IMG/VR virus record: IMGVR_UViG_3300034117_002447 | Location: 207,291 to 271,290 of that record | DNA length: 64,000 bases | Direction: 5' to 3' (one strand) | In this document: positions 1-64,000 of the stretch, one piece after another | Layout: every line of letters starts with the position of its first letter | How positions within the stretch are numbered: position 1 is the stretch's first letter | Notes under the pieces: generated by a model | What the model saw: only the letters and a program-made list of their open reading frames with translations | Told to the model about the DNA's origin: nothing | The model's database searches: none | Position numbers and translations under genes: made by a program

Positions 1-2
1 GA

Positions 3-3000
3 TCCATTAGAACCTGAGGTTCCAGAAGAACCTGAAGTACCGGATGTACCATTTGAACCATCTACTCCGCTTATACCTGAAGTACCAGAAGTACCTCGTG
101 TTCCAGAAGAACCTGAGCTACCATTTGAACCACTTGTTCCAGAAGAACCGTTTGAACCTGAAGTTCCACTTGATCCGTTTGAACCTGAAGTTCCAGAAGA
201 ACCATTAGAGCCTGAAGTACCAGCAGAACCTGAAGTTCCAGATACTCCATCTATACCGGAAGTACCAGAAGAACCGGCTGTTCCGGAACTTCCATTTGAT
301 CCTGAAGTACCGCTTGAGCCGTTTGAACCAGAAGTACCTGACGTTCCTGAGCTGCCGTTTGAACCTGAAGTTCCAGCTGTTCCAGAAGAACCATTAGAAC
401 CGCTTGTCCCAGAAGTACCTGAGCTACCATTAGAACCAGATGTTCCACTTGAGCCGTTTGAACCAGAAGTACCGGCGGTTCCTGAGGTTCCAGACGTACC
501 TGAAGTTCCTGAGGTTCCGCTTGTACCAGTCGATCCTGACGTTCCGGATGTTCCGCTTGTACCAGCAGTGCCTGATGAACCTGATGTTCCAGAAGAACTT
601 GAAATTTGGCCAGTTGAGGTTAACACAAAAGAGTAATTTTGAGTTCCCTCAGTGTACCAAGTCACATCATGATTTCCACTAGACTGATCGACTACGTATA
701 TTTTAACAATCATTCTATCCGTTGGATTAATAGTTGTTGTTGGTAGCACTACATCAACGTTAGCTTCAACTGGAATCGTTGAACTAATCCAACCTATAAG
801 AACTTGATTAGTTGGTATTACTGTTCCATAACTAACACCTGCACTATTTGCTAATTCAATAGTAACAAATGTGTCTGTATTAAATCCTGCGCCGTCTTTT
901 AAGAAATGTAAATGGAATCTTTGTGTTCCTCCTGGTATTACAGAAAATCCTAATTCAGGAGTTATAAATTGTTGTACTAATACTGGAGTAGTACCTGTTG
1001 TAGTTTTAAGTATTGATTGTTGAGCAGCGCCGGTCGGATTAATATTTAGGTCTCTATACGTACCTATTCCAGAAGCAACTGACTGATTAAAATAATAAAT
1101 TTGACCTGCCGATATTCCAGTAGCTCCACTAGTTCCTGAAGAACCAGATGTTCCACTTGAACCGGAAGTTCCAGAAGTTCCGCTTGTTCCAGAAGTTCCT
1201 GACGAACCTGAAGTTCCAGAAGTTCCGCTTGTACCCGCCGTGCCGGATGAACCTGATGTTCCCGAAGTTCCACTTGAACCAGAAGTTCCAGTAGTTCCAG
1301 AAGAACCTGATGTTCCAGCCGTTCCGCTTGATCCATTTGAACCAGATGTTCCTGACGAACCAGAAGTACCTGAGCTACCGTCTGAACCTGAAGTTCCAGA
1401 AGAACCATTTGTTCCTGAGACTCCGTCTATTCCAGAAGTACCTGAAGAACCATCTGATCCTGACGTTCCAGAAGAACCATTTGAACCTGATGTACCAGAT
1501 GTTCCTGACGAACCATTAGAACCACTTGTTCCAGAAGTACCTGAGCTACCATTTGAACCGGAAGTCCCTGATGTTCCAGAAGAACCGTTAGAACCTGATG
1601 TTCCTGACGAACCAGAAGTACCTGAGCTACCGTCTGAACCCGATGTTCCAGAAGAACCGTTTGAACCTGAAGTACCAGATGAACCGTTAGAACCTGATGT
1701 TCCTGACGAACCAGAAGTACCTGAGCTACCGGCTGAACCTGACGTACCAGAAGAACCATTTGTTCCTGAGACTCCGTCTATTCCACTAGTACCTGAAGAA
1801 CCATCTGAGCCTGAAGTTCCAGAAGAACCATTTGAACCTGATGTACCAGAGGTACCATTTGAACCTGAAGTTCCAGAAGAACCATTTGAACCAGAAGTAC
1901 CTGATGTTCCAGAAGAACCGTTTGAACCTGAAGTACCAGTTGAACCAGAAGTACCGGATGTTCCTGAAGAACCGTCTGAACCTGAAGTTCCTGAAGAACC
2001 GTTTGAACCTGATGTTCCAGAGCTACCATTTGAACCTGAAGTACCTGAAGTACCTGAGCTACCATCTGAGCCGGAAGTTCCGCTTGAGCCGTTTGTTCCT
2101 GAGACTCCATCTATTCCAGAAGTTCCAGAAGAACCGTCTGAACCTGATGTACCGCTTGAGCCGTTAGAGCCTGAAGTACCAGATGTACCAGATGTTCCCG
2201 AAGAACCGTTAGAACCTGAAGTACCTGAAGTTCCAGAAGAACCTGAAGTACCAGAGCTACCGTTTGAGCCTGAAGTACCTGAGCTACCGTCTGAGCCACT
2301 AGTACCAGAAGAACCATTTGAACCAGATGTTCCTGAAGTACCAGAGCTACCATTTGAACCGGAGGTACCTGATGTTCCAGAAGAACCTGAAGTACCTGAG
2401 CTACCATCTGAACCTGATGTTCCCGAAGAACCATTTGTTCCAGAAACTCCGTCTATTCCAGAAGTTCCAGAAGAACCGTCTGAACCGCTAGTACCGCTTG
2501 AGCCGTTTGAACCCGAAGTTCCAGAAGAACCGTTTGAACCTGAAGTTCCGCTTGTGCCGGAAGTTCCAGCTGAACCACTTGTTCCACTTGATCCGCTAGT
2601 ACCCGAGCTACCATTTGAGCCACTAGTACCTGAGCTACCATTTGAACCTGAAGTACCCGAAGTACCAGATGAACCAGAAGTACCGCTTGAGCCGTTTGAA
2701 CCTGAAGTTCCTGAAGTACCTGAAGAACCGTTAGAACCAGAAGTACCTGAGCTACCGTCTGAACCTGACGTACCTGCTGAACCTGAAGTTCCTGATACAC
2801 CATCTATTCCAGAAGTACCTGAAGAACCATCTGAACCTGAAGTTCCAGAAGAACCGTTTGAACCTGATGTACCGGATGTTCCAGAAGAACCGTTTGATCC
2901 TGAAGTTCCAGAAGAACCATCTGAACCTGACGTACCAGATGAACCATTTGTTCCTGAGACTCCATCTATTCCTGATGTACCTGAGCTACCGTCTGATCCT

Positions 3001-4916
3001 GAAGTACCTGAGGTACCATTTGAACCTGAAGTACCTGAGGTACCATTTGAACCGTTTGAACCTGAAGTTCCGTTTGAACCCGAAGTTCCAGAAGAACCAT
3101 CTGAACCGGACGTACCGGCAGAACCTGAAGTTCCTGATACTCCGTCTATTCCAGAAGTACCTGAGCTACCGTCTGATCCTGAAGTACCTGAGCTACCGTT
3201 TGATCCTGAAGTTCCAGAGCTACCATTTGAACCTGAAGTACCTGAGGTACCATTTGAACCTGAAGTACCGCTTGAGCCATCTGACCCTGAAGTTCCAGCC
3301 GAACCTGATGTTCCTGAGACTCCGTCTATTCCTGATGTTCCGGAAGATCCATTTGAACCAGAAGTTCCAGAAGAACCGTTTGAACCGGAAGTTCCAGAAG
3401 AACCATTTGAACCGGAAGTACCTGAGCTACCGTCTGAACCTGACGTACCTGCTGAACCTGAAGTTCCGGAAACTCCGTCTATTCCTGATGTTCCCGAAGA
3501 ACCGTCTGACCCTGAAGTTCCAGAGCTACCATTTGAGCCTGATGTACCGCTTGAGCCGTTAGAACCTGAAGTTCCAGAAGAACCGTTTGAGCCTGATGTT
3601 CCAGAGCTACCGTCTGAACCGCTTGTTCCAGAAGAACCGCTTGTTCCTGAGACTCCATCTATTCCTGAAGTACCTGAACTACCGTCTGAACCAGAAGTAC
3701 CTGAAGTACCGGCTGACCCTGAAGTACCTGATGTTCCCGAAGAACCTGAAGTACCTGAGCTACCGTCTGAACCTGAAGTTCCAGCTGAACCTGAAGTTCC
3801 GGAAACTCCATCTATTCCTGAAGTACCTGAGCTACCGTCTGAACCAGAAGTACCTGAAGAACCTGATGTACCAGTTGAACCAGAAGTACCTGATGTACCT
3901 GATGTACCTGAGCTACCGTCTGAACCTGAAGTTCCAGAAGAACCGTTTGTTCCAGAGACTCCATCTATTCCTGAAGTACCTGAGCTACCGTCTGAACCAG
4001 AAGTACCTGAAGAACCTGATGTACCAGTTGAACCAGAAGTACCTGATGTACCTGAGCTGCCGTCTGAACCTGAAGTTCCAGAAGAACCGTTTGTTCCAGA
4101 GACTCCATCTATTCCTGAAGTACCAGAGCTGCCATCTGCACCAGAAGTCCCAGCTGAACCAGACGTTCCACTTGAACCGTTTGAGCCGGATGTACCAGAA
4201 GTACCGGTTGAACCGGACGTACCTGAAGTACCTGACGTACCAGATGAACCGGCAGTACCGGAAGTTCCACTTGTTCCTGAAGTACCGGATGAACTAGTAA
4301 GTCCATCTTCTAATGTTGTACCAATATAGTAAAAACCTTTAATATATGGATCAACTGATCCATAAGTAGAAGTTAAATAAGTAACCATTGAATCTGATAA
4401 TAGTAGAATACCATTATCGTAATTAAAAACCCAACTTACTTCAGTGCCTGCATTATCAGTAGTTAAGATTTGGGTTCCGCCTGATGCAGGATTACCATTC
4501 CAAAATTCAGCGGTCCATCCAATTGAAGGAGCACCGCTTGCTTGCAATATCTTTTGAGGTTGAATCCAGTCTAGGATTTGTGTGTTAAAATCGTTAAGCG
4601 TCGAACAGGCTACCCATGTAGTATTATTACCTGAAATAACTTGACTTAATTCTACGGCATTTCCTGTAGAATATGCGTCTGCTACAATCGTTTCCAACGG
4701 TTGACCTGATGCTAATAGAGCAACAGCCGCTGATTTATTTGCAACTGGGTTTTGTTTAACAACATCGAACTGAGTTAAAACTCGAGCAGCTGATATATTA
4801 GGGTTAAACGCAAACTTTGCTTCGTACCAATTAAAATTAGAGGCAGAATCAATTACGTTTGCGGCTTGGACCTTAAATACGAGTTTTAATCTTTCATTAT
4901 CTGTATAGCCTGCCAT
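3..4916 (-). CDS. Giant Gly-Ser-Thr collagen-like (Gly-X-Y) virion/fiber protein, 3'-truncated by the window edge (>=1638 aa)
   Basis: Translated by hand from ATG at 4916 ([24 protein letters not shown]...). About 210 aa of N-terminal domain, then GTS/GSS/GSN/GID triplets from ~4286 to ~1113, a ~170-aa globular insert ([10 protein letters not shown]...DRMIVKIY...[12 protein letters not shown], ~1110-600), then more Gly-X-Y to the window edge with no stop. Absent from the ORF track because it has no stop in the window. Confidence 0.92.
1113..4286 (-). repeat. Uninterrupted 9-nt-register Gly-X-Y repeat tract (~350 triplets)
   Basis: A Gly codon every 9 nt, seen as Pro at every third residue in the antisense shadow ORF. 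The 13 GIDGV landmarks are all spaced by multiples of 9 nt. Confidence 0.9.
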
Positions 4917-4923
4917 TTACTAA

Positions 4924-5124
4924 TTATATTATTTCGTTTTCTATTGATTCTTCCTGGTTTGCCTCATATAATTGACCTTCGTATTCTGCAACCATAATAT
5001 TAAATTCATTTATTGTTGTTTTAAATACGTTAACCATATCATCAGAAACTCGTATACTAAGAGAAACACTCTGCTTATCTTTATCTATTTTAACCTTAAG
5101 CTTTTTATCGAAACTTTTTTCCAT
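4924..5124 (-). CDS. Small hypothetical protein (66 aa) in the late operon
   Basis: ATG ORF filling the gap between two structural genes on the same strand (7- and 15-nt gaps). Confidence 0.7.
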   Translation of the reverse strand: MEKSFDKKLKVKIDKDKQSVSLSIRVSDDMVNVFKTTINEFNIMVAEYEGQLYEANQEESIENEII

Positions 5125-5139
5125 ATTATTAATTTTTTT

Positions 5140-7023
5140 TTAGTTGAATGTTACAGTCACTGTATCGATTCTAATAGCTGAATTGTGGATTTTAAATTCT
5201 ACGTATATTCCGTTTGTTGCATTAAATCCTCCAAATGTTCCATTTATTGTATTTCCACTGGATGAACCTAATCGGATTTGACCATCAGTTGCACCATCAT
5301 CAAATGTTCCAAAATTATAACCTGAACCGTTTAGGATTAATGGATACGAAGTAGGTCCAAAAACTCCAACGGTTGCTCCTATTTTACGAACAGTTACAGT
5401 AAGAGCACCGCTAATTAAATCAGCTAGAGCAGATCCGCCTGCGAAAGTTCCAGCGAATACCATTGAAAAACTAGGAATTGGAACGCTTGACGAACTTAGT
5501 GTAGTATAAAATTTTCTATAGTACGATGCAGCTGCAGTAAGTGAAGAATAGTTTGGGTTTGAACCATTTAAGTCTGATTTAAAAGCAGCTAGATCGGGTT
5601 GAATTGTTGCAGTATTTGGTGCAGTTAAGAAATATTGATCAGGTCTAACGATTGTACCACCGACAACGCAAGCATTTCCGTTTGATAGACTTGCGGTAGA
5701 AACCCATGCAGTCGTGTAATCGCTTTGTAATCTAAAAGCCTCATCGTCAAATCGCTCTACGTATTGAGTGCTATTTCCACTAGTTGGATATGTGTCCACT
5801 AATATTGAATGAGTTGAAGAAGATTTAGTTCCGCCTGAAGACCATGGATCAAATAGTGAAGCAGTCGCGGCTGCAGTTGCTCCTCGATACCTAAAATTTG
5901 AAGAATTAATCGCCCAATTTAAAATATCATATTCAGCAGCTGTATTGTTGAAGAAATTGGTCCATCCAGTAAAAGTACCAGAAGTTGGTGACCATGCATA
6001 TTCAGCAATAGTTGGAACTCCGTACGATGGTGCAACAAATTGAAAATTAGTATTTGCGCCAAGAGCACGGCCTTGAGTATTTGCGTTTAGGTTATTAATT
6101 GCATCAACGTGTGCACTAAACTGTGAAGTTAGAGTGTAGTACTCAACACCGCTTAGATGCTTGGTTACAATATTTCCTAGAGTTTCTTCGATTGTACAAG
6201 TTGAACCGGCTCCAAAGCTTGGAGTAGATGCATTTGTATCAAAGAAAACTGCAGATTGTGTATAAGTGAAAGTTTGAGCACCATCACTAGTTGAATCAGT
6301 TAGGTTTGTAATAACTATATTGTATTTACCGCCGTCTATTAAACCTACGCCAGATAGTACTTGATCAATATCAACGGTTACGGTAATGTCAGCTTTTTGT
6401 TTTAAACTATCAGTTGCAAAACCGGCAATAATAATGTCAATACCGTCTGTACTTGAATATGTCCCGTCTGCAGTAACTCCCTGAGAAAATGTTGAAATAA
6501 TAGTGGTGCCATCTGCATCATATACATCAACGGTTACCGTAGCGTCTCCGCCTTGACCAGTTACCGCATTTGCTGTACTGAATGAGACTGTGCTACTAGT
6601 TGTCGTTGACTGATTTGTACCTGCCCAAGTTCCAGCCTTAAATGGAGTTCCTTCAGTCGTTGGATTGCTTATTCTAACCGTTGATCTAGCTAAAGTTTCT
6701 GATACTAATCCAGACGAGGTTCCGTCGTTTGTGCCAAAGTGACTTGCGAATGTTGGAGTAGGAACGTAAACATTTATTGTACTTGAATCTCCAGGTTTCT
6801 GAGCTCCAAGTATATCAATTCCAACAAAATTAACTTTTGAATAATTTCCGACAAGAACGCCTTCATCATAAAAATCAATTCCGCTAATTCCACTTGAGCC
6901 GGTATTTGGAGAATCATTCCAATATAAATTACCCGAATTATCTATTGCTAAAAATTTAGTCTTGGTGTTATCCTGGGATACTCCGCTAAGATCAACTTGT
7001 TTTATTTTAAGTTTGTGGGACAT
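5140..7023 (-). CDS. Virion structural / fiber-like protein (627 aa)
   Basis: Ser/Thr/Gly-rich, beta-strand-like composition. First gene behind the late promoter at 7055-7062. Confidence 0.7.
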   Translation of the reverse strand: MSHKLKIKQVDLSGVSQDNTKTKFLAIDNSGNLYWNDSPNTGSSGISGIDFYDEGVLVGNYSKVNFVGIDILGAQKPGDSSTINVYVPTPTFASHFGTNDGTSSGLVSETLARSTVRISNPTTEGTPFKAGTWAGTNQSTTTSSTVSFSTANAVTGQGGDATVTVDVYDADGTTIISTFSQGVTADGTYSSTDGIDIIIAGFATDSLKQKADITVTVDIDQVLSGVGLIDGGKYNIVITNLTDSTSDGAQTFTYTQSAVFFDTNASTPSFGAGSTCTIEETLGNIVTKHLSGVEYYTLTSQFSAHVDAINNLNANTQGRALGANTNFQFVAPSYGVPTIAEYAWSPTSGTFTGWTNFFNNTAAEYDILNWAINSSNFRYRGATAAATASLFDPWSSGGTKSSSTHSILVDTYPTSGNSTQYVERFDDEAFRLQSDYTTAWVSTASLSNGNACVVGGTIVRPDQYFLTAPNTATIQPDLAAFKSDLNGSNPNYSSLTAAASYYRKFYTTLSSSSVPIPSFSMVFAGTFAGGSALADLISGALTVTVRKIGATVGVFGPTSYPLILNGSGYNFGTFDDGATDGQIRLGSSSGNTINGTFGGFNATNGIYVEFKIHNSAIRIDTVTVTFN

Positions 7024-7054
7024 TCGGTTTTAATTTACATTTTTCTACTACAGT

Positions 7055-7062
7055 TATTTATC
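7055..7062 (-). promoter_or_regulatory. T4-like late promoter (GATAAATA)
   Basis: 31 nt upstream of the 627-aa structural gene; same box as the other structural units. Confidence 0.65.
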
Positions 7063-7084
7063 ATCACTAGTAGATCCAAGTAAT

Positions 7085-8041
7085 CTATTTCCGTTTCTCC
7101 TTGGCATATAAAATAGCAGCAACGTATTTCCCAGATGCGCTTTCCGGATCAACGTACGATAGATCAGTATCAAATGGACTACTTGATCGAAAATCTGCTT
7201 TATAAAATAACGTATCTTTGGTTGAATCAGTTACTCCAGCATTGTGCATAATTGGGCACTTATTGTATGCATGGATATCAGAAGTTCCCCAACTAAAATC
7301 AAGTTCAGGAGTAACAATCGTCTGGGCTCCCATTTTCCATGCTCCCCAAAGAACTGACCACATATCAGCACACCACTTTTGAATTGGATTAAATTGAGCC
7401 GCTTCTTCTGTAGATAAATTAGAGCGGTCTTGATGCTCTCTATCACACATGTACTTGTAAATAGTCAATGTGTCCTCGGCTACTTCTTTCCAGAAATCGG
7501 CAGTTACACCTTTCATTAAGTATTGAGCACCGCCTGAGCCAGCCTCATTTGCTTCCACTAATTCCGGTGGAATTCCTGAAAGACTGCATAGATCTGTGAA
7601 AATATCTTCTGATTTGCTCTTAATGTACTTCGCACCAATGTATGAAATTGTGTCGCTTACGTACCAATAAAGATCTCCATGTAGGGCATCAAAGTTAGGA
7701 AGTTCTCTAAAAATAATATCAGAATCATGGTAAAAGACAGTTTCTCCACGAAGTTCCGGATGAGCTCTAAAGTGCTGTTCTAGAATATCAGGTCTTAGGA
7801 TCGGAATGTATCCATAATTTTCAGTTATTCTCTTTTTATAGAAAAAGAATCTTACCATTGGATATTTGGAAGCAAGAGCTCTACCTTCAGGCGAAGGTTC
7901 ATTATCATAGGCAAATAGAATATCTATCCAGTTAGGGTTTATTCCGCTCTTCATAAAATTATGAATTACTACCTCAACTTGCCAATGAAAATACGGGTGG
8001 TCCGGCTGAGCGGACATAAATATAGTCTTCTTAGTTAGCAT
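7085..8041 (-). CDS. GT-A fold glycosyltransferase, resembling peptide O-glycosyltransferases (GT96 SERGT1 / GT95 HPAT-like)
   Basis: DxD motif after a hydrophobic strand (VFYHDSDIIF), with YFHWQ, YIPILRP, GSGGAQY, KWCADMWSVLWG and IMHN in the same order as the motifs I recall for plant SERGT1/HPAT (YFDWQ, Y..INKP/LNRP, DAD, W..EMY, HY). Confidence 0.7.
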   Translation of the reverse strand: MLTKKTIFMSAQPDHPYFHWQVEVVIHNFMKSGINPNWIDILFAYDNEPSPEGRALASKYPMVRFFFYKKRITENYGYIPILRPDILEQHFRAHPELRGETVFYHDSDIIFRELPNFDALHGDLYWYVSDTISYIGAKYIKSKSEDIFTDLCSLSGIPPELVEANEAGSGGAQYLMKGVTADFWKEVAEDTLTIYKYMCDREHQDRSNLSTEEAAQFNPIQKWCADMWSVLWGAWKMGAQTIVTPELDFSWGTSDIHAYNKCPIMHNAGVTDSTKDTLFYKADFRSSSPFDTDLSYVDPESASGKYVAAILYAKEKRK

Positions 8042-8071
8042 ACTAATTTATACTACTAATTGGCTTAAGGT

Positions 8072-10498
8072 TTATCCTCTAATGGTAGTAGTTGTAGTTA
8101 GATATTCAGTTACGTTAACTTCATACAGACACTCATCTAATATGATTTTCCACTTACCAATTGGGTCGATTGTAAATATACCTTCGATTATAGTATCAGA
8201 TCCGTCGATTGTTACAGTATACATACCTTCTGAAATAGGCGCGTTTATATTATCAAATATTTGAATTACTGAATACTCAGTTGTTGATAAAACAAACGAT
8301 ATAGTCTTAGCCTCACGGTCTTGATAATACTCAATTGATACAGATGGGCATCCAATTGTAGTAGTAGTGGTAGTTGATGGAGCAAGCGTAGTGGTTGTGG
8401 TCGTTGCCGCTAGCGTTGTAGTCGTAGTAGTAATTCCGCTATACAGTCCGCAATCTATCACAGTTAAAGTTTGAGCACCTGCATCAAATTCATAACAGAA
8501 TGTACATGTCGAGTTAATTGTTACTTTGAGAGGTCCATCGATTAGCGCTAAATTTTCAGCCGGAATTCTAGTTGTACCTGTGTAAATAATATCGGCAAAT
8601 TGCTGGATCGTATAAAGTAATCCTCCAGGCCCAGTAACTTGAAAAGTATATTGACTTTCGCCAGTCTGGGATGGAGTAACTGTGAATTCGCTACATGGAT
8701 CAATCGTCGTCGTTGTAGTAGTCGGAGCAATCGTCGTTGTAGTAGTCGGAGCGATTGTTGTAGTGGTAGTCGGCTCAATTGTCGTAGTAGTAGTCGGCTC
8801 AATTGTCGTAGTAGTAGTCGGAGCGATTGTTGTAGTGGTAGTCGGTGCAATCGTCGTAGTAGTCGGCGCAATTGTCGTCGTAGTGGTTGGAGCAGCGGTG
8901 GTAGTTGTTGTGGTAACTGCACCAAACTCAACGTTAACTACGTATTGGCAGCCTGCCGCATTGGTAAACGTGTACGTACCATATACGGTATTAATATTTG
9001 AAGATAAGTACTCAGAATCAGTTCTGTTAAATATCCATGAAAGACTTATGTTAACTCCATGCAATTCAGTCAGATTGTAGGTAGGTCCACCTGCTGACGC
9101 AAAGACTACTGAATACGGACCAGTTGGAGTTCCTATAAATGATATGACTGTTGCATTTAAGTTTTCAGCAACTGAGTAATTAATTGAGCCTGGAGCACAA
9201 GTCGTTGTTGTACTTGTTGGTGCGATCGTAGTAGTCAAGGTAGGCGAAACCGTTGTAGTTGTTGTAGTTGGAGTAGCCTGAAAAGGAATAGCGTAAAAAG
9301 GACTAAATGAGGTTACTTGCGCCCATATTTTTCTAGTTGCATAGTCAGGAGCATACGGTCCAGTTAAGACAGTTTCATCAACATAGACTCCATTTACATT
9401 ATGGAATATTCGAACTGTGTCAAATACCGGCTCAGTCATTGCTTGAGGTAGAGTAAATTCAAGAAGAGCTCCAATAGTTAATGGAGTTGAAATATCAAAT
9501 GCCATTGCTGCATTATTTAAGTAATAACCTGCCGGTAAAATACCAGATGGAGATAGAGTCGGCGCTGGTACAGAACATACTGTGATTGGCGCAGATTCTG
9601 TAGCGTTTGTATCTAACACAACCGATACTCCAACCTGTGGGTGATTCGTTGAACTTTGACCAGCTTGCACAATTTCGGTCGTACATAAAACGCCAGCTGC
9701 TCCGCAATAAGGATCAGCTGATGTGTAAATTAGAGTTACAAAATCGCCACCGTCTAGTCCATATCCAGCAACAGAAGTGTTCCAATAAAGTTCATCAGTT
9801 GAATCAACTGCCCCGTAATTACTTGCAGTAGTCCCATTGTCTTTACTAAAGTACGCTGGCGCTACTTTGGTGCCATCTCCTATGATTATTTGTTGGCCGT
9901 TAATGAACAATAAGTACTCACTAGTCGTGATCGGCGCGGGCATCGGAAGTAATCCTGGTGAAACTAAAGCAGAGTCTCCAGTAATTACATTTGGCGTTAC
10001 CGATCTGGTTACAGCCGCTCTACAAGAACCTGCACCGCCTCCGCTGAGTAGCGTCCAGCCAGTTGATACTAAATATCCATAAAATCCTTCAATTCGGCCG
10101 CCCTGTTGAGTAATGTAGATTACTTCTCCTGGAACTCCAGTTGGCGGAATTGCTCCGTATACTTTAAGTCGAAGCCTTTTACCTTCAACTACATCTTCCA
10201 TTACCGCATTTTTACCGGTGATTGCGCCAGTTGGGTAGAGTTTTATTACTTCAGGATACGACCCATTTTGTTGCTGTGCACCGTATACAGTTAGACCTTG
10301 CCTAACGATGATTGTGTTTGCTGAAATTCCTTCAATGTCAACTGAAACTCCACCAGTTTGATCGAAGTTAACGGCTGATAGAAACTCAGTTATTGCTGAC
10401 TTTATTGTGCTAAAATTAAAATTAGCCAAATCAACAACGCTAGTTAAGCTAGCACCGTTAATTGATTTTACACTTGAAATTTTTAATTGAATTGACAT
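8072..10498 (-). CDS. Mucin-like Thr-rich multidomain virion protein (808 aa)
   Basis: Globular segments separated by Thr-run linkers, including (T4-6)I[AED]P x8. The N-terminal LANFNF segment is shared with other fiber genes. Lies behind the late promoter at 10527. Confidence 0.75.
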   Translation of the reverse strand: MSIQLKISSVKSINGASLTSVVDLANFNFSTIKSAITEFLSAVNFDQTGGVSVDIEGISANTIIVRQGLTVYGAQQQNGSYPEVIKLYPTGAITGKNAVMEDVVEGKRLRLKVYGAIPPTGVPGEVIYITQQGGRIEGFYGYLVSTGWTLLSGGGAGSCRAAVTRSVTPNVITGDSALVSPGLLPMPAPITTSEYLLFINGQQIIIGDGTKVAPAYFSKDNGTTASNYGAVDSTDELYWNTSVAGYGLDGGDFVTLIYTSADPYCGAAGVLCTTEIVQAGQSSTNHPQVGVSVVLDTNATESAPITVCSVPAPTLSPSGILPAGYYLNNAAMAFDISTPLTIGALLEFTLPQAMTEPVFDTVRIFHNVNGVYVDETVLTGPYAPDYATRKIWAQVTSFSPFYAIPFQATPTTTTTTVSPTLTTTIAPTSTTTTCAPGSINYSVAENLNATVISFIGTPTGPYSVVFASAGGPTYNLTELHGVNISLSWIFNRTDSEYLSSNINTVYGTYTFTNAAGCQYVVNVEFGAVTTTTTTAAPTTTTTIAPTTTTIAPTTTTTIAPTTTTTIEPTTTTTIEPTTTTTIAPTTTTTIAPTTTTTTIDPCSEFTVTPSQTGESQYTFQVTGPGGLLYTIQQFADIIYTGTTRIPAENLALIDGPLKVTINSTCTFCYEFDAGAQTLTVIDCGLYSGITTTTTTLAATTTTTTLAPSTTTTTTIGCPSVSIEYYQDREAKTISFVLSTTEYSVIQIFDNINAPISEGMYTVTIDGSDTIIEGIFTIDPIGKWKIILDECLYEVNVTEYLTTTTTIRG
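8695..8925 (-). repeat. Mucin-like TTTTTI[A/E/D]P tandem repeat (8 units plus a TTTTTTAAP lead)
   Basis: Read directly from the translation. Further Thr tracts at ~9200-9275, ~8370-8430 and the C-terminus. Confidence 0.9.
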
Positions 10499-10526
10499 CG
10501 TTATTTAAAGTATCTAACTTTTTAGT

Positions 10527-10534
10527 TATTTATT
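10527..10534 (-). promoter_or_regulatory. T4-like late promoter (AATAAATA)
   Basis: Upstream of the mucin-like gene and glycosyltransferase unit. Confidence 0.65.
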
Positions 10535-10552
10535 AACTTGAAAGAAGAATCG

Positions 10553-11905
10553 TTATTTTATTGGATTTTTACTGCCTTTTGCTGTACCTGAAAGAACTTC
10601 TGTTTTACTATCAACTTCTGCATCTAGTGCAATAATACCTGATCTAACGATACACTCATTTAGATTAGCATAGATGACACTTTCTGGAGAACTTTTGATA
10701 TAACTAAGGTCTATTCGATTAACGCTACCTTTTTCAAACATACACTCGTCTAGGTGACAGTATCGGATATCGTTTCCGGTTAGGATTCGACATTCGGTTA
10801 TATGTGATGATCTTACTTTGCAGCCATAAAGCATACAGTCTGTAATCTCTGCCTCAATTGAGCAATTTATCAAGTCAAGCCCTTTAATTCCAAATCCTTC
10901 CTTTAACGAAGAATCTTTTAATTGAACTCTCTCCGTATCAGTATCATAGTTAATAGAACCTTTAGTCATTTGGCCAAAAGTAATTAAGTCAAATAGGCTA
11001 TCTCTAACCTTTAGGTAATTTGCTTCAAGAATACGAGGGTCATCTTTTAAGTCAACGTAAAGATCGATATTTGGAAAATTCTTAGTGAAATTTTCGTATG
11101 ACTTTAGAGCAAGAGTGTTATCTCTTTGTTTTTTCAAAACATCGTGAACTTTTTTCTGTTCATCAATTGAGTATTGGTAATTAGATTGAAGCGTGTTGTA
11201 CAGAGACTCGGCTATGTAGTTAACTAAGTTAGTTGCACTAGATCTCTTATTTTGATAGTCGGCTCCACCTGCGTATCTAACTTCAACGTAACCGTCTTTT
11301 AACTTATCGAAATTAATTCCAAAGTATTTAGATTGAGGGTAATTAAATTCAAGTGGACTGCTGGGTTTTGAATAGGCGATTGACGTCTCAGCTAGGAACT
11401 TATTTTTAGGGTAAATATTTGTTACTGGATTCTTGTAAATCTTTTGAATTCTAGATTTAGCAGAAGGCCACATGTCAAAGATTTTCTCCTCATTTAGTCC
11501 AAGAATGTACTTAAAAACATTTAGATTCTGAAGACGCTCTCTTAAACCAAGATCAAATTCATTTAGTGACATATTAATATGCAGTCCAGTACGTTCGGTC
11601 GTGAATCCATTTTCATCGATAAAATTCATAACTTTATACATAACGTGAATTGCTTCATTATATGGCATTACTCCAGTAATAAGCTCATTCATTTTAAATC
11701 CGCCTGAAAAATCTGGCTCTAATTTGAATTCTGAGTAACTTACGGCAATATCTGAATTGTATTCGTTTGTGCTGATTACTTTTTTGCCAAGTAATACTTC
11801 CAATTTTTCAGCAAGCTCAGCCCTACCGATTGGAGAAAAGAATTCAAATTCGAATCCAATATTTACGTTGTCAAAAAGACGTTGTTGATTTAGATCTTTA
11901 TACAT
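10553..11905 (-). CDS. Putative amidoligase (Amidoligase_2 / COOH-NH2 ligase type) with a C-terminal beta-solenoid-like region
   Basis: GFEFEF, ELITG, TGLHIN, KYFGINF and VEVRYAGG match the glutamine-synthetase-like amidoligase 2 pattern. The C-terminal ~110 aa have Cys/Ile-rich short repeats. Confidence 0.75.
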   Translation of the reverse strand: MYKDLNQQRLFDNVNIGFEFEFFSPIGRAELAEKLEVLLGKKVISTNEYNSDIAVSYSEFKLEPDFSGGFKMNELITGVMPYNEAIHVMYKVMNFIDENGFTTERTGLHINMSLNEFDLGLRERLQNLNVFKYILGLNEEKIFDMWPSAKSRIQKIYKNPVTNIYPKNKFLAETSIAYSKPSSPLEFNYPQSKYFGINFDKLKDGYVEVRYAGGADYQNKRSSATNLVNYIAESLYNTLQSNYQYSIDEQKKVHDVLKKQRDNTLALKSYENFTKNFPNIDLYVDLKDDPRILEANYLKVRDSLFDLITFGQMTKGSINYDTDTERVQLKDSSLKEGFGIKGLDLINCSIEAEITDCMLYGCKVRSSHITECRILTGNDIRYCHLDECMFEKGSVNRIDLSYIKSSPESVIYANLNECIVRSGIIALDAEVDSKTEVLSGTAKGSKNPIK

Positions 11906-11910
11906 AATTG

Positions 11911-13983
11911 TTATTTGTTTATTGCAATGAATGGTACATTTAGTCGAGGTCGAGCATTATCAATTATAGCTAGAGTAGATTCGTCTCTAACGAATAGCTG
12001 ACTCACTATAAATTCGTGATCCTCTGACTGAACCATTGTATTAAATAGTCTAACATTTGCAATTGAATAATTAGCAGAAGGTAGAGCCCAATTTTGAGTA
12101 GTTACAAAGCTAAATGTTCCAGGTTTAGCTGAGCCGTTAAATACTAAGTCAAGTCGATTGTAGTTTTTAATATTCGCTGGGTCCTGATTAAATTCATATA
12201 CGTTAACTTCAAGCTGGCCGTATTGAGCGGATACTGGAACGATTATTGAATACCATTCATCGTATAACAATTCGCCAACAGTAAATGAGTATTGACTGCT
12301 ATTAATTCTTACGTGAATCGTTACGCTAGGTAATCCAGAAACGTCAGTTATTCCACAGGAGATGACTAAGCCTTTACTATTGATGTTATCATATCCATCA
12401 AATATTCGGATGGTCTGTGATCCTGCATTGAATTTAACTAGCGCGCTAAATGTCATATTTGGAGTAACTTCAGTTGAGGCAACTGCTTTATAGACAACTG
12501 CATGCTCGGATTGCTTGAATTGAAATTTGCCAACAAAACTTTGGGTTAAATCTTGAAATCTAGAGGTTAGGCTCAGGTCTCGATAACCTTCAACTACCAC
12601 ATATTTGCCTAAGTGATCAAGGAAAGAATCTTTGGGCCCATTCATTTTAACTGAGACTAATTTACCAGTAGAATCTAGGTAACTGTCTCCAGTATTTAAT
12701 TGGTTATTCAGCCATGCACTGTAAATTGAACTGCTTTCGTATGCCCAAATTTCGTAAGGTTTTGCAGTAGTTTTTAGGTACTGATCTTCCTTTGTGTTTG
12801 AGGTAGTAGTTATGTAATTTTGCAAGACTGGTTTAACTGCACTCATATCGTAATAGTACTCGATTAATGGAGCATAGTTAAAAGTTTTATCCAAAATTTT
12901 ATTATCAAGATCTGGGTGTAGTGATCTACGAGTCTCATCGAATTTGTGCGAAATCGTTTTAAACTGTTGTTTATCCAGAGCATCATTTGTCTGAACTTCA
13001 GCTTGTACACCGAATAGTTCATCGCTTGTCATAATAATATTGTCAAGGAATATTCGATCAGGCTCTTTCATTAGCATATCGATATTTGGATGAAATTTAG
13101 TTAATTGAATTTTCCAGTAAAGAGGCTCCATCATGAATCCTCTAAACAGATAAGATCCTTGAATTTCGTACATTCGATTGGTTAATGGAAAGTACATGTA
13201 ATCTCTTTTACGAGGTTGTGTGTTTGGTCCAAAAATAGACTGAAAGTAGATATTATCGATATGAATCTCAAATGGTATTTCAAAATCTACACCAAACTCA
13301 GTAAAGTTAGGTTTATTATCTGGGAATACATTATTTGGAACTACTACTTTAACACATTTTCGATCCAGTGTTTTAAATAGAGTCCACTCTTTAAATATAA
13401 AATCTCCGCCATCTCTATCCGGCTCAGTTTTAAAGTAAACTACTTCATGGCCAAACAATTTATTTGTTTGTAGGCTCAATTCCTTAGAGATTCCGATCGC
13501 ACTTCCAACTTCATAAGGTTTAAATGAAGCTTCTCTCTCAGCGATTAGAGCTGGACAGCGTTCAGCTGAACAGTAAACGGTCGGTGTGTATAGAGTTACA
13601 TCAATGTGAGTGCTTTGAACTCTAAATTTAATATTGTTAACGATTAATGGAGAGGTAAGCGCATCGTAATTAATTCCGTTATCGTATTCGTACTTGACCT
13701 CAAAGAAGACGTCGCTATTTGCAAAGTCTAGCACGTTAATTTCAGAAAGATCGTCTGGGCTAAAGGAATACCAAAGTGACCAGTTTCCACGGTTTAACGA
13801 ATATCTAAATTTACGATTAATATTAGTAGAGACCGCTGTTCCAAGCTCAAGCGATTCATCGAATCCCACGATTTTCACAGCCCCAGGTAAAGGTTCGCCA
13901 GTAGAAAATATTCTATAATTTTTACTGTACGCAACCGAGTTCTTATCAGGTTCCGGAATTATCTTGTAGGTGACTACTTGCAT
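11911..13983 (-). CDS. Neck / head-closure protein (T4 gp14-like) with extra N- and C-terminal (LamG-like) domains
   Basis: FGHEVVYF...FEIHI...PRKRDYMYFPLTNRMYEI resembles the gp14 GDLIYFPMDNSLFEI motif. The C-terminal beta-sandwich-like part ends IANVRLFN. Confidence 0.6.
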   Translation of the reverse strand: MQVVTYKIIPEPDKNSVAYSKNYRIFSTGEPLPGAVKIVGFDESLELGTAVSTNINRKFRYSLNRGNWSLWYSFSPDDLSEINVLDFANSDVFFEVKYEYDNGINYDALTSPLIVNNIKFRVQSTHIDVTLYTPTVYCSAERCPALIAEREASFKPYEVGSAIGISKELSLQTNKLFGHEVVYFKTEPDRDGGDFIFKEWTLFKTLDRKCVKVVVPNNVFPDNKPNFTEFGVDFEIPFEIHIDNIYFQSIFGPNTQPRKRDYMYFPLTNRMYEIQGSYLFRGFMMEPLYWKIQLTKFHPNIDMLMKEPDRIFLDNIIMTSDELFGVQAEVQTNDALDKQQFKTISHKFDETRRSLHPDLDNKILDKTFNYAPLIEYYYDMSAVKPVLQNYITTTSNTKEDQYLKTTAKPYEIWAYESSSIYSAWLNNQLNTGDSYLDSTGKLVSVKMNGPKDSFLDHLGKYVVVEGYRDLSLTSRFQDLTQSFVGKFQFKQSEHAVVYKAVASTEVTPNMTFSALVKFNAGSQTIRIFDGYDNINSKGLVISCGITDVSGLPSVTIHVRINSSQYSFTVGELLYDEWYSIIVPVSAQYGQLEVNVYEFNQDPANIKNYNRLDLVFNGSAKPGTFSFVTTQNWALPSANYSIANVRLFNTMVQSEDHEFIVSQLFVRDESTLAIIDNARPRLNVPFIAINK

Positions 13984-14000
13984 TAATTTTGTCTTTTTGT

Positions 14001-14008
14001 TATTTATC
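14001..14008 (-). promoter_or_regulatory. T4-like late promoter (GATAAATA)
   Basis: Upstream of the neck and amidoligase unit. Confidence 0.65.
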
Positions 14009-14033
14009 GCAGAGTATTACGGTTTTAGACTAA

Positions 14034-14041
14034 AATAAATA
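14034..14041 (+). promoter_or_regulatory. T4-like late promoter (AATAAATA), divergent
   Basis: Upstream of 14063; back-to-back with the 14001 box. Confidence 0.55.
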
Positions 14042-14062
14042 ATAAGAAAATCGGGGTTACAC

Positions 14063-14854
14063 ATGAAGCCTTTGAACCCGAAGCTTGTCCTAGACCCTAT
14101 GTGGCTATGCCAAGCGAATTTTGTCGATCTGGAATACTACACGTACATTCTAATGGACGCAAAACAAAAGTATCTCAATCAGCTTGAGACTGATTTCTCT
14201 AACTTTTACGAAATTGCATTTCACTACCTAAATATCAATACTATTATAGCTGATAAGAAGGTCTACGATTCACATTTAAACGCAGTTAGGGCACATCAAA
14301 ACTTAATGGTTATAGTATCTCAATTGGCCCAATCGAATGACTCTAATGGTAAGGAAATCGTTCGAATGGCGTCAGCTATTCTATCTGAGGTAATGACGGT
14401 TTACTTAAGAAAACAGATTCCTGTATTGGAGCACCTAAACTTTCATTTGACTAATACTGCTCTACATAAACAGGCTGTGATCTATATTGTATGTAAATCA
14501 GAAAAGCTTGACCGGTACGAGATTTTTAAACTAAATACTAAAAGCAATAGACCGTTAGGCTACTCAATTAGCCGAAAGGCTGTATTGCATCTTCCGGGAT
14601 TAAAGAATAATGAGTTCAAGGATAGGCTTCTGGTTGAGATGCCGACTCTCACTGATTTTCAACCGGATAAAAACGTTATTGTTGTATCTGGCACGGACCA
14701 AGTTGTAATATCGGATGGAATTTGTCTGACTAAGGACATTATTTTACTAAATAAGATAATGAACCTTAGCCATGGATTTGATGCTAATGTATTACTGGAC
14801 TATGAACGTATGCTTGATAAAAAGAAAGCTATTCCGTTTAAGCTTAAGGTTTAA
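14063..14854 (+). CDS. Hypothetical protein (263 aa), on the opposite strand within the structural module
   Basis: ATG ORF with its own AATAAATA box at 14034-14041. Overlaps the convergent gene by 4 nt. Confidence 0.8.
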   Translation: MKPLNPKLVLDPMWLCQANFVDLEYYTYILMDAKQKYLNQLETDFSNFYEIAFHYLNINTIIADKKVYDSHLNAVRAHQNLMVIVSQLAQSNDSNGKEIVRMASAILSEVMTVYLRKQIPVLEHLNFHLTNTALHKQAVIYIVCKSEKLDRYEIFKLNTKSNRPLGYSISRKAVLHLPGLKNNEFKDRLLVEMPTLTDFQPDKNVIVVSGTDQVVISDGICLTKDIILLNKIMNLSHGFDANVLLDYERMLDKKKAIPFKLKV

Positions 14855-17205
14855 GCGGTCGCGTCATACGATCCAGAGATTCGAATAGTTACGTTACCTC
14901 CATATTCTCCGTTTGAGGTGTTTAGCGGAGCGCGAGCAGCTCGGTTAAATAGCGAAAATTGGCTTAGTCGATTAGTAACAGTTGAGCCTTCATTTGCTGG
15001 AAAAGCGTGTTGTGACTGCAGATAAATCCATCCTCTCGCGGCATCACCATTAGAAATAAGGCTTCCTAAATAATTAGAGTATGTTTGTATATACGAGATT
15101 CCAGTATAGTCAGGCTGAGGATCCGGTAAAGTAGTTATATCAGTAACGGTCACTTGTGCATTTAGATGACCGTGTGCACTTGCTGAAAATGGTAATGAAA
15201 GCCCTAACCCAGTGTATGTATAGTAGCCTGAACCTGATGTCATGTCGTCAGCTGGCCAAGAGTTGAGGTCTAGTGTATAAATTGAATTAAAATGAACGCG
15301 TCTACCTATTTTAGTGTATGTGAATGACTGAGACAGCTGAAAGCCTGAAAATGAGTTAGCCGTCGCGTATGAATGATAATTGGTTGGAAGTATGAGTTTA
15401 CCACCACTAAGAGTTTCATATCGTCCTAAGAATAGAGCATTAGTAACGGTACCCTCCTCGTAATCATCTAGCGTATTTGCATCCGCTGATGGAATTTGTG
15501 TAGCTGGAAAAGGGATTCCTTGATTAAGACGATCACCTTTGATCTTAATTGCATTATTAAGACGTAGCTCTTTAGTGGCGTCTACTGTTAATATTGCTAA
15601 GTCTGTAACCGGCGCCGCAATCGTAAATGAGTTGCCGCTAGTAGGAACGCCAGTTATTCCAGTACCTCCGTATGTAGTAACTGCGCCGGTTGAGCTAATG
15701 ACTTGAATGGGGTTTCTAAACTCAAATACTGAACTGGTACTCCCTATTTTAAAGGTAATATTATTGTTGGCTGAGTTAAAACCTGCTCCCCAATAGGCAG
15801 CAGCTGATCCGCCACCAAAACTTGCGTTTCTCTTAAAAAATAATCCATCGATTGAAATTGTACTGGCTGACTCAGTGTCCGTTAAGATTCGATAGTTCGT
15901 AAACTTCATTTCAATTGAACGACCGTCAGCTTGAAGAGCCTCAGCTCGGTTAATTTTCCAAATTTGCTCACTACTTCTTCTTGGAGCAAATGACTCAGGC
16001 GAAGCAGTTATTCCGCTCGAAGATAAGTCGTATTCCGCTCTTAGAAAATAGGTTCCAGGATTAGCTTCATTACCAAAAGAAGTTCCGTACGATAATCGAT
16101 ATTTACGCATTCGTAGATTTTCAAAACTTGGACTAATTACGTAAGATTCGCCAGCTGAGCCTGAAGTATATGAAGTGGAAAGGGCATCAATTGATCCTAA
16201 TTCTAATTGATGTCGGTATCCTTTACTTGTTGTTGCAAATTCCTTAGCCTCAGTTGCGGTTCCATTAAAATAAGAGTATAATGATAGGTTTGAAGTAGCT
16301 GGAAACATCTTCTCAGTAGAAGAAGGGTACGTTATTAATTTATGCGGAGAGGTTCCTGAACCAGTAGAAGTTAAATTTATTGGATTTGTGTTAGTAACAT
16401 CAGCGGCAGTTTCACATAATTGAATAACTGTATCGCTAATCTTAAGAACAAAATATCCATTGAAATTAGAAAGTCCGCCTATTGCAGTTCCACCTTCCGC
16501 TGAGTATGTAACAAATTGGCCATCCACTAATCCGTGATTTGACGTAAATGTAATTTCTTCAGTTGACGTATTAACCGCGGTTGCTGGAGCAAAGGTCTTA
16601 GCGGTTGACGAGTTTGCACTAATTACGATATTTGATCCATCGAATATTACAGATTTAGAGTTTAACTCATTAAAGTTATAAAGAACAGTTTGATAGTTAA
16701 CTCCTGCTCCAGGAGTTGCATAACTTGGATCAGTTGATGTTGCACTATTTGTTAAATCAGACCCAGACGATACTCTAGCTTTCAGTATTCTAGAGGTAGG
16801 AGTTAATCTTACAAATGGCGAAATATTTGAACTTAGGGCAGTTTGTACAAGAGTATTAAAATTCGCTAATTCTAACCAACCGTTTCCACCGGATACTTTC
16901 TTTAATATAGTGTCGGCTGTTATTAAAATATCGCCCAAAACCATAGCAGACGGATAGGATCCGCCAGTCGGTGCAGTTACTGGTGCAATCGCAGCAGATA
17001 ACCCATAAGTTACTGAGCCCTGCGGTCCAGTAAGTCCAATTGGCCCAATTGGACCGGCTGCTCCAGTTAAACCAGCAGGTCCAGTAGGACCAGTTTGGCC
17101 AATCCCTAATGCGATTAGCTGGTTAAAGTTGAAATTTAATTTACTAGATAAGTCAGATTGACTATCAAGTGCGGATACTTCCCTTAGATTTATAATGACT
17201 GCCAT
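14851..17205 (-). CDS. Tail fiber protein with a short GPT collagen segment (784 aa)
   Basis: GQTGPTGPAGLTGAAGPIGPIGLTGPQG, an NHGL..GQ.VTY-type fiber domain, and C-terminal LDDYEEGT...YTKIGRRVH typical of phage fiber tips. Confidence 0.75.
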   Translation of the reverse strand: MAVIINLREVSALDSQSDLSSKLNFNFNQLIALGIGQTGPTGPAGLTGAAGPIGPIGLTGPQGSVTYGLSAAIAPVTAPTGGSYPSAMVLGDILITADTILKKVSGGNGWLELANFNTLVQTALSSNISPFVRLTPTSRILKARVSSGSDLTNSATSTDPSYATPGAGVNYQTVLYNFNELNSKSVIFDGSNIVISANSSTAKTFAPATAVNTSTEEITFTSNHGLVDGQFVTYSAEGGTAIGGLSNFNGYFVLKISDTVIQLCETAADVTNTNPINLTSTGSGTSPHKLITYPSSTEKMFPATSNLSLYSYFNGTATEAKEFATTSKGYRHQLELGSIDALSTSYTSGSAGESYVISPSFENLRMRKYRLSYGTSFGNEANPGTYFLRAEYDLSSSGITASPESFAPRRSSEQIWKINRAEALQADGRSIEMKFTNYRILTDTESASTISIDGLFFKRNASFGGGSAAAYWGAGFNSANNNITFKIGSTSSVFEFRNPIQVISSTGAVTTYGGTGITGVPTSGNSFTIAAPVTDLAILTVDATKELRLNNAIKIKGDRLNQGIPFPATQIPSADANTLDDYEEGTVTNALFLGRYETLSGGKLILPTNYHSYATANSFSGFQLSQSFTYTKIGRRVHFNSIYTLDLNSWPADDMTSGSGYYTYTGLGLSLPFSASAHGHLNAQVTVTDITTLPDPQPDYTGISYIQTYSNYLGSLISNGDAARGWIYLQSQHAFPANEGSTVTNRLSQFSLFNRAARAPLNTSNGEYGGNVTIRISGSYDATA

Positions 17206-20200
17206 TAAATGAACTTAATTTTTATTTTTGGAACTAATTTAACTCCAGTATTCGGTTTTATCAAAATCGATCCTTCAATTACATTAGATTTGGTATTATT
17301 TATTCGGACTGATCGAATTAAGTCGTAACCTAAGTCTCCGAGTAAATCATACTCAACCGATTCGAATGAAACTAAGTTATTATTGATCGTTCTATCATCT
17401 AATTCATAAAATTCAAATGCTTCTACTTGATATAATTTTGTTAAGTTAGTTGAGCAATATTGAGATAAGTATTCTTCAAATGTAAGCTGATCTAGGAATA
17501 CTGGGTCTGTTGTAATTTGAGAACCGTTTGAATATTTAAAGAACTTTAAAAATTGGTCACGAAGTCCGTTATTTGATAAGTGCTTAGTTATTAAATCTGG
17601 TATATTTAATTTGAATTTAATCTCAGTTGCAAATTGAGAATACACAATATTTGCTTGAGTAGCGGACGATGCTAAAAAGTCAGTATTGTTTAATTCAATT
17701 GAAGTAAAGTCTTCCATTATGAATTGCATAGGAACATTTAATAACTTGGAAATAAATGAATAATCTTCAGTAACTCGACGTGTTCCTGGAACCTTTACGT
17801 AATCTGTTTTATTAGAGTATTCGAAATGATATCCGTAATCCCAACTCGAAGATAACATATTAAAGTCAGTTCGACTAATCGGAGTCTCTCCGATATATGG
17901 ATAAACGGATGAGTATTTTTGACTGTTTTCAAGATCAAGAATTGAAGATTTTGAGTATTTCACAAATTCATAGTCCTTTATAATAAAGAAATTATCGACG
18001 TATGGATTTAGGCAAACATTTGCTCCATGTAAAATATTATCATTTATTGAAAATTCATATTTGAATCCAGCTACAGGTTTTGTCAATACTTCATATTCGG
18101 AAGAATATCGGTTGACAGAATACTCTTGAGATGGGACTTCTGAATAAGCGAATCCAGCCACTCCATTAATTTGACCTGAGTTAACTTCAACTTGGTCAAG
18201 TTTTACAATTGTCGATTTATTAATTTGGTCAGCTTGTACAATTTCAATCGCCATTGTTTTGTATGGAGTTAATATTCCATCAGTATACGACTCCCAACTA
18301 ATAACGCCTTGACTCTTTTCAGTTAAGTTTAAAAATTTAGCGAATGATAAATTTTCAAATACTTTTTCAAAATATTTTACTCCACCGAATATTTGGAATT
18401 GATTAATGTCTTCTATCCAATATGAAGTTGTGTTATTTGGCACTGGGTTTGCTGAATATACGTATTGTACTAAATCGCCAAGCCCAGTTGGGAGTGGAAT
18501 GATTGTGTATGGTTGTCCGCTGATATTGGTGATATTAACGACATCTTGTAGAGCACCATCTACTCCATCAATCGTTAAGGCTGAATTGCCTAGTGCTGCG
18601 GTCGTTACGGATACACCGGCTGCAAGTTTAAGAAGCACGCTTTTTTCACCCGCTTTAATTATATAAAGAGGTGCAAAATCATTACTAATTCGATTTATTT
18701 CAGAATCAGCTAATGCGTCATAACTTTCTAAGCCTGGAAGTAATGATGTGCGTATTGACTCGATAACTAGAGTTGATGGATTTAAGTTAAGGCCGCTCGC
18801 GGATAAATTAACTCCCCTAGACAGTTTAATGGTGGAATATGCAGTAGCTTTAGTGTTATACTTTTTATCCTTTGCATAGTAAAGGAATGAGTGAGTTAAA
18901 TTAGAAACGCTGTTTGAGTTAAAGGATATTCGATAGTCTCCAAAAAGAGAATCCATGTAAGATACTTTATGATACACTGAGAAAGTGCTGTTTTGAGTTG
19001 GCACTGACCAGTCGGCTCTAAATAATATAGGTTCGTCATACGACGCTGATCCTAACGATCCGCTTATGTACGTTACGTCAAAATCGTATACTCCATTACT
19101 TGATGAAAGTGTGGATGGATCTACCTCGTACACAGCTTCATTGTATACGATACTTGAAATATCGCTATAAATTAAACTAAATCGAGTATTAGTTGATAAT
19201 AATTCGTCAAGTATTTCTGTTTGGTTAATACCACCACCATCATTAAACTGGAAATATCCAGTTACAGATTGAGCTGGAGTAGCTGAGGTGCTTGATAATG
19301 CAAAATGAGTAACCGTTGCCCCGATTGGATCATCGTCTGCAATAATCGTACCTACTATTCCGGAAACTTGGTTTACCCATGCATCTTCGAATACTCCCTG
19401 GATTCTAACGCCTGAGTATACTCCACTTGTTAATATAATTGGCGTAGACTGATCGACTTTTGCATAAATTCGAGTTCCTAATTTATCACCAGTAGAAATT
19501 AGTGAATTACTAACAGCCTCGTATACTGGAGACCCTAATGTTGCTAATATCGTTGACTTATTTCCATATACGACTTGTATTGTGTCGCCTGGACTTGCTG
19601 AGATGGCAGAACTTCCGGAAATTAGGTTATTGTACTCAAGCAATGACGCTGCTGTAATTTCTTGGTCAATTTGGTAATTTACCGGAGAAGACATAACTGA
19701 ACCGGTGAATAGATTAGCTTGCGTTACTTGGTCGTTTGTACCAGCTGACCAATTACTAGATAAAATAGTTTCAGGTAATAGCTCTTTATGTCCCAATACT
19801 AATTCAATAACCACAGTAATCGATTTTGAATTAGTGTTCTCAATTACTCGATATTTAACAGGTTGTCTATTAATAGTAGGATCTTCCTTAACCGGTTTTA
19901 ATATTACGCTAAACTTATAATCTTCAAATCGTAGAGTATCTGAAACAGCTGAGCCGTTTTGAGCTAACTCATAAAATCTAAACATTGCCCCTTTAAAAAG
20001 AGTCTCATACTGTTTATTAAACTGATTTTTATTAAGAATCGAATATCTATACTGAGGTCTAGCTATTTGAATTGAATTAATAACCGGCACATACGTAAAA
20101 TATTGCTCAAAGTAATTAGAATCAGAAATTAGTGAGTTTATATTTAAGTTTTCATTAAAATACGAATAATTATTTCTAATTGATTTAATATCATCTGAGT

Positions 20201-23200
20201 ATCCAAAGTCCGACTCTATATAAAACCACTCATGTGTCATTTTCTCAGGGGTAGGAGAAGTCTCTCTATGAGATGGCCCAAAATTGTCTTTTCCAAATAA
20301 CAAGTCTGAGTTTAGTCGGTATGGATTATCTCGACTATCACTAGAGTCTGCAATTCCCCATTTAGCAATGTATGGAATTACCCGACCATCTGTTGCAAAA
20401 TCAGAAATGAAATTTTCCAAGTTTGCATGATACTCACTAGATAAACTGCCAGACAAAAACTTTTCACGATACGGATATGTAGCTAAACTCGTAGAGGCTG
20501 ACGTATGATCCGCTTTTAAGCTGAATGGGCCTATATAGTCAAATGCGTCCTCGGTCTCGTCAAAGTAAGGAATATCGAGACGATTACTAAAGGCTGAATC
20601 TCCTGGGTCAAGCGTAGTTAGCGGCAATTTATTTCCATATATTAGGATAACGTCGCCGTCTATATTTTCAAAGTATGAAATTAAATCAGTATTTTGCCAT
20701 ATTAAATTACGTTCGCCACTTGCTGCAATATCAGTAGAATCGTAGATTGTTCCGTTTATTGAAATTGCACCGGTACCTATTGCTTTATACGTATACTTAG
20801 TAAAGTCAAGGACCTTTGCTCCAGCTGGAATGTAAAAATCTTTATATAAGTCAATTAGTAAATTTCTAGAATAGTCACTAGAATAAGTTGAGAAATTAAA
20901 ATCCATTGTCTCAAATATGGAAAGAACTCCTACGGTTGGTCTAAATAATTTACGAATTTCAATTTTTCCGTATTTGACATTAACTGTCTCGTCGTCAGTT
21001 AACTGAATGGTTGCCTTTGTGTTAAAATTAGAAATTGCTGATAGCTTAGCATCACTAGATAACCCATTAGTAATTAAGTCAGAGGCGTTGCATAATCGAC
21101 TAATGCTTGACCAGTTTTGATCAGTTTTAATTACTAGAGTATCTAGTAATTGAGTTAACTTGGAAATATTTCCAATATCAATTATTGCATGGGATTTATT
21201 TAAAAATCCACCATCTGCGTAAACAATATCAGTAGTTACTGAATTATTTAATTTGACAAAATTGTAACTACTTGAAACTGGAAGAACTTTAACTTTTAAT
21301 TCACCGTATGCATCTCCGAATCGATTTGTTTGTAGAAACGATGTAGTGTTTAAAGTTACTCCACTAATTGATGTATTATTTAGAATATCTGAGATATCGG
21401 ATATTGATTGTGCGATTTGATCGAGATCACGGTCGCCATTAACGTAGATAGTTGATATCCCTGCTGAATAGGCTAAAGTATACGGTGTAGTAATAGGTAA
21501 ATAATTTCGAGTAAATACAAGCTCATCGTATTTTCCATTTAGGTCTAGTGAATCAATAACTGATCCACTTGGGTGGTAGATTCGAATTTTATCTAAGTGG
21601 TTTGGCTTTGAAATAATTTCAATTGATATAGTTGATTTAGAGTCTTTCGTTGAAATCTCTGCAATCTCTTGAGTAACTAATTCTTTTGGGCCAAATGTTA
21701 AACCTAAATCAAATGAAGTATTGTCTATTTTAAAGTCAACAATACTACCAGATTGATTCCAATCTTCTGAATTTATTAAGTGAATATCTCCGTCTTTTGT
21801 TTTTAAGTATGGAAAGAATAATGTGTCTTTTGATGTACGGTTATTAGTTAGATCAGATAAGTCTTGCGTAAGATTCATACCTCTTAGTTTAACCCCAGTT
21901 GGATTAGTTAATAAAAATGATATGTCATCTGTTTGTTTATAGTTGATTGGTATCAACTGATCATTATCGATTCCAACATTTGCTAAATTAAGCAGTCCTC
22001 CAGTTGTAACTTCCTGAAATTTAGTAAATCCTCCAGCTACATAAATATGAGATTCATCATGAACCACTATATCAGTAACGGATTGAGGACTAAGGCCGGT
22101 TGAAGTATTAAATGAAAAATCAAGTTCTCCATTTTTAAATATTCTAGCAATTCCTCTAGCTGGAACTCCTTTATATGACGTGAATGCTCCACCTATGTAA
22201 AAATTTCCATTTAAGTCTAGTGATATTTTAGAAATGGTGCCATTTGCTCCAGTTTGATAATTAAATGCTAGATCGATTGCACCAGCCTCAGTTAATTTAA
22301 TTAATCGATTAACTGTATTTGAATTATAACTGGTGAATCCACCGGCTACATAAACTTCGCCTACTTCGTCTAACACAATATCATTTACAGTAGAGACATT
22401 ATTGAAACCAGTTCCATATACAAAAGTTGAATCGATAGTGGCGGTGTTCGTTAACTGAACAATGCCGTTTGCGGTGGTTCCTTTGTAGCTAGTAAAATCC
22501 CCAATTACAATAACTTTATTCGAGGAATTTACTATTAGTTTCTTAACTAGTCCGGCGCCTCCACTAAATCCAGTAGAGCCGACATCAAACGACGAGTCAG
22601 CGACTCCGTCTAAATTAATTTTAACTAGTCCAACTGATGGTAATACATCTCCACTATTTGTGTATTCGGTAAAAGTACCTCCAACGTAAATGTCCTGTGA
22701 TGGAGTTATGTGGATTGTACGTACAGTTGAGTCAAATGAAAAATCAGTCGATTCGATTGAACCGTCTGTATTTAATTTTATAAAATTGCTAATTGGTGTT
22801 CCATTATACGATAGCATTTCTCCACCAACGTATACTTTTCCAAATTTATCAAGTTCAATTGATTCAACTTTAGCTGGGGAAAAACCACTTCCGTAATGAA
22901 ATGAAAAGTCAATTTCGCCAGTTGAGTTAAGACGGATTATTCCATTTGCTGGATATCCATTATAACTAGTGAATGTTCCACCAATATACATTTTATCGGT
23001 AGCTGGATCAACTGTTATTGTTTTAACTGTGCCTCCACCTATTTCTGAACTAGCAAGAGCAGTTGATATGTCTATTGAATCTGATGCTGTGATTTTTGAA
23101 TTAAACATTGCAGTTAAGTCAATATCAAATGTTTCTAAATCAATATCGTTGCAATAGAATCCAAAATACCTATTAAATTCGTAAGGGTTAGACGTATCGT

Positions 23201-24038
23201 CATTAAATAAAAATTCCAGATTTAAAATACTAGGGTGAACTATATTATTTCTCTCAAATCCTTGAGTTATAAATTGCTCAACTTTTAATAATGGAAGAGC
23301 TCTAGTTAAGACCGTACTTAATTGCTCAGGAAGTTCAACGTATGTTCCAGTTTTAATAGAAGGACCTCGGTATATCGAAAACCCGTCCGCTTTATAATTA
23401 ACATAAAGTGGATTTTTTGTAAACATTGGATTCTTCTTTATGTTTTCCAAGTATTTTCCTATCTTGGAAGTAGGCCCCATGTCAAATACTTTAACGACGG
23501 TCGCATTTTTAAATAAGTCAGTTGCGAAATCCTCAGGTTTAACAATACCGTCTAGGTCCTTTCCTTGGCCAGCTGTATAGTTAGAAGGCCCAGGAACTTT
23601 AAATATTACGAATTTAGTCGGAATGATTTGGTCTACGTATAATGGAGCTAAGTAAGTAAATTTCTCAGAGTATTGTCTACTTGATAAGTACTTCGCGCCA
23701 CTTGTATACAAGTCAAAGTCATATTGATCTTTTAGATCTTTAGCTGTCGCGGTTTTCCCAATAGTTGAACCAACTTCATAGGCAATAGTGGATGGAGTTT
23801 TTCCATTATCATAGAACTTATATAAATTAACTTCATGGCTTGAATTCTCATTTATTGAGAATCGTTTGTATTTTTGATTCGCTAATTTTTCGTTAGCGTC
23901 AATTGAATTAAACCACAGATCTCCAACTGAATCAACGGTTAACTTTAAATTAGTTGTTAATTTAGGGTTAGTTCGTAATAATTGAAAACTGACATTTCTC
24001 TCAGCTAATTGAGTGTATGTTAAATTTGGATTCGCCAC
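17205..24038 (-). CDS. Large virion structural protein (2277 aa) containing a seven-repeat delta-60-like beta-propeller
   Basis: Seven [VI]Y[VI]GG.FTSY.G...LN.DG.ID..F repeats at ~22000-23020. Located in the late operon. Confidence 0.7.
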   Translation of the reverse strand: MANPNLTYTQLAERNVSFQLLRTNPKLTTNLKLTVDSVGDLWFNSIDANEKLANQKYKRFSINENSSHEVNLYKFYDNGKTPSTIAYEVGSTIGKTATAKDLKDQYDFDLYTSGAKYLSSRQYSEKFTYLAPLYVDQIIPTKFVIFKVPGPSNYTAGQGKDLDGIVKPEDFATDLFKNATVVKVFDMGPTSKIGKYLENIKKNPMFTKNPLYVNYKADGFSIYRGPSIKTGTYVELPEQLSTVLTRALPLLKVEQFITQGFERNNIVHPSILNLEFLFNDDTSNPYEFNRYFGFYCNDIDLETFDIDLTAMFNSKITASDSIDISTALASSEIGGGTVKTITVDPATDKMYIGGTFTSYNGYPANGIIRLNSTGEIDFSFHYGSGFSPAKVESIELDKFGKVYVGGEMLSYNGTPISNFIKLNTDGSIESTDFSFDSTVRTIHITPSQDIYVGGTFTEYTNSGDVLPSVGLVKINLDGVADSSFDVGSTGFSGGAGLVKKLIVNSSNKVIVIGDFTSYKGTTANGIVQLTNTATIDSTFVYGTGFNNVSTVNDIVLDEVGEVYVAGGFTSYNSNTVNRLIKLTEAGAIDLAFNYQTGANGTISKISLDLNGNFYIGGAFTSYKGVPARGIARIFKNGELDFSFNTSTGLSPQSVTDIVVHDESHIYVAGGFTKFQEVTTGGLLNLANVGIDNDQLIPINYKQTDDISFLLTNPTGVKLRGMNLTQDLSDLTNNRTSKDTLFFPYLKTKDGDIHLINSEDWNQSGSIVDFKIDNTSFDLGLTFGPKELVTQEIAEISTKDSKSTISIEIISKPNHLDKIRIYHPSGSVIDSLDLNGKYDELVFTRNYLPITTPYTLAYSAGISTIYVNGDRDLDQIAQSISDISDILNNTSISGVTLNTTSFLQTNRFGDAYGELKVKVLPVSSSYNFVKLNNSVTTDIVYADGGFLNKSHAIIDIGNISKLTQLLDTLVIKTDQNWSSISRLCNASDLITNGLSSDAKLSAISNFNTKATIQLTDDETVNVKYGKIEIRKLFRPTVGVLSIFETMDFNFSTYSSDYSRNLLIDLYKDFYIPAGAKVLDFTKYTYKAIGTGAISINGTIYDSTDIAASGERNLIWQNTDLISYFENIDGDVILIYGNKLPLTTLDPGDSAFSNRLDIPYFDETEDAFDYIGPFSLKADHTSASTSLATYPYREKFLSGSLSSEYHANLENFISDFATDGRVIPYIAKWGIADSSDSRDNPYRLNSDLLFGKDNFGPSHRETSPTPEKMTHEWFYIESDFGYSDDIKSIRNNYSYFNENLNINSLISDSNYFEQYFTYVPVINSIQIARPQYRYSILNKNQFNKQYETLFKGAMFRFYELAQNGSAVSDTLRFEDYKFSVILKPVKEDPTINRQPVKYRVIENTNSKSITVVIELVLGHKELLPETILSSNWSAGTNDQVTQANLFTGSVMSSPVNYQIDQEITAASLLEYNNLISGSSAISASPGDTIQVVYGNKSTILATLGSPVYEAVSNSLISTGDKLGTRIYAKVDQSTPIILTSGVYSGVRIQGVFEDAWVNQVSGIVGTIIADDDPIGATVTHFALSSTSATPAQSVTGYFQFNDGGGINQTEILDELLSTNTRFSLIYSDISSIVYNEAVYEVDPSTLSSSNGVYDFDVTYISGSLGSASYDEPILFRADWSVPTQNSTFSVYHKVSYMDSLFGDYRISFNSNSVSNLTHSFLYYAKDKKYNTKATAYSTIKLSRGVNLSASGLNLNPSTLVIESIRTSLLPGLESYDALADSEINRISNDFAPLYIIKAGEKSVLLKLAAGVSVTTAALGNSALTIDGVDGALQDVVNITNISGQPYTIIPLPTGLGDLVQYVYSANPVPNNTTSYWIEDINQFQIFGGVKYFEKVFENLSFAKFLNLTEKSQGVISWESYTDGILTPYKTMAIEIVQADQINKSTIVKLDQVEVNSGQINGVAGFAYSEVPSQEYSVNRYSSEYEVLTKPVAGFKYEFSINDNILHGANVCLNPYVDNFFIIKDYEFVKYSKSSILDLENSQKYSSVYPYIGETPISRTDFNMLSSSWDYGYHFEYSNKTDYVKVPGTRRVTEDYSFISKLLNVPMQFIMEDFTSIELNNTDFLASSATQANIVYSQFATEIKFKLNIPDLITKHLSNNGLRDQFLKFFKYSNGSQITTDPVFLDQLTFEEYLSQYCSTNLTKLYQVEAFEFYELDDRTINNNLVSFESVEYDLLGDLGYDLIRSVRINNTKSNVIEGSILIKPNTGVKLVPKIKIKFI

Positions 24039-24053
24039 TATTTAATTTTTATT

Positions 24054-27000
24054 TTAAGCAGAAGCACTTATCCCAGTTGAGTTAATCGATAATTGACTTA
24101 CTGGAGTAACTACTGCTGTTTCTTTCTCGTATTGTGTTTTAACAGTTACATCAAATGAGAAAACTGAATTTAATGAGTAAATATCAATTCCTATTTTCTT
24201 AGAGTACTTAACATTTTTTAATCCAGCTGGAACAGCTGAACGCCATCCGCCTACATAGCCTAGGGCATCAGATGCTCGGAATTGGAAGATTAATGGAATC
24301 TTAATTGCTGAGTCTGCTCCGAACTCCAACATTTTTTGTGAACCTGCTGGGCTTAATCCGTCTACTGATATATTAGCATGAGAAGATGGTGCAATTGATA
24401 AGTAAGCACCACATGTGTACTTACCAATTAAGTAAGCGTCTTCTATTAAATATCCATTTTTTATAGGATATTGGTTTTCTCTCATGTTTGCACTTGTAAC
24501 TGGGGCAGTAACGTTTACTGGAGCAGCATCACTGTACACTGCTTGTTGGTAATGTAGTGCGCCGAACGCGTTTGTTCCCTCAGCTTCAGTTATCTCAGAG
24601 TGAATTGCTTGGCTAAACGGTAAATACAGTTGATTAGTTGCGCCAGTCGAATACGCTGGTCTAGCAATAGTCAATGTTGTATTATTCCAAGCGATATTGT
24701 ATGCACCGCCTACTTTAATGTATGGGTGGTCTTTATGAATACAGAATTCGCTTAGTTTTCCTCCGCCGATTGGAGCTTGGTTTGCATCAAGAGTTCCATT
24801 CCAAACTTTAGGATTAGCACTAGTTGCATATCCTGGAATAGTGGTTAGAGTTGGGTTAAATGGTAAATAGTGTCCGTATACGTAAGGTACAGTTACTGCA
24901 CTGACGGTTCTTCCATTATATGCATAATTTCCGGAAACGGCATTTGAATAAGTAACGCCGACTGCTAAATTATCTCCAGAGTACAGAGTATTTGCAAGAG
25001 TTACGTTTTTATATCTAGAATAAACAAATTGGCTCTTTACTTGAGACGACTGGTATGCATCCTTTTGAATAAACGATCCTAATACTGAAGTAGTTGAATT
25101 GTTAATTGCAATAGGAGCTGTGTCATATCTTAGGTTAGTATGATAATTTACCGTAGGGTAGGCAGTTGGATCAGATAGAGTTGCGGTTTCTCCAATTCCC
25201 CCGTTTAATGTTGAAATTAATTGAAGAGGAGTTTGTGAAGTATTTTGCAGTTGAATTAAGTATTGAACTGCTACTACTTTACCGTGGTTATATGCAACTG
25301 GAGTTACGCTAGTATCTTTGATTAAATCTTTGTAGTATCCAGCGAATAGTTCAAGGCTTTGACCGTTAGTTAAAGTCTTGGTATTACCTACTTGATCAAC
25401 GATACTTACAGTTAATGCACCAGCACCAGTAGATAAGGCCGTCTGTACAGCGGAAAGAGAATCTGATATAGATTTCAATTTAGTGTATAGATCAACAATA
25501 TTTCCATCAGTTGCAAAGAATCCACTTGCAATATCTTCTGATTTATGAGCGTAGTACTTATCTCTAGTAGTAAATGAAGTTCCTAAGTGAATGTCTAATC
25601 CCTTTGAGTTAAGCTCTTCTTGAAATGATATTTTAGTTTCTTCAGCAAATGCCTGTTGAGAAACAATTGTTGCATCTTCGGCAGTTTCGATATTTGCTGG
25701 AAATTCAACTAAAATACTATCAGACCATGCGGATTCAACTGGTGAATCAGGCCATCCAGCTTCAGATAAACTCTTTATTCTAATTTCAAGAACTTCTCCT
25801 TTTTTAATTGGAATATCTAATTGGTTTGAATTTACTTCGTTTGGATCAGAGATATTTTCATCTGCCCATTCATAGAATCCAGTCGCTGAATTATAAATTT
25901 TAGCTCTAGACTTAGATTTGAATTCTGTCCATGGAGAAAATGCTCCAGTAACTTTATTTCCGCTTGCGTCAACAAACTCAAGTTGATCAGCAGGTTTAGT
26001 GCTTCCAGTTTTACTTAGTGTTCGATATGCTATTTTAAACTGAGCTACTTGTTGAACTCCATGTAAAGTAGTTCTAGGTTCAGGTATTGCCCAAAATCCT
26101 CTAACACTATACATTGGATTAGTTATAAAGCTGGGAGTTGATTTAATTGAGGTGGTAATATCTGAAATTAAACTTTGCTGACTTTTAGTCAAAGTCAATC
26201 GCTTATCCGCAAAATTAGTTAAGTCCTTTTGTAGTTTTAGTCGCTGTGCTTCATTTAATGAAGCGTTTGTGTTTAAATTAGCTCTAGTATCAGAAATCTG
26301 AGTATCAATTTCCCTAATTTGAGAAGAGGCTTGCTCTTTTGCTGAAATTTTTTGCTTAATACCTAACGTATTATCAGCGTCTTGAATGTGCTGATCAGTT
26401 TGAATAACTTTAAAATTTTCCGCAGCGATAGTTACGGTATTTGGAGTATCTCCTAGAGCTGAAGGTAATTTTTTCTCTTTAGCATAACTTAGGAATAACA
26501 TACCGAAATCAGAAACGAATGTCTGGTAAAAATCAGTTAGCGTCATTTGTTTTCCGTTATTCATTGTAATCTGTAACTCATTGGTTAAGATTCCAAATCC
26601 TTGCGAAAATTGATCAGTCGTGACGGCTAGTCGGTCGCTTATTGGTTTTAAGAAGATAATATTTCTTTCGTTATAACCTAGGTTTAATTGAACTAATGAA
26701 GACCTAGTTAAAATAGGTTTCATTCTTAGTTGGGCTGCGCCGACTGCTAATCCATCAACTCCAAAAGTATTTTCCAGAATAATGGTTTTTGAGTTTGAGT
26801 CAACTGACTTAATTTTATACTCTGAATTATTTGAGCTGATTAAGATATTTCCAGCCTGTAGAGTTTTTTCAACGTCTCCACTAGTTGCTAAACTTGTGTA
26901 TTTTAAAGAGCTTAAACGATACTTACGAACCTGCTCAGTTAAAGTTTGTCCGCCAATTACGGCAGTAGATGAATCTTCTAAAATATCTAAAATATCAAAT

Positions 27001-27653
27001 GTTCCCCTAACTGTATTTGTTGCTGGCGGTAGAGTCAATTCGCTTGAATCTTCGAAATAATCGATAGCCCTAGTCCCTAAATCGCTAATTACTGCAGAAT
27101 ATGAAAGGTTATTTATGCCTTTGTAATTTGTATCAAAATATGCAATTTCAGTAGCAGATGTTGAAGTAATGATCAATCGCCTAACTTCAAAACGGTTAAT
27201 ATCTGGATCAGTTGTTAAAGTTGCTGTGTCGATATTAATATACAATAATGGATTTAAGAATGATTCAAAAAACCAGTTAGTTTTGTAATTAAAACTTGAA
27301 GGTACGGCAACTCCAGTATTAGTAACATTTTCTAGATCAGAGATTACTGAAGAAATATCTTTTAATTCAAATGTTCTAAGATTTCCATCTGCATCCTTTA
27401 CTCCTAATTGATTTGCATTGCCGCTTAGTAATTCAGTAATTTTAGCATCAAGGTTGGAAACTCTATTGTCTAGATAGGTAAATGACGGGATTGTGAACAC
27501 TTGAGTAGAACCGTCTTGTAAAGTTTGATTTACATTGACGCTTTTTGCGGTTGTGGAAAGTGATGTAGAAAGTTTTAATAAAAACTCCTGCATATTGTTA
27601 ACATCAACTCCAAGTTCTGCTAAGTAATCCGTTAATGATGATTTGTCTGCCAT
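24054..27653 (-). CDS. Virion structural protein with a coiled-coil segment (1199 aa)
   Basis: Long ORF tightly packed in the structural operon, with a heptad-like segment KQKISAKEQASSQIREIDTQIS...QRLKLQKDL. Confidence 0.6.
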   Translation of the reverse strand: MADKSSLTDYLAELGVDVNNMQEFLLKLSTSLSTTAKSVNVNQTLQDGSTQVFTIPSFTYLDNRVSNLDAKITELLSGNANQLGVKDADGNLRTFELKDISSVISDLENVTNTGVAVPSSFNYKTNWFFESFLNPLLYINIDTATLTTDPDINRFEVRRLIITSTSATEIAYFDTNYKGINNLSYSAVISDLGTRAIDYFEDSSELTLPPATNTVRGTFDILDILEDSSTAVIGGQTLTEQVRKYRLSSLKYTSLATSGDVEKTLQAGNILISSNNSEYKIKSVDSNSKTIILENTFGVDGLAVGAAQLRMKPILTRSSLVQLNLGYNERNIIFLKPISDRLAVTTDQFSQGFGILTNELQITMNNGKQMTLTDFYQTFVSDFGMLFLSYAKEKKLPSALGDTPNTVTIAAENFKVIQTDQHIQDADNTLGIKQKISAKEQASSQIREIDTQISDTRANLNTNASLNEAQRLKLQKDLTNFADKRLTLTKSQQSLISDITTSIKSTPSFITNPMYSVRGFWAIPEPRTTLHGVQQVAQFKIAYRTLSKTGSTKPADQLEFVDASGNKVTGAFSPWTEFKSKSRAKIYNSATGFYEWADENISDPNEVNSNQLDIPIKKGEVLEIRIKSLSEAGWPDSPVESAWSDSILVEFPANIETAEDATIVSQQAFAEETKISFQEELNSKGLDIHLGTSFTTRDKYYAHKSEDIASGFFATDGNIVDLYTKLKSISDSLSAVQTALSTGAGALTVSIVDQVGNTKTLTNGQSLELFAGYYKDLIKDTSVTPVAYNHGKVVAVQYLIQLQNTSQTPLQLISTLNGGIGETATLSDPTAYPTVNYHTNLRYDTAPIAINNSTTSVLGSFIQKDAYQSSQVKSQFVYSRYKNVTLANTLYSGDNLAVGVTYSNAVSGNYAYNGRTVSAVTVPYVYGHYLPFNPTLTTIPGYATSANPKVWNGTLDANQAPIGGGKLSEFCIHKDHPYIKVGGAYNIAWNNTTLTIARPAYSTGATNQLYLPFSQAIHSEITEAEGTNAFGALHYQQAVYSDAAPVNVTAPVTSANMRENQYPIKNGYLIEDAYLIGKYTCGAYLSIAPSSHANISVDGLSPAGSQKMLEFGADSAIKIPLIFQFRASDALGYVGGWRSAVPAGLKNVKYSKKIGIDIYSLNSVFSFDVTVKTQYEKETAVVTPVSQLSINSTGISASA

Positions 27654-27658
27654 TTAGT

Positions 27659-29839
27659 TTATCTTATTATTTTATCAACCGCAAACGTTAAAGTTTCAGC
27701 ATTTGTACAAACAATTTCTATAATAGGCTTAGCAGTTCTTCCGTAGTTTGTTGGAAAATCCGCAGCGGTTAATGTTGCTATAAGTACGCTGTTTGCTGAC
27801 AGTGCATTTGTGATGTTTTGTGAATCAGTTTTTAGTGTTATTGTGTACGGCCCAGGAATAATTGGAGAGTCACATACTACTTTAAGTAGCTGACCCTTCT
27901 TCCAAGTATTAATAGAATCATCTATGTAAATCGTTAAATCTTGAGAAAGATTAAATGGAATTGGGCTACTTGATCCATTTAATTTTAGATGTCGGATTTG
28001 AGTTGATGAGATTCCTAATGAAACGGTTTTTACGCCTAATGCATTTGTACTAAAGTCGACTTCGGTTATATCTGAATAGCCTTGAACGTTTGATCCTATT
28101 GTAATTTGACCTGGGATAAGTTTTCCAAGAGAAATTCCGTAACCTGGCTTGAATGCATCCATATTATATGATATTTGCAATGAAGTTGTTCCTGTTAAAA
28201 TCTCGTCTATTCTATCATTTGTGCTCCCGATTAAATCCATAATTGCAGTTGACTCGGCAAAGGCTGCACTTGATGCAGAAACAGTTGTTTCCAATACGGC
28301 GATTCTTTTAGCTAAGCTAGACATCGCAGTTGAATTTAATAATGCGTCTTTTGCGGTATCGACGTTAACTCTTAAATTCTCAAGAGCCGCTAATTTATCG
28401 TTAAATTTAGTTTGAAGCTGTCTAATTTCAGTCAATACATCGGTAAACAAGTTCAATGAAAATGTATTGTAGTCATTAATTGATTTTTCAACTGAAACAT
28501 CTTCAATTGAAGTATCAAATTTAAGGTTTACTTTGAATGCAAACGAGTTACCATTAGTTTTATTAATAGTATCCGGTTTGTTTTTGGTGATCATTGGGAT
28601 AATAAATTCACTTCCGCTTTGAACCACTCGGTTTAGGAAGTAAACTCCATATAAGTTAGAAACGCTAACTGGTTCGGTGCCGGCTACCGCGTTTGGCGCT
28701 GGATCATATACGTCATAGTAAACTAAAATTGCATTAAATTCAAAATCCTCATTTCCAACGCTGTCATTTAGTTGAGAGAATGATTTGATTGTTGTATTTT
28801 GAGAAGCAATTAAGTAGTCAGTTAAGTCAAAATCAATAGTCATACCGTCGTGGGTTGATCTAAGGTACTCGACTGTTCTGGTATTTAAACCTGCAGTGTA
28901 GGTCTTTTTGATTCTTTGAGTTTTTGGAGCAGAGCTTCCAGTATTGTAAGGTGTTCCAAAGTATGCAGCCTGATCAGTGTAATATGAATTATTGACAGAT
29001 GATGCTCCCCACCAGAATCCGGTAGCAACCGGTGTAGTATTTAAAATATTCGAAGTATATGTAGTTACCGCGTTTGAATCTAAGTCATAAAACGCTTCTA
29101 ACCCCATTCCAGCAAATGGATGAGTGTCTGTGTAGTGTCTACCGTTTAAGTATTCCGCGTCAAGTGGATCCCCTGGCGTATTTACGATTACCATTCCTGG
29201 ACCGTAATTCTCGTCAGGCTTTGACTTGAATAAGACAGTTGGAGTAGTTCCAACATTAGTTGGCACGTGAATGTACAATTCGCTGTATGAATTATCTTTG
29301 CTGCGAACTGAGTTAACTACATCAATTTCTCCAATATACTTAACTACTCGGTCATAGGTAGAAGTAGTTGGATCGTACCAGTCTTCTGCCCATCTTTTTT
29401 CACTAACCGGTAGTGATTGATTAACTTCAGTTGAGTTAGCGTCTCTCCAACGAACTGCTCCAAGCTCCTTTAACCACTTCCAAAAAACTCTTTCGGAAAC
29501 ATTTAGCTTTTTTTCTCGATTGTATGACGATTGTGAAATCAGCAAACTCTCGAAATTTAGAGCGTAATTTTGGAAACTTTGAGCTAGGTTAATATTTTCA
29601 TTTACTGATAAATTATTAATGATTGGAGTTTCACCTTGCGCAATAAACTGTACTTTGTTATCAGTTTCCATAGTAGTTGGTATACCTATTTCTGGAATAC
29701 GTAACAGGGCGAATTTAGAAAACTTAAACTTATTTGTATTATTGTTAAATGTTAAGCTTAAGTCTTCAATCGCACTTTGAAAAGAATAGAACATTCCTTT
29801 CTGGGTTTGAATTGGTTTTATTAATGGTGCAACTGCCAT
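27659..29839 (-). CDS. Virion structural (baseplate/tail-associated) protein (726 aa)
   Basis: Operon context. Coiled-coil LTEIRQLQTKFNDKLAALENL followed by a beta-rich C-terminus. Confidence 0.55.
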   Translation of the reverse strand: MAVAPLIKPIQTQKGMFYSFQSAIEDLSLTFNNNTNKFKFSKFALLRIPEIGIPTTMETDNKVQFIAQGETPIINNLSVNENINLAQSFQNYALNFESLLISQSSYNREKKLNVSERVFWKWLKELGAVRWRDANSTEVNQSLPVSEKRWAEDWYDPTTSTYDRVVKYIGEIDVVNSVRSKDNSYSELYIHVPTNVGTTPTVLFKSKPDENYGPGMVIVNTPGDPLDAEYLNGRHYTDTHPFAGMGLEAFYDLDSNAVTTYTSNILNTTPVATGFWWGASSVNNSYYTDQAAYFGTPYNTGSSAPKTQRIKKTYTAGLNTRTVEYLRSTHDGMTIDFDLTDYLIASQNTTIKSFSQLNDSVGNEDFEFNAILVYYDVYDPAPNAVAGTEPVSVSNLYGVYFLNRVVQSGSEFIIPMITKNKPDTINKTNGNSFAFKVNLKFDTSIEDVSVEKSINDYNTFSLNLFTDVLTEIRQLQTKFNDKLAALENLRVNVDTAKDALLNSTAMSSLAKRIAVLETTVSASSAAFAESTAIMDLIGSTNDRIDEILTGTTSLQISYNMDAFKPGYGISLGKLIPGQITIGSNVQGYSDITEVDFSTNALGVKTVSLGISSTQIRHLKLNGSSSPIPFNLSQDLTIYIDDSINTWKKGQLLKVVCDSPIIPGPYTITLKTDSQNITNALSANSVLIATLTAADFPTNYGRTAKPIIEIVCTNAETLTFAVDKIIR

Positions 29840-29851
29840 AGTAGTTAGTTA

Positions 29852-30910
29852 TTAGTTTGTTATTTCAATGTTGTGTGAGCTTGTGATAACGAATCTTGAA
29901 CTTACGAAATTAAGGCCAGACATTGTATTTTCGAACTTGGTTAAAGTTACACTAGAACCAAATAGTCTAGAACTAGTAGTTGAAGCTTGCACGTTTGTAT
30001 TATAAGTGGTGATATGTTGCACTGGTGTTCCAGCTGCTAATTGGCCGATTGCTGTACTCGCAGTAGTTTGTGCAACTAGGGTTCCTGAATTAATTAATCC
30101 TGGAGTACCGTTTGCAAGTAGAGTAAATCCTGGAAGAATTTTAATGTCTCCCCAGTTAGTTGTTGCAATTGTAGCTGAACTTGAATTTATGTATTCTTTA
30201 ACAATCACAGTGAAGCTTTGTCCATTGTCTGGGCGGCTTGCAACGTCTTCGTAAACAAATAAGATAATCGGCTTACTTGAAGATGGGCTGTTATCTGCAC
30301 ATTTAATTGTGACATAGATGAATTGCTTGCTTGTTTTACTTAGTTTAAGAACTCCGTAATAGTAGTCAGTACTACTAACATTAATTGCGGTAGTTGTAAC
30401 AACTGTATTAGTTGAACCTTCCGTACTTTGGGTGATTGCTTGCGCTGGAAAACTAACTTCTCCGTAAAACTGAGACTTAACAGAAGTACTTAAGTTACCT
30501 ACGTAAAATCCATCTGCTGTTACACTAGCTAATGGAATACCTACGCCCAATCGAGTGATTGCCATTGCATTTGCTGCTCCAGTCATATCGATTGTTCCAC
30601 CGGCTTGAATAATTAACTTATCAATTGATAGAATTGACTTGCCAGCACTTTTTGTTAGACTTCCAATTGTATTGGTTGAGTCCATGAAAGTTATTCCATT
30701 TCCTAGAATAACATTGTTTGTTTTTACTTGGTTAACGTAATTGTCTACCCCGATGTACTTATTAACTAAGTCGATTTCAAGAGTGTTAATAACGTCCTCA
30801 AGTTTTGACTTTACCACAGTGACATTGGCGTTAAGTATTAGACGCATGTCTGAGATAAAAGTAGTCTCAAGTAGAGTTTGAGTGTTTAAGGATACATTAG
30901 TAAATGCCAT
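29852..30910 (-). CDS. Fiber-like virion protein (352 aa)
   Basis: First gene after the late promoter at 30935. Has the SDMRLILNAN N-terminal anchor-like motif and a Ser/Thr-rich beta composition. Confidence 0.6.
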   Translation of the reverse strand: MAFTNVSLNTQTLLETTFISDMRLILNANVTVVKSKLEDVINTLEIDLVNKYIGVDNYVNQVKTNNVILGNGITFMDSTNTIGSLTKSAGKSILSIDKLIIQAGGTIDMTGAANAMAITRLGVGIPLASVTADGFYVGNLSTSVKSQFYGEVSFPAQAITQSTEGSTNTVVTTTAINVSSTDYYYGVLKLSKTSKQFIYVTIKCADNSPSSSKPIILFVYEDVASRPDNGQSFTVIVKEYINSSSATIATTNWGDIKILPGFTLLANGTPGLINSGTLVAQTTASTAIGQLAAGTPVQHITTYNTNVQASTTSSRLFGSSVTLTKFENTMSGLNFVSSRFVITSSHNIEITN

Positions 30911-30934
30911 TGTTTAAGAATTTTTTGTCTTTTT

Positions 30935-30942
30935 TATTTATT
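30935..30942 (-). promoter_or_regulatory. T4-like late promoter (AATAAATA)
   Basis: Heads the 16-kb structural operon 30910-14851. Confidence 0.65.
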
Positions 30943-30961
30943 AAGCAAACCCAAGGGAACC

Positions 30962-33900
30962 TTACATTAAGGCTTTCCTACGATTTAACGTGTTTTCTAT
31001 ATGATCTTGGTAATCGTGAACTGTTCTTGGATCAAACGCATTAAATTCTTTAGTTAATTCATATACGTTGTTATTGACATCGGTTACTTTTACTGAAAGC
31101 AAATAGTCTCCAGGTTCAGAAAATCTCCAAATAAAAGTAGAGTTAGCTTTAATTTGAACCACAGTTTCTCCAAATAACGATAGTGTCCAAATACACTCCT
31201 TTTTGGAATCAATGTTAGATACTGCTGCAAACACTGGATGGTGTAGTGGAATAGTTATTCCGTCTAATCCGATTTTTAGGTTAGAGAAGTTAAAGCTGTT
31301 CTCGTCATAGTTTGACGGTAGGTACCCTCTCATTTCAACTTCTGGTACTTGATTATTTGTAAATTCTACAAATTTCTTGTTTATCCAATAATTAATATCT
31401 GATGCATTTGCGTCAACTGGTTTAACGTATTCAAACTTCCAATCGCTAACTGATACAGCTGAACCTGAACTTGAACTGGTTGTGATTACTATTGAGTTTG
31501 GACTATTTTGGATAACTGTTCCAGTTATCCATCTACTCGGATTAGATATACTTGAAGCTTTGATTGTAACTCCATTCGTAAAGGTAAACGCCCTAGCCAG
31601 AGTTAAAGTAATGTTAGTTGGAAAACTCGTTGGGATAGTCGCTGTTGTATTTGAAGTAACAGTTTCGCCAGTTCTTTTTAAACAATCGTCAAACGGAGAA
31701 TCTAAGAATAAAAGGTCTTCGTCTAATTCACGTGAAACTGTTGCTAATTGAGTATTAATTGAATCGATTAGCCCGTTTGAATAAACTCCAAATGGATAAC
31801 AGAAAGTATAAATTCGGTAATATTCTCCAGAGTCATCAGTTACTCTAATGATTCGGTGTAGAGTTACATCCTGTCTTTTTGCATGAGCGTGAATTTTTCC
31901 GTTAACTAAAACATACCGATATTCGCTAACATGTGGATTAGTTGACGCATTTAACTGGTTAGTTAAATCTTCACTTGTTGAATAAGAAGATACTACATAG
32001 CTATTATGAACGTCCCAATCCGCAAAATTAATAAATTCCAAAACTCCCATAGTAGGTAAATCCAATATGAATCCATTAAGTCTATCTGGAACATACGATA
32101 AATCAATCATTCGATTCATTTTTAAGTCCTTAATCATTGCATTTTCGTAATCGCCTAATGATGGTTGGCCAAATGCATGTGATCCAGTACCCCACTGTGA
32201 TTTAAGTAAGTTAGTAGATGTTGAAATATCTTCGAAACCTATTCCATCTGTAAATATTTGAACTTCATTTTGTGGATTACCTACTCCAAAATTATTTGAA
32301 TATGTGAACCAGTCTAAATAGTGAGAACTTAAAGTAGACGAAGTTTCTCCAGTCTGAACAATATTTGCGAATTGTAAGTAGATTGGATTGTTTTGAATTT
32401 GTCCTATCGTTACATTATGAAGATCTCTAAATCTATATGAATTTTTATCTTGAATCTTAGCAAAAACTTCAATAACCGGCTCCTCAGTCAATACAGTAAC
32501 CGTTAGGTGGCTTACGTTTTGTCCTCCTTGTAAATCATATACATTTGAAGTTATTACGTAGGTCCCAATGTGAGGCAAAATATGAGGAAGCTTAACTAAA
32601 TCAGCTAATAGTCCTCTCCATGAAAAATTATAACCTTGCGGTCCAGTAATGGTCCATTCAATTTCATATCCGTTACGGTATCTGATATTTCCGATTGTGA
32701 AATGCGAGTTTGCAAAGTCAATAAACTTAGATCCGTCTAGTCCTCCCAATGTAAAATCGGGAATATACGCCTCTAATGAAACTGGGCAACCTACTTTTCC
32801 ATCGATATCATCAACGCTTTGCATTGGATTACTTTGGCCGTGATACGCAAACTCATAATTCCGTAAGTTTAGATAATAATCCTGAATTCCAGTTAATAGA
32901 GATGGAATACTTGTTACTGGATACTGTTGGTTAAACTCGTATGGGTTTATGTTTGATGTATTAAAACTTATTTCTGGAAATTCAGAGGTTGAGTTTGTTT
33001 TATGATACAGGGTTTTAATATCTCTAATCTGTAATAACTGAGAAGTTGTAACCGGCTGATTTATTACTAAATTATAGTCGTCGTTTATTTCTAATGAGTT
33101 GATGTAGGTAACATCTGACCAATTACGAAGATTAAATTTGTCAAAATATATGAATTCTCCAATAATGTCCTTAATTACAACATTTACTGGAAGTATTTCT
33201 GTTTTTAATTTAGTTGAAAGGCGATTTAATTTATAGAAAATTTCATCTACTTCAAAATCTGTGGTAAATTCAACTTCTGGAACACCATCATCATCATAAT
33301 TATCACTAGCTACGGAAAATTCGTAAGCTAAAGCTAGGAATTCAGTCTTTTTAAACTTGCCGCCTTTTTTAATTTGGCCATTTAGGTCAACTAGGTTAAT
33401 TGAGTCAATTGAACCAGCTGTCATTAGGTCAGTAACATCAACCATTGCAAACTTATTGTAATACGGTGAGTTTGTATCAGCATCTTTCCAATACTCCTTT
33501 ACTCGCAGTACGTCACGATAGCCCAAAATGTCAATTAAGTTAATTAATCCTTTGTAAGTTCCAACATACGGGTAAATTTGATCTCTATTTACTAGAATCT
33601 CTTTTCGGGCTTGGTTAATTTGCTTCCAGTCAGGAAGACCTTCTTTTAAGTCATAATCTTTAAGTAGAAGGGCATCCTCTCTGTTAAATTTAATACCAAA
33701 GTTAGTTAACCAAATTCGGAAACGCTCGTCTTCGTCCTCGCCTTCTCCATAAAAATAAATGGATGCGATTTTTGTGGTAGTTGATGAAGTTTCGTAATAA
33801 AGTTCAAGAGTTCGATTGTATGATACCTCTTCAGCTGGAGAAAAACTCACATTTAATTGAAGAGGGTAAGTTAAGTCAAGATTTGTGGTACCTGATGGCA

Positions 33901-34231
33901 AAAGATCCTCATAGTCAATAGTAATACCAGTTTGTCTTGTGATATACGTGGTAGAATCAGTATGTGAGTCCTCTTTAGCTACGGTAAATAGGAAAAAATT
34001 ATCGGAATTTTCAGAAGTTATCCATTTTGCAATAATCTTTGAACCTGGCTCCATAACTGGGAACCGGTAACCGCTATTTGTACTTTCTAGAATAAAAAGG
34101 TTAGATACATCGTATAGAGCAGTTGAAATAGGAAGAAAATAGTCAGCACCTTCCCATACTCCATCCGAGTTCTGTGAAAAGTTGTACGATTCACCATTTT
34201 TATCAAAAAATAAGAGATTATTAATATTCAT
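30962..34231 (-). CDS. Baseplate wedge-like protein (1089 aa) with PKD-like segments
   Basis: YVGTYKGLINLIDILGY...VKEYW resembles the gp7/tail-protein-I-type wedge motif. C-terminal WRFSEPGDYLLSVKVTD is PKD-like. Late promoter at 34256. Confidence 0.55.
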   Translation of the reverse strand: MNINNLLFFDKNGESYNFSQNSDGVWEGADYFLPISTALYDVSNLFILESTNSGYRFPVMEPGSKIIAKWITSENSDNFFLFTVAKEDSHTDSTTYITRQTGITIDYEDLLPSGTTNLDLTYPLQLNVSFSPAEEVSYNRTLELYYETSSTTTKIASIYFYGEGEDEDERFRIWLTNFGIKFNREDALLLKDYDLKEGLPDWKQINQARKEILVNRDQIYPYVGTYKGLINLIDILGYRDVLRVKEYWKDADTNSPYYNKFAMVDVTDLMTAGSIDSINLVDLNGQIKKGGKFKKTEFLALAYEFSVASDNYDDDGVPEVEFTTDFEVDEIFYKLNRLSTKLKTEILPVNVVIKDIIGEFIYFDKFNLRNWSDVTYINSLEINDDYNLVINQPVTTSQLLQIRDIKTLYHKTNSTSEFPEISFNTSNINPYEFNQQYPVTSIPSLLTGIQDYYLNLRNYEFAYHGQSNPMQSVDDIDGKVGCPVSLEAYIPDFTLGGLDGSKFIDFANSHFTIGNIRYRNGYEIEWTITGPQGYNFSWRGLLADLVKLPHILPHIGTYVITSNVYDLQGGQNVSHLTVTVLTEEPVIEVFAKIQDKNSYRFRDLHNVTIGQIQNNPIYLQFANIVQTGETSSTLSSHYLDWFTYSNNFGVGNPQNEVQIFTDGIGFEDISTSTNLLKSQWGTGSHAFGQPSLGDYENAMIKDLKMNRMIDLSYVPDRLNGFILDLPTMGVLEFINFADWDVHNSYVVSSYSTSEDLTNQLNASTNPHVSEYRYVLVNGKIHAHAKRQDVTLHRIIRVTDDSGEYYRIYTFCYPFGVYSNGLIDSINTQLATVSRELDEDLLFLDSPFDDCLKRTGETVTSNTTATIPTSFPTNITLTLARAFTFTNGVTIKASSISNPSRWITGTVIQNSPNSIVITTSSSSGSAVSVSDWKFEYVKPVDANASDINYWINKKFVEFTNNQVPEVEMRGYLPSNYDENSFNFSNLKIGLDGITIPLHHPVFAAVSNIDSKKECIWTLSLFGETVVQIKANSTFIWRFSEPGDYLLSVKVTDVNNNVYELTKEFNAFDPRTVHDYQDHIENTLNRRKALM

Positions 34232-34255
34232 ACGCTAATGCTAGCTCTTTACCTT

Positions 34256-34263
34256 TATTTATT
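34256..34263 (-). promoter_or_regulatory. T4-like late promoter (AATAAATA)
   Basis: Upstream of the wedge-like gene. Flanks resemble those of the 30935 site (GCTTAATAAATAAA). Confidence 0.65.
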
Positions 34264-34280
34264 AAGCCAGACAACTGGAA

Positions 34281-34700
34281 TTAAATAGTAAAGATCTCGC
34301 TCTCGCCTGAGTGGCTTAACGAAACAAATTCTACTTTTTCACCCTTGCCTATGTGCTTATAGATTTTCTTGTACTCTTTAGCATACCCGTTTTTAGAGAT
34401 CTGAGTAAAGTATGCAAATGCATTATTTGATTTTTCCTCATTAAAGTTTCTCCAATATCGCAACAGGTCCAATAGAGCTGACTGAATACAGTCTTCTTTA
34501 TCAAGTGGATTACTGAACCTAAGTTTTAGGATCGCTCTATTTGCCAGGATTATAAAATAGTTAATTGCAATTGGGGATAATTCACCAGCTGTGTGCTGGT
34601 ATCCAGTCTCTTCGTTTAGTAGACCGTGTTTACACCTAATTATTTCATTTGTAAAATCCCGGTTGTTGATGTAGTACTTACTTTCTCTAGCTTTTGACAT
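34281..34700 (-). CDS. Late-transcription sigma factor, T4 gp55-like (short, 139 aa)
   Basis: YINNRDF...EDCIQSALLDLLRYWRNFNEEKSNNAFAYFTQI matches the gp55 YVNN...NFD.EKS.NPFAYFTQI pattern. Confidence 0.85.
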   Translation of the reverse strand: MSKARESKYYINNRDFTNEIIRCKHGLLNEETGYQHTAGELSPIAINYFIILANRAILKLRFSNPLDKEDCIQSALLDLLRYWRNFNEEKSNNAFAYFTQISKNGYAKEYKKIYKHIGKGEKVEFVSLSHSGESEIFTI

Positions 34701-34704
34701 TTGG

Positions 34705-35370
34705 TTATGATTCTTTTAGTGACGTGTATATTTTAAGAACTGCTAAGTACGAGTCAATCATATCCATATACGGGGATCCAATTACCTCTTTTTTAACAAT
34801 TTGATCTTCGTATTTAAGTAGTACTTGATGAAGACTACTGCCTTCGGCCAGCATAGGAGTTTCCTTAAATTGTTCGTACACGTCAAACTTACCGGCATTT
34901 CCTTTTGCTCCAATTGCATTTTTTAGTTCCCCAGGAGAAAATATGAATAGACTCTCTTGATTATTATTTAATAAATTGTCAAGTACTTTCTTTCTTAACA
35001 TGCCAGTAGATTGAGCAATATCAATTAGTGCATTGCCTTGAGCACCGTATGCTATACCTTCAATTGAAATGATTCGGTTAGGCTCATCTTTAATAACTTC
35101 TTCCACTCTATCGATTAATGTATCGACTAGTAGCGAATAATTAGCTAATTTAGCCCTTTCTACTCCAGAATAGGTATCATATTTAAAGTTCTTAGGGGGG
35201 AGAAAAATAAACTCTAGCTCAGGAAATTCTAATTGAGTGTCCTCTAGTAACTTCCGGTGGGCTTTAGTCGTATTGGAATTGACACACGCGATCCAGCGAA
35301 AACTTTTAAAGTCTTTGCAAATACAAACAGCTGGAAACTGTATTGAGAAATCTATTCCTATTACTACCAA
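34705..35370 (-). CDS. RuvC-like Holliday junction resolvase / RNase H-fold nuclease
   Basis: IGIDFS, SIEGIAYG, FSPGELK...GNAGK and DMIDSY acidic motifs. TTG start. Confidence 0.75.
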   Translation of the reverse strand: MVVIGIDFSIQFPAVCICKDFKSFRWIACVNSNTTKAHRKLLEDTQLEFPELEFIFLPPKNFKYDTYSGVERAKLANYSLLVDTLIDRVEEVIKDEPNRIISIEGIAYGAQGNALIDIAQSTGMLRKKVLDNLLNNNQESLFIFSPGELKNAIGAKGNAGKFDVYEQFKETPMLAEGSSLHQVLLKYEDQIVKKEVIGSPYMDMIDSYLAVLKIYTSLKES

Positions 35371-35394
35371 GAGTCATTCTAAGTGATTTGAAGT

Positions 35395-35421
35395 ATTCTA
35401 CTGAATAAAAAGATTAAGTTT
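35395..35421 (-). promoter_or_regulatory. AAACT-N16-TAGAAT promoter (ruvC-like / gp55-like unit)
   Basis: Member of the eight-copy motif; divergent from the 35426 copy. Confidence 0.6.
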
Positions 35422-35425
35422 TTTG

Positions 35426-35452
35426 AAACCTTTGTAAAATGTACTGTAGAAT
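35426..35452 (+). promoter_or_regulatory. AAACC-N16-TAGAAT promoter (exonuclease)
   Basis: Member of the eight-copy motif. Confidence 0.6.
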
Positions 35453-35469
35453 AAGGGTGTTGGGAGGGT

Positions 35470-35570
35470 ATAGAGCTTAGAGTCTTAGGAACTTAGTCTA
35501 CTTATATTATTAATATAAAGAATTAAGTAAACTTACTACCTTAATCCTAAGCACTTAGCTACTTAGTCCT
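35470..35570. repeat. 8-nt-period CTTAG repeats flanking an A/T-only core (candidate origin)
   Basis: CTTAG at 35476, 35484, 35492, 35554 and 35562; variants at 35501, 35532 and 35540; inverted CTAAG at 35547. TTATATTATTAATATAAA at 35502-35519. Confidence 0.45.
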
Positions 35571-35609
35571 GATTTTTAGTATATTTCAACTAATTCATAA
35601 AATTAAAAT

Positions 35610-36353
35610 ATGTTTGATCCACATCAATTAGAAAAAATGCTGTTCTTCGATATAGAAACAGCTGGAACAGTTAGCCATTCTGGAGATCTTTCAGAGAAAA
35701 TGCAAGAACTTTGGGCAAATCGTTCGGAAATCCTTAGAAATCAATTGGGTGCAAAGTATCCAGACAATAAAGATAAATCAGACGATGAGCTTTATCAAAT
35801 GAAATCAGCTCTTCACGCTGAATTCGGTAGAGTTGTCTGTATTTCCTTCGGTAAAATTAAATGGGTGGACGGCGAACCCGTAGCTCAAATAGTTTCCTAC
35901 TCTGGAGAAGATGAAGAAGACATTTTACGTCAAGCCTTTAAGGTAATTGGTGGTCTTGGGAAAACTGGTGCTAAATTAACTGGCCATAACGTTAAAAGAT
36001 TCGATGTTCCATATCTTTGCAAAAGAGCATTTATACTAGGAGTAGAAACACCAATACCTCTTCAAGTATGGGATAAAAAACCTTGGGAAACTTCAATTAT
36101 TGATACTTCTGAGCTTTGGTCATTTGGTGCATGGCAAGAAGGATTCACTTCACTCGACTTATTAGCCACTATTCTAGGAGTCGATTCACCGAAAGACGAT
36201 ATCAAAGGTGATCAAGTTCATGAGAATTACTGGGCCGGTAATATCGAAAGAATTAAAGAATACTGCCAAAAAGACGTAATTACGTTAATTCAGATAGCTT
36301 TAAAGCTTTCTAACCTAAACCAAATTGAAAAATCTGGTATAATAATAAAGTAA
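35610..36353 (+). CDS. Stand-alone 3'-5' exonuclease, PolB-related (DnaQ fold)
   Basis: FFDIETA (ExoI), GHNVKRFDVPYL (ExoII), EYCQKDV (ExoIII). Confidence 0.85.
   Translation: MFDPHQLEKMLFFDIETAGTVSHSGDLSEKMQELWANRSEILRNQLGAKYPDNKDKSDDELYQMKSALHAEFGRVVCISFGKIKWVDGEPVAQIVSYSGEDEEDILRQAFKVIGGLGKTGAKLTGHNVKRFDVPYLCKRAFILGVETPIPLQVWDKKPWETSIIDTSELWSFGAWQEGFTSLDLLATILGVDSPKDDIKGDQVHENYWAGNIERIKEYCQKDVITLIQIALKLSNLNQIEKSGIIIK
36317..36343 (+). promoter_or_regulatory. AAACC-N16-TATAAT promoter (groEL)
   Basis: Inside the 3' end of the exonuclease gene, 26 nt before the groEL start. Confidence 0.6.
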
Positions 36354-36369
36354 AATAACCACACAATAA

Positions 36370-37953
<1,584 letters not shown>

Positions 37954-38052
37954 ATTTAAGATTAGCCATCGAAGAACGGCGCTTGTTGAGTAATACTCGC
38001 AGGCGCTGCTCTGTTTTAGAAGGGCGATAGATAAAATAAAGCAAAACCCTAA

Positions 38053-41000
38053 GTGGATAAAACATTTAAGGAAATATTAACAGATATTAAATGCGGAAAG
38101 CTAGCATCCCCAGCGTTTACGGAAGATGATTTAGCTAAAGTAAAAGCCTGTATTCCTGAACCAATAGCTCAACCTACTAAAGAGGTAAAAGTTACAGTTC
38201 CATCAGAGAGCTCATGCGTTAACGATGGATTAATCCAGGTTAAAAAGATCCTAACCGAACAGCTTTCGAAACAAGATGTAGTTGTTGAACTTGGAACAAT
38301 TAAAGGTAAAGTAGAAGAAGCACTAGATCATTACAAAGTCATTTCTAATTATTATAAGGCTAGGGTTGAATTCTTTACTTCCACCATAAGTACAGTTGAA
38401 CCTCTCACCTCCCAGTATCTGTATTGGACGGACGAGTATGATAGAACTAAAGCAATTGAAGATAAAATAATTGAGGACTATAATTCAACGTTTCAGTCGT
38501 TTGACTATGTAAATTATGGAATCAAGTTAGTAGTTTCACTAACTGATTCTCAATTTAAAACTATCACTACGTATAATTCAACTGTCTTATCTAATCTTAT
38601 TACCCAAACCTATTTTAACTATATTGTCAATACTCCAATATACCTCAAGTATTATACAGCTAGAAAAAATAGAATCTTAGCAGAAGAGCGTCAACTTCTT
38701 TCTAAGCAAGGAGCAGCAAATGCACTATCTCAAAGTATTCAAAACTATCCAGCCTTAAGCGATAGTTCAACAGTTGAGTCCACTTTAAATTCGCTAACTT
38801 CAAAAATAAGCGGTCAATTAATACCTATTTTTTCAGATACTGAATCTTCTCTAACTGGAGGACTTATTGCTCCAGCTAGAACGGCTGTGTTTTCAATGAG
38901 ATTAATCGATTTAGATTTTACTAAATTAACGGTCCCTAAATTATTGGAAAATGGAGAAACTTCTCAAGTTGAAAAAACATTAGTTATACGCAATAGCCCA
39001 TACCTAAAAAATTCTCCATTCTCTAATTCAGTTGCTACTAGTTGTCAGTCAATTCCATTTGAGCAATACAAACAGAATAGAGACTATGATTTTATCTCTG
39101 GTGCTTTATACAACTTAACTGCTAGCGGATATAGAGGGCTTTATAAAAAATTAGCCAATCCGATTTCAAATCTATATACACCAGAGGAAAGAGGATTAAC
39201 TGTTGATCCAACTAAAATTGATCCGTTAATAAAAGACGTTGAAAACGCGCCAGTTTCTTTAAAAGAAGGAGACATCACGTTTTATATAAGTAGTCAAGAA
39301 GCCTACTCTACCTTCTATGATACTGCTAATAAAAGTTTACCTGATAGAATTAAGAAAGAAAAGGAGCAGGTGTTTCCAGCGGAAATAGCACCAACTTTAA
39401 CCTCCCTATCTACTATTGCAAAAAGAGAAGTTGCTGACTTTTTTAGAAGGACTACTGACGCATCAATTAAATTAGCTAGACCGACTTCATATAGGGCAGG
39501 AGCTTCAACTGTTTATACACAAGGAGTATTCAAGTATTCTACGCTAGACACCGTGATTTCTCAAAGGTTAGCGTACTATCAAAAAGCATACGATGAAGCT
39601 GCTCTAAAAATACAGGCTTGTCAAAAAGATATCGCTAACTTAGATCTACTAATAAAAGAAAATTCAATGGACCCCAAGGTTCTTGAAGTTAAAATTTCCA
39701 AGATAAAATGTTTTAGCGAAGCAGCTAAGTCAAAAGCCGTTGCCAAAGATTGTGAAGCTGAAACTCTCGCGAAATTAGGAAAAGATCCTCTCTTTATTAG
39801 AACATTAAATGGAAATGATTCTAAATTACCTGACATGAATAACCCATGTTATTGGAAAGAGTTTGCAAAAGCGTTAAACAAAGTAAGTTTATTACCTATT
39901 CCTGATCTAAGCTCTCCATTATTTAGATATTATCCAATTAACAATATTATTCCAACTCCACTTGGTATAGTAATGATTCCTATACCTCAAAAGTGGACTC
40001 CGTTATTTTCTTTATCTACTCCGCTTGGCACAATTGTTACATTTATAACAATGCCAGTCGTAATTGTTGGAATCCCATTACCATCAGTTTACGTGTTATA
40101 CATAGCACCGGATGGTAGAAAATACATGCTAGTTGCTCCAAATATTCCATTCCTACTAATCCCAGGTGGATCTAAAGTTGGATTTGAGGTAGACAACAGC
40201 CCAGCTTCTCAGAACCCATTAGGTATAAATCCAACTGACCCATTTAAAGGACAGCTTACTAAAGGCTCTCTAAGTATACCAATTACAATTTCAGCAAAAG
40301 CATCAAAGGCAATTAGAGTTGCAACCGTCGCCGCGGCTGTTGCATTAGGAAAGGGCATTGACATAAAGAATGGAGCAGGAGCAGTGTTAGGACAAATTGA
40401 TCCTGTGACTTATCTTGCTAAATATACTGGGCTTTCTGAGAAATTAGCGGACGCCCTCGATATGGAAGCGTCCAATGATTTTACAAAACAAGTAAACGAA
40501 TTTAAGAGATCAATTAACAAGCAATTCGATAGACTTGGGGAAATTCAAATTACCGCGATAACTAAGTTAAAGGAAAAGACTAGAAACGAGAGAGACTCTC
40601 AAGTTAAAGGCGCTGAGTCTGAAGAAAACTTAGCAAAGAAGCGCGAAACTAAAAAGAAGGCTCGATCGCTTGATCCAATAACACTACAGTCTAAAATTGA
40701 TGGAGTGCTAGAAGATTTCAATAAGTACATTGATAAAATCAAATTAGGAACAATTTCATTCCCTAACGATCCGACTAAATTAAATCCACCTCTACCTAAT
40801 GCAGTTAGTGCGATGCAGCCAATTGTTGAACAAGCCGCAAAAGGCGAACTTAATCTTGACCTCGACTCAGTTAACTTTATTGCAAAGATTAAAAGAATGG
40901 CTGCTCAAGTAGATACCTCAAAATTAAAATCAAAAAAATCGTTTAATCTAAACAAGCAAGAAGATATTGTTGAATTTAAAAAAGCGATAAAAGAGTACAC

Positions 41001-42411
41001 AAAAGAGGCAATGGATTATCTGCAAGGAGTAAAGTCCCCAGCAGATGACATTGATCCAAATTTAAGTGATGAAGAAAAAGCAAGAATAAAAAAAGCAGCC
41101 GATCTTAGAAAGGCTCGCTTAAAGTCGGCACTGGCGTTTACTTCGCTATCAATAGTCTCACCGAGTTTAAAATTATTTGATCCATTTGCCCCATGCTGCT
41201 CAACTGAAGAGACTTCACTTGAATTACCAGCGTCTCCTCAAATATTAGCCGCGATTGCAATATTTAATGCGTTATTAGATGCAGTACTAAGCGGATTAAC
41301 CGTTGAATCACTAAAAGCCTTACTTGGAGATTCTCTATCTAATATTGGAATATCTAGCATAACAAGCCTATTTGATTCTATACTTTCAGCATTTCCACCA
41401 ATTGTTTTACCTAATAAAGCAGATTTAGTTGCAATTTCACAAGCAATGCTTATTCCAGTATTAACTGCATTACACGTCCCACAAGCACCAAATCCTTTGG
41501 GACTACCCTTTCCGATTCAAGTATCAATTCCATTAGACGCACTAATTAAGCCTCTTCTTAAATCAGCAATTGCTTACCTTCTTGAACTAATTTTAAGAAT
41601 GCTAGCCGATGCTGGAAATTTATTAACGTCCGGAGCCGGATCGGCTGCTTCTACGACAGTCGGTGAGATACTTCAATTAATACCATGTGGAAATTCACAA
41701 ACCGCTACTGTAACTACAACCGCCGCTTCAAAATTCGTCACAATTACTTTACCTAATGGATTTAAACTTAAGCTTCCTAAAATTCCAATGATTCCATTAG
41801 ACATAGTCAGTTATTTTTCATTACTTACCTCTACTGACTTGGTTGAATTAATCAGAAGCTTAATTAATACGGCAATCGACGGAATATTGCAACCGGTTAA
41901 GTCTATCGTTGAGCCAATTCTTGGATTAACTAAATCCTTAAAGGATCTATCGTTTAACATCATTGAATCAGCGAATCCATACATTCTTCCAATTAAATTA
42001 ATTATAATGGCGCTTCAATTACAGATACCTAATTCAACAAAGGTTAGACTCACTAATTTAGATGCAATGGATTTGATTAAAGCCGCCTATATTCCAGTTA
42101 TCACTGCTACTGAACCAGTCGTAAAAGAGATAGCATACTTGGGCGCAATCATATCGTGTTCTTTTCTAAGTAAGCCCGGCGTTCAGTTAGCTAGAGTAGC
42201 ATCAAGCCCATTTTTTAACCAGGATGATCTTCCGCCTTGGGAAAGATTAACTCATAAAAATCCATTATTTGCAATATTTCTGGATGAGTTAGCTTGGAGA
42301 TCAAGCCTACTTTCAACCGGCACCTTAATATTCCAAAGTAAAATGCCAGGGCTGTATCCAACCACCTGGGCACCAAGTATATTTGTTGATCCAGGAATTC
42401 ATACAATTTAA
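38053..42411 (+). CDS. Large hypothetical protein (1452 aa) with coiled-coils and Pro-rich hydrophobic segments
   Basis: Long uninterrupted ORF with a GTG start. No family recognised. Confidence 0.8.
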   Translation: MDKTFKEILTDIKCGKLASPAFTEDDLAKVKACIPEPIAQPTKEVKVTVPSESSCVNDGLIQVKKILTEQLSKQDVVVELGTIKGKVEEALDHYKVISNYYKARVEFFTSTISTVEPLTSQYLYWTDEYDRTKAIEDKIIEDYNSTFQSFDYVNYGIKLVVSLTDSQFKTITTYNSTVLSNLITQTYFNYIVNTPIYLKYYTARKNRILAEERQLLSKQGAANALSQSIQNYPALSDSSTVESTLNSLTSKISGQLIPIFSDTESSLTGGLIAPARTAVFSMRLIDLDFTKLTVPKLLENGETSQVEKTLVIRNSPYLKNSPFSNSVATSCQSIPFEQYKQNRDYDFISGALYNLTASGYRGLYKKLANPISNLYTPEERGLTVDPTKIDPLIKDVENAPVSLKEGDITFYISSQEAYSTFYDTANKSLPDRIKKEKEQVFPAEIAPTLTSLSTIAKREVADFFRRTTDASIKLARPTSYRAGASTVYTQGVFKYSTLDTVISQRLAYYQKAYDEAALKIQACQKDIANLDLLIKENSMDPKVLEVKISKIKCFSEAAKSKAVAKDCEAETLAKLGKDPLFIRTLNGNDSKLPDMNNPCYWKEFAKALNKVSLLPIPDLSSPLFRYYPINNIIPTPLGIVMIPIPQKWTPLFSLSTPLGTIVTFITMPVVIVGIPLPSVYVLYIAPDGRKYMLVAPNIPFLLIPGGSKVGFEVDNSPASQNPLGINPTDPFKGQLTKGSLSIPITISAKASKAIRVATVAAAVALGKGIDIKNGAGAVLGQIDPVTYLAKYTGLSEKLADALDMEASNDFTKQVNEFKRSINKQFDRLGEIQITAITKLKEKTRNERDSQVKGAESEENLAKKRETKKKARSLDPITLQSKIDGVLEDFNKYIDKIKLGTISFPNDPTKLNPPLPNAVSAMQPIVEQAAKGELNLDLDSVNFIAKIKRMAAQVDTSKLKSKKSFNLNKQEDIVEFKKAIKEYTKEAMDYLQGVKSPADDIDPNLSDEEKARIKKAADLRKARLKSALAFTSLSIVSPSLKLFDPFAPCCSTEETSLELPASPQILAAIAIFNALLDAVLSGLTVESLKALLGDSLSNIGISSITSLFDSILSAFPPIVLPNKADLVAISQAMLIPVLTALHVPQAPNPLGLPFPIQVSIPLDALIKPLLKSAIAYLLELILRMLADAGNLLTSGAGSAASTTVGEILQLIPCGNSQTATVTTTAASKFVTITLPNGFKLKLPKIPMIPLDIVSYFSLLTSTDLVELIRSLINTAIDGILQPVKSIVEPILGLTKSLKDLSFNIIESANPYILPIKLIIMALQLQIPNSTKVRLTNLDAMDLIKAAYIPVITATEPVVKEIAYLGAIISCSFLSKPGVQLARVASSPFFNQDDLPPWERLTHKNPLFAIFLDELAWRSSLLSTGTLIFQSKMPGLYPTTWAPSIFVDPGIHTI

Positions 42412-42437
42412 AACTCTAGGCAGTTTCTGTGTATAAT
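42411..42437 (+). promoter_or_regulatory. AAACT-N16-TATAAT promoter (S1-like gene)
   Basis: Member of the eight-copy motif. Confidence 0.6.
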
Positions 42438-42469
42438 TTATTAGTTAACTTTTTTAATCTAACAAAAAC

Positions 42470-43651
42470 ATGCAAAAAAACGAAAACGTCCAAGAAGTTA
42501 TTGATTTTGACTTACTGTTTAGCCAGGGAAATTCCCGAGTAAACAAAAGCATTAAATTAACTCCAGCGGATAAAAAAGCGGGCTTAAAGATTTTCTGTAA
42601 AGAACCTTATGCCCAAGAGCTTTACGACAAGTACTATTCATCAAATACATTCGGCGCAACCGCAAATAAAGACTTTGAAATAGGTCATGTTTGTAAAGTA
42701 ACTGCCAAGAAAATTGATTTTGAAAACAAACAAATCGAAGTTCAAGATGATGATTCCTTGTCTACTATCTTTGTTCCATTTAGAGAATTTAGCGAAGAGC
42801 CTTCTTTGTTATTACAGAATGAAACAAGTGCAAAGTTCAAAGTTGTTATCTACAAAGCCGATGCCGGCGATTATTTAGGATCAGAAAAACGTTGCGCTGC
42901 TCTTTCTTACCGAGACGATCTTAACGAGTTCTTAAAAGAAGAAAAATGGTTCTATGTTAAGGTTACTAACCTAGTTAAAGGAGGTTACCTTGCACTGTAT
43001 AAAGGAACAGTTAAATGTTTCCTACCTGGATCACATGCTGCTGCAAACGTTATTCGAGACTTCAATGAATACTTGAATAAAGAGATTCCAGTAATGATTG
43101 AGAACTACGATCAAACAAATGATCTATTCATTGTTTCATACAAGAAATATATTAAACAAACTTTACCTCAAAGAGTTCACGAACTTAAATTTGGAGAAAA
43201 GTACACAGGTATTTTAACTAACAAACCTTATGATTTCGGAATGTTCGTTGAATTCCAAAACTATTTTACCGGGCTATTACACAAAACTGAATTTGCAAAT
43301 TACGAAGAATTCAGTAAAGGTTATAAATCCGGAGATTCAATTGATTTCTATATCAAAGATATCGTAATCAAGAAAGGAGAGCCTAGAATTATTTTAACTG
43401 ATTCATTAGAGAAAGTAGGAGAAGAGCAGTTAACTTGGCAAAACCTAAAAGACCGAATCGAAGGTCAAACATTAAATTTCACACTTAACAAACAAACTTT
43501 TGTTTTAGAAATTGAGTTACCTGATTCAGATACAGTTTTTACAACTGACGTAAATCACCTTAAAGGTAGAACCAAGGTGAGCGATTCAGGCCAAATCCAA
43601 GTCTACAAAGTAGATGCGATTAGAAAGCAATTAAAGTTCGAATTCGTCTAA
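42470..43651 (+). CDS. Ribosomal protein bS1-like multi-S1-domain RNA-binding protein
   Basis: S1 repeats VKVTNLVKGGYLALYKG.VKCFLPGSH and YTGILTNKPYDFGMFVEFQNYFTGLLHKTEF...GDSIDFYIKDI, plus degenerate flanking domains. Confidence 0.8.
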   Translation: MQKNENVQEVIDFDLLFSQGNSRVNKSIKLTPADKKAGLKIFCKEPYAQELYDKYYSSNTFGATANKDFEIGHVCKVTAKKIDFENKQIEVQDDDSLSTIFVPFREFSEEPSLLLQNETSAKFKVVIYKADAGDYLGSEKRCAALSYRDDLNEFLKEEKWFYVKVTNLVKGGYLALYKGTVKCFLPGSHAAANVIRDFNEYLNKEIPVMIENYDQTNDLFIVSYKKYIKQTLPQRVHELKFGEKYTGILTNKPYDFGMFVEFQNYFTGLLHKTEFANYEEFSKGYKSGDSIDFYIKDIVIKKGEPRIILTDSLEKVGEEQLTWQNLKDRIEGQTLNFTLNKQTFVLEIELPDSDTVFTTDVNHLKGRTKVSDSGQIQVYKVDAIRKQLKFEFV

Positions 43652-43682
43652 TTTTATAAGTTGCGTGGTATTATAGTTTCGA

Positions 43683-43690
43683 TATAAATA
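43683..43690 (+). promoter_or_regulatory. T4-like late promoter (TATAAATA)
   Basis: Exact T4 late consensus in the intergenic region before nrdB. Confidence 0.5.
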
Positions 43691-43696
43691 ATCCAG

Positions 43697-43834
43697 ATGG
43701 ATAACTCGAAATTTAAAATACCACGCATTTTACTGTTCGCTGTTCACCTGGCTAACCATATCAAGCATTTTGCAACCACTATTAGCCGACAGACGACACC
43801 ATATTCGATTATTCAATCACTTACACACACTTAA
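43697..43834 (+). CDS. Possible 45-aa small ORF upstream of nrdB
   Basis: ATG 6 nt after TATAAATA (43683-43690): [45 protein letters not shown]. No family recognised. Confidence 0.3.
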
Positions 43835-43851
43835 TTAAAAAAATTACAAAA

Positions 43852-44814
43852 ATGGAACCTATTTTAACAGAGAATCCAAACCGCTTCGTTGTCTTCCCAA
43901 TTCAGCATCATGATATTTGGGAATTTTACAAGAAGTCAGAAGCGTCATTTTGGACAGCAGAGGAAATTGACTTAGCAGCAGACTTAGTCGACTGGAGAAA
44001 AAACCTTAACGATGGTGAACGCCATTTTATTAAACATATATTGGCATTTTTTGCCGCAAGCGACGGAATCGTTAATGAAAATTTAGCTGAGAACTTTGTA
44101 AAAGACGTCCAGTATCCAGAAGCAAAATTCTTCTATGGCTTTCAAATCATGATGGAAAATATCCATTCTGAAACATATTCTCTGTTAATCGATACGTATA
44201 TTACTGATCAAGACGAGAAAATGCACCTATTACGAGCAATTGACACAATCCCAGCCGTTCAGAAAAAAGCTGAATGGGCACTAAGATGGATCAAGAACTC
44301 AACTTTCCAAGAAAGACTCGTTGCATTTGCTGCAGTTGAAGGAATATTCTTTTCAGGTTCATTCTGTTCTATTTTTTGGCTTAAGAAAAGAGGCCTAATG
44401 CCAGGACTAAGTTTTTCTAATGAACTTATTTCCAGAGATGAAGGTTCTCATACAGACTTTGCAGTTCACCTACACAATCATCACATTGTAGATAAAGTGT
44501 CACCAGATCGAATTAAAGAAATTATATTATCTGCCCTTGAGATTGAGAAAGAGTTTATAATTGAGGCTCTTCCAGTTAAACTAATCGGCATGAATTCAGA
44601 TTTGATGGCTCAGTATTTAGAATTTGTAACAGACAGACTATTATCTGATTTAGGTTGTGAACCTGTATTTAATTCAATAAATCCCTTTGACTTCATGGTT
44701 AACATCGCACTAAACGGAAAAACTAACTTTTTCGAAAAAAGAGTAGGCGAATACCAAAAAGCAGGGGTAAAAACCGGAGATAACACCGGATTTTCATTAG
44801 ACGCAGACTTTTAA
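43852..44814 (+). CDS. nrdB: Ribonucleotide reductase class Ia beta subunit
   Basis: [47 protein letters not shown] and [12 protein letters not shown] di-iron motifs. Confidence 0.97.
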
Positions 44815-44828
44815 AAATACGAAACTAC

Positions 44829-47258
44829 ATGAAGGTAATAAAAAGAGATGGGCATAGCGAAACGCTAAAGCTCGATAAAATAACAAACCGTATTAAAAAG
44901 CAAACATACGGATTGGATACAGACTACGTTGACTCACTTGAAGTAGCCACTAAAGTAGTATCTGGAATATACGATGGAATTAACACACAGCAACTTGATC
45001 TACTCGCGGCTGAAACTGCTGCTGCTCTAGCTCATATTCACCCAGACTACTCAATCTTAGCTGCAAGAATTGCAATTACCCGATTGCACAAAACGACCCA
45101 CAAGTCATTTAGTGATACAATTGACCACCTATATAATTACATAGATCCAAAGACTGGAAAGGTGGCAGGCATTATCTCTGATGAAACCTATGCTGCTGTA
45201 CAGAAGAATAAGAATACGCTAAACGAAGCAATCATTCATGATCGCGATCTTAACTTTGACTACTTTGGATTTAAGACATTAGAGCGTAGTTACTTATTAA
45301 AGACATACGGCCAGCCGGCTGAAACTCCTCAACATTTATACATGAGGGTAGCTGTAGGTATTTGGGGAACAGACATTCAAAACGTATTAAAAACGTATGA
45401 GCTTCTGTCAACTCACAAAATGACTCATGCCACTCCAACCCTGTTTAACGCTGGAACCAAACGTCCACAATTATCTTCATGCTTCTTATTAACTATGCAT
45501 GAAGATTCAATTTCAGGAATTTACAAAACTCTATCTGATGTAGCTGCAATTTCACAAAATGCTGGAGGCATCGGCTTATCGGTTTCAAATATTAGAGCTA
45601 CTGGTTCTTATATCAAAGGAACAAACGGTACGTCAAATGGAATTATTCCAATGCTAAAGGTTTACAATGAGACTGCTCGTTATGTAGATCAAGGCGGAGG
45701 AAAACGTAAAGGCTCTTTTGCTATTTACTTGGAGCCATGGCATGCAGATATTGAAGATTTCTTGGATTTACGTAAAAACCACGGTAAAGAAGAGCGTAGA
45801 GCTCGAGATCTTTTCTTAGCTATGTGGACACCAGATCTTTTCATGAAGAGAGTTGAAGAGGATGGCGATTGGACACTATTCTGTCCAGCTGAAATTGACT
45901 GCGAGCTTTGGGAAATGTACGGAGAGGAATTCGAGAGTAATTACGAAAGACTTGAAGCTGAAGGAAAAGGTCGTCATACTATGAAGGCTAGAACCCTATG
46001 GCAAAAAATCCTTGAATCACAAGTTGAGACAGGCACGCCATATATTCTTTTCAAAGATTCAGCTAATCGTAAATCAAATCAAAAGAATTTAGGAACAATC
46101 AAATCTTCTAACTTATGTACTGAAATTATAGAGTACACCTCAAAAGAAGAACAGGCTGTTTGTAACTTAGCGTCTATTCCAGTAAATCAATTTATTACAA
46201 TCGGAAAGCGTACAGGTAAACTAAGAAAACCTAATTGTGAGTACGACTATGAGGCTCTATATGATGTAGCATATCAAACAACACTAAATCTAAATAAAGT
46301 AATTGACGTAAACTTCTACCCTACTGCAGAAACTAAAGCATCTAACGAGAAACACCGCCCAATTGGAATAGGTATTCAAGGTTTAGCTGATACTTTTGCA
46401 ATAATGGGAATTGAATTTGGCGGAGAAGCCTCAAAGAAATTAAACTCTGAGATATTTGAAACAATCTACTTCGCTGCAATGGAAGCATCAATTGATCTTG
46501 CAAAGAAGGATGGGGCATACGCCTCATACGAAGGTTCTCCATTAAGCTCAGGACAATTTCAGTTTAACTTATGGGGAGTAACGGATGACCAATTATCAGG
46601 TCGTTGGAATTGGGTAGCTCTTCGTAGAAAACTTATGAAGCATGGATCCCGAAATTCTCTATTGCTTGCGCCAATGCCAACTGCCTCTACTGCCCAAATC
46701 ATGGGTAACAATGAAGCATTCGAGGCATTCACTTCGAATATAGGAACTCGTCGAACTTTAGCTGGAGAATTTATTGTAGTTAATAAACATCTAGTTAGAG
46801 ATCTAGCTGAACTAGGACTTTGGGGAGATTCTATGAGAAATCGAGTAATCTTGGAAAAAGGTTCTGTTCAAAATATCGTTGAGATTCCAGAGGAATTAAG
46901 AGCTGTTTATAAAACAGTTTGGGAAATTTCTCAAAAGACCATCATCGACATGTCAGCTGATCGTGGTAAATTTATTTGTCAATCACAATCTCTGAATTTA
47001 TTCTTTAGAGACGTAAATACTGCAAAATTAACATCAGCTCACTTCCATTCTTGGAAAAGCGGATTAAAGACAGGAATGTATTATCTTAGAACTGAAGCTG
47101 CGAGTTCGGCAATTGCTGGACTAGGAGTAAATATGGCTACTGGAAAAGTTGCTCCAACTGTCCAAATTGCACCAGTATTTGAAGCGCTTAATACAAGTGC
47201 GGAAGATATAGTATGTTCTCTTGATAACCCAGATGCATGCGAAGCTTGCGGATCATAA
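44829..47258 (+). CDS. nrdA: Ribonucleotide reductase class Ia alpha subunit with ATP cone
   Basis: MKVIKRDG ATP cone, TPTLFNAGT, QLSSCFL, SSNLCTEI, AVCNLAS, PMPTASTAQI, C-terminal CEACGS. Confidence 0.97.
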   Translation: MKVIKRDGHSETLKLDKITNRIKKQTYGLDTDYVDSLEVATKVVSGIYDGINTQQLDLLAAETAAALAHIHPDYSILAARIAITRLHKTTHKSFSDTIDHLYNYIDPKTGKVAGIISDETYAAVQKNKNTLNEAIIHDRDLNFDYFGFKTLERSYLLKTYGQPAETPQHLYMRVAVGIWGTDIQNVLKTYELLSTHKMTHATPTLFNAGTKRPQLSSCFLLTMHEDSISGIYKTLSDVAAISQNAGGIGLSVSNIRATGSYIKGTNGTSNGIIPMLKVYNETARYVDQGGGKRKGSFAIYLEPWHADIEDFLDLRKNHGKEERRARDLFLAMWTPDLFMKRVEEDGDWTLFCPAEIDCELWEMYGEEFESNYERLEAEGKGRHTMKARTLWQKILESQVETGTPYILFKDSANRKSNQKNLGTIKSSNLCTEIIEYTSKEEQAVCNLASIPVNQFITIGKRTGKLRKPNCEYDYEALYDVAYQTTLNLNKVIDVNFYPTAETKASNEKHRPIGIGIQGLADTFAIMGIEFGGEASKKLNSEIFETIYFAAMEASIDLAKKDGAYASYEGSPLSSGQFQFNLWGVTDDQLSGRWNWVALRRKLMKHGSRNSLLLAPMPTASTAQIMGNNEAFEAFTSNIGTRRTLAGEFIVVNKHLVRDLAELGLWGDSMRNRVILEKGSVQNIVEIPEELRAVYKTVWEISQKTIIDMSADRGKFICQSQSLNLFFRDVNTAKLTSAHFHSWKSGLKTGMYYLRTEAASSAIAGLGVNMATGKVAPTVQIAPVFEALNTSAEDIVCSLDNPDACEACGS

Positions 47259-47279
47259 ATCCTTAAACTATACTGACTT

Positions 47280-47310
47280 AAATAGGAGCCTAGCGCTCCT
47301 ATTTTTGTTT
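47280..47310 (+). terminator. Intrinsic terminator after nrdA
   Basis: AAATAGGAGC-CTAGC-GCTCCTATTT followed by TTGTTT. Confidence 0.75.
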
Positions 47311-47317
47311 ATAAATA
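47310..47317 (+). promoter_or_regulatory. T4-like late promoter (TATAAATA)
   Basis: Directly after the nrdA terminator and before the putative internal head proteins. Confidence 0.7.
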
Positions 47318-47337
47318 ACAGTAACAAATAGACTATT

Positions 47338-47907
47338 ATGGAAATACTTAACTTTAGTAAATTTAAACTGTTATTGGAAGCAGAAGGCGATCCAGAAACA
47401 GAGCCTGCAGCGGAACCGGTTGAACCACCCGCTGACGAAACTCCAGCTGAACCTGCTCCACCAGCAGATGCTCCAGCCGATGCTCCAGCACCATCATCTC
47501 CTGATCCAATGGCTGATCCTTTTGCTAGTGCAGCACTTCCGCCCGATCCAAATGCTCCAGTTGCTTCTTCTGGTACAGGTTCTACTCGAATCGTATTCTT
47601 AGATAAAGACAAGTCATGGCATTCGGAATTCACAGACGGTGGTGGAGTTAAGAGATACAAAGAATATGAATTGGCTCAAGCTGATCTAGATAAATGGATC
47701 ACCGATAACAACTTCACAGATAAAAAAGAACAGATTACAGTCGCTCTTACTGGAACAAAGGCTTTACCTGAAGACATATACGATAAATTAAAATCAGCAC
47801 TATCTTCTGATAAACTAGGGAAGGATCGTGGAGATATTGATATTAACTATGACGATAAGTCAATTCCATCTACTAGTGATCTCGATGTAATCTTCTTAAA
47901 GAAATGA
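47338..47907 (+). CDS. Acidic Pro/Ala-rich protein, putative internal head protein
   Basis: Directly follows TATAAATA (47310-47317). N-terminus MEILNFSKFKLLLE-A resembles a capsid-targeting/protease-cleavage leader. Confidence 0.65.
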   Translation: MEILNFSKFKLLLEAEGDPETEPAAEPVEPPADETPAEPAPPADAPADAPAPSSPDPMADPFASAALPPDPNAPVASSGTGSTRIVFLDKDKSWHSEFTDGGGVKRYKEYELAQADLDKWITDNNFTDKKEQITVALTGTKALPEDIYDKLKSALSSDKLGKDRGDIDINYDDKSIPSTSDLDVIFLKK

Positions 47908-48629
47908 TAAAAAGATTTAGTCAATTTATATACGAATCAAAATACGACACGCTATCATCTTCTTATGCGAGCGATGTATTTTCATTTATCAAAAAAACAG
48001 CCGGCTCAACAATAGGCAAACCTAAAACTGAGAGTTTTACCTACTCTGAACCTATTGAATTTGACTTAACTGTTAAAATAGTTAGAGTGGTCGACTTTGA
48101 TCCTTCTGAAACTACTGATTTTAATGGACTTCCTTGGGAAACCATTAATTTCGAAGAGAATGGATTTGTAGTTGATGCAAACGTGTATATCCCAGCTGAA
48201 TCTGATCCAGACTCTCCAGAGATAGACCTAGTTATTTACATTAGCCCTGACGCTGAACCTTCTAAATACCAAGACTTAAACTTTAAAATAGTTGATACAC
48301 TTAGACACGAATTGGAGCACCTTTTACAAAAAGGAGTAAACAAGAAAGTCGGTCACATTGTAAAAACCTCAAAAAAAGTTAGAGATGGTGCTCAAGACAA
48401 TTACAAGTATTTTCTTTTACCTGATGAAATACCAGCAATGGTCTCAGGGATGCACGCAGCTGCTGTTAAAAAGAGAGTCCCAATAGATTCAGAATTCAAT
48501 TCATACTTACGGCCTTTCGTTTCTTCCGGCGTAATCTCTAAATCAGAATTCGAAGAAGTAATGCAAACCTGGATACGATTTACTAAGAAATCATTCCCAG
48601 ATGCAATATTTTCAACCAAATATCAATAA
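47904..48629 (+). CDS. Putative zinc metallopeptidase (HExxH) with a capsid-targeting-like leader
   Basis: LRHELEHLLQ plus downstream YFLLPDEIPA. N-terminus MIKRFSQFIYE-S. ATGA overlap with the upstream gene. Confidence 0.65.
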   Translation: MIKRFSQFIYESKYDTLSSSYASDVFSFIKKTAGSTIGKPKTESFTYSEPIEFDLTVKIVRVVDFDPSETTDFNGLPWETINFEENGFVVDANVYIPAESDPDSPEIDLVIYISPDAEPSKYQDLNFKIVDTLRHELEHLLQKGVNKKVGHIVKTSKKVRDGAQDNYKYFLLPDEIPAMVSGMHAAAVKKRVPIDSEFNSYLRPFVSSGVISKSEFEEVMQTWIRFTKKSFPDAIFSTKYQ

Positions 48630-48635
48630 TATTTA

Positions 48636-48662
48636 AAACCGGGTGAAGTTTCGTAATATAAG
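48636..48662 (+). promoter_or_regulatory. AAACC-N16-TATAAG promoter (Hc1-like gene)
   Basis: Member of the eight-copy motif. Confidence 0.55.
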
Positions 48663-48683
48663 ATACAAAAATACTTATTGATT

Positions 48684-48872
48684 ATGACACCAGAATGGTT
48701 AACACAATTAAAGGACCAAGTTGCTCAACTTGAAGCAGAAGCGGTTAAATTCTACGAAAAAGGAAATAAATCTGCGGGTACTAGAACTCGTGGTCTTCTT
48801 CAAGAAATTAAAGCTACTTGCCAAGAGGGAAGAACTCACGTTCAATCTTCTAAGACAGCTCCAAAAGCTTAA
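48684..48872 (+). CDS. Histone H1-like protein Hc1-type DNA-binding protein
   Basis: KFYEKGNKSAGTRTRGLLQEIK matches the GNK(A/S)AGTR(A)R core of Hc1/Bacteroidota histone-like proteins. ATG at 48684. Confidence 0.75.
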   Translation: MTPEWLTQLKDQVAQLEAEAVKFYEKGNKSAGTRTRGLLQEIKATCQEGRTHVQSSKTAPKA

Positions 48873-48896
48873 TTTTAGATTAAAAGTTCACATTAG

Positions 48897-48928
48897 AGGG
48901 CGGGTATTAAAACTCGCCCTATTTTTTT
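48897..48928 (+). terminator. Intrinsic terminator after the Hc1-like gene
   Basis: AGGGCGGGT-ATTAAA-ACTCGCCCT followed by a T7 tract. Confidence 0.8.
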
Positions 48929-48930
48929 GG

Positions 48931-48957
48931 AAACCTCTCACACTTATTTAGTATAAT
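48931..48957 (+). promoter_or_regulatory. AAACC-N16-TATAAT promoter (SSB operon)
   Basis: Immediately after a terminator; member of the eight-copy motif. Confidence 0.65.
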
Positions 48958-48983
48958 TCTATAAATTAAAATCATTTTTGAAC

Positions 48984-50039
48984 ATGGAAGATCTATTCAA
49001 TCTCAATCTCGATGATTTCTCAGGTAAATCATCAGCAAACGCTCGCAAAGTCGACGAAAACATGTACAATCCGGGTCCAGACCAAGGTCAGAACGGAATC
49101 TACAAATCAGTAATCCGTTTTATCCCATGGGTAACGGATCCTAGTAAAAGCCGCTACAAGAAGTACGCAGCAAAACTTATCAACCCTCTAACAAATGAGA
49201 AGTTGTACGTTGACTGCCCTTCTACTACTGGCGCATCATCAATTCTTTGGACATTGGACTTGGAATTAAAACGTTTGAAAAACGAAGAACCTTCAATTGT
49301 TGAAGAAATTCAGAAGTACTTCAATCGTTACTACAATTATTACTCTTGTGTTTACATCAAGAAAGACCCTCAATTTCCACAATTGGAAGGCAAAATCAAA
49401 GTTTATTCTTACGGATACACTATTGATAACTTGATTCAACAAGAGATCAATCCAGAAAATGAGTTAGTAACAACTCAAAAAATCAATCCATTCTCTCTTA
49501 CTACTGGTAAGGACTTCGTATTAGTTATTAAACGTAAAACGAAAGCATGGAGAGATTTCAGTTCAAGTAAATTCATGAATGAAGTTAGTCCTTTGATTAT
49601 CTCTCATGCAGGAAAAGAGATCGCAGTATCTAATGAGCCTAAAGTAATGCAATTTACTAGTGAGTTCTTTAAAAAGAACTCACCGGACATGAGTCAATAC
49701 TTCTTAAAAGAGTGGACTGACCATGAGTATGAAAAAGTTGCAGAATTTATCAAAGCAATCGTTCCTTACAAACAAATCATCGATAACTTAGTTGCAAACA
49801 CTAAAGATGAGAGAATGAAGAAACACTTTACTAACTCTGCTCCAGTTAATCGTTCTCAAGCACCAATGGGAGAATCTTTGGAATATACGCCAGCTGCGCC
49901 AGCTACATCAAGCTCTAATATGTCAATTGAATTAGACGATGATTTTGGTTCAATAACGGAAAGTCCAGCTCCAGTAAAATCTGCGCCAGCTGCTCCAGCT
50001 AAAGCAGATGACTTAGACGATTTATTCAAAGATCTATAA
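48984..50039 (+). CDS. Single-stranded DNA-binding protein, T4 gp32-like
   Basis: SVIRFIP, YVDCPST.G, YIKKDP..P.LEGKIKVY.YG, NPFSL..GKDF.L, and an acidic tail DDLDDLFKDL. Confidence 0.85.
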   Translation: MEDLFNLNLDDFSGKSSANARKVDENMYNPGPDQGQNGIYKSVIRFIPWVTDPSKSRYKKYAAKLINPLTNEKLYVDCPSTTGASSILWTLDLELKRLKNEEPSIVEEIQKYFNRYYNYYSCVYIKKDPQFPQLEGKIKVYSYGYTIDNLIQQEINPENELVTTQKINPFSLTTGKDFVLVIKRKTKAWRDFSSSKFMNEVSPLIISHAGKEIAVSNEPKVMQFTSEFFKKNSPDMSQYFLKEWTDHEYEKVAEFIKAIVPYKQIIDNLVANTKDERMKKHFTNSAPVNRSQAPMGESLEYTPAAPATSSSNMSIELDDDFGSITESPAPVKSAPAAPAKADDLDDLFKDL

Positions 50040-50058
50040 AAAATAACAACATACAAAC

Positions 50059-50364
50059 ATGGCAAGTTCTAAAAAACAAACCGCGACTGTAGTTGAAGAA
50101 ATCAAGAGTGCACCGGCTGACCAAGTTCAGCCGGATGCTGCTCCGATTGCAACACTACTTTCTTCAATCAGTTATACTAATCAAGCTGATTACGATAACT
50201 TCTTAGCTAATTTAACACCAGAACATTCAGTAATCGTTTTGATTTCCGCAGCTAATCACTGTCAGTCAAAGGGTATATTTACATTGGATGAAGCTGAGTT
50301 AATTGCTAAGTCAATTAAAACACTAAGTGTTCAGCCGGAACAAGCTGACGCTCCAAAACCTTAA
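50059..50364 (+). CDS. Hypothetical protein (101 aa)
   Basis: ATG ORF packed between the SSB and exonuclease genes. Confidence 0.75.
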   Translation: MASSKKQTATVVEEIKSAPADQVQPDAAPIATLLSSISYTNQADYDNFLANLTPEHSVIVLISAANHCQSKGIFTLDEAELIAKSIKTLSVQPEQADAPKP

Positions 50365-50367
50365 ACT

Positions 50368-51477
50368 ATGAATTTAATCATTGACGGAAATGCGTTTCTG
50401 AATGTCGCAGTAAGTATCGCAAAAAATATATTAGCTAACGATAAGAGAGTTGGCGAAAAGTATTATGTCAATGACTTATTAAATGACGATAAGTTTATTC
50501 TAAAGCAGGTAAGCAAAGATACATTTAGACAATTTTCTGTAAATTACTTTGGCAGCATTCTTGCTCCATTTAAGGAAAACATCAGTTCAGTATTTTTTGT
50601 ATTTGACTCTAAGAGTTGGAGAAAGAAATATATCAAAGAACATTTTGAAACACACGGAGAAGGGGATTTCAGTTATAAAGGTCAAAGAAAATACGATGAT
50701 AAAATTTATCTGTTCTTTGAATACTTTCAAAATGAAATTCTAAGTACAATATCTGACGATTATGGAGTTGTAGTAAACCGTGTTCCTGGAGCAGAAGGTG
50801 ATGATTTAATTGCTTACATTTGCGAAAATTTAAAAGAAGATATTTGTATTTGGTCAGTAGACAAAGACTTAACCCAGTTACTTGAAAGTGACAAACGTAA
50901 AGTTATTTTGATTATGCCTAAGCAAATGACGAAATACAAAAAGATCTACACAACTGAAGATTTCGGTAAAGTTGAACCCGCTGAAGTTGACCTTTTTAAT
51001 TTTGATATTGACTCAATAGACAATTCAGCTGTAACTAACATAATCAACGACTTAACTCAAAAGGACTATCAACACTTAACCGTTGATCCAACTTTAGATA
51101 TCTTAGTTAAGTGTTTAGCGGGTGATGCATCAGACAATATTCCAAGAGTCCATCCCAAGATGACAGCCTCTAAAGTAACAAAAATTGTCGAATACGTAAA
51201 GCAATCGCTTCAATGGAAAGACGTTATTTACTTCATTGATTCAGGTGATCTAGGTTTCATGGATTTATTACGTGAAGTAACATGTGAAGTCCTTAAAATA
51301 AAGGAACCTGGTGAATGGCTGACGATCGAGAACAACCTTAATCGTAACAAGACCTTAATCAGATTAAGTACAGCAGTTTTTCCAAAAGACGTACTTGATG
51401 CAATTAAAGAAAACGTTGACTTGACTACTCGTAGAAAATTCAATTACTACCAATTCAAAAAAAATTACAAGAATTAA
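50368..51477 (+). CDS. 5'-3' exonuclease / flap endonuclease (T4 RNase H-like)
   Basis: IIDGN, VFDSKSWRK, YKGQRK, EGDDLIA, SVDKDLTQL, LAGDASDNIP. Confidence 0.9.
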   Translation: MNLIIDGNAFLNVAVSIAKNILANDKRVGEKYYVNDLLNDDKFILKQVSKDTFRQFSVNYFGSILAPFKENISSVFFVFDSKSWRKKYIKEHFETHGEGDFSYKGQRKYDDKIYLFFEYFQNEILSTISDDYGVVVNRVPGAEGDDLIAYICENLKEDICIWSVDKDLTQLLESDKRKVILIMPKQMTKYKKIYTTEDFGKVEPAEVDLFNFDIDSIDNSAVTNIINDLTQKDYQHLTVDPTLDILVKCLAGDASDNIPRVHPKMTASKVTKIVEYVKQSLQWKDVIYFIDSGDLGFMDLLREVTCEVLKIKEPGEWLTIENNLNRNKTLIRLSTAVFPKDVLDAIKENVDLTTRRKFNYYQFKKNYKN

Positions 51478-51809
51478 TGAGTACACCAATCAAAGGAGGA
51501 TTTATTCCTCTATTCGAAAGAATATTAGTTTTACCGGACTCAGTAGAGTCTAAAACTGAAACAGGCATCATTTTATCAGTTGATGCTAGAAAAAGACCCA
51601 ATACCGGAGTAGTAATTGCAGTAGGCCATCTGGTTTCCAGTAATTCAGGTTGCCCAATCAAAGAAGGCGATCGAGTTTTATATCAACGATACTCAGGACT
51701 TGACGTCCAGTGGGACGGTACTAACTACCACATCATTATGGCAAACGATCTTGTCGCCATTATAAACAAAGACGAGACTACACAATTTGAACTTAAAGAA
51801 AATGCTTAA
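51477..51809 (+). CDS. groS: Co-chaperonin GroES
   Basis: PLFERILV...KTETGIIL mobile loop, GVVIAVG, KEGDRVLY..YSG, DLVAII. Confidence 0.92.
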   Translation: MSTPIKGGFIPLFERILVLPDSVESKTETGIILSVDARKRPNTGVVIAVGHLVSSNSGCPIKEGDRVLYQRYSGLDVQWDGTNYHIIMANDLVAIINKDETTQFELKENA

Positions 51810-52374
51810 GAAATTTAAACAATTCGTAAACGAAGGTAAAGAGGGTAAATATCGAGTGTTCTGTGATTTAGATGGAGTCCTTGTCGATTTTGATAGAGGC
51901 TTTCAAGATATTGAAGAAAACACTGAAAATCTTTCACCTAAGGAATACGAAAAGAAAAACGGAAAGAACTCAATTTGGCCATTACTGGATAAGTTAGGAG
52001 CAGACTTCTGGGCTAACCTACAATGGACCAAAGACGGCAGAGAATTATGGGATTACTTACAAAGATATGACCCAATTTTATTATCTGCACCAAGCCGTAG
52101 TCCTGAGTGTCTTATTGGTAAGACTCGTTGGGTAAATTCAAATTTAGGAATTGACCAAGAGCCAGTAACTGACCCAGCGGATATGACTCCTGATACTAGG
52201 CTTGTTCTAGATCAAGACAAATGGAAGTACGCAACTAGCGAAAAAGACATTCTAATCGACGATTTTAAAAAGAAATTGGAGAAATGGATTGAGCACGGCG
52301 GAACGGGTATCTTACATAACGATTCAACTGATACAGTTAGAGTTATGGAAGAGATCATGACCGGTCGTGACTAA
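51802..52374 (+). CDS. HAD-superfamily phosphatase (5'(3')-deoxyribonucleotidase-like) with a capsid-targeting-like leader
   Basis: FCDLDGVLVDFD (motif I), LSAP, ILIDD (motif IV). ATG start MLKKFKQFVNE-G overlaps the groES stop. Confidence 0.8.
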   Translation: MLKKFKQFVNEGKEGKYRVFCDLDGVLVDFDRGFQDIEENTENLSPKEYEKKNGKNSIWPLLDKLGADFWANLQWTKDGRELWDYLQRYDPILLSAPSRSPECLIGKTRWVNSNLGIDQEPVTDPADMTPDTRLVLDQDKWKYATSEKDILIDDFKKKLEKWIEHGGTGILHNDSTDTVRVMEEIMTGRD

Positions 52375-52428
52375 TAGTTCTTGGACTTAAACCAAGTGGT
52401 GGAATTCGACTTCCAAGTCGGCCCTAAC

Positions 52429-52461
52429 AAAAAAAGGACTCTATTACTAGAGTCCTTTTTT
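52429..52461. terminator. Bidirectional intrinsic terminator between the convergent HAD and sheath genes
   Basis: AAAAAAAGGACTCTA-TTAC-TAGAGTCCTTTTTT, with a T-tract on both strands. Confidence 0.85.
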
Positions 52462-52479
52462 ATTTTATTAATGTATTCC

Positions 52480-55400
52480 TTAGAATGAAGGAGTAAATCC
52501 TGTTGAGTTAGAAGCCAATTGACCTCCAGCTCTTGTGATTGTAATACGATTGATGAACTTGTGAATACCTCTTGGGAAGTCAACGATAATATCGATGATA
52601 CCTGCATTGTTTTCAAGAACTTCAGGACCGTTATTTGAATCATCAAATACAATATCGAAAGTTGCAATACCTCTAGCGTCTTGAACTGCAGTTAAGTAGT
52701 TTTTAACTAGAGTTTTAACTCTTAATCGTGTAGTAGGATCATTGAATTCAAATAAGAAGTTCAATAAGATTCTCTCAACGTCTCTTTCGATTGTTACTAA
52801 TGCCTCTCTAACGTGAACGTTATTAAGTGCTGATCTTACTCTTTGATAACCTGTGTTATTAGAGAAAATCATTACTCCAAAACCTCTACGTCTAACAATT
52901 AAGTTAAATCCAACAGGCTCTAAGTAAGCGCGATCGTCATCAGTTAAATCGTATTCAAGTCCAGTAACTTCAGCTTCTGTAATAATACCTCTTTTACCAG
53001 CAACGATAGAGAAAGTATTTCCACTTGAGTATTTCTTCATGTACGTGTTAGCAACGAACGCTGCAGGCGGAATAGATTTGTTTTTACCTCCTTCGAAAAT
53101 TAACAAGTTAGGCATAAAGTATGCAGCGTAAGTAGAGATTGCAATACCATTTTTATCTCCAGTTGCAAATCCAAAAGTAAATGCTGGGTTAGAAGATAAA
53201 TTACCACCAGTTGAAATGTATTCAGCTGATACTAAGTTAGTATTAAAATCAATAAAGCTTGGGTCACTTGATTTTTCGTATTGTGCTAAAGATGGAGCAT
53301 TACAGATAGCTAACGCTTTTCCGTGATTTGCTGCAAGTTGAACAAGTTGTTGTTTTGATGCATTTGAAATTTGACCTTCATACGAATCAATAATATAACG
53401 ATAATCAAGAGTCTCATTATCCGCTAGAGTTGATGCAATATTAGTTGAATCAAACATATAGTCAAGAATTTCATCTTGTCTAGAAGCTGTACCGTTTGGA
53501 TAAAGAGCAGTCTCATCAACTACCATTGCTGGAACGTGGAAACCTCGTAAATTAGTTACGTAATTTTTAATTCCTTTATAAACCTTAACGGTTTGACCAG
53601 TAAGATCAATTCCTTGAACATTAGCATCGTATGCATTATCTACCGTAATCGTGTACTTTAAAGTTTTAGTAGGAGTACTAGAAGGTCCAACTGGAACTGA
53701 TATTAGTTGAGCGTAAACTGATTTAATTTTTAAAACTCGATCTCTAATTACATTATCACCATTCGCATCAGTTGCGATCTTAGCTTTAATGTATTGACCT
53801 GGTACAAAGAACCCATCAATTAATGCTCTGCGTGCTGAGTCGTACGCTAAATTAACAGTTTCTTTCTTAGCCACATTTCCATAAAGATTCGTATTCAATG
53901 TGAACACTAATTGATTTGGAGAAAAATACTGATAGTTATTTGCTCCAACTGTATTAAAGAAAGCTGAACTAGTTAAGTCAAACTCATAATTAAATTGGTT
54001 AACTACCGTTGATTTAATGTGTAATAATTCAAGCGCTCCATCTGTGATGTATTGAGCATCTACTTGATTAGTTCTAGTTATATCCGAATATGCTGTAAAT
54101 TCAATATACTTAATTTGACCAGTAGTTTGAGTTTTAACTAAGTTGTCAGTTCCTAAATATAGAGTAGTAGGAGTACTAGACGGTGCAGCTAAATAGTGTA
54201 AAGTATCTCCAGCTTTAACAAATCCATTTGCCCATGCTTCATATAATTTACTTCCTTGAGTAGCCGTAATATAGAGGTCTCCACCTGTATTCATTGTGTA
54301 TGTTTCACCAGCTGCTAAAGTAGTTGAGTGAGCAAGACCGTCTAACTCAAAGTAGTATTCGTATCCAGCTGATTTTTTGTAACTTAACACGTCGATTAGA
54401 GCAATTGGATCAGTTCCGCTTATTCCATTATCTACAGTGTATAGTGTTTTACTACCATCAGTTGTATTAAGCTCACCAAATCCGTGACCTACTAAATCAA
54501 TACGCTGTTGTGCAATAGGTTCAGTTGAACTACCGCTATTAAACGTAGAGCTAGTTAAGTCAATTAAGTCTACTTTTTTGTAGTCAATTGCACAAAATAC
54601 GTTAGAGCTACTGAATTTTCTATTAAACAGTGTATCTAATGATGCAGTTGATCCAGCCAAATCCTTAAAGTCAGGAATGATTGCTCCAATTGTACGATTA
54701 ACTACAACAACATCTCTTAGTGATAAAAAGTCGTCCAGTTTAGAAAGAATGATTCCGTTTGCTGTAAAGTACTGTCTGTAAATAGGGTCAGTCGACAAAC
54801 GAATATAGTCAGTCCAATCACCATCAACTACTGCAAGCTCAACAAAGTAATCTGCAACATAATCGTCCGGGTGTAAAAATTCTGGAACTTCTACTCGGTC
54901 TCCTAATAGTTGATAGTATTCTTTAACTTTAATATCATAACCAGTAGTATCAGCAATTCTTGCCCATGCAGTAACTGCTTTCTTAGAAAGATTTACTAAA
55001 CTTAAGATTTTGTTAGCATCCTTGTCTATTGTTCCAGTCGCAGGGAACGTATCACCTAACGCAAGATTTTTGTATTTGTTAACCGCATCAACATCAGCGA
55101 ACCACAATTTTTGAGTATTATAGAATCTTGAAATGCTATCTTGATAAAGATTTGCCGACCACGTTGAATTGTTAGATGCTGACTCAGTATTAAATGTTGT
55201 AAAGTATGCAACATCTGTGTCAGCAATCGGTAACAAGTTTAAAGCGTAAACTGGGCCTTGACGTAAAGCAACATCAATAGTTCTGTGGAAAAAGCTTCCG
55301 TTTTTTTCCAATTTAGTGTCAGTCTCACCATATACAGCGGATAGTGAACGATTGTCATTCACTAATACTACTGAATTGATAGGTCCTTTTTTGCTAGAGC

Positions 55401-55512
55401 CGATTACTAATCTTCCAGTTGAAAGAGGTAAGCTAAGGTTAGTGCTTTCGTCAATTTCTACCGTATAGACACCACTTGCTTTGTATCGGTTCAGATTTAA
55501 TTTTTCTGCCAT
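52480..55512 (-). CDS. Contractile tail sheath protein (T4 gp18-like, 1010 aa)
   Basis: N-terminal SGVYTVEIDES...GSSKKGP; C-terminal SALNNVHVRE...FLFEFND..TR...DDSNN.PEV. Confidence 0.92.
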   Translation of the reverse strand: MAEKLNLNRYKASGVYTVEIDESTNLSLPLSTGRLVIGSSKKGPINSVVLVNDNRSLSAVYGETDTKLEKNGSFFHRTIDVALRQGPVYALNLLPIADTDVAYFTTFNTESASNNSTWSANLYQDSISRFYNTQKLWFADVDAVNKYKNLALGDTFPATGTIDKDANKILSLVNLSKKAVTAWARIADTTGYDIKVKEYYQLLGDRVEVPEFLHPDDYVADYFVELAVVDGDWTDYIRLSTDPIYRQYFTANGIILSKLDDFLSLRDVVVVNRTIGAIIPDFKDLAGSTASLDTLFNRKFSSSNVFCAIDYKKVDLIDLTSSTFNSGSSTEPIAQQRIDLVGHGFGELNTTDGSKTLYTVDNGISGTDPIALIDVLSYKKSAGYEYYFELDGLAHSTTLAAGETYTMNTGGDLYITATQGSKLYEAWANGFVKAGDTLHYLAAPSSTPTTLYLGTDNLVKTQTTGQIKYIEFTAYSDITRTNQVDAQYITDGALELLHIKSTVVNQFNYEFDLTSSAFFNTVGANNYQYFSPNQLVFTLNTNLYGNVAKKETVNLAYDSARRALIDGFFVPGQYIKAKIATDANGDNVIRDRVLKIKSVYAQLISVPVGPSSTPTKTLKYTITVDNAYDANVQGIDLTGQTVKVYKGIKNYVTNLRGFHVPAMVVDETALYPNGTASRQDEILDYMFDSTNIASTLADNETLDYRYIIDSYEGQISNASKQQLVQLAANHGKALAICNAPSLAQYEKSSDPSFIDFNTNLVSAEYISTGGNLSSNPAFTFGFATGDKNGIAISTYAAYFMPNLLIFEGGKNKSIPPAAFVANTYMKKYSSGNTFSIVAGKRGIITEAEVTGLEYDLTDDDRAYLEPVGFNLIVRRRGFGVMIFSNNTGYQRVRSALNNVHVREALVTIERDVERILLNFLFEFNDPTTRLRVKTLVKNYLTAVQDARGIATFDIVFDDSNNGPEVLENNAGIIDIIVDFPRGIHKFINRITITRAGGQLASNSTGFTPSF

Positions 55513-55535
55513 CGAGTTTGCGTATTATTTTAAGT

Positions 55536-55607
55536 TATTTATTTATCGCATTAGTCCCAAATTCATAACTTTTGAACTTGGTCTAGTTGTTGCTACTGTT
55601 ATTTATC
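55536..55607 (-). promoter_or_regulatory. Tandem late promoters for the tail sheath (GATAAATA at 55540-55547 and 55600-55607)
   Basis: Two GATAAATA boxes (the first overlapping AATAAATA) upstream of the sheath ATG. Confidence 0.65.
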
Positions 55608-55628
55608 AGTATTATTCTAACTAAACTT

Positions 55629-55655
55629 AAACCTTTTTCACTTTTAGGGTAAAAG
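55629..55655 (+). promoter_or_regulatory. AAACC-N16-TAAAAG promoter (dUTPase/polymerase operon)
   Basis: Member of the eight-copy motif. Confidence 0.55.
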
Positions 55656-55676
55656 ATCCTGTAAAACTACATAAAT

Positions 55677-56156
55677 ATGGCAAATACAGACAACTCGTGT
55701 GCAAAATTAGAAATTAAAGATCACTGGTCAGACAGAACAGAAGTGAACGAAGACACATTAGGCCAAATCATGGACATTCAGGCTGATACACAAAAGAATG
55801 TTTACGGGTATGACTTTGCCAACATGAATCTTAGGGAGCTTATGACCTTTTGGCACATGAATAACCATGCAATGATAGATGAGATCCACGAAGCAACCGA
55901 TGCATTAGGTGGAATCAATGACGGTTCAGGTAATGCTATTTGGAAGCGTTGGAAATCCGCACATGAAGGCTACTCAGATAAAAAGTTCTCAGATTTATCA
56001 GAGTCTGATCAGCTTGAGTGCAAATTTGAAATAATTGATATGCTACACTTCTTTATGAACTATGCAGTATCAGTAGGAATGACTTCTCAGGAAATGTTCA
56101 ATATGTACATGTCTAAGAATGAGGAGAACAAGGCTCGCCAACAGAGAGGTTATTAA
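55677..56156 (+). CDS. Dimeric all-alpha dUTPase/dCTPase (T4 gp56-like)
   Basis: DEIHE...WKRWK...EIIDMLHF...Y..KNEEN..RQ..GY. Confidence 0.85.
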   Translation: MANTDNSCAKLEIKDHWSDRTEVNEDTLGQIMDIQADTQKNVYGYDFANMNLRELMTFWHMNNHAMIDEIHEATDALGGINDGSGNAIWKRWKSAHEGYSDKKFSDLSESDQLECKFEIIDMLHFFMNYAVSVGMTSQEMFNMYMSKNEENKARQQRGY

Positions 56157-56174
56157 TTTAGTAAAATATACAAT

Positions 56175-57557
56175 ATGATTGTAAGTACAGAATTTCACAC
56201 AGAAGACTCAGCTCTTCTAATCTCATATTATAAACCAGATGGAAATATCGGATTCATGAAGAAACCAATACTTCCGCATGACCTGTACAACTGGAATCTA
56301 ACGCCAACTCCAACTGAACATAGAAATTGGGATGGAAGATTCCTAAAGAAGGTTCAAGGAAAATGGTTAAGTCGATTTAGGCTTGAAGAGTTAACTCAAA
56401 CTAGGTTAGCCGAAACTGAGCTCGCTTCAATTTATTCAGATGATAGCCCAAAGAAATACTATCTGGATATTGAGATTCAGCTTATTTCTCAAGATTTCCC
56501 AGATCCAGCTAAAGCCGCAATGCCGGTTAATATGATTACTTTCGTAAATGAAGATAACGTATGTTTCGTAATGTCAACTATGCGAGATCTTGCACCTGAT
56601 GTAGTTACTCGACTAGAAGACGAAGTAAATGATTATTTTAAAGCGCATGAGCAAACGTTCGTAGTTAAGCACCTATTCTTTGAACATGAAGAAGACTTAA
56701 TGAAAACTTTCTTTCACAAAGTTCTTCCAAAGATTCCTTTCTTAACAGGCTGGAACGTAATTGGATTTGACTGGTTGTATTTAATTAATCGTTGTAAGAA
56801 TTTAGGAATTGAACCAATGTTAAACATGCCTTCTAAAACCCTAATCGGCAAGGCCAAAATGCCAGTTCACTTAGGACTTCTGGATTACATGGAAGTGTTT
56901 ATGAATACTAAACCTTACAAAGTAGTTGAGAATTACAAGTTAGATTACATTGCAAATTTAGTATTAGGAACAACTAAATTACATAGTGAATATGCAACAA
57001 TGATGGAAGCTCAGCAAGACGTTGAGAACTTTACAAAGTATAACATTATCGATACAATTCTAGTTAAACTAATTGAAGATAAGCTTGGATTGCTTGATGT
57101 AGCCTTCGCTATCTCCAAGTTTGCAAAGGTCGATGTATCAAAAGTATTCTCTGCAGTATTCATTACTGAAACTCTAATGTGTCGTGAATTCTTAGAAAGA
57201 GGTTTGTATATGGCAAACGACCGAAGAGAATTAGAAGAAGATGCAACTTACGATGGAGCATACGTCGCTAAGCCTGAACCTGGATATTACAAATACGTTT
57301 CATGTTTTGACTTTGCCTCAATGTATCCCAATATCCAAATCCAATTTAATATTTCACCAGATTCATACGGTGGAAAAATTAAAGCTGGTCAAGAACCTAC
57401 GATTGATCAGGTCTTAACCAAGAACGACACGTTATTTACTAAGAAATACGATTCAGCTGCTCGAACTATTTTAACAAGACTATACAATGGTCGTGTTGAT
57501 ACTAAGGACGAAATGAAAAAATTAGAAGAACAATTGTCCAGTGATAAAGTGGCTTAA
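56175..57557 (+). CDS. Family B DNA polymerase, N-terminal subunit (exonuclease + palm motif A); split gene
   Basis: YLDIE, TGWNVIGFDW, YKLDYIA, YNIIDT, YDGAYV, DFASMYP...NISPDS. Ends in the first fingers helix, without KxxxNSxYG or YGDTDS. Confidence 0.88.
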   Translation: MIVSTEFHTEDSALLISYYKPDGNIGFMKKPILPHDLYNWNLTPTPTEHRNWDGRFLKKVQGKWLSRFRLEELTQTRLAETELASIYSDDSPKKYYLDIEIQLISQDFPDPAKAAMPVNMITFVNEDNVCFVMSTMRDLAPDVVTRLEDEVNDYFKAHEQTFVVKHLFFEHEEDLMKTFFHKVLPKIPFLTGWNVIGFDWLYLINRCKNLGIEPMLNMPSKTLIGKAKMPVHLGLLDYMEVFMNTKPYKVVENYKLDYIANLVLGTTKLHSEYATMMEAQQDVENFTKYNIIDTILVKLIEDKLGLLDVAFAISKFAKVDVSKVFSAVFITETLMCREFLERGLYMANDRRELEEDATYDGAYVAKPEPGYYKYVSCFDFASMYPNIQIQFNISPDSYGGKIKAGQEPTIDQVLTKNDTLFTKKYDSAARTILTRLYNGRVDTKDEMKKLEEQLSSDKVA

Positions 57558-57576
57558 AAAAATAAAAAACATAATT

Positions 57577-58221
57577 ATGAATTACGATATCGAAACGATG
57601 ATGGCTATTAAGAGTAGCTTTCAATCAAATGAGTTTCAATGGATTAAAACAAATGATCCACGAAAAGCTGGTACTATTGTAACCGTTAGGGACGTACTGC
57701 CTGGACGAAACGGTCGATTTCTAGCAGTCCTATCTGATGGAAGTCAAATGGACACAGATGCAGTTTCATCAGACTTAATGATGATCACTGACGACCAGCC
57801 TAGATTATCAATGGCTGAAATCCAGTCAATTAACTACATACCTTCCTTAACTGAAGATATTCAAGTTGCTCCCGAAATTCCTGCTGAATTTGCTAATACG
57901 GTAAAAGAGATTGCACCAGTAGCTAGACCTGCTGAACCAGTTAATCAAACAGCTCTTCGTCAACAAGTTCAAGTAGATCCAAGCGATCTATTTGGAATGT
58001 TTTCATTGGAGGATACTGACCTAAACTTAGCAGTTAGGATTAAACTTCCAAGTAAGAGTCTATTGAAAATGATGTACACTAATTCCAAGAACAAAGAGGA
58101 GTTTTTGACTAAACTGTCAAACTATATAAATAACAGCATAACCGTTGATGCGATTAAGAAAACTATGAAGAAGACTTTAAGCGCATCACCTAAACAAAAA
58201 GGAGTAGCCGCAAATGACTAA
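57577..58221 (+). CDS. Hypothetical protein (~214 aa)
   Basis: ATG at 57577 after an A-rich leader (track start GTG at 57541). Confidence 0.75.
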   Translation: MNYDIETMMAIKSSFQSNEFQWIKTNDPRKAGTIVTVRDVLPGRNGRFLAVLSDGSQMDTDAVSSDLMMITDDQPRLSMAEIQSINYIPSLTEDIQVAPEIPAEFANTVKEIAPVARPAEPVNQTALRQQVQVDPSDLFGMFSLEDTDLNLAVRIKLPSKSLLKMMYTNSKNKEEFLTKLSNYINNSITVDAIKKTMKKTLSASPKQKGVAAND

Positions 58222-58771
58222 TAACGAAACTAGAACCCAAATCGGAAAATTTAAGGTGTTAACTTTAAAAAAGGACCAACATTCAGCCGATTACTTATCA
58301 GATGATCTAGATTATATCTGCATTATTCCATTTGAATTAAGCCCAGATACTAAGTCAATTAAGTCAATATTTTTACTCGAGTCTCCGAATATGGTAAATG
58401 GCCAAACCGGTAATTCATTAGTAATTGACACAGTTAACCCAGATCTAGATAAAACTCCATACGACTCAGTATGTCGAGCTTTAATTGAGGAAGCTGGTTT
58501 AAATATCGATGAGGTTGGACTTACTGAAGACAGTATTTTTTACTTGGGAGATATTTCAATGAATTCTCCAATGTCGCTAAAGATGCACTGTTACGGAGTT
58601 AACCTAACTTCAAAGAACGACATTTCTTTTACTCGAAACCTATCAAAGGACCACTTCACTAAAGATAATTCTAATATAGTGAAAGTCGGATTTCACCAAG
58701 TAGTAAATGGAGACTACTCAGACACAACGGTCCTTTCTGGATCATTTTTATTAATTTCATACTTTAACTAA
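58214..58771 (+). CDS. Nudix-fold protein with a degenerate Nudix box
   Basis: DKTPYDSVCRALIEEAGL resembles the REUxEExGU half of the Nudix box, followed by YLG. Confidence 0.5.
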   Translation: MTNNETRTQIGKFKVLTLKKDQHSADYLSDDLDYICIIPFELSPDTKSIKSIFLLESPNMVNGQTGNSLVIDTVNPDLDKTPYDSVCRALIEEAGLNIDEVGLTEDSIFYLGDISMNSPMSLKMHCYGVNLTSKNDISFTRNLSKDHFTKDNSNIVKVGFHQVVNGDYSDTTVLSGSFLLISYFN

Positions 58772-58797
58772 ACCCATTTTAGTATCCCTTGTAAAAG
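58770..58797 (+). promoter_or_regulatory. AAACC-N17-TAAAAG promoter (uvsX/helicase operon)
   Basis: Member of the motif family, with a 17-nt spacer and the same TAAAAGAT as the 55650 copy. Confidence 0.5.
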
Positions 58798-58819
58798 ATA
58801 CTAAAATAATTTTTACAAC

Positions 58820-60010
58820 ATGGCAAAAACAACAATGGACGCTTTCGCTAAGTTTAACGACTTGCTCGAAAAGAAAGTAAAATCAAAAATTGAGATTCGC
58901 GGATTCTCTGACATCGAAGAGTACATCCCGACTGGAAACTACTTATTAAATGCTCAAATGTCAGGATCCCTTTTTGGAGGTTATCCTAACACTCGTAGTA
59001 TTGGAATTGCTGGAGACTCAGGTTCAGGTAAAACATTCTTATGTTTAAATGCAGTTCGTGAGTTGCAGAAGAAAGACTACATGGTAATCTATATTGACAC
59101 CGAAGGTGCAATCGATTCAAGTGATTACGTTAAATTTGGAGTAGACTTAACTAAATTAAAATATTTACGTATGGGCCTTATCAGCGAAGTTAAATTCTTC
59201 GTTCATGACCTAATTGAAACAATTAAAGAAAATCCAGGACTTAAGCTTGCTCTATTTGTAGATTCAGTAGGAATGTTGGATACTGATAAAAGTCAACGTG
59301 ATATGGATGCAGGTAAAAATGCAGCAGATATGGGATTACGTGCAAAAGAGATGAGATCCCTATTCAAGTCATTAACGTTAGATCTTTCAAATTATAAAGT
59401 TCCGTTTATCTTTACTAACCACACATACGCTTCAATGGATCAATATACTCCAAAAGGTATGTCAGGCGGTGGAGGTCCAGAGTTCTCTGCCTCAATTATC
59501 TTGATGTTAAGTAAAGGAACCCTTAGGGATGAAGCTAAAACAACTACTGGAATTATCGTTAGATCTAAAACTAAGAAGAATCGTTTAGCTAGACCAATTG
59601 ATATTGAGTTCCATATCTCTTTCCATAAAGGTATGAATCAGTTTGTTGGACTGGAACAATACGTAAACTGGGAAAATTGTGGAGTCGGTCGTGGTAATAA
59701 GTTAACCGAGAAAGAATTCTCAAAACTTAAACCTGATGAGGCTGACTTATGTTCAGCGTTTCAATTAAACGGTGAGACTTTTTATTTCCTACCTAAGAAA
59801 CTTGGAAAAACCTACATCATTAGACATAATGGCGATGCCGTTCCAGTAAAAGAATTTTTCTCTGATCGACTATTCACCAAGGAAGTCTTAACTGAACTGG
59901 ATGAGAAAGTTATTAAACCTACTTTTAAATTCCCAGAAACACAAGACGGAATAGACGAGATTGAAATAGATGAATTAGAAGACTTAACTAGTTCAGAAGA
60001 TGCAGATTAA
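58820..60010 (+). CDS. uvsX: RecA-family recombinase (UvsX-like)
   Basis: IPTGNYLLN, Walker A GDSGSGKT, YIDTE, FVDSVG, FTNH, SGGGG. Confidence 0.92.
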   Translation: MAKTTMDAFAKFNDLLEKKVKSKIEIRGFSDIEEYIPTGNYLLNAQMSGSLFGGYPNTRSIGIAGDSGSGKTFLCLNAVRELQKKDYMVIYIDTEGAIDSSDYVKFGVDLTKLKYLRMGLISEVKFFVHDLIETIKENPGLKLALFVDSVGMLDTDKSQRDMDAGKNAADMGLRAKEMRSLFKSLTLDLSNYKVPFIFTNHTYASMDQYTPKGMSGGGGPEFSASIILMLSKGTLRDEAKTTTGIIVRSKTKKNRLARPIDIEFHISFHKGMNQFVGLEQYVNWENCGVGRGNKLTEKEFSKLKPDEADLCSAFQLNGETFYFLPKKLGKTYIIRHNGDAVPVKEFFSDRLFTKEVLTELDEKVIKPTFKFPETQDGIDEIEIDELEDLTSSEDAD

Positions 60011-60341
60011 TTTACAGCAAACAATCCCACTTAAATACTTACTAGAATCTCACATCGCTCTGCCTAGTTATCCAACTGGGCAGGACTTTGTGTTCGATAT
60101 TCTGTCCTACATAGTCAAAGTCACAATTTCAAAATCAAAGGAATTTGATCAAACTGACATTAAATTCTCTACTAAAACGTTGAAATACGTATTTGGGGAT
60201 AAAATGAATGATGAAGAGTTTAGAGATAAGATAAAACTTATCATGAAAACTTTGATAGAAGATGATATACTTATAAAAAAAGGAGAATTCATTACAATCA
60301 ATGAATCTGAATTTTTAAAATATTACACAATAGCCAATTAA
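60000..60341 (+). CDS. Hypothetical protein (113 aa)
   Basis: ATG ORF overlapping the uvsX stop and directly preceding the helicase. Confidence 0.7.
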   Translation: MQINLQQTIPLKYLLESHIALPSYPTGQDFVFDILSYIVKVTISKSKEFDQTDIKFSTKTLKYVFGDKMNDEEFRDKIKLIMKTLIEDDILIKKGEFITINESEFLKYYTIAN

Positions 60342-60346
60342 AAAAT

Positions 60347-61885
60347 ATGATGATAGACTTCAAAGAGAACATTGAGCTTCTCGAAAAAATAATCTTTAAT
60401 TTTGTCCTAACTGAAGACGATAATGATATTATCATTAAGCCTAAGAATTACGATTCAATGGACAAGAGGGAGGTTATTCCATTAATCAAAGCTCACTACT
60501 TTAACGACGACACTTTACAAAGAGTGTACCGTCTCGCAAAGAAGTTTTTCGTCGAATATTCAAAGATCCCAACTCGTAATGAACTTCGTGAACTTATTAA
60601 TCTAGCGAATCTAGATATTCCTGATTCTAAATACAAAGCTCTATTCGAAGTAGACTTGACTACTTACAATTACGATTTCTTATTTAAGTACACAAAAGCC
60701 TTCATCTTTTACAAAAATCTAAACGGTTCAGTAATTGATGTTCTTTCGTATTTAAAAACAACTGACATTAACCCAGAGAATGTTGAGCTAATAACTAACG
60801 AAGTTCGTGAAAAATTTAATCAAAAATTAAACGTATCATTTACTAGTGCCGAATCAGGCCTAGACTTCTTTACTCCAATTGATCACGTTCAGCTATCTAA
60901 AATTGGAAATCCTACAGGTTTCCCATTCTTTGATAAGACACTAGGCGGTGGATGGAATCCTAAAACGCTAGTAGTTTTTCAAGGGCGTCCAAAAGTAGGA
61001 AAGTCAATGGTCCTTTCTAATATTGCAGGTCGAGCATTTGTTGCCGGATGTCATGTCGGAATTGCAACTCTTGAGTTATCTGACCGTAAATACATGAAGC
61101 GACTTGGGTCAATGATTCTAGATATTCCATTTAAAAATTATGATGCCCTACTAGATAACACTCAAGTCGGAGAAGTAACTCAACGGATCGCTGATCTTAG
61201 AAGCAAATCTTCTCACCTAGGCGAATTAGTAGTTAAAGAATTTCCAACCGGAACTGCCTCAGCGATTGATGTAGAAAATTATTTCCTAAAAGTTCAGCAA
61301 AATACTGGAAAGAAATTTACAGTAGTCGTAGTTGACTATATTAACTTAATGAGACCGATGCGAGAGCAAGGAAACGTTTACGAAAAGATCAAAGTAATCT
61401 CTGAGGAATTAAGAGCTGTTGCTATTCGAAATGAATGGTGTATTATTACAGCAACTCAAATTAAAAGAGATGCAGTAGACGATCAAGACTTAAGCATGTC
61501 AGATATCGCAGAATCATTTGGGCTTGTACATACAGTAGATTCTCTATTCGGTTTGATTAGAGGACCTATGGAAAAACGAATGAAGATTAAGTTAATTGCA
61601 AACCGTGATGGTGGATACACCGAAAGTTTCAAAATGTATCGAATGAGTTATGAATTTGCAAAACTAACTGAAGAATACGATCCAGCTAGCGAGTTCTACT
61701 CAGATGATGATGATACTCAATCTCTGGAAAATCAAATGCGAACTCAATACAATACAGTTCACACAACAACAATGCCACCGAATTTAATTCCATACGACTT
61801 AGCAATAAGCCCTGACTATCCAGCGCCAGTAGCTAATCCAGGGAAATCTTCTGCTGAGTACGATGACTTATTAAATTCAATATAA
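60347..61885 (+). CDS. Replicative DNA helicase (DnaB / T4 gp41-like)
   Basis: PTGFPFFDKTLGGG, Walker A GRPKVGKS, TLELS, VKEFPTG, VVVDYINLM, TATQIKR, AESFG...TVD. Confidence 0.93.
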   Translation: MMIDFKENIELLEKIIFNFVLTEDDNDIIIKPKNYDSMDKREVIPLIKAHYFNDDTLQRVYRLAKKFFVEYSKIPTRNELRELINLANLDIPDSKYKALFEVDLTTYNYDFLFKYTKAFIFYKNLNGSVIDVLSYLKTTDINPENVELITNEVREKFNQKLNVSFTSAESGLDFFTPIDHVQLSKIGNPTGFPFFDKTLGGGWNPKTLVVFQGRPKVGKSMVLSNIAGRAFVAGCHVGIATLELSDRKYMKRLGSMILDIPFKNYDALLDNTQVGEVTQRIADLRSKSSHLGELVVKEFPTGTASAIDVENYFLKVQQNTGKKFTVVVVDYINLMRPMREQGNVYEKIKVISEELRAVAIRNEWCIITATQIKRDAVDDQDLSMSDIAESFGLVHTVDSLFGLIRGPMEKRMKIKLIANRDGGYTESFKMYRMSYEFAKLTEEYDPASEFYSDDDDTQSLENQMRTQYNTVHTTTMPPNLIPYDLAISPDYPAPVANPGKSSAEYDDLLNSI

Positions 61886-61901
61886 AAAAATCATAACTAT
61901 T

Positions 61902-62579
61902 TTGATACCAAAACAAACAGATGAAGATTTCTTAGATTTACATGAAGACGACAATAATATCGATCAGGAACTCGAATTAGGTCTTGAAGATGAGTATGAC
62001 CGTTTAAACAACGGAATATCCGATGATGACTATGACGAAGACGAATTGGAAAGACGTCGATCTGCTTACTCAGACCTAAAGAAGACTGATAAAATCTTTA
62101 ATAATACTTATAATTTAGGATTAGAATTTACTGAAGAAGACGAAGATAATGCTGGATCTTCAAGAGGAAGTTCTGAAATTAAATTAGATAGCAGCTCAGC
62201 CGATTACCACTTAACTGATCCCAGTCGATACGCCGAACATGTGGATCTAGGGATCGTCCGTAAAGATATAAATTCATTCATCCAAGGTAATTCAGAGGTT
62301 CTAGCGATACTTGGTGATGAACCTGAAAAGAAGAAATTTACTAAACCTGAGATGAATCTTCTATTTAATTTAATTCTATCAGGTTTAAGTAAAGGAGTAA
62401 GCCTAAACGTATTCATTAGTCCAATTCATGTACTTGATTCAATATCTAGTACCGTTAACATGGAATACAAAAAAATATTTGACATGTTGACTTATGAAAA
62501 TAAGGAACTTCTTCTTATTGAGCTAAACAGCAAATATGGATTCCTTGATAGTATGGGTAAGAACTATAAAATGTTTTAA
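61902..62579 (+). CDS. Acidic hypothetical protein (~225 aa)
   Basis: TTG-start ORF with an Asp/Glu-rich N-terminal half, located between the helicase and gp47. Confidence 0.7.
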   Translation: MIPKQTDEDFLDLHEDDNNIDQELELGLEDEYDRLNNGISDDDYDEDELERRRSAYSDLKKTDKIFNNTYNLGLEFTEEDEDNAGSSRGSSEIKLDSSSADYHLTDPSRYAEHVDLGIVRKDINSFIQGNSEVLAILGDEPEKKKFTKPEMNLLFNLILSGLSKGVSLNVFISPIHVLDSISSTVNMEYKKIFDMLTYENKELLLIELNSKYGFLDSMGKNYKMF

Positions 62580-62580
62580 G

Positions 62581-63693
62581 ATGAAATTAAACAATATTAG
62601 AAAAATAACACTAGTTGGTGATTTACACCTAGGAATTAAAAACAATTCAGTAGAGTGGCTCCAAATACAAAAGGACTTTTTACTGGATTTTTTAATTAGT
62701 GAAGTTGACAAAGATTTCGATGAAGATCGAGATGTTCTGTTTTTAGAAGGAGATATTTTCCATTCACGCGAATCAATTAATGTTAGAATTCACGATGAGG
62801 CTTTAACTATCTTTAAGAAATTGTCTGAGAAGTTTAAGAGAGGTATTTACATTATTATTGGAAACCATGATGTCTACTATAAAGACCGAAATGTGGTTCA
62901 CTCACTAAAGGCGATTTCGCATATTGCAGATAACATTCATGTGTTTGAAAACCCGGAAATCTTAACGATTAATGGAACTCAAAATTTCCTAATGTTACCT
63001 TGGGTAGAAGACACTAATAGAATCAATCAAATAATAACCGATCATCAGGATCTATGTGAATACATCGTATGCCATGCCGATATTAAAGGATTACGTTTTA
63101 ATAAGTGGACTAAAGTTGAGCACGGAGTAGAGGTTGACATGTTAACTTCATACAAGCGCGTTTACGCAGGTCATATTCATCATAGACAAGAATTTAAAAA
63201 TGTTCTATACACTGGAACCCCATATCAAATGGATCGAGGCGATAGAGATAATCAAAAAGGTTTTTATCAATTAGACCTAAGCGGCTCTAATCTAATTGAA
63301 ACATTCGTTCTTAATACTCAATCTCCTACCTATAAAAAGTTTGATATTTATGAATTATTGGAAATGCCAGCAGATCAAGTTATTTCTCATTTTCAAAATT
63401 CATTCGTTGATGTGATGATTAGCGTTAATTTCGTAAACAAATTTCCAGTAACAAGATTTCTTGAATTAATTTCAAAATCAAAACATAGAAAGGTTGAATT
63501 TTTTACGTATGTTGACGATATCGCTGACGATAAGACGTCAGTAGACTTTAATCCAGAAGATCAGTTTAATGTTATTGATATTTTTAAAAGTTTCATTAAA
63601 TCTAGAGACTACTCACAGACCTTTAAGACGGACTTAGCTCGAAAGTTTATAGAAGTACATGGACTGGTAAAACAAGAAAGAGGCGATGAATAG
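62581..63693 (+). CDS. Mre11/SbcD-family nuclease (T4 gp47-like)
   Basis: GDLHLG, GDIFHSR, GNHD, CHAD, GHIH and YTGTPYQ metallophosphoesterase motifs. ATG at 62581. Confidence 0.92.
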   Translation: MKLNNIRKITLVGDLHLGIKNNSVEWLQIQKDFLLDFLISEVDKDFDEDRDVLFLEGDIFHSRESINVRIHDEALTIFKKLSEKFKRGIYIIIGNHDVYYKDRNVVHSLKAISHIADNIHVFENPEILTINGTQNFLMLPWVEDTNRINQIITDHQDLCEYIVCHADIKGLRFNKWTKVEHGVEVDMLTSYKRVYAGHIHHRQEFKNVLYTGTPYQMDRGDRDNQKGFYQLDLSGSNLIETFVLNTQSPTYKKFDIYELLEMPADQVISHFQNSFVDVMISVNFVNKFPVTRFLELISKSKHRKVEFFTYVDDIADDKTSVDFNPEDQFNVIDIFKSFIKSRDYSQTFKTDLARKFIEVHGLVKQERGDE

Positions 63694-64000
63694 ACCAAAT
63701 ATTTTAGAATCAATATCAATCCAAAAAATAGGATCTGAGTTTTGCGTTTTTACTAATCGTCAGATTTTTAGAGACTCAGTTATTGAAGTTTGTGCCTGGT
63801 TGCCGGTTACACAAAGGACCCAAATTCTTTTAAGTAAAAATGATCAATTCTTAACCAATAAACTATTCCCTAACCCTGATGGAATCGAAAAGGAGAGAGA
63901 GATTGCGAGCCGACTTGCTGAGCTTGACCTACAGGAAAGGCTTGATCAAGGCTTAATTTCTCAAGCTCAATTCAAAGCAATTTTATTAGATGTTGTTAAT
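63686..64000 (+). CDS. Hypothetical protein, 3'-truncated by the window edge
   Basis: ATG overlapping the gp47 stop; 105 open codons (MNRPNILESISIQKIGSEF...); no Walker A. Confidence 0.65.
   Translation, partial: MNRPNILESISIQKIGSEFCVFTNRQIFRDSVIEVCAWLPVTQRTQILLSKNDQFLTNKLFPNPDGIEKEREIASRLAELDLQERLDQGLISQAQFKAILLDVVN

What the first reader, a model, noticed from the sequence alone, without database searches (positions are those of the whole stretch)
3..10498. Candidate phage virion O-glycosylation system: a plant SERGT1/HPAT-like glycosyltransferase between a mucin-like and a Ser/Thr collagen-like virion protein
Seen in the sequence: a GT-A enzyme (7085-8041, DSD motif) lies 30 nt downstream of a protein with eight TTTTTI[AED]P repeats, under one late-promoter box (10527). 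The next late unit ends in a protein whose repeat tracts are dominated by Gly, Ser and Thr. Established: GT96 (SERGT1) and GT95 (HPAT) glycosylate Ser/Hyp in repetitive plant and algal wall proteins. Virion glycosylation by phage GTs has been shown in some mycobacteriophages, though to my knowledge not with this enzyme type. Inference: this jumbo phage coats its particle or fibers with O-glycans on mucin- and collagen-like scaffolds, for shielding, adhesion or triple-helix stability.
Basis: partly seen in the sequence, partly recalled or inferred. Interest (0 to 1): 0.88.

Follow-up and report, generated by a model that had tools for sequence, protein, structure and literature searches.

The report
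Phage sugar-tagging enzyme for threonine-rich proteins
A giant phage carries an unnamed sugar-transferring enzyme next to a protein with mucin-like threonine stretches, and across hundreds of unrelated phages this enzyme appears and disappears together with such stretches, so sugar-coated phage particles may be much more common than the few cases known.

Summary
On the minus strand, a late-promoter-like box (10525-10533) precedes an 808-aa protein with eight T(4-6)-I-[AED]-P repeats. The 318-aa gene 7085-8041 starts 30 nt after it. A second box (7053-7061) starts a unit that ends in a proline-free Gly-Ser/Thr collagen-like giant.

The 318-aa protein is a confident GT-A glycosyltransferase fold (pLDDT 94). 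Its D-S-D motif and a downstream His are invariant. No Pfam, NCBIfam or PDB sequence match exists; PHROG 4417 is 'unknown function'.

Comparative evidence supports protein O-glycosylation:
- In 47 non-redundant loci (31-100% enzyme identity), a poly-Thr protein lies directly upstream in 30, and within two genes in 38. Elsewhere the rate is 26 of 524.
- These upstream proteins form at least 13 groups with no BLAST similarity to each other.
- In Bacillota siphophages the enzyme follows the capsid or tail-tube gene, and those proteins end in matching poly-Thr tags.
- Among 70 homologous tail-tube proteins, 12 carry the tag and all 12 have the enzyme. The other 58 have neither.
- Enzyme and tag switch together at all 8 changes on the tail-tube tree.

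The plant SERGT1/HPAT kinship is untested and unsupported. The collagen-like protein is not shown to be a target. No sugar transfer has been measured. I rate this a new variant of phage virion glycosylation.

The parts
10525..10533 (-). Late-promoter-like box ATAAATAAC, 27 nt upstream of the 808-aa gene. It probably starts the two-gene unit of the 808-aa protein and the glycosyltransferase.
   Evidence: Eight copies in the window against 1.78 expected; 0 of 100 shuffles reach 8; five copies lie 16-30 nt upstream of start codons. Sequence read. A sigma-70 region 2 protein is encoded elsewhere in the window. Promoter function is inferred.
8072..10498 (-). 808-aa modular protein, the proposed glycosylation substrate. 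It has a conserved N-terminal domain of about 405 aa, then three all-beta modules of about 90 aa bracketed by Cys and separated by poly-Thr linkers, and a short C-terminal Thr run.
   Evidence: ORF. Fifteen runs of four or more Thr. The family alignment shows a conserved N-domain and linkers of very variable length. In the AlphaFold model the linkers have pLDDT below 50 and two modules reach 80-89. No Pfam or PHROG match. No hydrophobic segment.
8702..8920 (-). Main mucin-like linker (residues 527-599), including the eight T(4-6)-I-[AED]-P units.
   Evidence: Regex count. Tandem repeat of period 24 and 7.9 copies at 8709-8894.
9200..9274 (-). First poly-Thr linker (residues 409-433).
8351..8440 (-). 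Third poly-Thr linker (residues 687-716).
7085..8041 (-). 318-aa soluble GT-A glycosyltransferase of an unnamed family (PHROG 4417). Proposed peptidyl-Thr/Ser O-glycosyltransferase.
   Evidence: AlphaFold pLDDT 94.4, pTM 0.91. Foldseek matches GT-A retaining enzymes at E 2.5e-7 to 1e-5. PHROG 4417 at E 3e-65, function unknown. 1015 representatives at 50% identity. No hydrophobic segment (maximum 19-residue hydropathy 0.62).
7718..7726 (-). D106-S107-D108, the DxD metal and nucleotide-sugar motif of the enzyme.
   Evidence: D106 and D108 are invariant in alignments A1, A2 and A6.
7244..7246 (-). His266 of the conserved H-N-x-G motif, the likely third metal ligand as in GT8 and GT6 enzymes.
   Evidence: H266, N267 and G269 are invariant and A268 nearly invariant in 13 sequences down to 30% identity. 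The role is inferred by analogy with GT8 enzymes (established knowledge).
7053..7061 (-). Second late-promoter-like box, 30 nt upstream of the 627-aa gene. It starts the next unit.
5140..7023 (-). 627-aa protein (PHROG 31482, function unknown), probably fibre-like. In related phages the protein at this position carries 24-43 Gly-X-Y triplets behind a similar N-terminus.
4924..5124 (-). 66-aa ORF between the 627-aa gene and the collagen-like gene. Function unknown.
3..4916 (-). First 1638 residues of a collagen-like giant protein of more than 2609 aa. It has an N-terminal globular domain (PHROG 33494), Gly-X-Y tract 1 (nt 1110-4286), an internal globular domain, and Gly-X-Y tract 2 (nt 3-590). 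It is a possible second substrate, but this is not supported by co-occurrence.
   Evidence: Composition and 353 perfect triplets. Present downstream of the enzyme only in relatives with at least 63% enzyme identity. The plus-strand ORF 1240-4329 is a shadow of the repeat.
10553..11905 (-). 450-aa Amidoligase_2 protein with a pentapeptide-repeat-like tail. It is conserved just upstream of the 808-aa gene in this clade and may be another protein-modifying enzyme. Its membership in the system is uncertain.
   Evidence: Pfam PF12224 at E 5e-7. Conserved position.

Best explanation
Gene 7085-8041 encodes a soluble, metal-dependent GT-A glycosyltransferase of a large family that has no name in any library searched. 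It is made late in infection from the same transcript as the 808-aa protein upstream. In the cytoplasm it probably takes a host nucleotide-sugar and attaches sugar to the hydroxyl groups of the threonine runs in that protein's linkers. The linkers would then become stiff, hydrophilic, protease-resistant mucin-like stalks that hold the small beta-sandwich modules away from the particle.

The same enzyme family does this on a broad scale. In Bacillota siphophages its likely targets are short poly-Thr tags at the C-termini of the major capsid protein, a small 105-aa protein encoded just after the capsid gene, and the tail-tube protein.

Shown here: the fold and the conserved catalytic motif; the gene order; the co-occurrence and joint gain and loss of enzyme and poly-Thr tracts.

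Inferred: that threonine is the acceptor, which sugar is used, that the 808-aa protein is on the virion, and what the glycan is for. No second glycosyltransferase is in the window. The glycan here may therefore be a single sugar or a short homopolymer, though about three quarters of the genome was not examined.
For: Fold: AlphaFold pLDDT 94.4, pTM 0.91. Foldseek top hits are all GT-A enzymes, including WbbM, the UGGT catalytic domain, XXYLT1, Skp1 galactosyltransferase, glycogenin and alpha-1,3-GalT. D106, D108 and H266 are invariant down to 30% identity.

Linkage: in 47 non-redundant loci a poly-Thr protein is at position -1 in 30, and at -1 or -2 in 38, against 26 of 524 elsewhere (Fisher p = 9e-23) and 0 of 47 at +1. 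These upstream proteins form at least 13 groups with no BLAST similarity. Across clades no other neighbour of the enzyme is homologous. The 808-aa protein is the only one of 41 window ORFs with Thr runs. All 22 assessable homologs of its N-domain have the enzyme downstream.

Structural-module context: the enzyme follows the tail-tube or capsid gene in phiCTP1, iLp84, phiFL1A, bIL285, phage 1706 and many prophages. Capsid and tail-tube proteins of one phage end in matching tags: 47 loci have two or more tagged proteins, and in 32 of them at least two share the last two residues.

Contrast test: of 70 non-identical tail-tube homologs, 12 carry the tag and all 12 have the enzyme; 58 have neither (Fisher p = 9e-14). 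On the tail-tube tree the two traits change together at all 8 changes; at least 3 changes are forced by well-supported branches.

Family behaviour: members are fused to further GT domains, to a methyltransferase or to a radical-SAM/SPASM domain. Bacteroidota chromosomal members sit beside a LanB-type dehydratase, which acts on Ser/Thr of peptides, and a candidate precursor peptide.

Precedent: O-glycosylated C-terminal tails of capsid and tail-tube subunits in mycobacteriophages (Freeman et al. 2023, PMID 37329881; cited in PMC12894461 and PMC12582341, not read here).
Against: No biochemical data exist for any family member. The held literature has nothing on it.

The fold does not reveal the acceptor. 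The single best structural hit is an O-antigen polymerase, and TM-scores are only 0.4-0.5.

Virion location of the 808-aa protein is not shown; its model is poor (pLDDT 58.6) and its fold search was uninformative.

Within the window's own clade there is no relative without the enzyme. The contrast evidence therefore comes from distant siphophages with 30-35% identical enzymes, where the tracts are C-terminal tags rather than internal linkers.

Nine of the 47 loci lack a flagged tract at -1 or -2. Most of these are near-threshold cases, but L041 and L043 show none nearby.

The Fisher tests ignore shared ancestry. Only three of the joint changes on the tree rest on strongly supported branches, and the sign test on those three pairs is not significant (p = 0.25).
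Confidence: 0.65

Rival explanations
1. The enzyme glycosylates something other than protein, such as a host envelope polymer (teichoic acid, O-antigen, capsule), phage DNA or a small molecule. Its position beside Thr-rich proteins would then reflect conserved module order or an indirect link.
For: The best Foldseek hit is the O-antigen galactan polymerase WbbM. Phage and prophage GT-A enzymes that alter host surface polymers are well known (established knowledge). Some family members are fused to GT2- or GT25-like domains typical of polysaccharide synthesis.
Against: The gene sits inside late structural operons of lytic huge phages and between capsid, tail-tube and tape-measure genes. The protein has no membrane segment. 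The window encodes no flippase, sugar-nucleotide or DNA-hypermodification genes. Module order cannot explain the joint gain and loss of enzyme and poly-Thr tags among close relatives. It also cannot explain unrelated Thr-rich proteins upstream in different clades.
Confidence: 0.12
2. Both scaffolds are substrates. The enzyme also glycosylates Ser/Thr in the X and Y positions of the proline-free collagen-like giant, and the sugars stabilise its triple helix. Known parallels are galactosylated Thr in vent-worm cuticle collagen and glycosylated Gly-Pro-Thr repeats of the Bacillus exosporium protein BclA.
For: The collagen-like protein is 55% Ser+Thr in its repeats and has no Pro. Such a helix would plausibly need another stabiliser (inference from established collagen chemistry). 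It lies two genes downstream, in the next late unit. Collagen-like genes follow the enzyme in all close relatives.
Against: Collagen-like genes accompany the enzyme only in the clade with at least 63% enzyme identity. The 58-61% clade, the 42-46% clade and the Bacillota phages have the enzyme without them. The repeats have no Thr runs; Thr sits singly in the X position and Ser dominates. The family-wide signal is specifically poly-Thr.
Confidence: 0.25
3. The protein is a true member of the plant and algal GT95/GT96 (HPAT/SERGT1) lineage, acquired or shared by horizontal transfer.
For: Only a functional analogy: those enzymes glycosylate Ser or hydroxyproline in repetitive wall proteins (established knowledge), and this family is linked to repetitive Thr tracts.
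Against: No sequence signal appeared in Pfam for 8 diverse members. NCBIfam gave none for the window enzyme, and PDB sequence and profile searches gave none. The family is spread through Bacillota and Bacteroidota phages and Bacteroidota chromosomes. It has no membrane anchor, whereas HPAT and SERGT1 are Golgi membrane proteins (established knowledge). No GT95/GT96 reference could be obtained, so this remains untested rather than refuted.
Confidence: 0.05
4. The protein has lost transferase activity and serves as an assembly chaperone or structural component that merely binds Thr-rich tails.
For: No activity data exist. It lies where tail-assembly chaperone genes lie in siphophages. The C-terminal 60-110 residues of some Bacillota versions resemble the small protein that follows the tail-tube gene in phages without the enzyme.
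Against: The DxD motif, the His motif and about 25 other positions are invariant across 30-100% identity. This is the pattern of a working active site. Fusions to other GT and methyltransferase domains argue for a glycan-building role.
Confidence: 0.05

Closest known systems
Mycobacteriophage virion glycosylation (Che8, Corndog, Myrna; Freeman et al. 2023, PMID 37329881)
   Same: Phage-encoded glycosyltransferases are paired with Ser/Thr-rich C-terminal tails on capsid and tail-tube subunits. The Bacillota relatives found here show exactly that layout. Methyltransferase partners also occur in this family as fusions.
   Different: No mycobacteriophage is among the 77 phage records with a homolog, so this is a different enzyme family. 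The hosts are Bacillota and Bacteroidota. In the window's phage the tracts are internal mucin-like linkers of a large modular protein, not C-terminal tags. Nothing is experimentally shown here. The details of the 2023 paper are from my own knowledge; the paper was not held.
GT8 / GT24 / GT6 retaining GT-A glycosyltransferases (glycogenin, UGGT catalytic domain, XXYLT1, LgtC-type, alpha-1,3-GalT)
   Same: GT-A fold, DxD motif and a downstream His in an H-x-x-G-like motif. Several of these act on proteins or protein-bound glycans.
   Different: No sequence match to the Pfam models of these families. TM-scores are only 0.4-0.5 and identity 7-14%. The retaining mechanism is only suggested by fold neighbours.
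Plant and algal SERGT1 (GT96) and HPAT (GT95)
   Same: Proposed activity on hydroxyl groups in repetitive, extended structural proteins.
   Different: No demonstrated homology. The phage enzyme is soluble, whereas the plant enzymes are Golgi membrane proteins. The acceptor tracts here are poly-Thr rather than Ser-Hyp motifs.
Mucin-type O-glycosylation and O-glycosylated Thr/Pro-rich linkers of microbial glycoside hydrolases
   Same: Thr runs punctuated by Pro, Ala or Ile, predicted disordered, separating folded modules. One relative's tract even matches the Pfam Mucin model weakly.
   Different: Those systems work in the secretory pathway or periplasm. Here everything lacks signal peptides and must act in the cytoplasm.
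Glycosylated collagen-like proteins (Bacillus BclA Gly-Pro-Thr repeats; mimivirus collagen-like proteins; vent-worm cuticle collagen)
   Same: Gly-X-Y repeats rich in Thr or Ser encoded next to a glycosyltransferase.
   Different: Co-occurrence with this enzyme family is restricted to one clade. No evidence shows that the collagen-like protein is a substrate.
RiPP glycosyltransferases in lanthipeptide and glycocin clusters
   Same: Chromosomal Bacteroidota members of this family lie beside a LanB-type dehydratase, LanC-like genes and a candidate Gly-Gly-leader precursor peptide. This points to peptide Ser/Thr (or Cys) as acceptors.
   Different: Known glycocin enzymes such as SunS are GT2 family. 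The clusters seen here are uncharacterised.

Membership tests
GT-A fold glycosyltransferase superfamily | Single Rossmann-like alpha/beta/alpha nucleotide-sugar-binding domain | tested here: met
   AlphaFold model with pLDDT 94.4. 164 PDB matches at E <= 0.001; all 50 listed are GT-A enzymes. Annotated viral matches are mostly GT8-like.
GT-A fold glycosyltransferase superfamily | DxD motif for the divalent metal and the nucleotide-sugar diphosphate | tested here: met
   D106 and D108 are invariant in alignments of 27, 8 and 13 sequences.
GT-A fold glycosyltransferase superfamily | Measured sugar transfer from a nucleotide-sugar | not testable with these tools
   Needs an enzyme assay.
CAZy GT8 (Pfam Glyco_transf_8) | Significant match to the family's sequence model | tested here: not met
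   No Pfam hit at E <= 0.1 for the window protein, and none among 8 diverse members at E <= 10. No hit in a PDB profile search.
CAZy GT8 (Pfam Glyco_transf_8) | Close structural superposition on GT8 enzymes | tested here: inconclusive
   Glycogenin, XXYLT1 and related enzymes match at TM 0.40-0.51 and E about 1e-5. The fold class is shared, but this is not enough for family membership.
CAZy GT95 (HPAT) / GT96 (SERGT1) | Sequence homology to HPAT or SERGT1 catalytic domains | not testable with these tools
   No reference sequence, model or structure of these families could be obtained. Generic libraries gave no hit.
CAZy GT95 (HPAT) / GT96 (SERGT1) | Membrane-anchored Golgi enzyme | tested here: not met
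   The maximum 19-residue hydropathy is 0.62, so there is no membrane segment.
Phage virion protein O-glycosylation system (mycobacteriophage type) | Phage-encoded glycosyltransferase together with Ser/Thr-rich tails on major virion subunits | tested here: met
   Met for Bacillota relatives: capsid, tail-tube and the 105-aa protein carry poly-Thr C-terminal tags next to the enzyme. The association is 12 of 12 against 0 of 58. For the window's phage it is met only in a modified form: internal poly-Thr linkers in the adjacent 808-aa protein.
Phage virion protein O-glycosylation system (mycobacteriophage type) | Homology of the enzyme to the mycobacteriophage glycosyltransferases | tested here: not met
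   tblastn against 50,697 phage records finds 77 records, none from Mycobacterium phages.
Phage virion protein O-glycosylation system (mycobacteriophage type) | Glycans detected on virion proteins | not testable with these tools
   Needs glycostaining or mass spectrometry of particles.
Phage DNA glycosyltransferases | Fold or sequence match to known DNA glucosyltransferases, plus base-hydroxymethylation genes nearby | tested here: not met
   None appears among the top 50 PDB fold hits. Pfam finds no hydroxymethylase or other hypermodification gene in 30 further window proteins. The gene is in a late structural operon. Only 64 kb of a genome of about 271 kb was examined.
Collagen-like proteins (gene 3-4916) | Long uninterrupted Gly-X-Y repeats | tested here: met
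   353 consecutive triplets with Gly at every first position, plus a second tract.

The most novel reading that the evidence does not exclude
This is one member of a large, unrecognised enzyme family: at least 1015 clusters at 50% identity, 427 IMG/VR contigs and 77 sequenced phages, including laboratory phages such as Enterococcus VPE25, phiFL1A and Lactococcus 1706. The family would run a cytoplasmic, mucin-type O-glycosylation system for phage particles. It would recognise a portable poly-threonine tag, either C-terminal on capsid and tail-tube proteins and a small head-module protein or internal in fibre linkers. Tag and enzyme are gained and lost together. Relatives have been recruited into lanthipeptide-like peptide pathways. 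If so, glycan-coated virions are common in phages of Bacillota and Bacteroidota, and the tag plus enzyme could serve as a simple genetically encoded glycosylation module.
Probability: 0.55. Interest if true: 0.85.

Novelty: new variant of a known kind. Interest (0 to 1): 0.8.

Why it matters
To my knowledge, protein glycosylation of tailed-phage particles has been shown experimentally only for a few mycobacteriophages, where it alters antibody recognition. If this enzyme family does what its genomic company indicates, three things follow.

- The phenomenon extends to phages of lactic acid bacteria, enterococci, staphylococci, clostridia and Bacteroidota, including huge phages. It would run on an enzyme family that every annotation library searched lists as unknown or leaves unnamed.
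- It would explain the odd poly-threonine ends on many capsid and tail-tube proteins. It is relevant to how phages used in dairy control or therapy are seen by hosts, by bacterial defence sensors that detect capsid or tail proteins, and by immune systems.
- The prediction is easy to test in existing laboratory phages. A short poly-Thr tag with one soluble enzyme would also be an attractive tool for making defined glycoproteins in bacteria.

Tried and rejected
- Near-identity DNA search of 4300-12000 against 50,697 phage records found no match.
- Pfam, NCBIfam and PDB sequence searches of the enzyme found nothing. The only PDB sequence 'hits' were TALE repeat proteins built from many sub-threshold fragments, which I rejected as spurious.
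- The sigma-70 promoter and intrinsic-terminator scans were no better than shuffles.
- The AlphaFold model of the 808-aa protein was poor overall (pLDDT 58.6). Its Foldseek search gave only generic Ig-like strings (TM at most 0.14), so I do not use it to name the protein.
- Searching IMG/VR with the 808-aa N-domain for relatives lacking the enzyme gave no contrast; all 22 assessable loci have it.
- My first tail-versus-enzyme table listed phages with the enzyme but no tag. These were false positives from short hits to a 74-136-aa protein lacking the catalytic motifs. They are corrected.
- A mixed tail-tube alignment was too diverse for the locus scan, so I narrowed it.
- The profile search of 1.84 billion representatives shows only the best 150. 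It could not reveal whether plant GT95/GT96 proteins lie in the weak tail of hits.
- Ten literature searches found no paper on this enzyme family or on poly-Thr tags of phage proteins. The key 2023 mycobacteriophage paper is not held.
- I considered and rejected the plus-strand ORF 1240-4329 (Pro/Glu/Val-rich) as a gene. It is the mirror frame of the Gly-X-Y repeat. The minus frame is longer, continues through two globular domains, and matches PHROG 33494.


Full report
**What is in the sequence**

All genes in 1-14000 that matter here lie on the minus strand. In order of transcription they are:

| Coordinates | Product |
|---|---|
| 11911-13983 | 690-aa protein with a weak neck-protein signal |
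| 10553-11905 | 450-aa Amidoligase_2 protein |
| 8072-10498 | 808-aa protein |
| 7085-8041 | 318-aa protein |
| 5140-7023 | 627-aa protein |
| 4924-5124 | 66-aa ORF |
| 3-4916 | Frame open for 1638 codons, leaving the window |

- The 808-aa protein has eight T(4-6)-I-[AED]-P units at residues 538-600 and fifteen runs of four or more Thr in all. The DNA repeat has period 24 and 7.9 copies.
- The 318-aa gene starts 30 nt after the 808-aa stop codon.
- The motif ATAAATAAC occurs 8 times in the window against 1.78 expected; no shuffle of 100 reaches 8. Five copies sit 16-30 nt before start codons. Two of these are at 10525-10533 (before the 808-aa gene) and 7053-7061 (before the 627-aa gene). None lies between the 808-aa and 318-aa genes.
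- The open frame 3-4916 encodes a globular head, 353 uninterrupted Gly-X-Y triplets, a second globular domain and more triplets. The repeats are 33% Gly, 39% Ser and 16% Thr, with no Pro.
- The same phage is represented in IMG/VR by contigs of about 271 kb. There this protein exceeds 2609 aa.

**What the 318-aa protein is**

- It matches nothing in Pfam or NCBIfam and no PDB sequence, even as a 13-sequence profile. It belongs to PHROG 4417, 'unknown function'.
- With 27 homologs, AlphaFold gives a confident model (pLDDT 94.4, pTM 0.91).
- Foldseek places it among GT-A glycosyltransferases. The best hits are WbbM, the catalytic domain of UDP-glucose:glycoprotein glucosyltransferase, XXYLT1, a Skp1 galactosyltransferase, glycogenin and alpha-1,3-galactosyltransferase. 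E-values run from 2.5e-7 to about 1e-5, but TM-scores are only 0.4-0.5.
- Annotated viral matches beyond its own family are mostly GT8-like enzymes of giant viruses.
- D106 and D108 of the D-S-D motif, and His266 in an H-N-x-G motif, are invariant down to 30% identity.
- It has no hydrophobic segment.

It is thus a soluble, probably metal-dependent GT-A enzyme of a family of its own. The fold neighbours are retaining enzymes, which hints at mechanism but not at the acceptor.

**How large the family is**

| Search | Result |
|---|---|
| Word-indexed search | 1588 clusters at 90% identity |
| Profile search of 1.84 billion representatives | 1015 hits at E <= 0.001; 608 at E <= 1e-30 |
| IMG/VR | 427 contigs |
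| GenBank phages | 77 of 50,697 records |

- The GenBank phages infect Lactobacillus, Enterococcus, Staphylococcus, Lactococcus, Clostridium, Arcanobacterium and Chryseobacterium. None infects Mycobacterium.
- Bacterial genomes hold it in prophages of many Bacillota and in Bacteroidota.
- Source names are 'hypothetical protein', 'prophage pi2 protein 34' or similar.

**The key result: the enzyme travels with poly-threonine**

I called ORFs in every fetched locus. I flagged a protein when it had at least 16 Ser/Thr in some 24-residue window and at least two runs of four or more Thr.

- In 47 loci non-redundant at 90% enzyme identity (31-100% identity to the window's enzyme), a flagged protein is directly upstream in 30, and at -1 or -2 in 38. 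At all other positions the rate is 26 of 524 (Fisher p = 9e-23). Directly downstream it is 0 of 47.
- Most misses are near the threshold.
- The flagged proteins fall into at least 13 groups with no BLAST similarity once low-complexity sequence is masked.
- Outside the window's own clade, none of the window's neighbouring proteins has a detectable homolog near the enzyme, apart from a partial amidoligase match in one clade.

What is conserved next to the enzyme is therefore a composition, not a protein family.

**Bacillota phages make the pattern explicit**

The enzyme gene directly follows the tail-tube gene or the major capsid gene.

- Examples after the tail-tube gene: phiCTP1 gp18, which is PHROG 6686 'tail tube protein'; phiFL1A gp50; phage 1706 orf13; and many Bacillaceae prophages.
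- Examples after the major capsid gene: Lacticaseibacillus and Lactococcus prophages, including bIL285.
- In these phages the capsid protein, the tail-tube protein and often a 105-aa protein encoded just after the capsid gene end in runs of 5-10 Thr. Two or three further residues follow, and these are frequently identical within one phage. In phage 1706 both the capsid and the major structural protein end in a Thr run followed by His-His-Asp.
- Forty-seven enzyme-bearing loci have two or more such tagged proteins. In 32 of them at least two share the last two residues.
- In iLp84 a 125-aa protein made of one small domain plus a long poly-Thr tail sits between the capsid gene and the enzyme gene.

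**A contrast test**

I searched IMG/VR with the tail-tube protein itself and kept 70 non-identical homologs with enough downstream sequence.

- Twelve end in a poly-Thr tag, and all twelve have the enzyme. Fifty-eight lack the tag, and none has the enzyme (Fisher p = 9e-14).
- An earlier version of this table was wrong. Short hits to a small protein without catalytic motifs had been counted as the enzyme.
- On a tree of these proteins built without their tails, the tag needs 8 changes and the enzyme needs 8 changes, always on the same branches. Well-supported branches force at least 3 changes. The sign test on those three pairs alone is not significant (p = 0.25).
- Sister phages such as L154 (both traits) and L156 (neither) differ by under 0.1 substitutions per site.

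**Other clues to a peptide or protein acceptor**

- About half of the best 150 family representatives are 500-600 aa or longer.
- Among ten long members scanned, the extra parts are further glycosyltransferase domains (GT7C-like, GT2, GT6, GT25-like, GT32-like), a methyltransferase, or a radical-SAM/SPASM domain. This is what one expects if the family starts a glycan that partners extend or decorate.
- In Pedobacter, Chitinophaga and Niabella chromosomes, family members lie beside a LanB-type dehydratase (E 3e-94), weak LanC-like genes, peptidases and a 57-aa ORF. That ORF has a Gly-Gly leader-like motif and a core rich in Ser, Thr and Cys.

**Back to the window**

- The 808-aa family has a conserved N-terminal domain of about 405 aa. 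After it come variable numbers of Cys-bracketed modules of about 90 aa, joined by poly-Thr linkers whose length changes freely between relatives. The distance from the N-domain to the enzyme gene ranges from 443 to 2131 nt.
- AlphaFold predicts the linkers as disordered and the modules as beta-sandwiches. The whole model is too weak for a meaningful fold search.
- It is the only protein of 41 in the window with Thr runs.
- Pfam finds no other glycosyltransferase, sugar-nucleotide enzyme or DNA-hypermodification gene in 30 further window proteins. It does find a tail sheath, a sigma-factor domain, PolB, gp32 and RNR. Together with the GroEL match, this marks a huge myovirus.
- A 254-kb contig with a 75% identical enzyme is binned with a Bacteroidetes genome, which hints at the host.

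**Most likely mechanism**

- A late transcript from the 10525 box yields the 808-aa protein and the enzyme together.
- The enzyme uses a host nucleotide-sugar to glycosylate Thr in the linkers before or during assembly.
- The linkers become extended, hydrophilic, protease-resistant stalks.
- I put this at 0.65. Fold, motif, gene order and co-evolution are shown. The acceptor atom, the sugar, virion location and purpose are inferred.

**Rivals**

The rivals are a non-protein acceptor (0.12), an inactive chaperone (0.05) and true GT95/GT96 membership (0.05). It is not supported by co-occurrence, because collagen-like genes follow the enzyme only in the clade with at least 63% enzyme identity.

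**Comparison with what is known, and novelty**

- The closest known system is virion glycosylation in mycobacteriophages (Freeman et al. 2023, PMID 37329881; cited in PMC12894461 and PMC12582341; details from my own knowledge, since the paper was not held).
- The logic is the same: an enzyme plus Ser/Thr-rich tails on capsid and tail-tube subunits.
- The enzyme family, the host phyla and, in this window, the substrate architecture are different.
- Ten literature searches found nothing on this family or on poly-Thr tags of phage proteins. The library does not cover subscription journals.
- I rate it a new variant of a known kind, with high interest, because the prediction is sharp and testable in phages already in laboratories.

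Noticed in passing
L099:5287-9527 (Pedobacter caeni); also L090 and L091: Chromosomal Bacteroidota homologs of the enzyme (325-560 aa) lie in lanthipeptide-like clusters. Neighbours include a LanB-type dehydratase N-domain (E 3e-94), weak LanC-like genes, an M60 enhancin-like peptidase and an S41 peptidase. A 57-aa minus-strand ORF (L099:7525-7698) has a Gly-Gly leader-like motif and a Ser/Thr/Cys-rich core. This may be a glycosylated peptide natural-product pathway.
   Followed up: partly
L259 (Lactococcus phage 1706), L257 (Enterococcus phiFL1A), L258 (bIL285), L002 (Enterococcus VPE25): Published laboratory phages carry the enzyme and poly-Thr C-terminal tags on capsid and/or tail-tube proteins. 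In phage 1706 both orf10 and orf13 end in a Thr run followed by His-His-Asp. The records annotate the enzyme as hypothetical, or in one case (phiFL2B) as 'major tail protein'.
   Followed up: yes
window 10553-11905 (minus strand): A 450-aa Amidoligase_2 (PF12224) protein with a pentapeptide-repeat-like C-terminus sits just upstream of the 808-aa gene in all close relatives. A partial homolog lies 6-7 genes upstream of the enzyme in the 58-61% clade. It may be a second protein-modifying enzyme of the structural module.
   Followed up: partly
P0125, P0127, P0140, P0180, P0223 (family members): Many family members are fusions. The enzyme domain is joined to GT7C-like, GT2, GT6, GT25-like or GT32-like domains, to a methyltransferase, or to a radical-SAM/SPASM domain. 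About half of the top 150 representatives are 500-600 aa or longer.
   Followed up: partly
window 3-4916 and loci L005-L011: In contigs whose enzyme gene is 100% identical to the window's, the longest Gly-X-Y run of the collagen-like gene counts 388, 389 or 425 triplets. This is either real repeat-number variation or assembly error in the 9-nt repeat.
   Followed up: no
window 1240-4329 (plus strand): A 1029-aa Pro/Glu/Val-rich ORF is the mirror frame of the collagen-like repeat and is not a gene. Gene callers picking the longest ORF may take the wrong strand in truncated contigs; in L038 my own greedy caller did.
   Followed up: yes
window 7053-7061, 10525-10533, 13999-14007, 47311-47319, 55534-55542: ATAAATAAC lies 16-30 nt upstream of five start codons. 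It resembles the T4-type late promoter core TATAAATA (my own knowledge). The window also encodes a protein with a sigma-70 region 2 domain.
   Followed up: partly
L140-L219 (siphophage loci), protein after the tail-tube gene: The C-terminal 60-110 residues of the roughly 350-aa Bacillaceae versions of the enzyme resemble the 74-136-aa protein that follows the tail-tube gene in phages lacking the enzyme. This suggests the enzyme gene was inserted into, or fused with, that small gene, possibly a tail-assembly chaperone.
   Followed up: no
window 36370-37953 and another ORF in 10000-64000: The phage encodes both a GroEL-type chaperonin (PHROG 5725, E 1e-158) and a Cpn10/GroES homolog (Pfam E 1.8e-19). 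It also encodes a DUF5122 beta-propeller protein.
   Followed up: no
window 8072-10498 and 5140-7023; relatives in L012-L038: By eye, the 808-aa and 627-aa proteins begin with similar short N-termini (Met-Ser, then an alternating Lys/Ile/Val strand). Pairwise BLAST finds no significant similarity there. In relatives the 627-aa counterpart carries collagen repeats or is fused into a 2899-aa collagen-like protein. This is consistent with a set of fibres sharing one attachment motif.
   Followed up: partly

Follow-up and report, generated by a model that had tools for sequence, protein, structure and literature searches.

The 64,000-nt stretch of DNA analysed in the present work (the window) is part of a 271-kb phage genome, G000, and carries eight copies of a two-box motif, each of them located 5' of a non-structural gene and directed toward it (Table 1). 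The genes concerned are a RuvC-like gene followed by a gp55-like sigma gene, a 3'-5' exonuclease gene, a GroEL-like gene, a gene for an S1-domain protein, a 62-aa ORF, a gp32-like gene, a dUTPase-like gene which is the first of an operon that contains PolB, and a UvsX gene. All eight copies listed by the first-pass annotation, which had taken them for a non-canonical promoter class, are present in the window on the strands and at the coordinates given in Table 1, and the spacer between the two boxes is 16 nt in seven of them and 17 nt in the eighth, at 58770. The copies at 35395-35421 and 35426 are divergent, with 4 nt between their -35 boxes, and the operon behind the former has the gp55-like gene in second place. 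The copy at 35426 is the weakest-placed member of the set, and a second -10-like sequence, TAGTATATT, lies closer to the exonuclease ORF. The copy at 36317 lies within the 3' end of the exonuclease gene, and a terminator-like hairpin (48897-48920, followed by a T run) is found directly 5' of the copy at 48931.

Table 1. Putative promoters and sigma factor genes; positions refer to the window unless marked G000
Feature	Position	Strand	Context
Likely ninth member, AAACT-N17-TAAAAT	27669-27696	-	15 nt upstream of 1199-aa ORF (24054-27653)
gp55-like late sigma gene, 139-aa protein	34281-34700	-	sigma region 2 only
Putative middle promoter, AAACT-N16-TAGAAT	35395-35421	-	24 nt upstream of RuvC-like ORF (34705-35370)
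Putative middle promoter, AAACC-N16-TAGAAT	35426-35452	+	157 nt upstream of exonuclease ORF at 35610
Putative middle promoter, AAACC-N16-(g)TATAAT	36317-36343	+	26 nt upstream of GroEL-like ORF (36370-37953)
Putative middle promoter, AAACT-N16-(g)TATAAT	42411-42437	+	32 nt upstream of S1-domain protein ORF (42470-43651)
Putative middle promoter, AAACC-N16-TATAAG	48636-48662	+	21 nt upstream of ATG (48684) of 62-aa ORF
Putative middle promoter, (g)GAAACC-N16-(a)GTATAAT	48931-48957	+	upstream of gp32-like ORF (ATG 48984)
Three late-class ATAAATAA boxes	55535-55606	-	upstream of tail sheath gene (52480-55512)
Putative middle promoter, AAACC-N16-(g)TAAAAG	55629-55655	+	21 nt upstream of dUTPase-like ORF (55677)
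Putative middle promoter, AAACC-N17-TAAAAG (or AACCC-N16)	58770-58797	+	22 nt upstream of UvsX/RecA-like ORF (58820-60010)
Candidate early sigma, 242-253 aa	G000 124784-125545		early promoter cassette directly upstream
Early sigma gene	G000 128818-129816		operon headed by early cassette
Conserved ECF sigma, 209 aa	G000 179924-180553		ECF-type regions 2 and 4

The consensus of the class is (a/g)AAAC(C/T) at -35, a spacer of 16 nt (sometimes 17), and (g)TA-n-AA-(T/G)(a) at -10; the -10 box, gTAnAAk(a), extends over 6-7 nt in which T, A, A and A are invariant, and the -35 variants seen at spacers of 16-17 nt are AAAC[CT], GAACT and GAAAC. The pattern has 14 matches in the window, compared to an expected 3.36 +/- 1.82 from 100 dinucleotide shuffles, the largest count among which was 9, and none of the 100 shuffles reached the observed count. 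Six of the 14 matches had not been cited before. One of these (27669-27696) is close to an ORF start and is kept in the related genome G001 in the form AAACT-N16-TAAAAT, and it is therefore likely to be a ninth member of the class, while the remaining five lie within genes or in poor positions and are thus in line with the chance expectation of about three.

When AAACY was paired with TAdAAk at varied spacers across the whole genome, 27 matches were obtained at a spacer of 16 nt, 15 at 17 nt and about five at each other spacer. Among matches in promoter position, defined as 0-150 nt upstream of a same-strand ORF with genes taken from longest-ORF calls, there are 15 at spacer 16, 8 at spacer 17, and between zero and two elsewhere. 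Such positions make up 8.9% of the genome and contain the ends of 23 of the 42 strict matches; the excess in promoter positions at spacers 16 and 17 is 15- to 25-fold, and about 10 of the 42 are expected by chance. An unbiased search over 5-mers and spacers around start-proximal TAnAAk hexamers returned AAAAC at 17 nt, AAACC at 16 nt and AAACT at 16 nt as the top partners, so that both procedures identify AAAC at spacers of 16-17 nt as the partner of the -10-like hexamer. The first-pass annotation had held that its proposal would fall if the motif were equally common inside genes or at random spacings, and genome-wide it is neither. In having two conserved boxes at a constrained spacing, located ahead of genes and facing the same way as they do, the class has the form of a bipartite promoter of the sigma-70 family.

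The spacer peak is reproduced in four related IMG/VR genomes, in which the promoter-position matches at spacers 16 and 17 number 17 and 10 (G001, 94% complete), 8 and 6 (G002), 7 and 8 (G003, 70% complete), and 5 and 6 (G005, 50% complete), respectively. The T4-like Flavobacterium phage MaF61, used as a control, has four matches in all at these two spacers, none of them in promoter position. At orthologous promoters, including those of gp32, UvsX, the S1 protein and the RuvC/late-sigma operon, the boxes and their spacing are kept and the sequence of the spacer turns over. The boxes of the 35395-35421 site are kept in G001, G002 and G003 with a changed spacer, those of the 42411 site in G001 and G002 as AAAAC[CT]-N16-GTATAAT with differing spacers, and those of the 48931 site in all four relatives as AAAC[CT]-N16-GTA[CA]AA[TG] with unrelated spacers. 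G001 also has the sites at 35426 (in the form AAACC-N16-TAAAAA), 36317 and 48636. In 14 relatives the -35 position of the 55629 site is occupied by AAAC[CT] or AAGATCC, with an unvarying 16 nt to the -10 box, and across 45 distinct upstream regions from relatives that correspond to the 58770 site, conservation peaks at the two boxes, with low values between them. The -35 box tolerates variation, with AAAACT, AGAACT and AAGATCC occurring side by side in one relative.

These observations bear on the possibility that the matches are simply chance products of an A+T-rich genome and have no promoter role. The pattern is degenerate enough to supply its background of matches at every spacer and the five chance-like matches in the window, but the shuffled counts, the sharpness of the peak, the promoter-position excess, the replication of the peak in four genomes and its absence from MaF61, and the conservation of boxes whose spacers have diverged leave this explanation with almost no credibility.

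The phage is a T4-like jumbo phage, and its host probably belongs to the Bacteroidota. Phages of Prevotella, Flavobacterium and Tenacibaculum are its nearest relatives among phages, its two ECF sigma factors both have the Bacteroidetes model as their best NCBIfam subfamily model, a Shine-Dalgarno-like core precedes only 14 of its 316 genes, and the closest cellular homologues of its ribonucleotide reductase (RNR) large subunit are almost all from Bacteroidota. The primary sigma factor of this phylum reads TTTG/TAnnTTTG rather than TATAAT (PMC6847099). An earlier remark, that the boxes correspond to neither TTGACA nor the Bacteroidota pair, is borne out: a TTGACA/TATAAT scan gave no enrichment, and the eight sites all lack the -7 element TAnnTTTG (TAHHTTTG). 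Instead, the host-type -7 box is found in a separate class, consisting of ten promoters with the box TATATTTG that are clustered at 122.4-130.6 kb of G000, about 80 kb outside the window, and placed before two sigma genes; the cassette upstream of these genes is conserved in G001 and G002. This early class carries TATATTT(G/A) and fits the primary-sigma element of the Bacteroidota (-33 TTTG/-7 TAnnTTTG), whereas the AAACY class fits neither of its boxes and would thus need a sigma factor other than that of the host.

A non-host promoter could also be produced by an activator acting on the host enzyme. T4-like phages use sigma appropriation for their middle genes, and in a scheme of the MotA/AsiA kind the host polymerase with its own sigma factor would be directed to AAACY by an unrecognised phage protein, which, if unrelated to known activators, could escape family searches. 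The phage class resembles T4 middle promoters in serving replication and recombination genes and in having a -10 box similar to TATAAT together with an upstream box that is not of host type. However, neither the two MotA domains (MotA_activ and MotCF; PF09114, PF09158) nor AsiA (PF09010) has a Pfam match in the genome at E values up to 10, and the phage encodes a complete sigma factor instead. A MotA box has its centre near -30 and is separated from the -10 box by about 12 nt, while the AAACY box lies 16-17 nt away, at the normal distance of a -35 element. In addition, the -10 box does not fit the TAnnTTTG which the phage uses in its separate early class, and MaF61, which infects the same host phylum and in which a single weak sigma region-2 match was found, does not have the AAACY motif. 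Appropriation of the host sigma factor by an activator is accordingly considered very unlikely.

The first-pass annotation had proposed that a phage sigma factor or a MotA-like activator is encoded outside the window, and the evidence favours the former part of this proposal: the MotA-like alternative is met by the null Pfam result and the normal -35 distance, but a search for further sigma factors found five sigma-70-family proteins (ORFs with region 2), of which the four that have both regions 2 and 4 are all encoded outside the window. Two of the five genes sit behind host-type early promoters. The protein inside the window is the gp55-like factor, which matches Pfam Sigma70_r2 with 24.9 bits (cut-off 24) and PHROG 234, 'late sigma transcription factor', with an E value of 1e-16, and whose gene is conserved in G001, G002 and G003. 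Taken together with the evidence on the motif, these genes suggest, with a probability of roughly 0.7, that the sites form a true promoter class whose reader is a sigma-70-family factor encoded by the phage. The class most likely serves the DNA-replication genes and the late sigma gene, with an early-made phage sigma factor as its reader. The motif with its constrained spacing, position, orientation and conservation, the sigma genes, and the type of promoter before each gene are observed directly; it is from these that we infer that the sites fire, when they do so, and which sigma factor reads them.

The candidate favoured for this role is the 253-aa early sigma encoded at 124784-125545 of G000, for which the odds appear to be about even. 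G001 and G002 have kept its gene along with the early promoter cluster (G003 and G005 do not include the early region and are uninformative on this point), its regions 1.2-2 match solved primary SigA with an E value of 1e-29, and its region 4 matches ECF-type region-4 models; the assignment is based on this combination of conservation, gene position and domain similarity.

Another candidate reader is one of the two ECF-type sigma factors of the phage. The one encoded at 179924-180553 is conserved in G001, G002 and G003. ECF promoters typically combine a -35 box containing AAC, such as TGAAAC or GGAAC, with a spacer of 16-17 nt and a -10 box that starts with (C)GT, and the AAAC-N16/17-GTA of the phage class resembles this arrangement, as represented by the group 4 promoters of Bacillus sigma W and E. 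coli sigma E, in its -35 box, its spacer, and the G-T at the edge of its -10 box. The resemblance does not extend to a short -10 box of the CGT/GTC type or to a strict need for the -35 box: the phage -10 box is a long one of the TAnAAT type, whose invariant A and T are characteristic of group 1-3 sigma factors, and many putative promoters share it without having any -35 box, which would be unusual for ECF sigma factors. Moreover, the gene follows those for the baseplate wedge, the large terminase and PhoH, behind a late ATAAATAA box and with no early-type promoter before it. Because of this late-looking placement, the ECF sigma would become available only after the genes which it should switch on, the late sigma gene among them, and it is therefore unlikely to be the reader in place of the early, group 3-like sigma.

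The promoters that have no -35 box raise the further question of whether the one class may be two. Among 45 start-proximal GTAnAAT boxes, 34 are without AAACY, several of them following terminator hairpins so directly that no room is left for a -35 box, and such a box is lacking altogether from many putative promoters in which tTAGTATAATAA is strong. It can be imagined that the AAACY promoters are read by one early sigma and the overlapping, -35-less set with the extended box tTAGTATAATAA by another, such as the 332-aa RpoS/RpoD-like sigma, which has regions 1.2, 2, 3 and 4 and is also an early gene. Like one ECF sigma, however, the 332-aa sigma is not conserved in either G001, despite the near completeness of that genome, or G002, and GTAnAAT boxes with the same geometry relative to the ATG persist in both. 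The two sets have one common -10 core, and the weakest -10 boxes (TAAAAG and TATAAG) carry the best AAACC, as is expected if a single sigma factor trades one element against the other. A division of labour between two sigma factors is for these reasons improbable, though somewhat less so than a reader of the ECF type, and a single early phage sigma remains the preferred reading.

The genome as a whole has a three-tier layout of host-type early promoters, AAACY-N16/17-gTAnAAk middle promoters, and late promoters with ATAAATAA before structural genes. Under the proposed mechanism, the host polymerase with its primary sigma factor would first read the ten or so early promoters, and small early proteins and the phage sigma factors would be made. 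The early sigma-70-family factor would then displace the host sigma on the host core polymerase, reading the -10 box of the TAnAAT type through its primary-sigma-like region 2 and AAACY at -35 through its diverged region 4, and would activate the window's operons for replication, recombination and nucleotide metabolism as well as the operon with the gp55-like gene. Finally, the gp55-like sigma would read the late promoters of the structural genes. PMC13401047 describes a sigma cascade in Bacillus phage SPO1, with host sigma A for early genes, phage sigma gp28 for middle genes, and gp33/34 for late genes. The present phage is similar in having host-type early promoters, a proposed early phage sigma for middle promoters with their own -35 and -10 boxes, and a later phage sigma: a phage sigma gene lies behind host-type early promoters, and the late sigma gene lies behind a middle-class promoter whose orthologues are kept in G001-G003. 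It differs in its host phylum and in having a late step of the T4 gp55 type. SPO1 middle-promoter boxes also differ in consensus from the AAACY class. What is new here is the promoter consensus; the phage sigma cascade to which it belongs is a system of a known kind. T4-like 'group 2' jumbo phages, among them the Lak phages of Prevotella and the phages of Tenacibaculum, have both minimal and RpoD-like sigma factors, and recruitment of the host polymerase is expected for these phages (Iyer et al. 2021, PMC7824862); the available text of that survey lists genes only and no promoter sequences.

The distance from GTAnAAT to the ATG has a peak at 6-8 nt, followed by a gap and then a spread over 13-30 nt, and the same pattern is repeated in G001 and G002. 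Such a distribution is predicted for a mixture of leaderless and leadered genes if transcription starts about 7 nt downstream of a -10 box. A broader reading can be offered tentatively, at slightly less than even odds: the phage may run a self-contained programme which the host cannot read, in which the early sigma, with its primary-like region 2 and ECF-like region 4, and the host core would read a hybrid of an ECF-style AAAC -35 box and a TAnAAT -10 box in the style of Proteobacteria and Firmicutes, unused by the Bacteroidota primary sigma, and in which many of the resulting mRNAs, and of the late mRNAs, would be leaderless and start at the AUG. If this is true, the sigma factor and its promoters would constitute a ready-made orthogonal expression switch for Bacteroidota.

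The late class is relevant to the eight sites because the late sigma gene itself sits behind one of them. The T4 late promoter is an 8-bp box that lacks a -35 element, and boxes like it are found in other T4-like phages (PMC2988020). Like the T4 late system of gp55, gp33 and sliding clamp, the phage has a gp55-family sigma and ATAAATA(A/C) boxes with no -35 box, of which there are 87 in the genome, about two-thirds just upstream of genes, mostly structural. The eight sites do not have the TATAAATA-type 8-bp box; their -10 box is different and they have a -35 box. The late boxes at 55535-55606 and the middle site at 55629 share one intergenic region, on opposite strands.

When AAACY and TA[TAG]AA[TG] boxes are counted as pairs across the whole genome at every spacer from 8 to 26 nt, most spacers yield approximately five matches each, of which none to two lie in promoter positions (with their end 0-150 nt ahead of an ORF on the same strand, as is true of 8.9% of all positions, with gene boundaries taken from simple ORF calls made for this work). 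Spacer 16 yields 27 matches, 15 of them in promoter positions, and spacer 17 yields 15, with eight in promoter positions, so that the constrained spacing claimed in the first-pass annotation for this class, here called the middle class, is borne out, with about a quarter of the strict genome-wide matches expected by chance. These counts rest on fixed patterns; an iterated position-weight matrix slid to shifted registers and swelled the match list. A motif-free search of every 5-mer at every offset upstream of start-proximal hexamers ranks AAAAC at 17, AAACC at 16 and AAACT at 16 highest, and aligning a position matrix on the -10 element gives the fuller box t-t-(a)-G-TA-n-AA-T-a, the -35 position being less informative. 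Among the dyads enriched in intergenic DNA, A/T runs dominate, the sole clear non-A/T dyads being AAAC-N15-AGTA and AAAC-N17-TATA.

Within the window, a pattern search recovers all eight of the sites originally cited, each in place and on the expected strand, with a 16-nt spacer in seven and a 17-nt spacer in one. The assertion that they lie upstream of non-structural genes also holds, since each is directed at the next gene and the targets are a RuvC-like gene, a 3'-5' exonuclease, a GroEL-like gene, an S1-domain protein, a 62-aa ORF, a gp32-like gene, the dUTPase-like/PolB operon and UvsX. The window contains 14 matches in total, compared with 3.36 +/- 1.82 in dinucleotide-preserving shuffles (maximum 9); one uncited match is a good ninth candidate, and the remaining five look like chance occurrences. 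That the class is not of the TTGACA type is upheld by a scan for canonical TTGACA/TATAAT promoters, which reveals no enrichment (54 observed vs 61.8 expected).

Promoter elements and sigma-70-family genes (G000, coordinates of the whole 271-kb phage genome; all others, window coordinates)
Feature	Coordinates	Strand	Description
Middle-class site	35421	-	cited
Middle-class sites	35426, 36317, 42411, 48636, 48931, 55629, 58770		cited
Ninth middle-class candidate	27669-27696	-	uncited; pattern match
Late boxes	7054, 10526, 14000, 14035, 17296, 27109, 30934, 34255, 43684, 47311, 55535, 55539, 55599, 58126		ATAAATAA; T4-late-like, without -35 box
Early cassettes	G000 122.4-130.6 kb (region 122400-130700, outside window)	-	ten copies; long conserved cassette
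Short -10-to-ATG examples	G000 82607, 104796, 138062, 152941, 155321, 158137, 163045	-	
Sigma, 332 aa	G000 128818-129816 (outside window)		regions 1.2, 2, 3, 4; RpoS/RpoD-like
Candidate sigma, ~242-253 aa	G000 124784-125545 (outside window)		regions 1.2-2 match primary SigA (E 1e-29); region 4 fits ECF-type models
Sigma, 199 aa	G000 111245-111844 (outside window)		ECF type
Sigma, 209 aa	G000 179924-180553 (outside window)		ECF type
Sigma, 139 aa	34281-34700		region 2 only; gp55 family

The class was also evaluated in four related IMG/VR genomes (G001, G002, G003 and G005; UvsX 83-94% identical), where a plain count of the pattern against a reversed-pattern control shows only a 1.3- to 2-fold excess and a spacer-resolved test is required. 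Promoter-position matches at spacers 16 and 17 number 17 and 10 in G001, 8 and 6 in G002, 7 and 8 in G003, and 5 and 6 in G005. The control genome, the T4-like Flavobacterium phage MaF61, whose host belongs to the same phylum as that inferred for the present phage, has four matches in total at spacers 16 and 17 and none in promoter positions; it has one weak sigma region-2 match only and retains the late ATAAATA box. Upstream of UvsX, in 45 distinct sequences from relatives, (A/G)AAC(C/T), or AAGATCC in some lineages, lies exactly 16 nt from GTA-n-AA-(G/T), information being highest at both boxes while the spacer varies freely; the -35 box accepts several variants. The same two-box footprint is found at the dUTPase-like promoter in relatives and, across G001, G002, G003 and G005, at the promoters of gp32, the S1 protein, the RuvC/late-sigma operon and several further genes.

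Two of the window sites have additional local features. An inverted repeat, TTTAGTATC ... GATACTAAA, at 58776-58806 (fold z -4.9) surrounds the UvsX -10 box and is absent at the other seven cited sites; among relatives it is kept with different arms in some lineages and is missing in GAACT-type lineages, and a set of 14 UvsX upstream regions yielded no consensus RNA structure. In read-through transcripts the repeat could form an RNA hairpin; alternatively, it could act like a terminator. The 157 nt that separate the exonuclease ORF from the 35426 promoter (35453-35609) carry CTTAG/ACTTAG repeats in several copies as well as, near 35585, a second -10-like box, TAGTATATT; they have no Rfam match and may represent a small RNA or a long leader.

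The putative early and late classes carry different elements. Each early cassette has, approximately 50 nt upstream, a conserved (A)TTGTTAATAAC, followed by TTTTTTAGTGTCAA and TTATATTT(G/A); it ends in T-n-TCAA-N12-TTATATTT(G/A), in agreement with the Bacteroidota -7 element; the genes behind these cassettes are small ORFs and two sigma genes, and the cluster is also present in G001 and G002. The late class comprises 87 ATAAATA(A/C) boxes genome-wide, which resemble the T4 late box, an element that likewise functions without a -35 box (PMC2988020). For 66 of the 96 ATAAATA cores a gene, in most cases structural, begins within the next 100 nt. The boxes in the window mostly stand just ahead of structural genes; one also precedes the RNR small-subunit region (43684) and one the ORF at 47338 (47311). 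A further group of -35-less promoters has a strong tTAGTATAATAA box, often immediately after a terminator; these could be part of the AAACY class or a class of their own.

TAnAAT and ATAAATA boxes alike show two modes in their distance to the ATG, a short one (6-8 nt and 5-6 nt, respectively) and, beyond a gap, a second at approximately 13-30 nt. The short mode lends indirect support to both boxes as real -10 elements. Many genes throughout the genome have a -10 element that stops exactly 6 nt short of the ATG if of the TATAAT type, or 5 nt short if of the ATAAATA type, and this arrangement recurs in G001 and G002. Because the A of the ATG then falls at the expected transcript start, the short mode suggests leaderless mRNAs.

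The middle class had been attributed to a sigma factor or a MotA-like activator encoded outside the window. The first part is favoured, four of the genome's five sigma-70-family ORFs lying outside; the second is not, as no MotA or AsiA homologue was found in the phage genome. The 332-aa sigma and the candidate sigma are early genes by position. Only the candidate sigma, one ECF sigma and the gp55-like sigma are kept in G001 and G002, where the middle class persists; the RpoS/RpoD-like sigma and the 199-aa ECF sigma are absent there, and the sigma set therefore differs within the phage family. The conserved ECF sigma gene has a late box and genes for baseplate, terminase and PhoH upstream of it, so that its product would probably come too late to be the reader; neither ECF sigma could be linked to a promoter class. 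The candidate sigma is conserved jointly with the early promoter cluster and is the best candidate for the reader. A tblastn search of GenBank phages with it returned only generic matches at approximately 30% identity, so that it has no characterised orthologue among them. The middle class itself resembles ECF promoters in its -35 box and spacing, and group 1-3 promoters in its -10 box.

The positions and conservation of the sigma genes, the placement of the ECF sigma, and the location of the gp55-like gene behind a middle-class promoter together point to a cascade in which the host sigma would read the early class, an early phage sigma would then read the middle class, the middle class would supply the replication genes and the late sigma, and the late sigma would direct the late class. 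Phage sigma cascades are textbook biology, although to our knowledge they have been worked out only in a few phages of Firmicutes and Proteobacteria. The proposed logic is that of the SPO1 cascade joined to a T4-type late step; T4 middle promoters occupy the same place in the programme, but with MotA/AsiA as the mechanism in T4 and a sigma proposed here. PMC7824862 already catalogues the sigma genes of this jumbo phage group; no report on the promoters of these sigmas, and no paper on the timing of gene expression in large Bacteroidota phages, was found in the literature. For a widespread family of jumbo phages, uncultured and from fresh water, the outcome is a full and testable map, which covers the sequences marking early, middle and late genes, which sigma gene lies behind which promoter type, and one specific candidate sigma-promoter pair. 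The consensus can improve operon and timing annotation across many related IMG/VR genomes and, if the pairing is true, would provide a compact orthogonal sigma/promoter pair for Bacteroidota genetic tools.

The source record (271,290 bp, rated 100% complete in IMG/VR, the window being its final 64 kb) is a T4-like jumbo myovirus of 38% G+C that probably infects Bacteroidota, a phylum with unusual promoters and no Shine-Dalgarno sites. A Shine-Dalgarno-like core precedes only 14 of 316 ORFs (simple ORF calls), and A is frequent at -3, as described for Flavobacterium (PMC6847099). The nearest phages by UvsX and sheath are Prevotella Lak phages, uncultured huge phages, MaF61 and Tenacibaculum phages; the best NCBIfam subfamily model for both ECF sigmas is a Bacteroidetes model; and the cellular homologues nearest to the RNR large subunit (59-63% identity) are nearly all from Bacteroidota. 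With 15 kb of the window as query, megablast turned up no close relative among GenBank phages, and scans of the window found no Rfam families or tRNAs. The phage-genome-sized contig CAIWBA010000291.1 (254,203 bp), from a "Bacteroidetes bacterium" MAG bin, encodes an RNR large subunit 91% identical to that of the phage, and is probably a related phage genome binned together with its host. The phage encodes both a GroEL-like chaperonin (window 36370-37953) and a GroES-like co-chaperonin (51477-51809). The family B DNA polymerase ORF (56175-57557) has just 460 aa, covering the exonuclease domain and the first third of the polymerase domain, and is followed by two ORFs without a family match (57541-58221 and 58214-58771); the polymerase may be split or interrupted.
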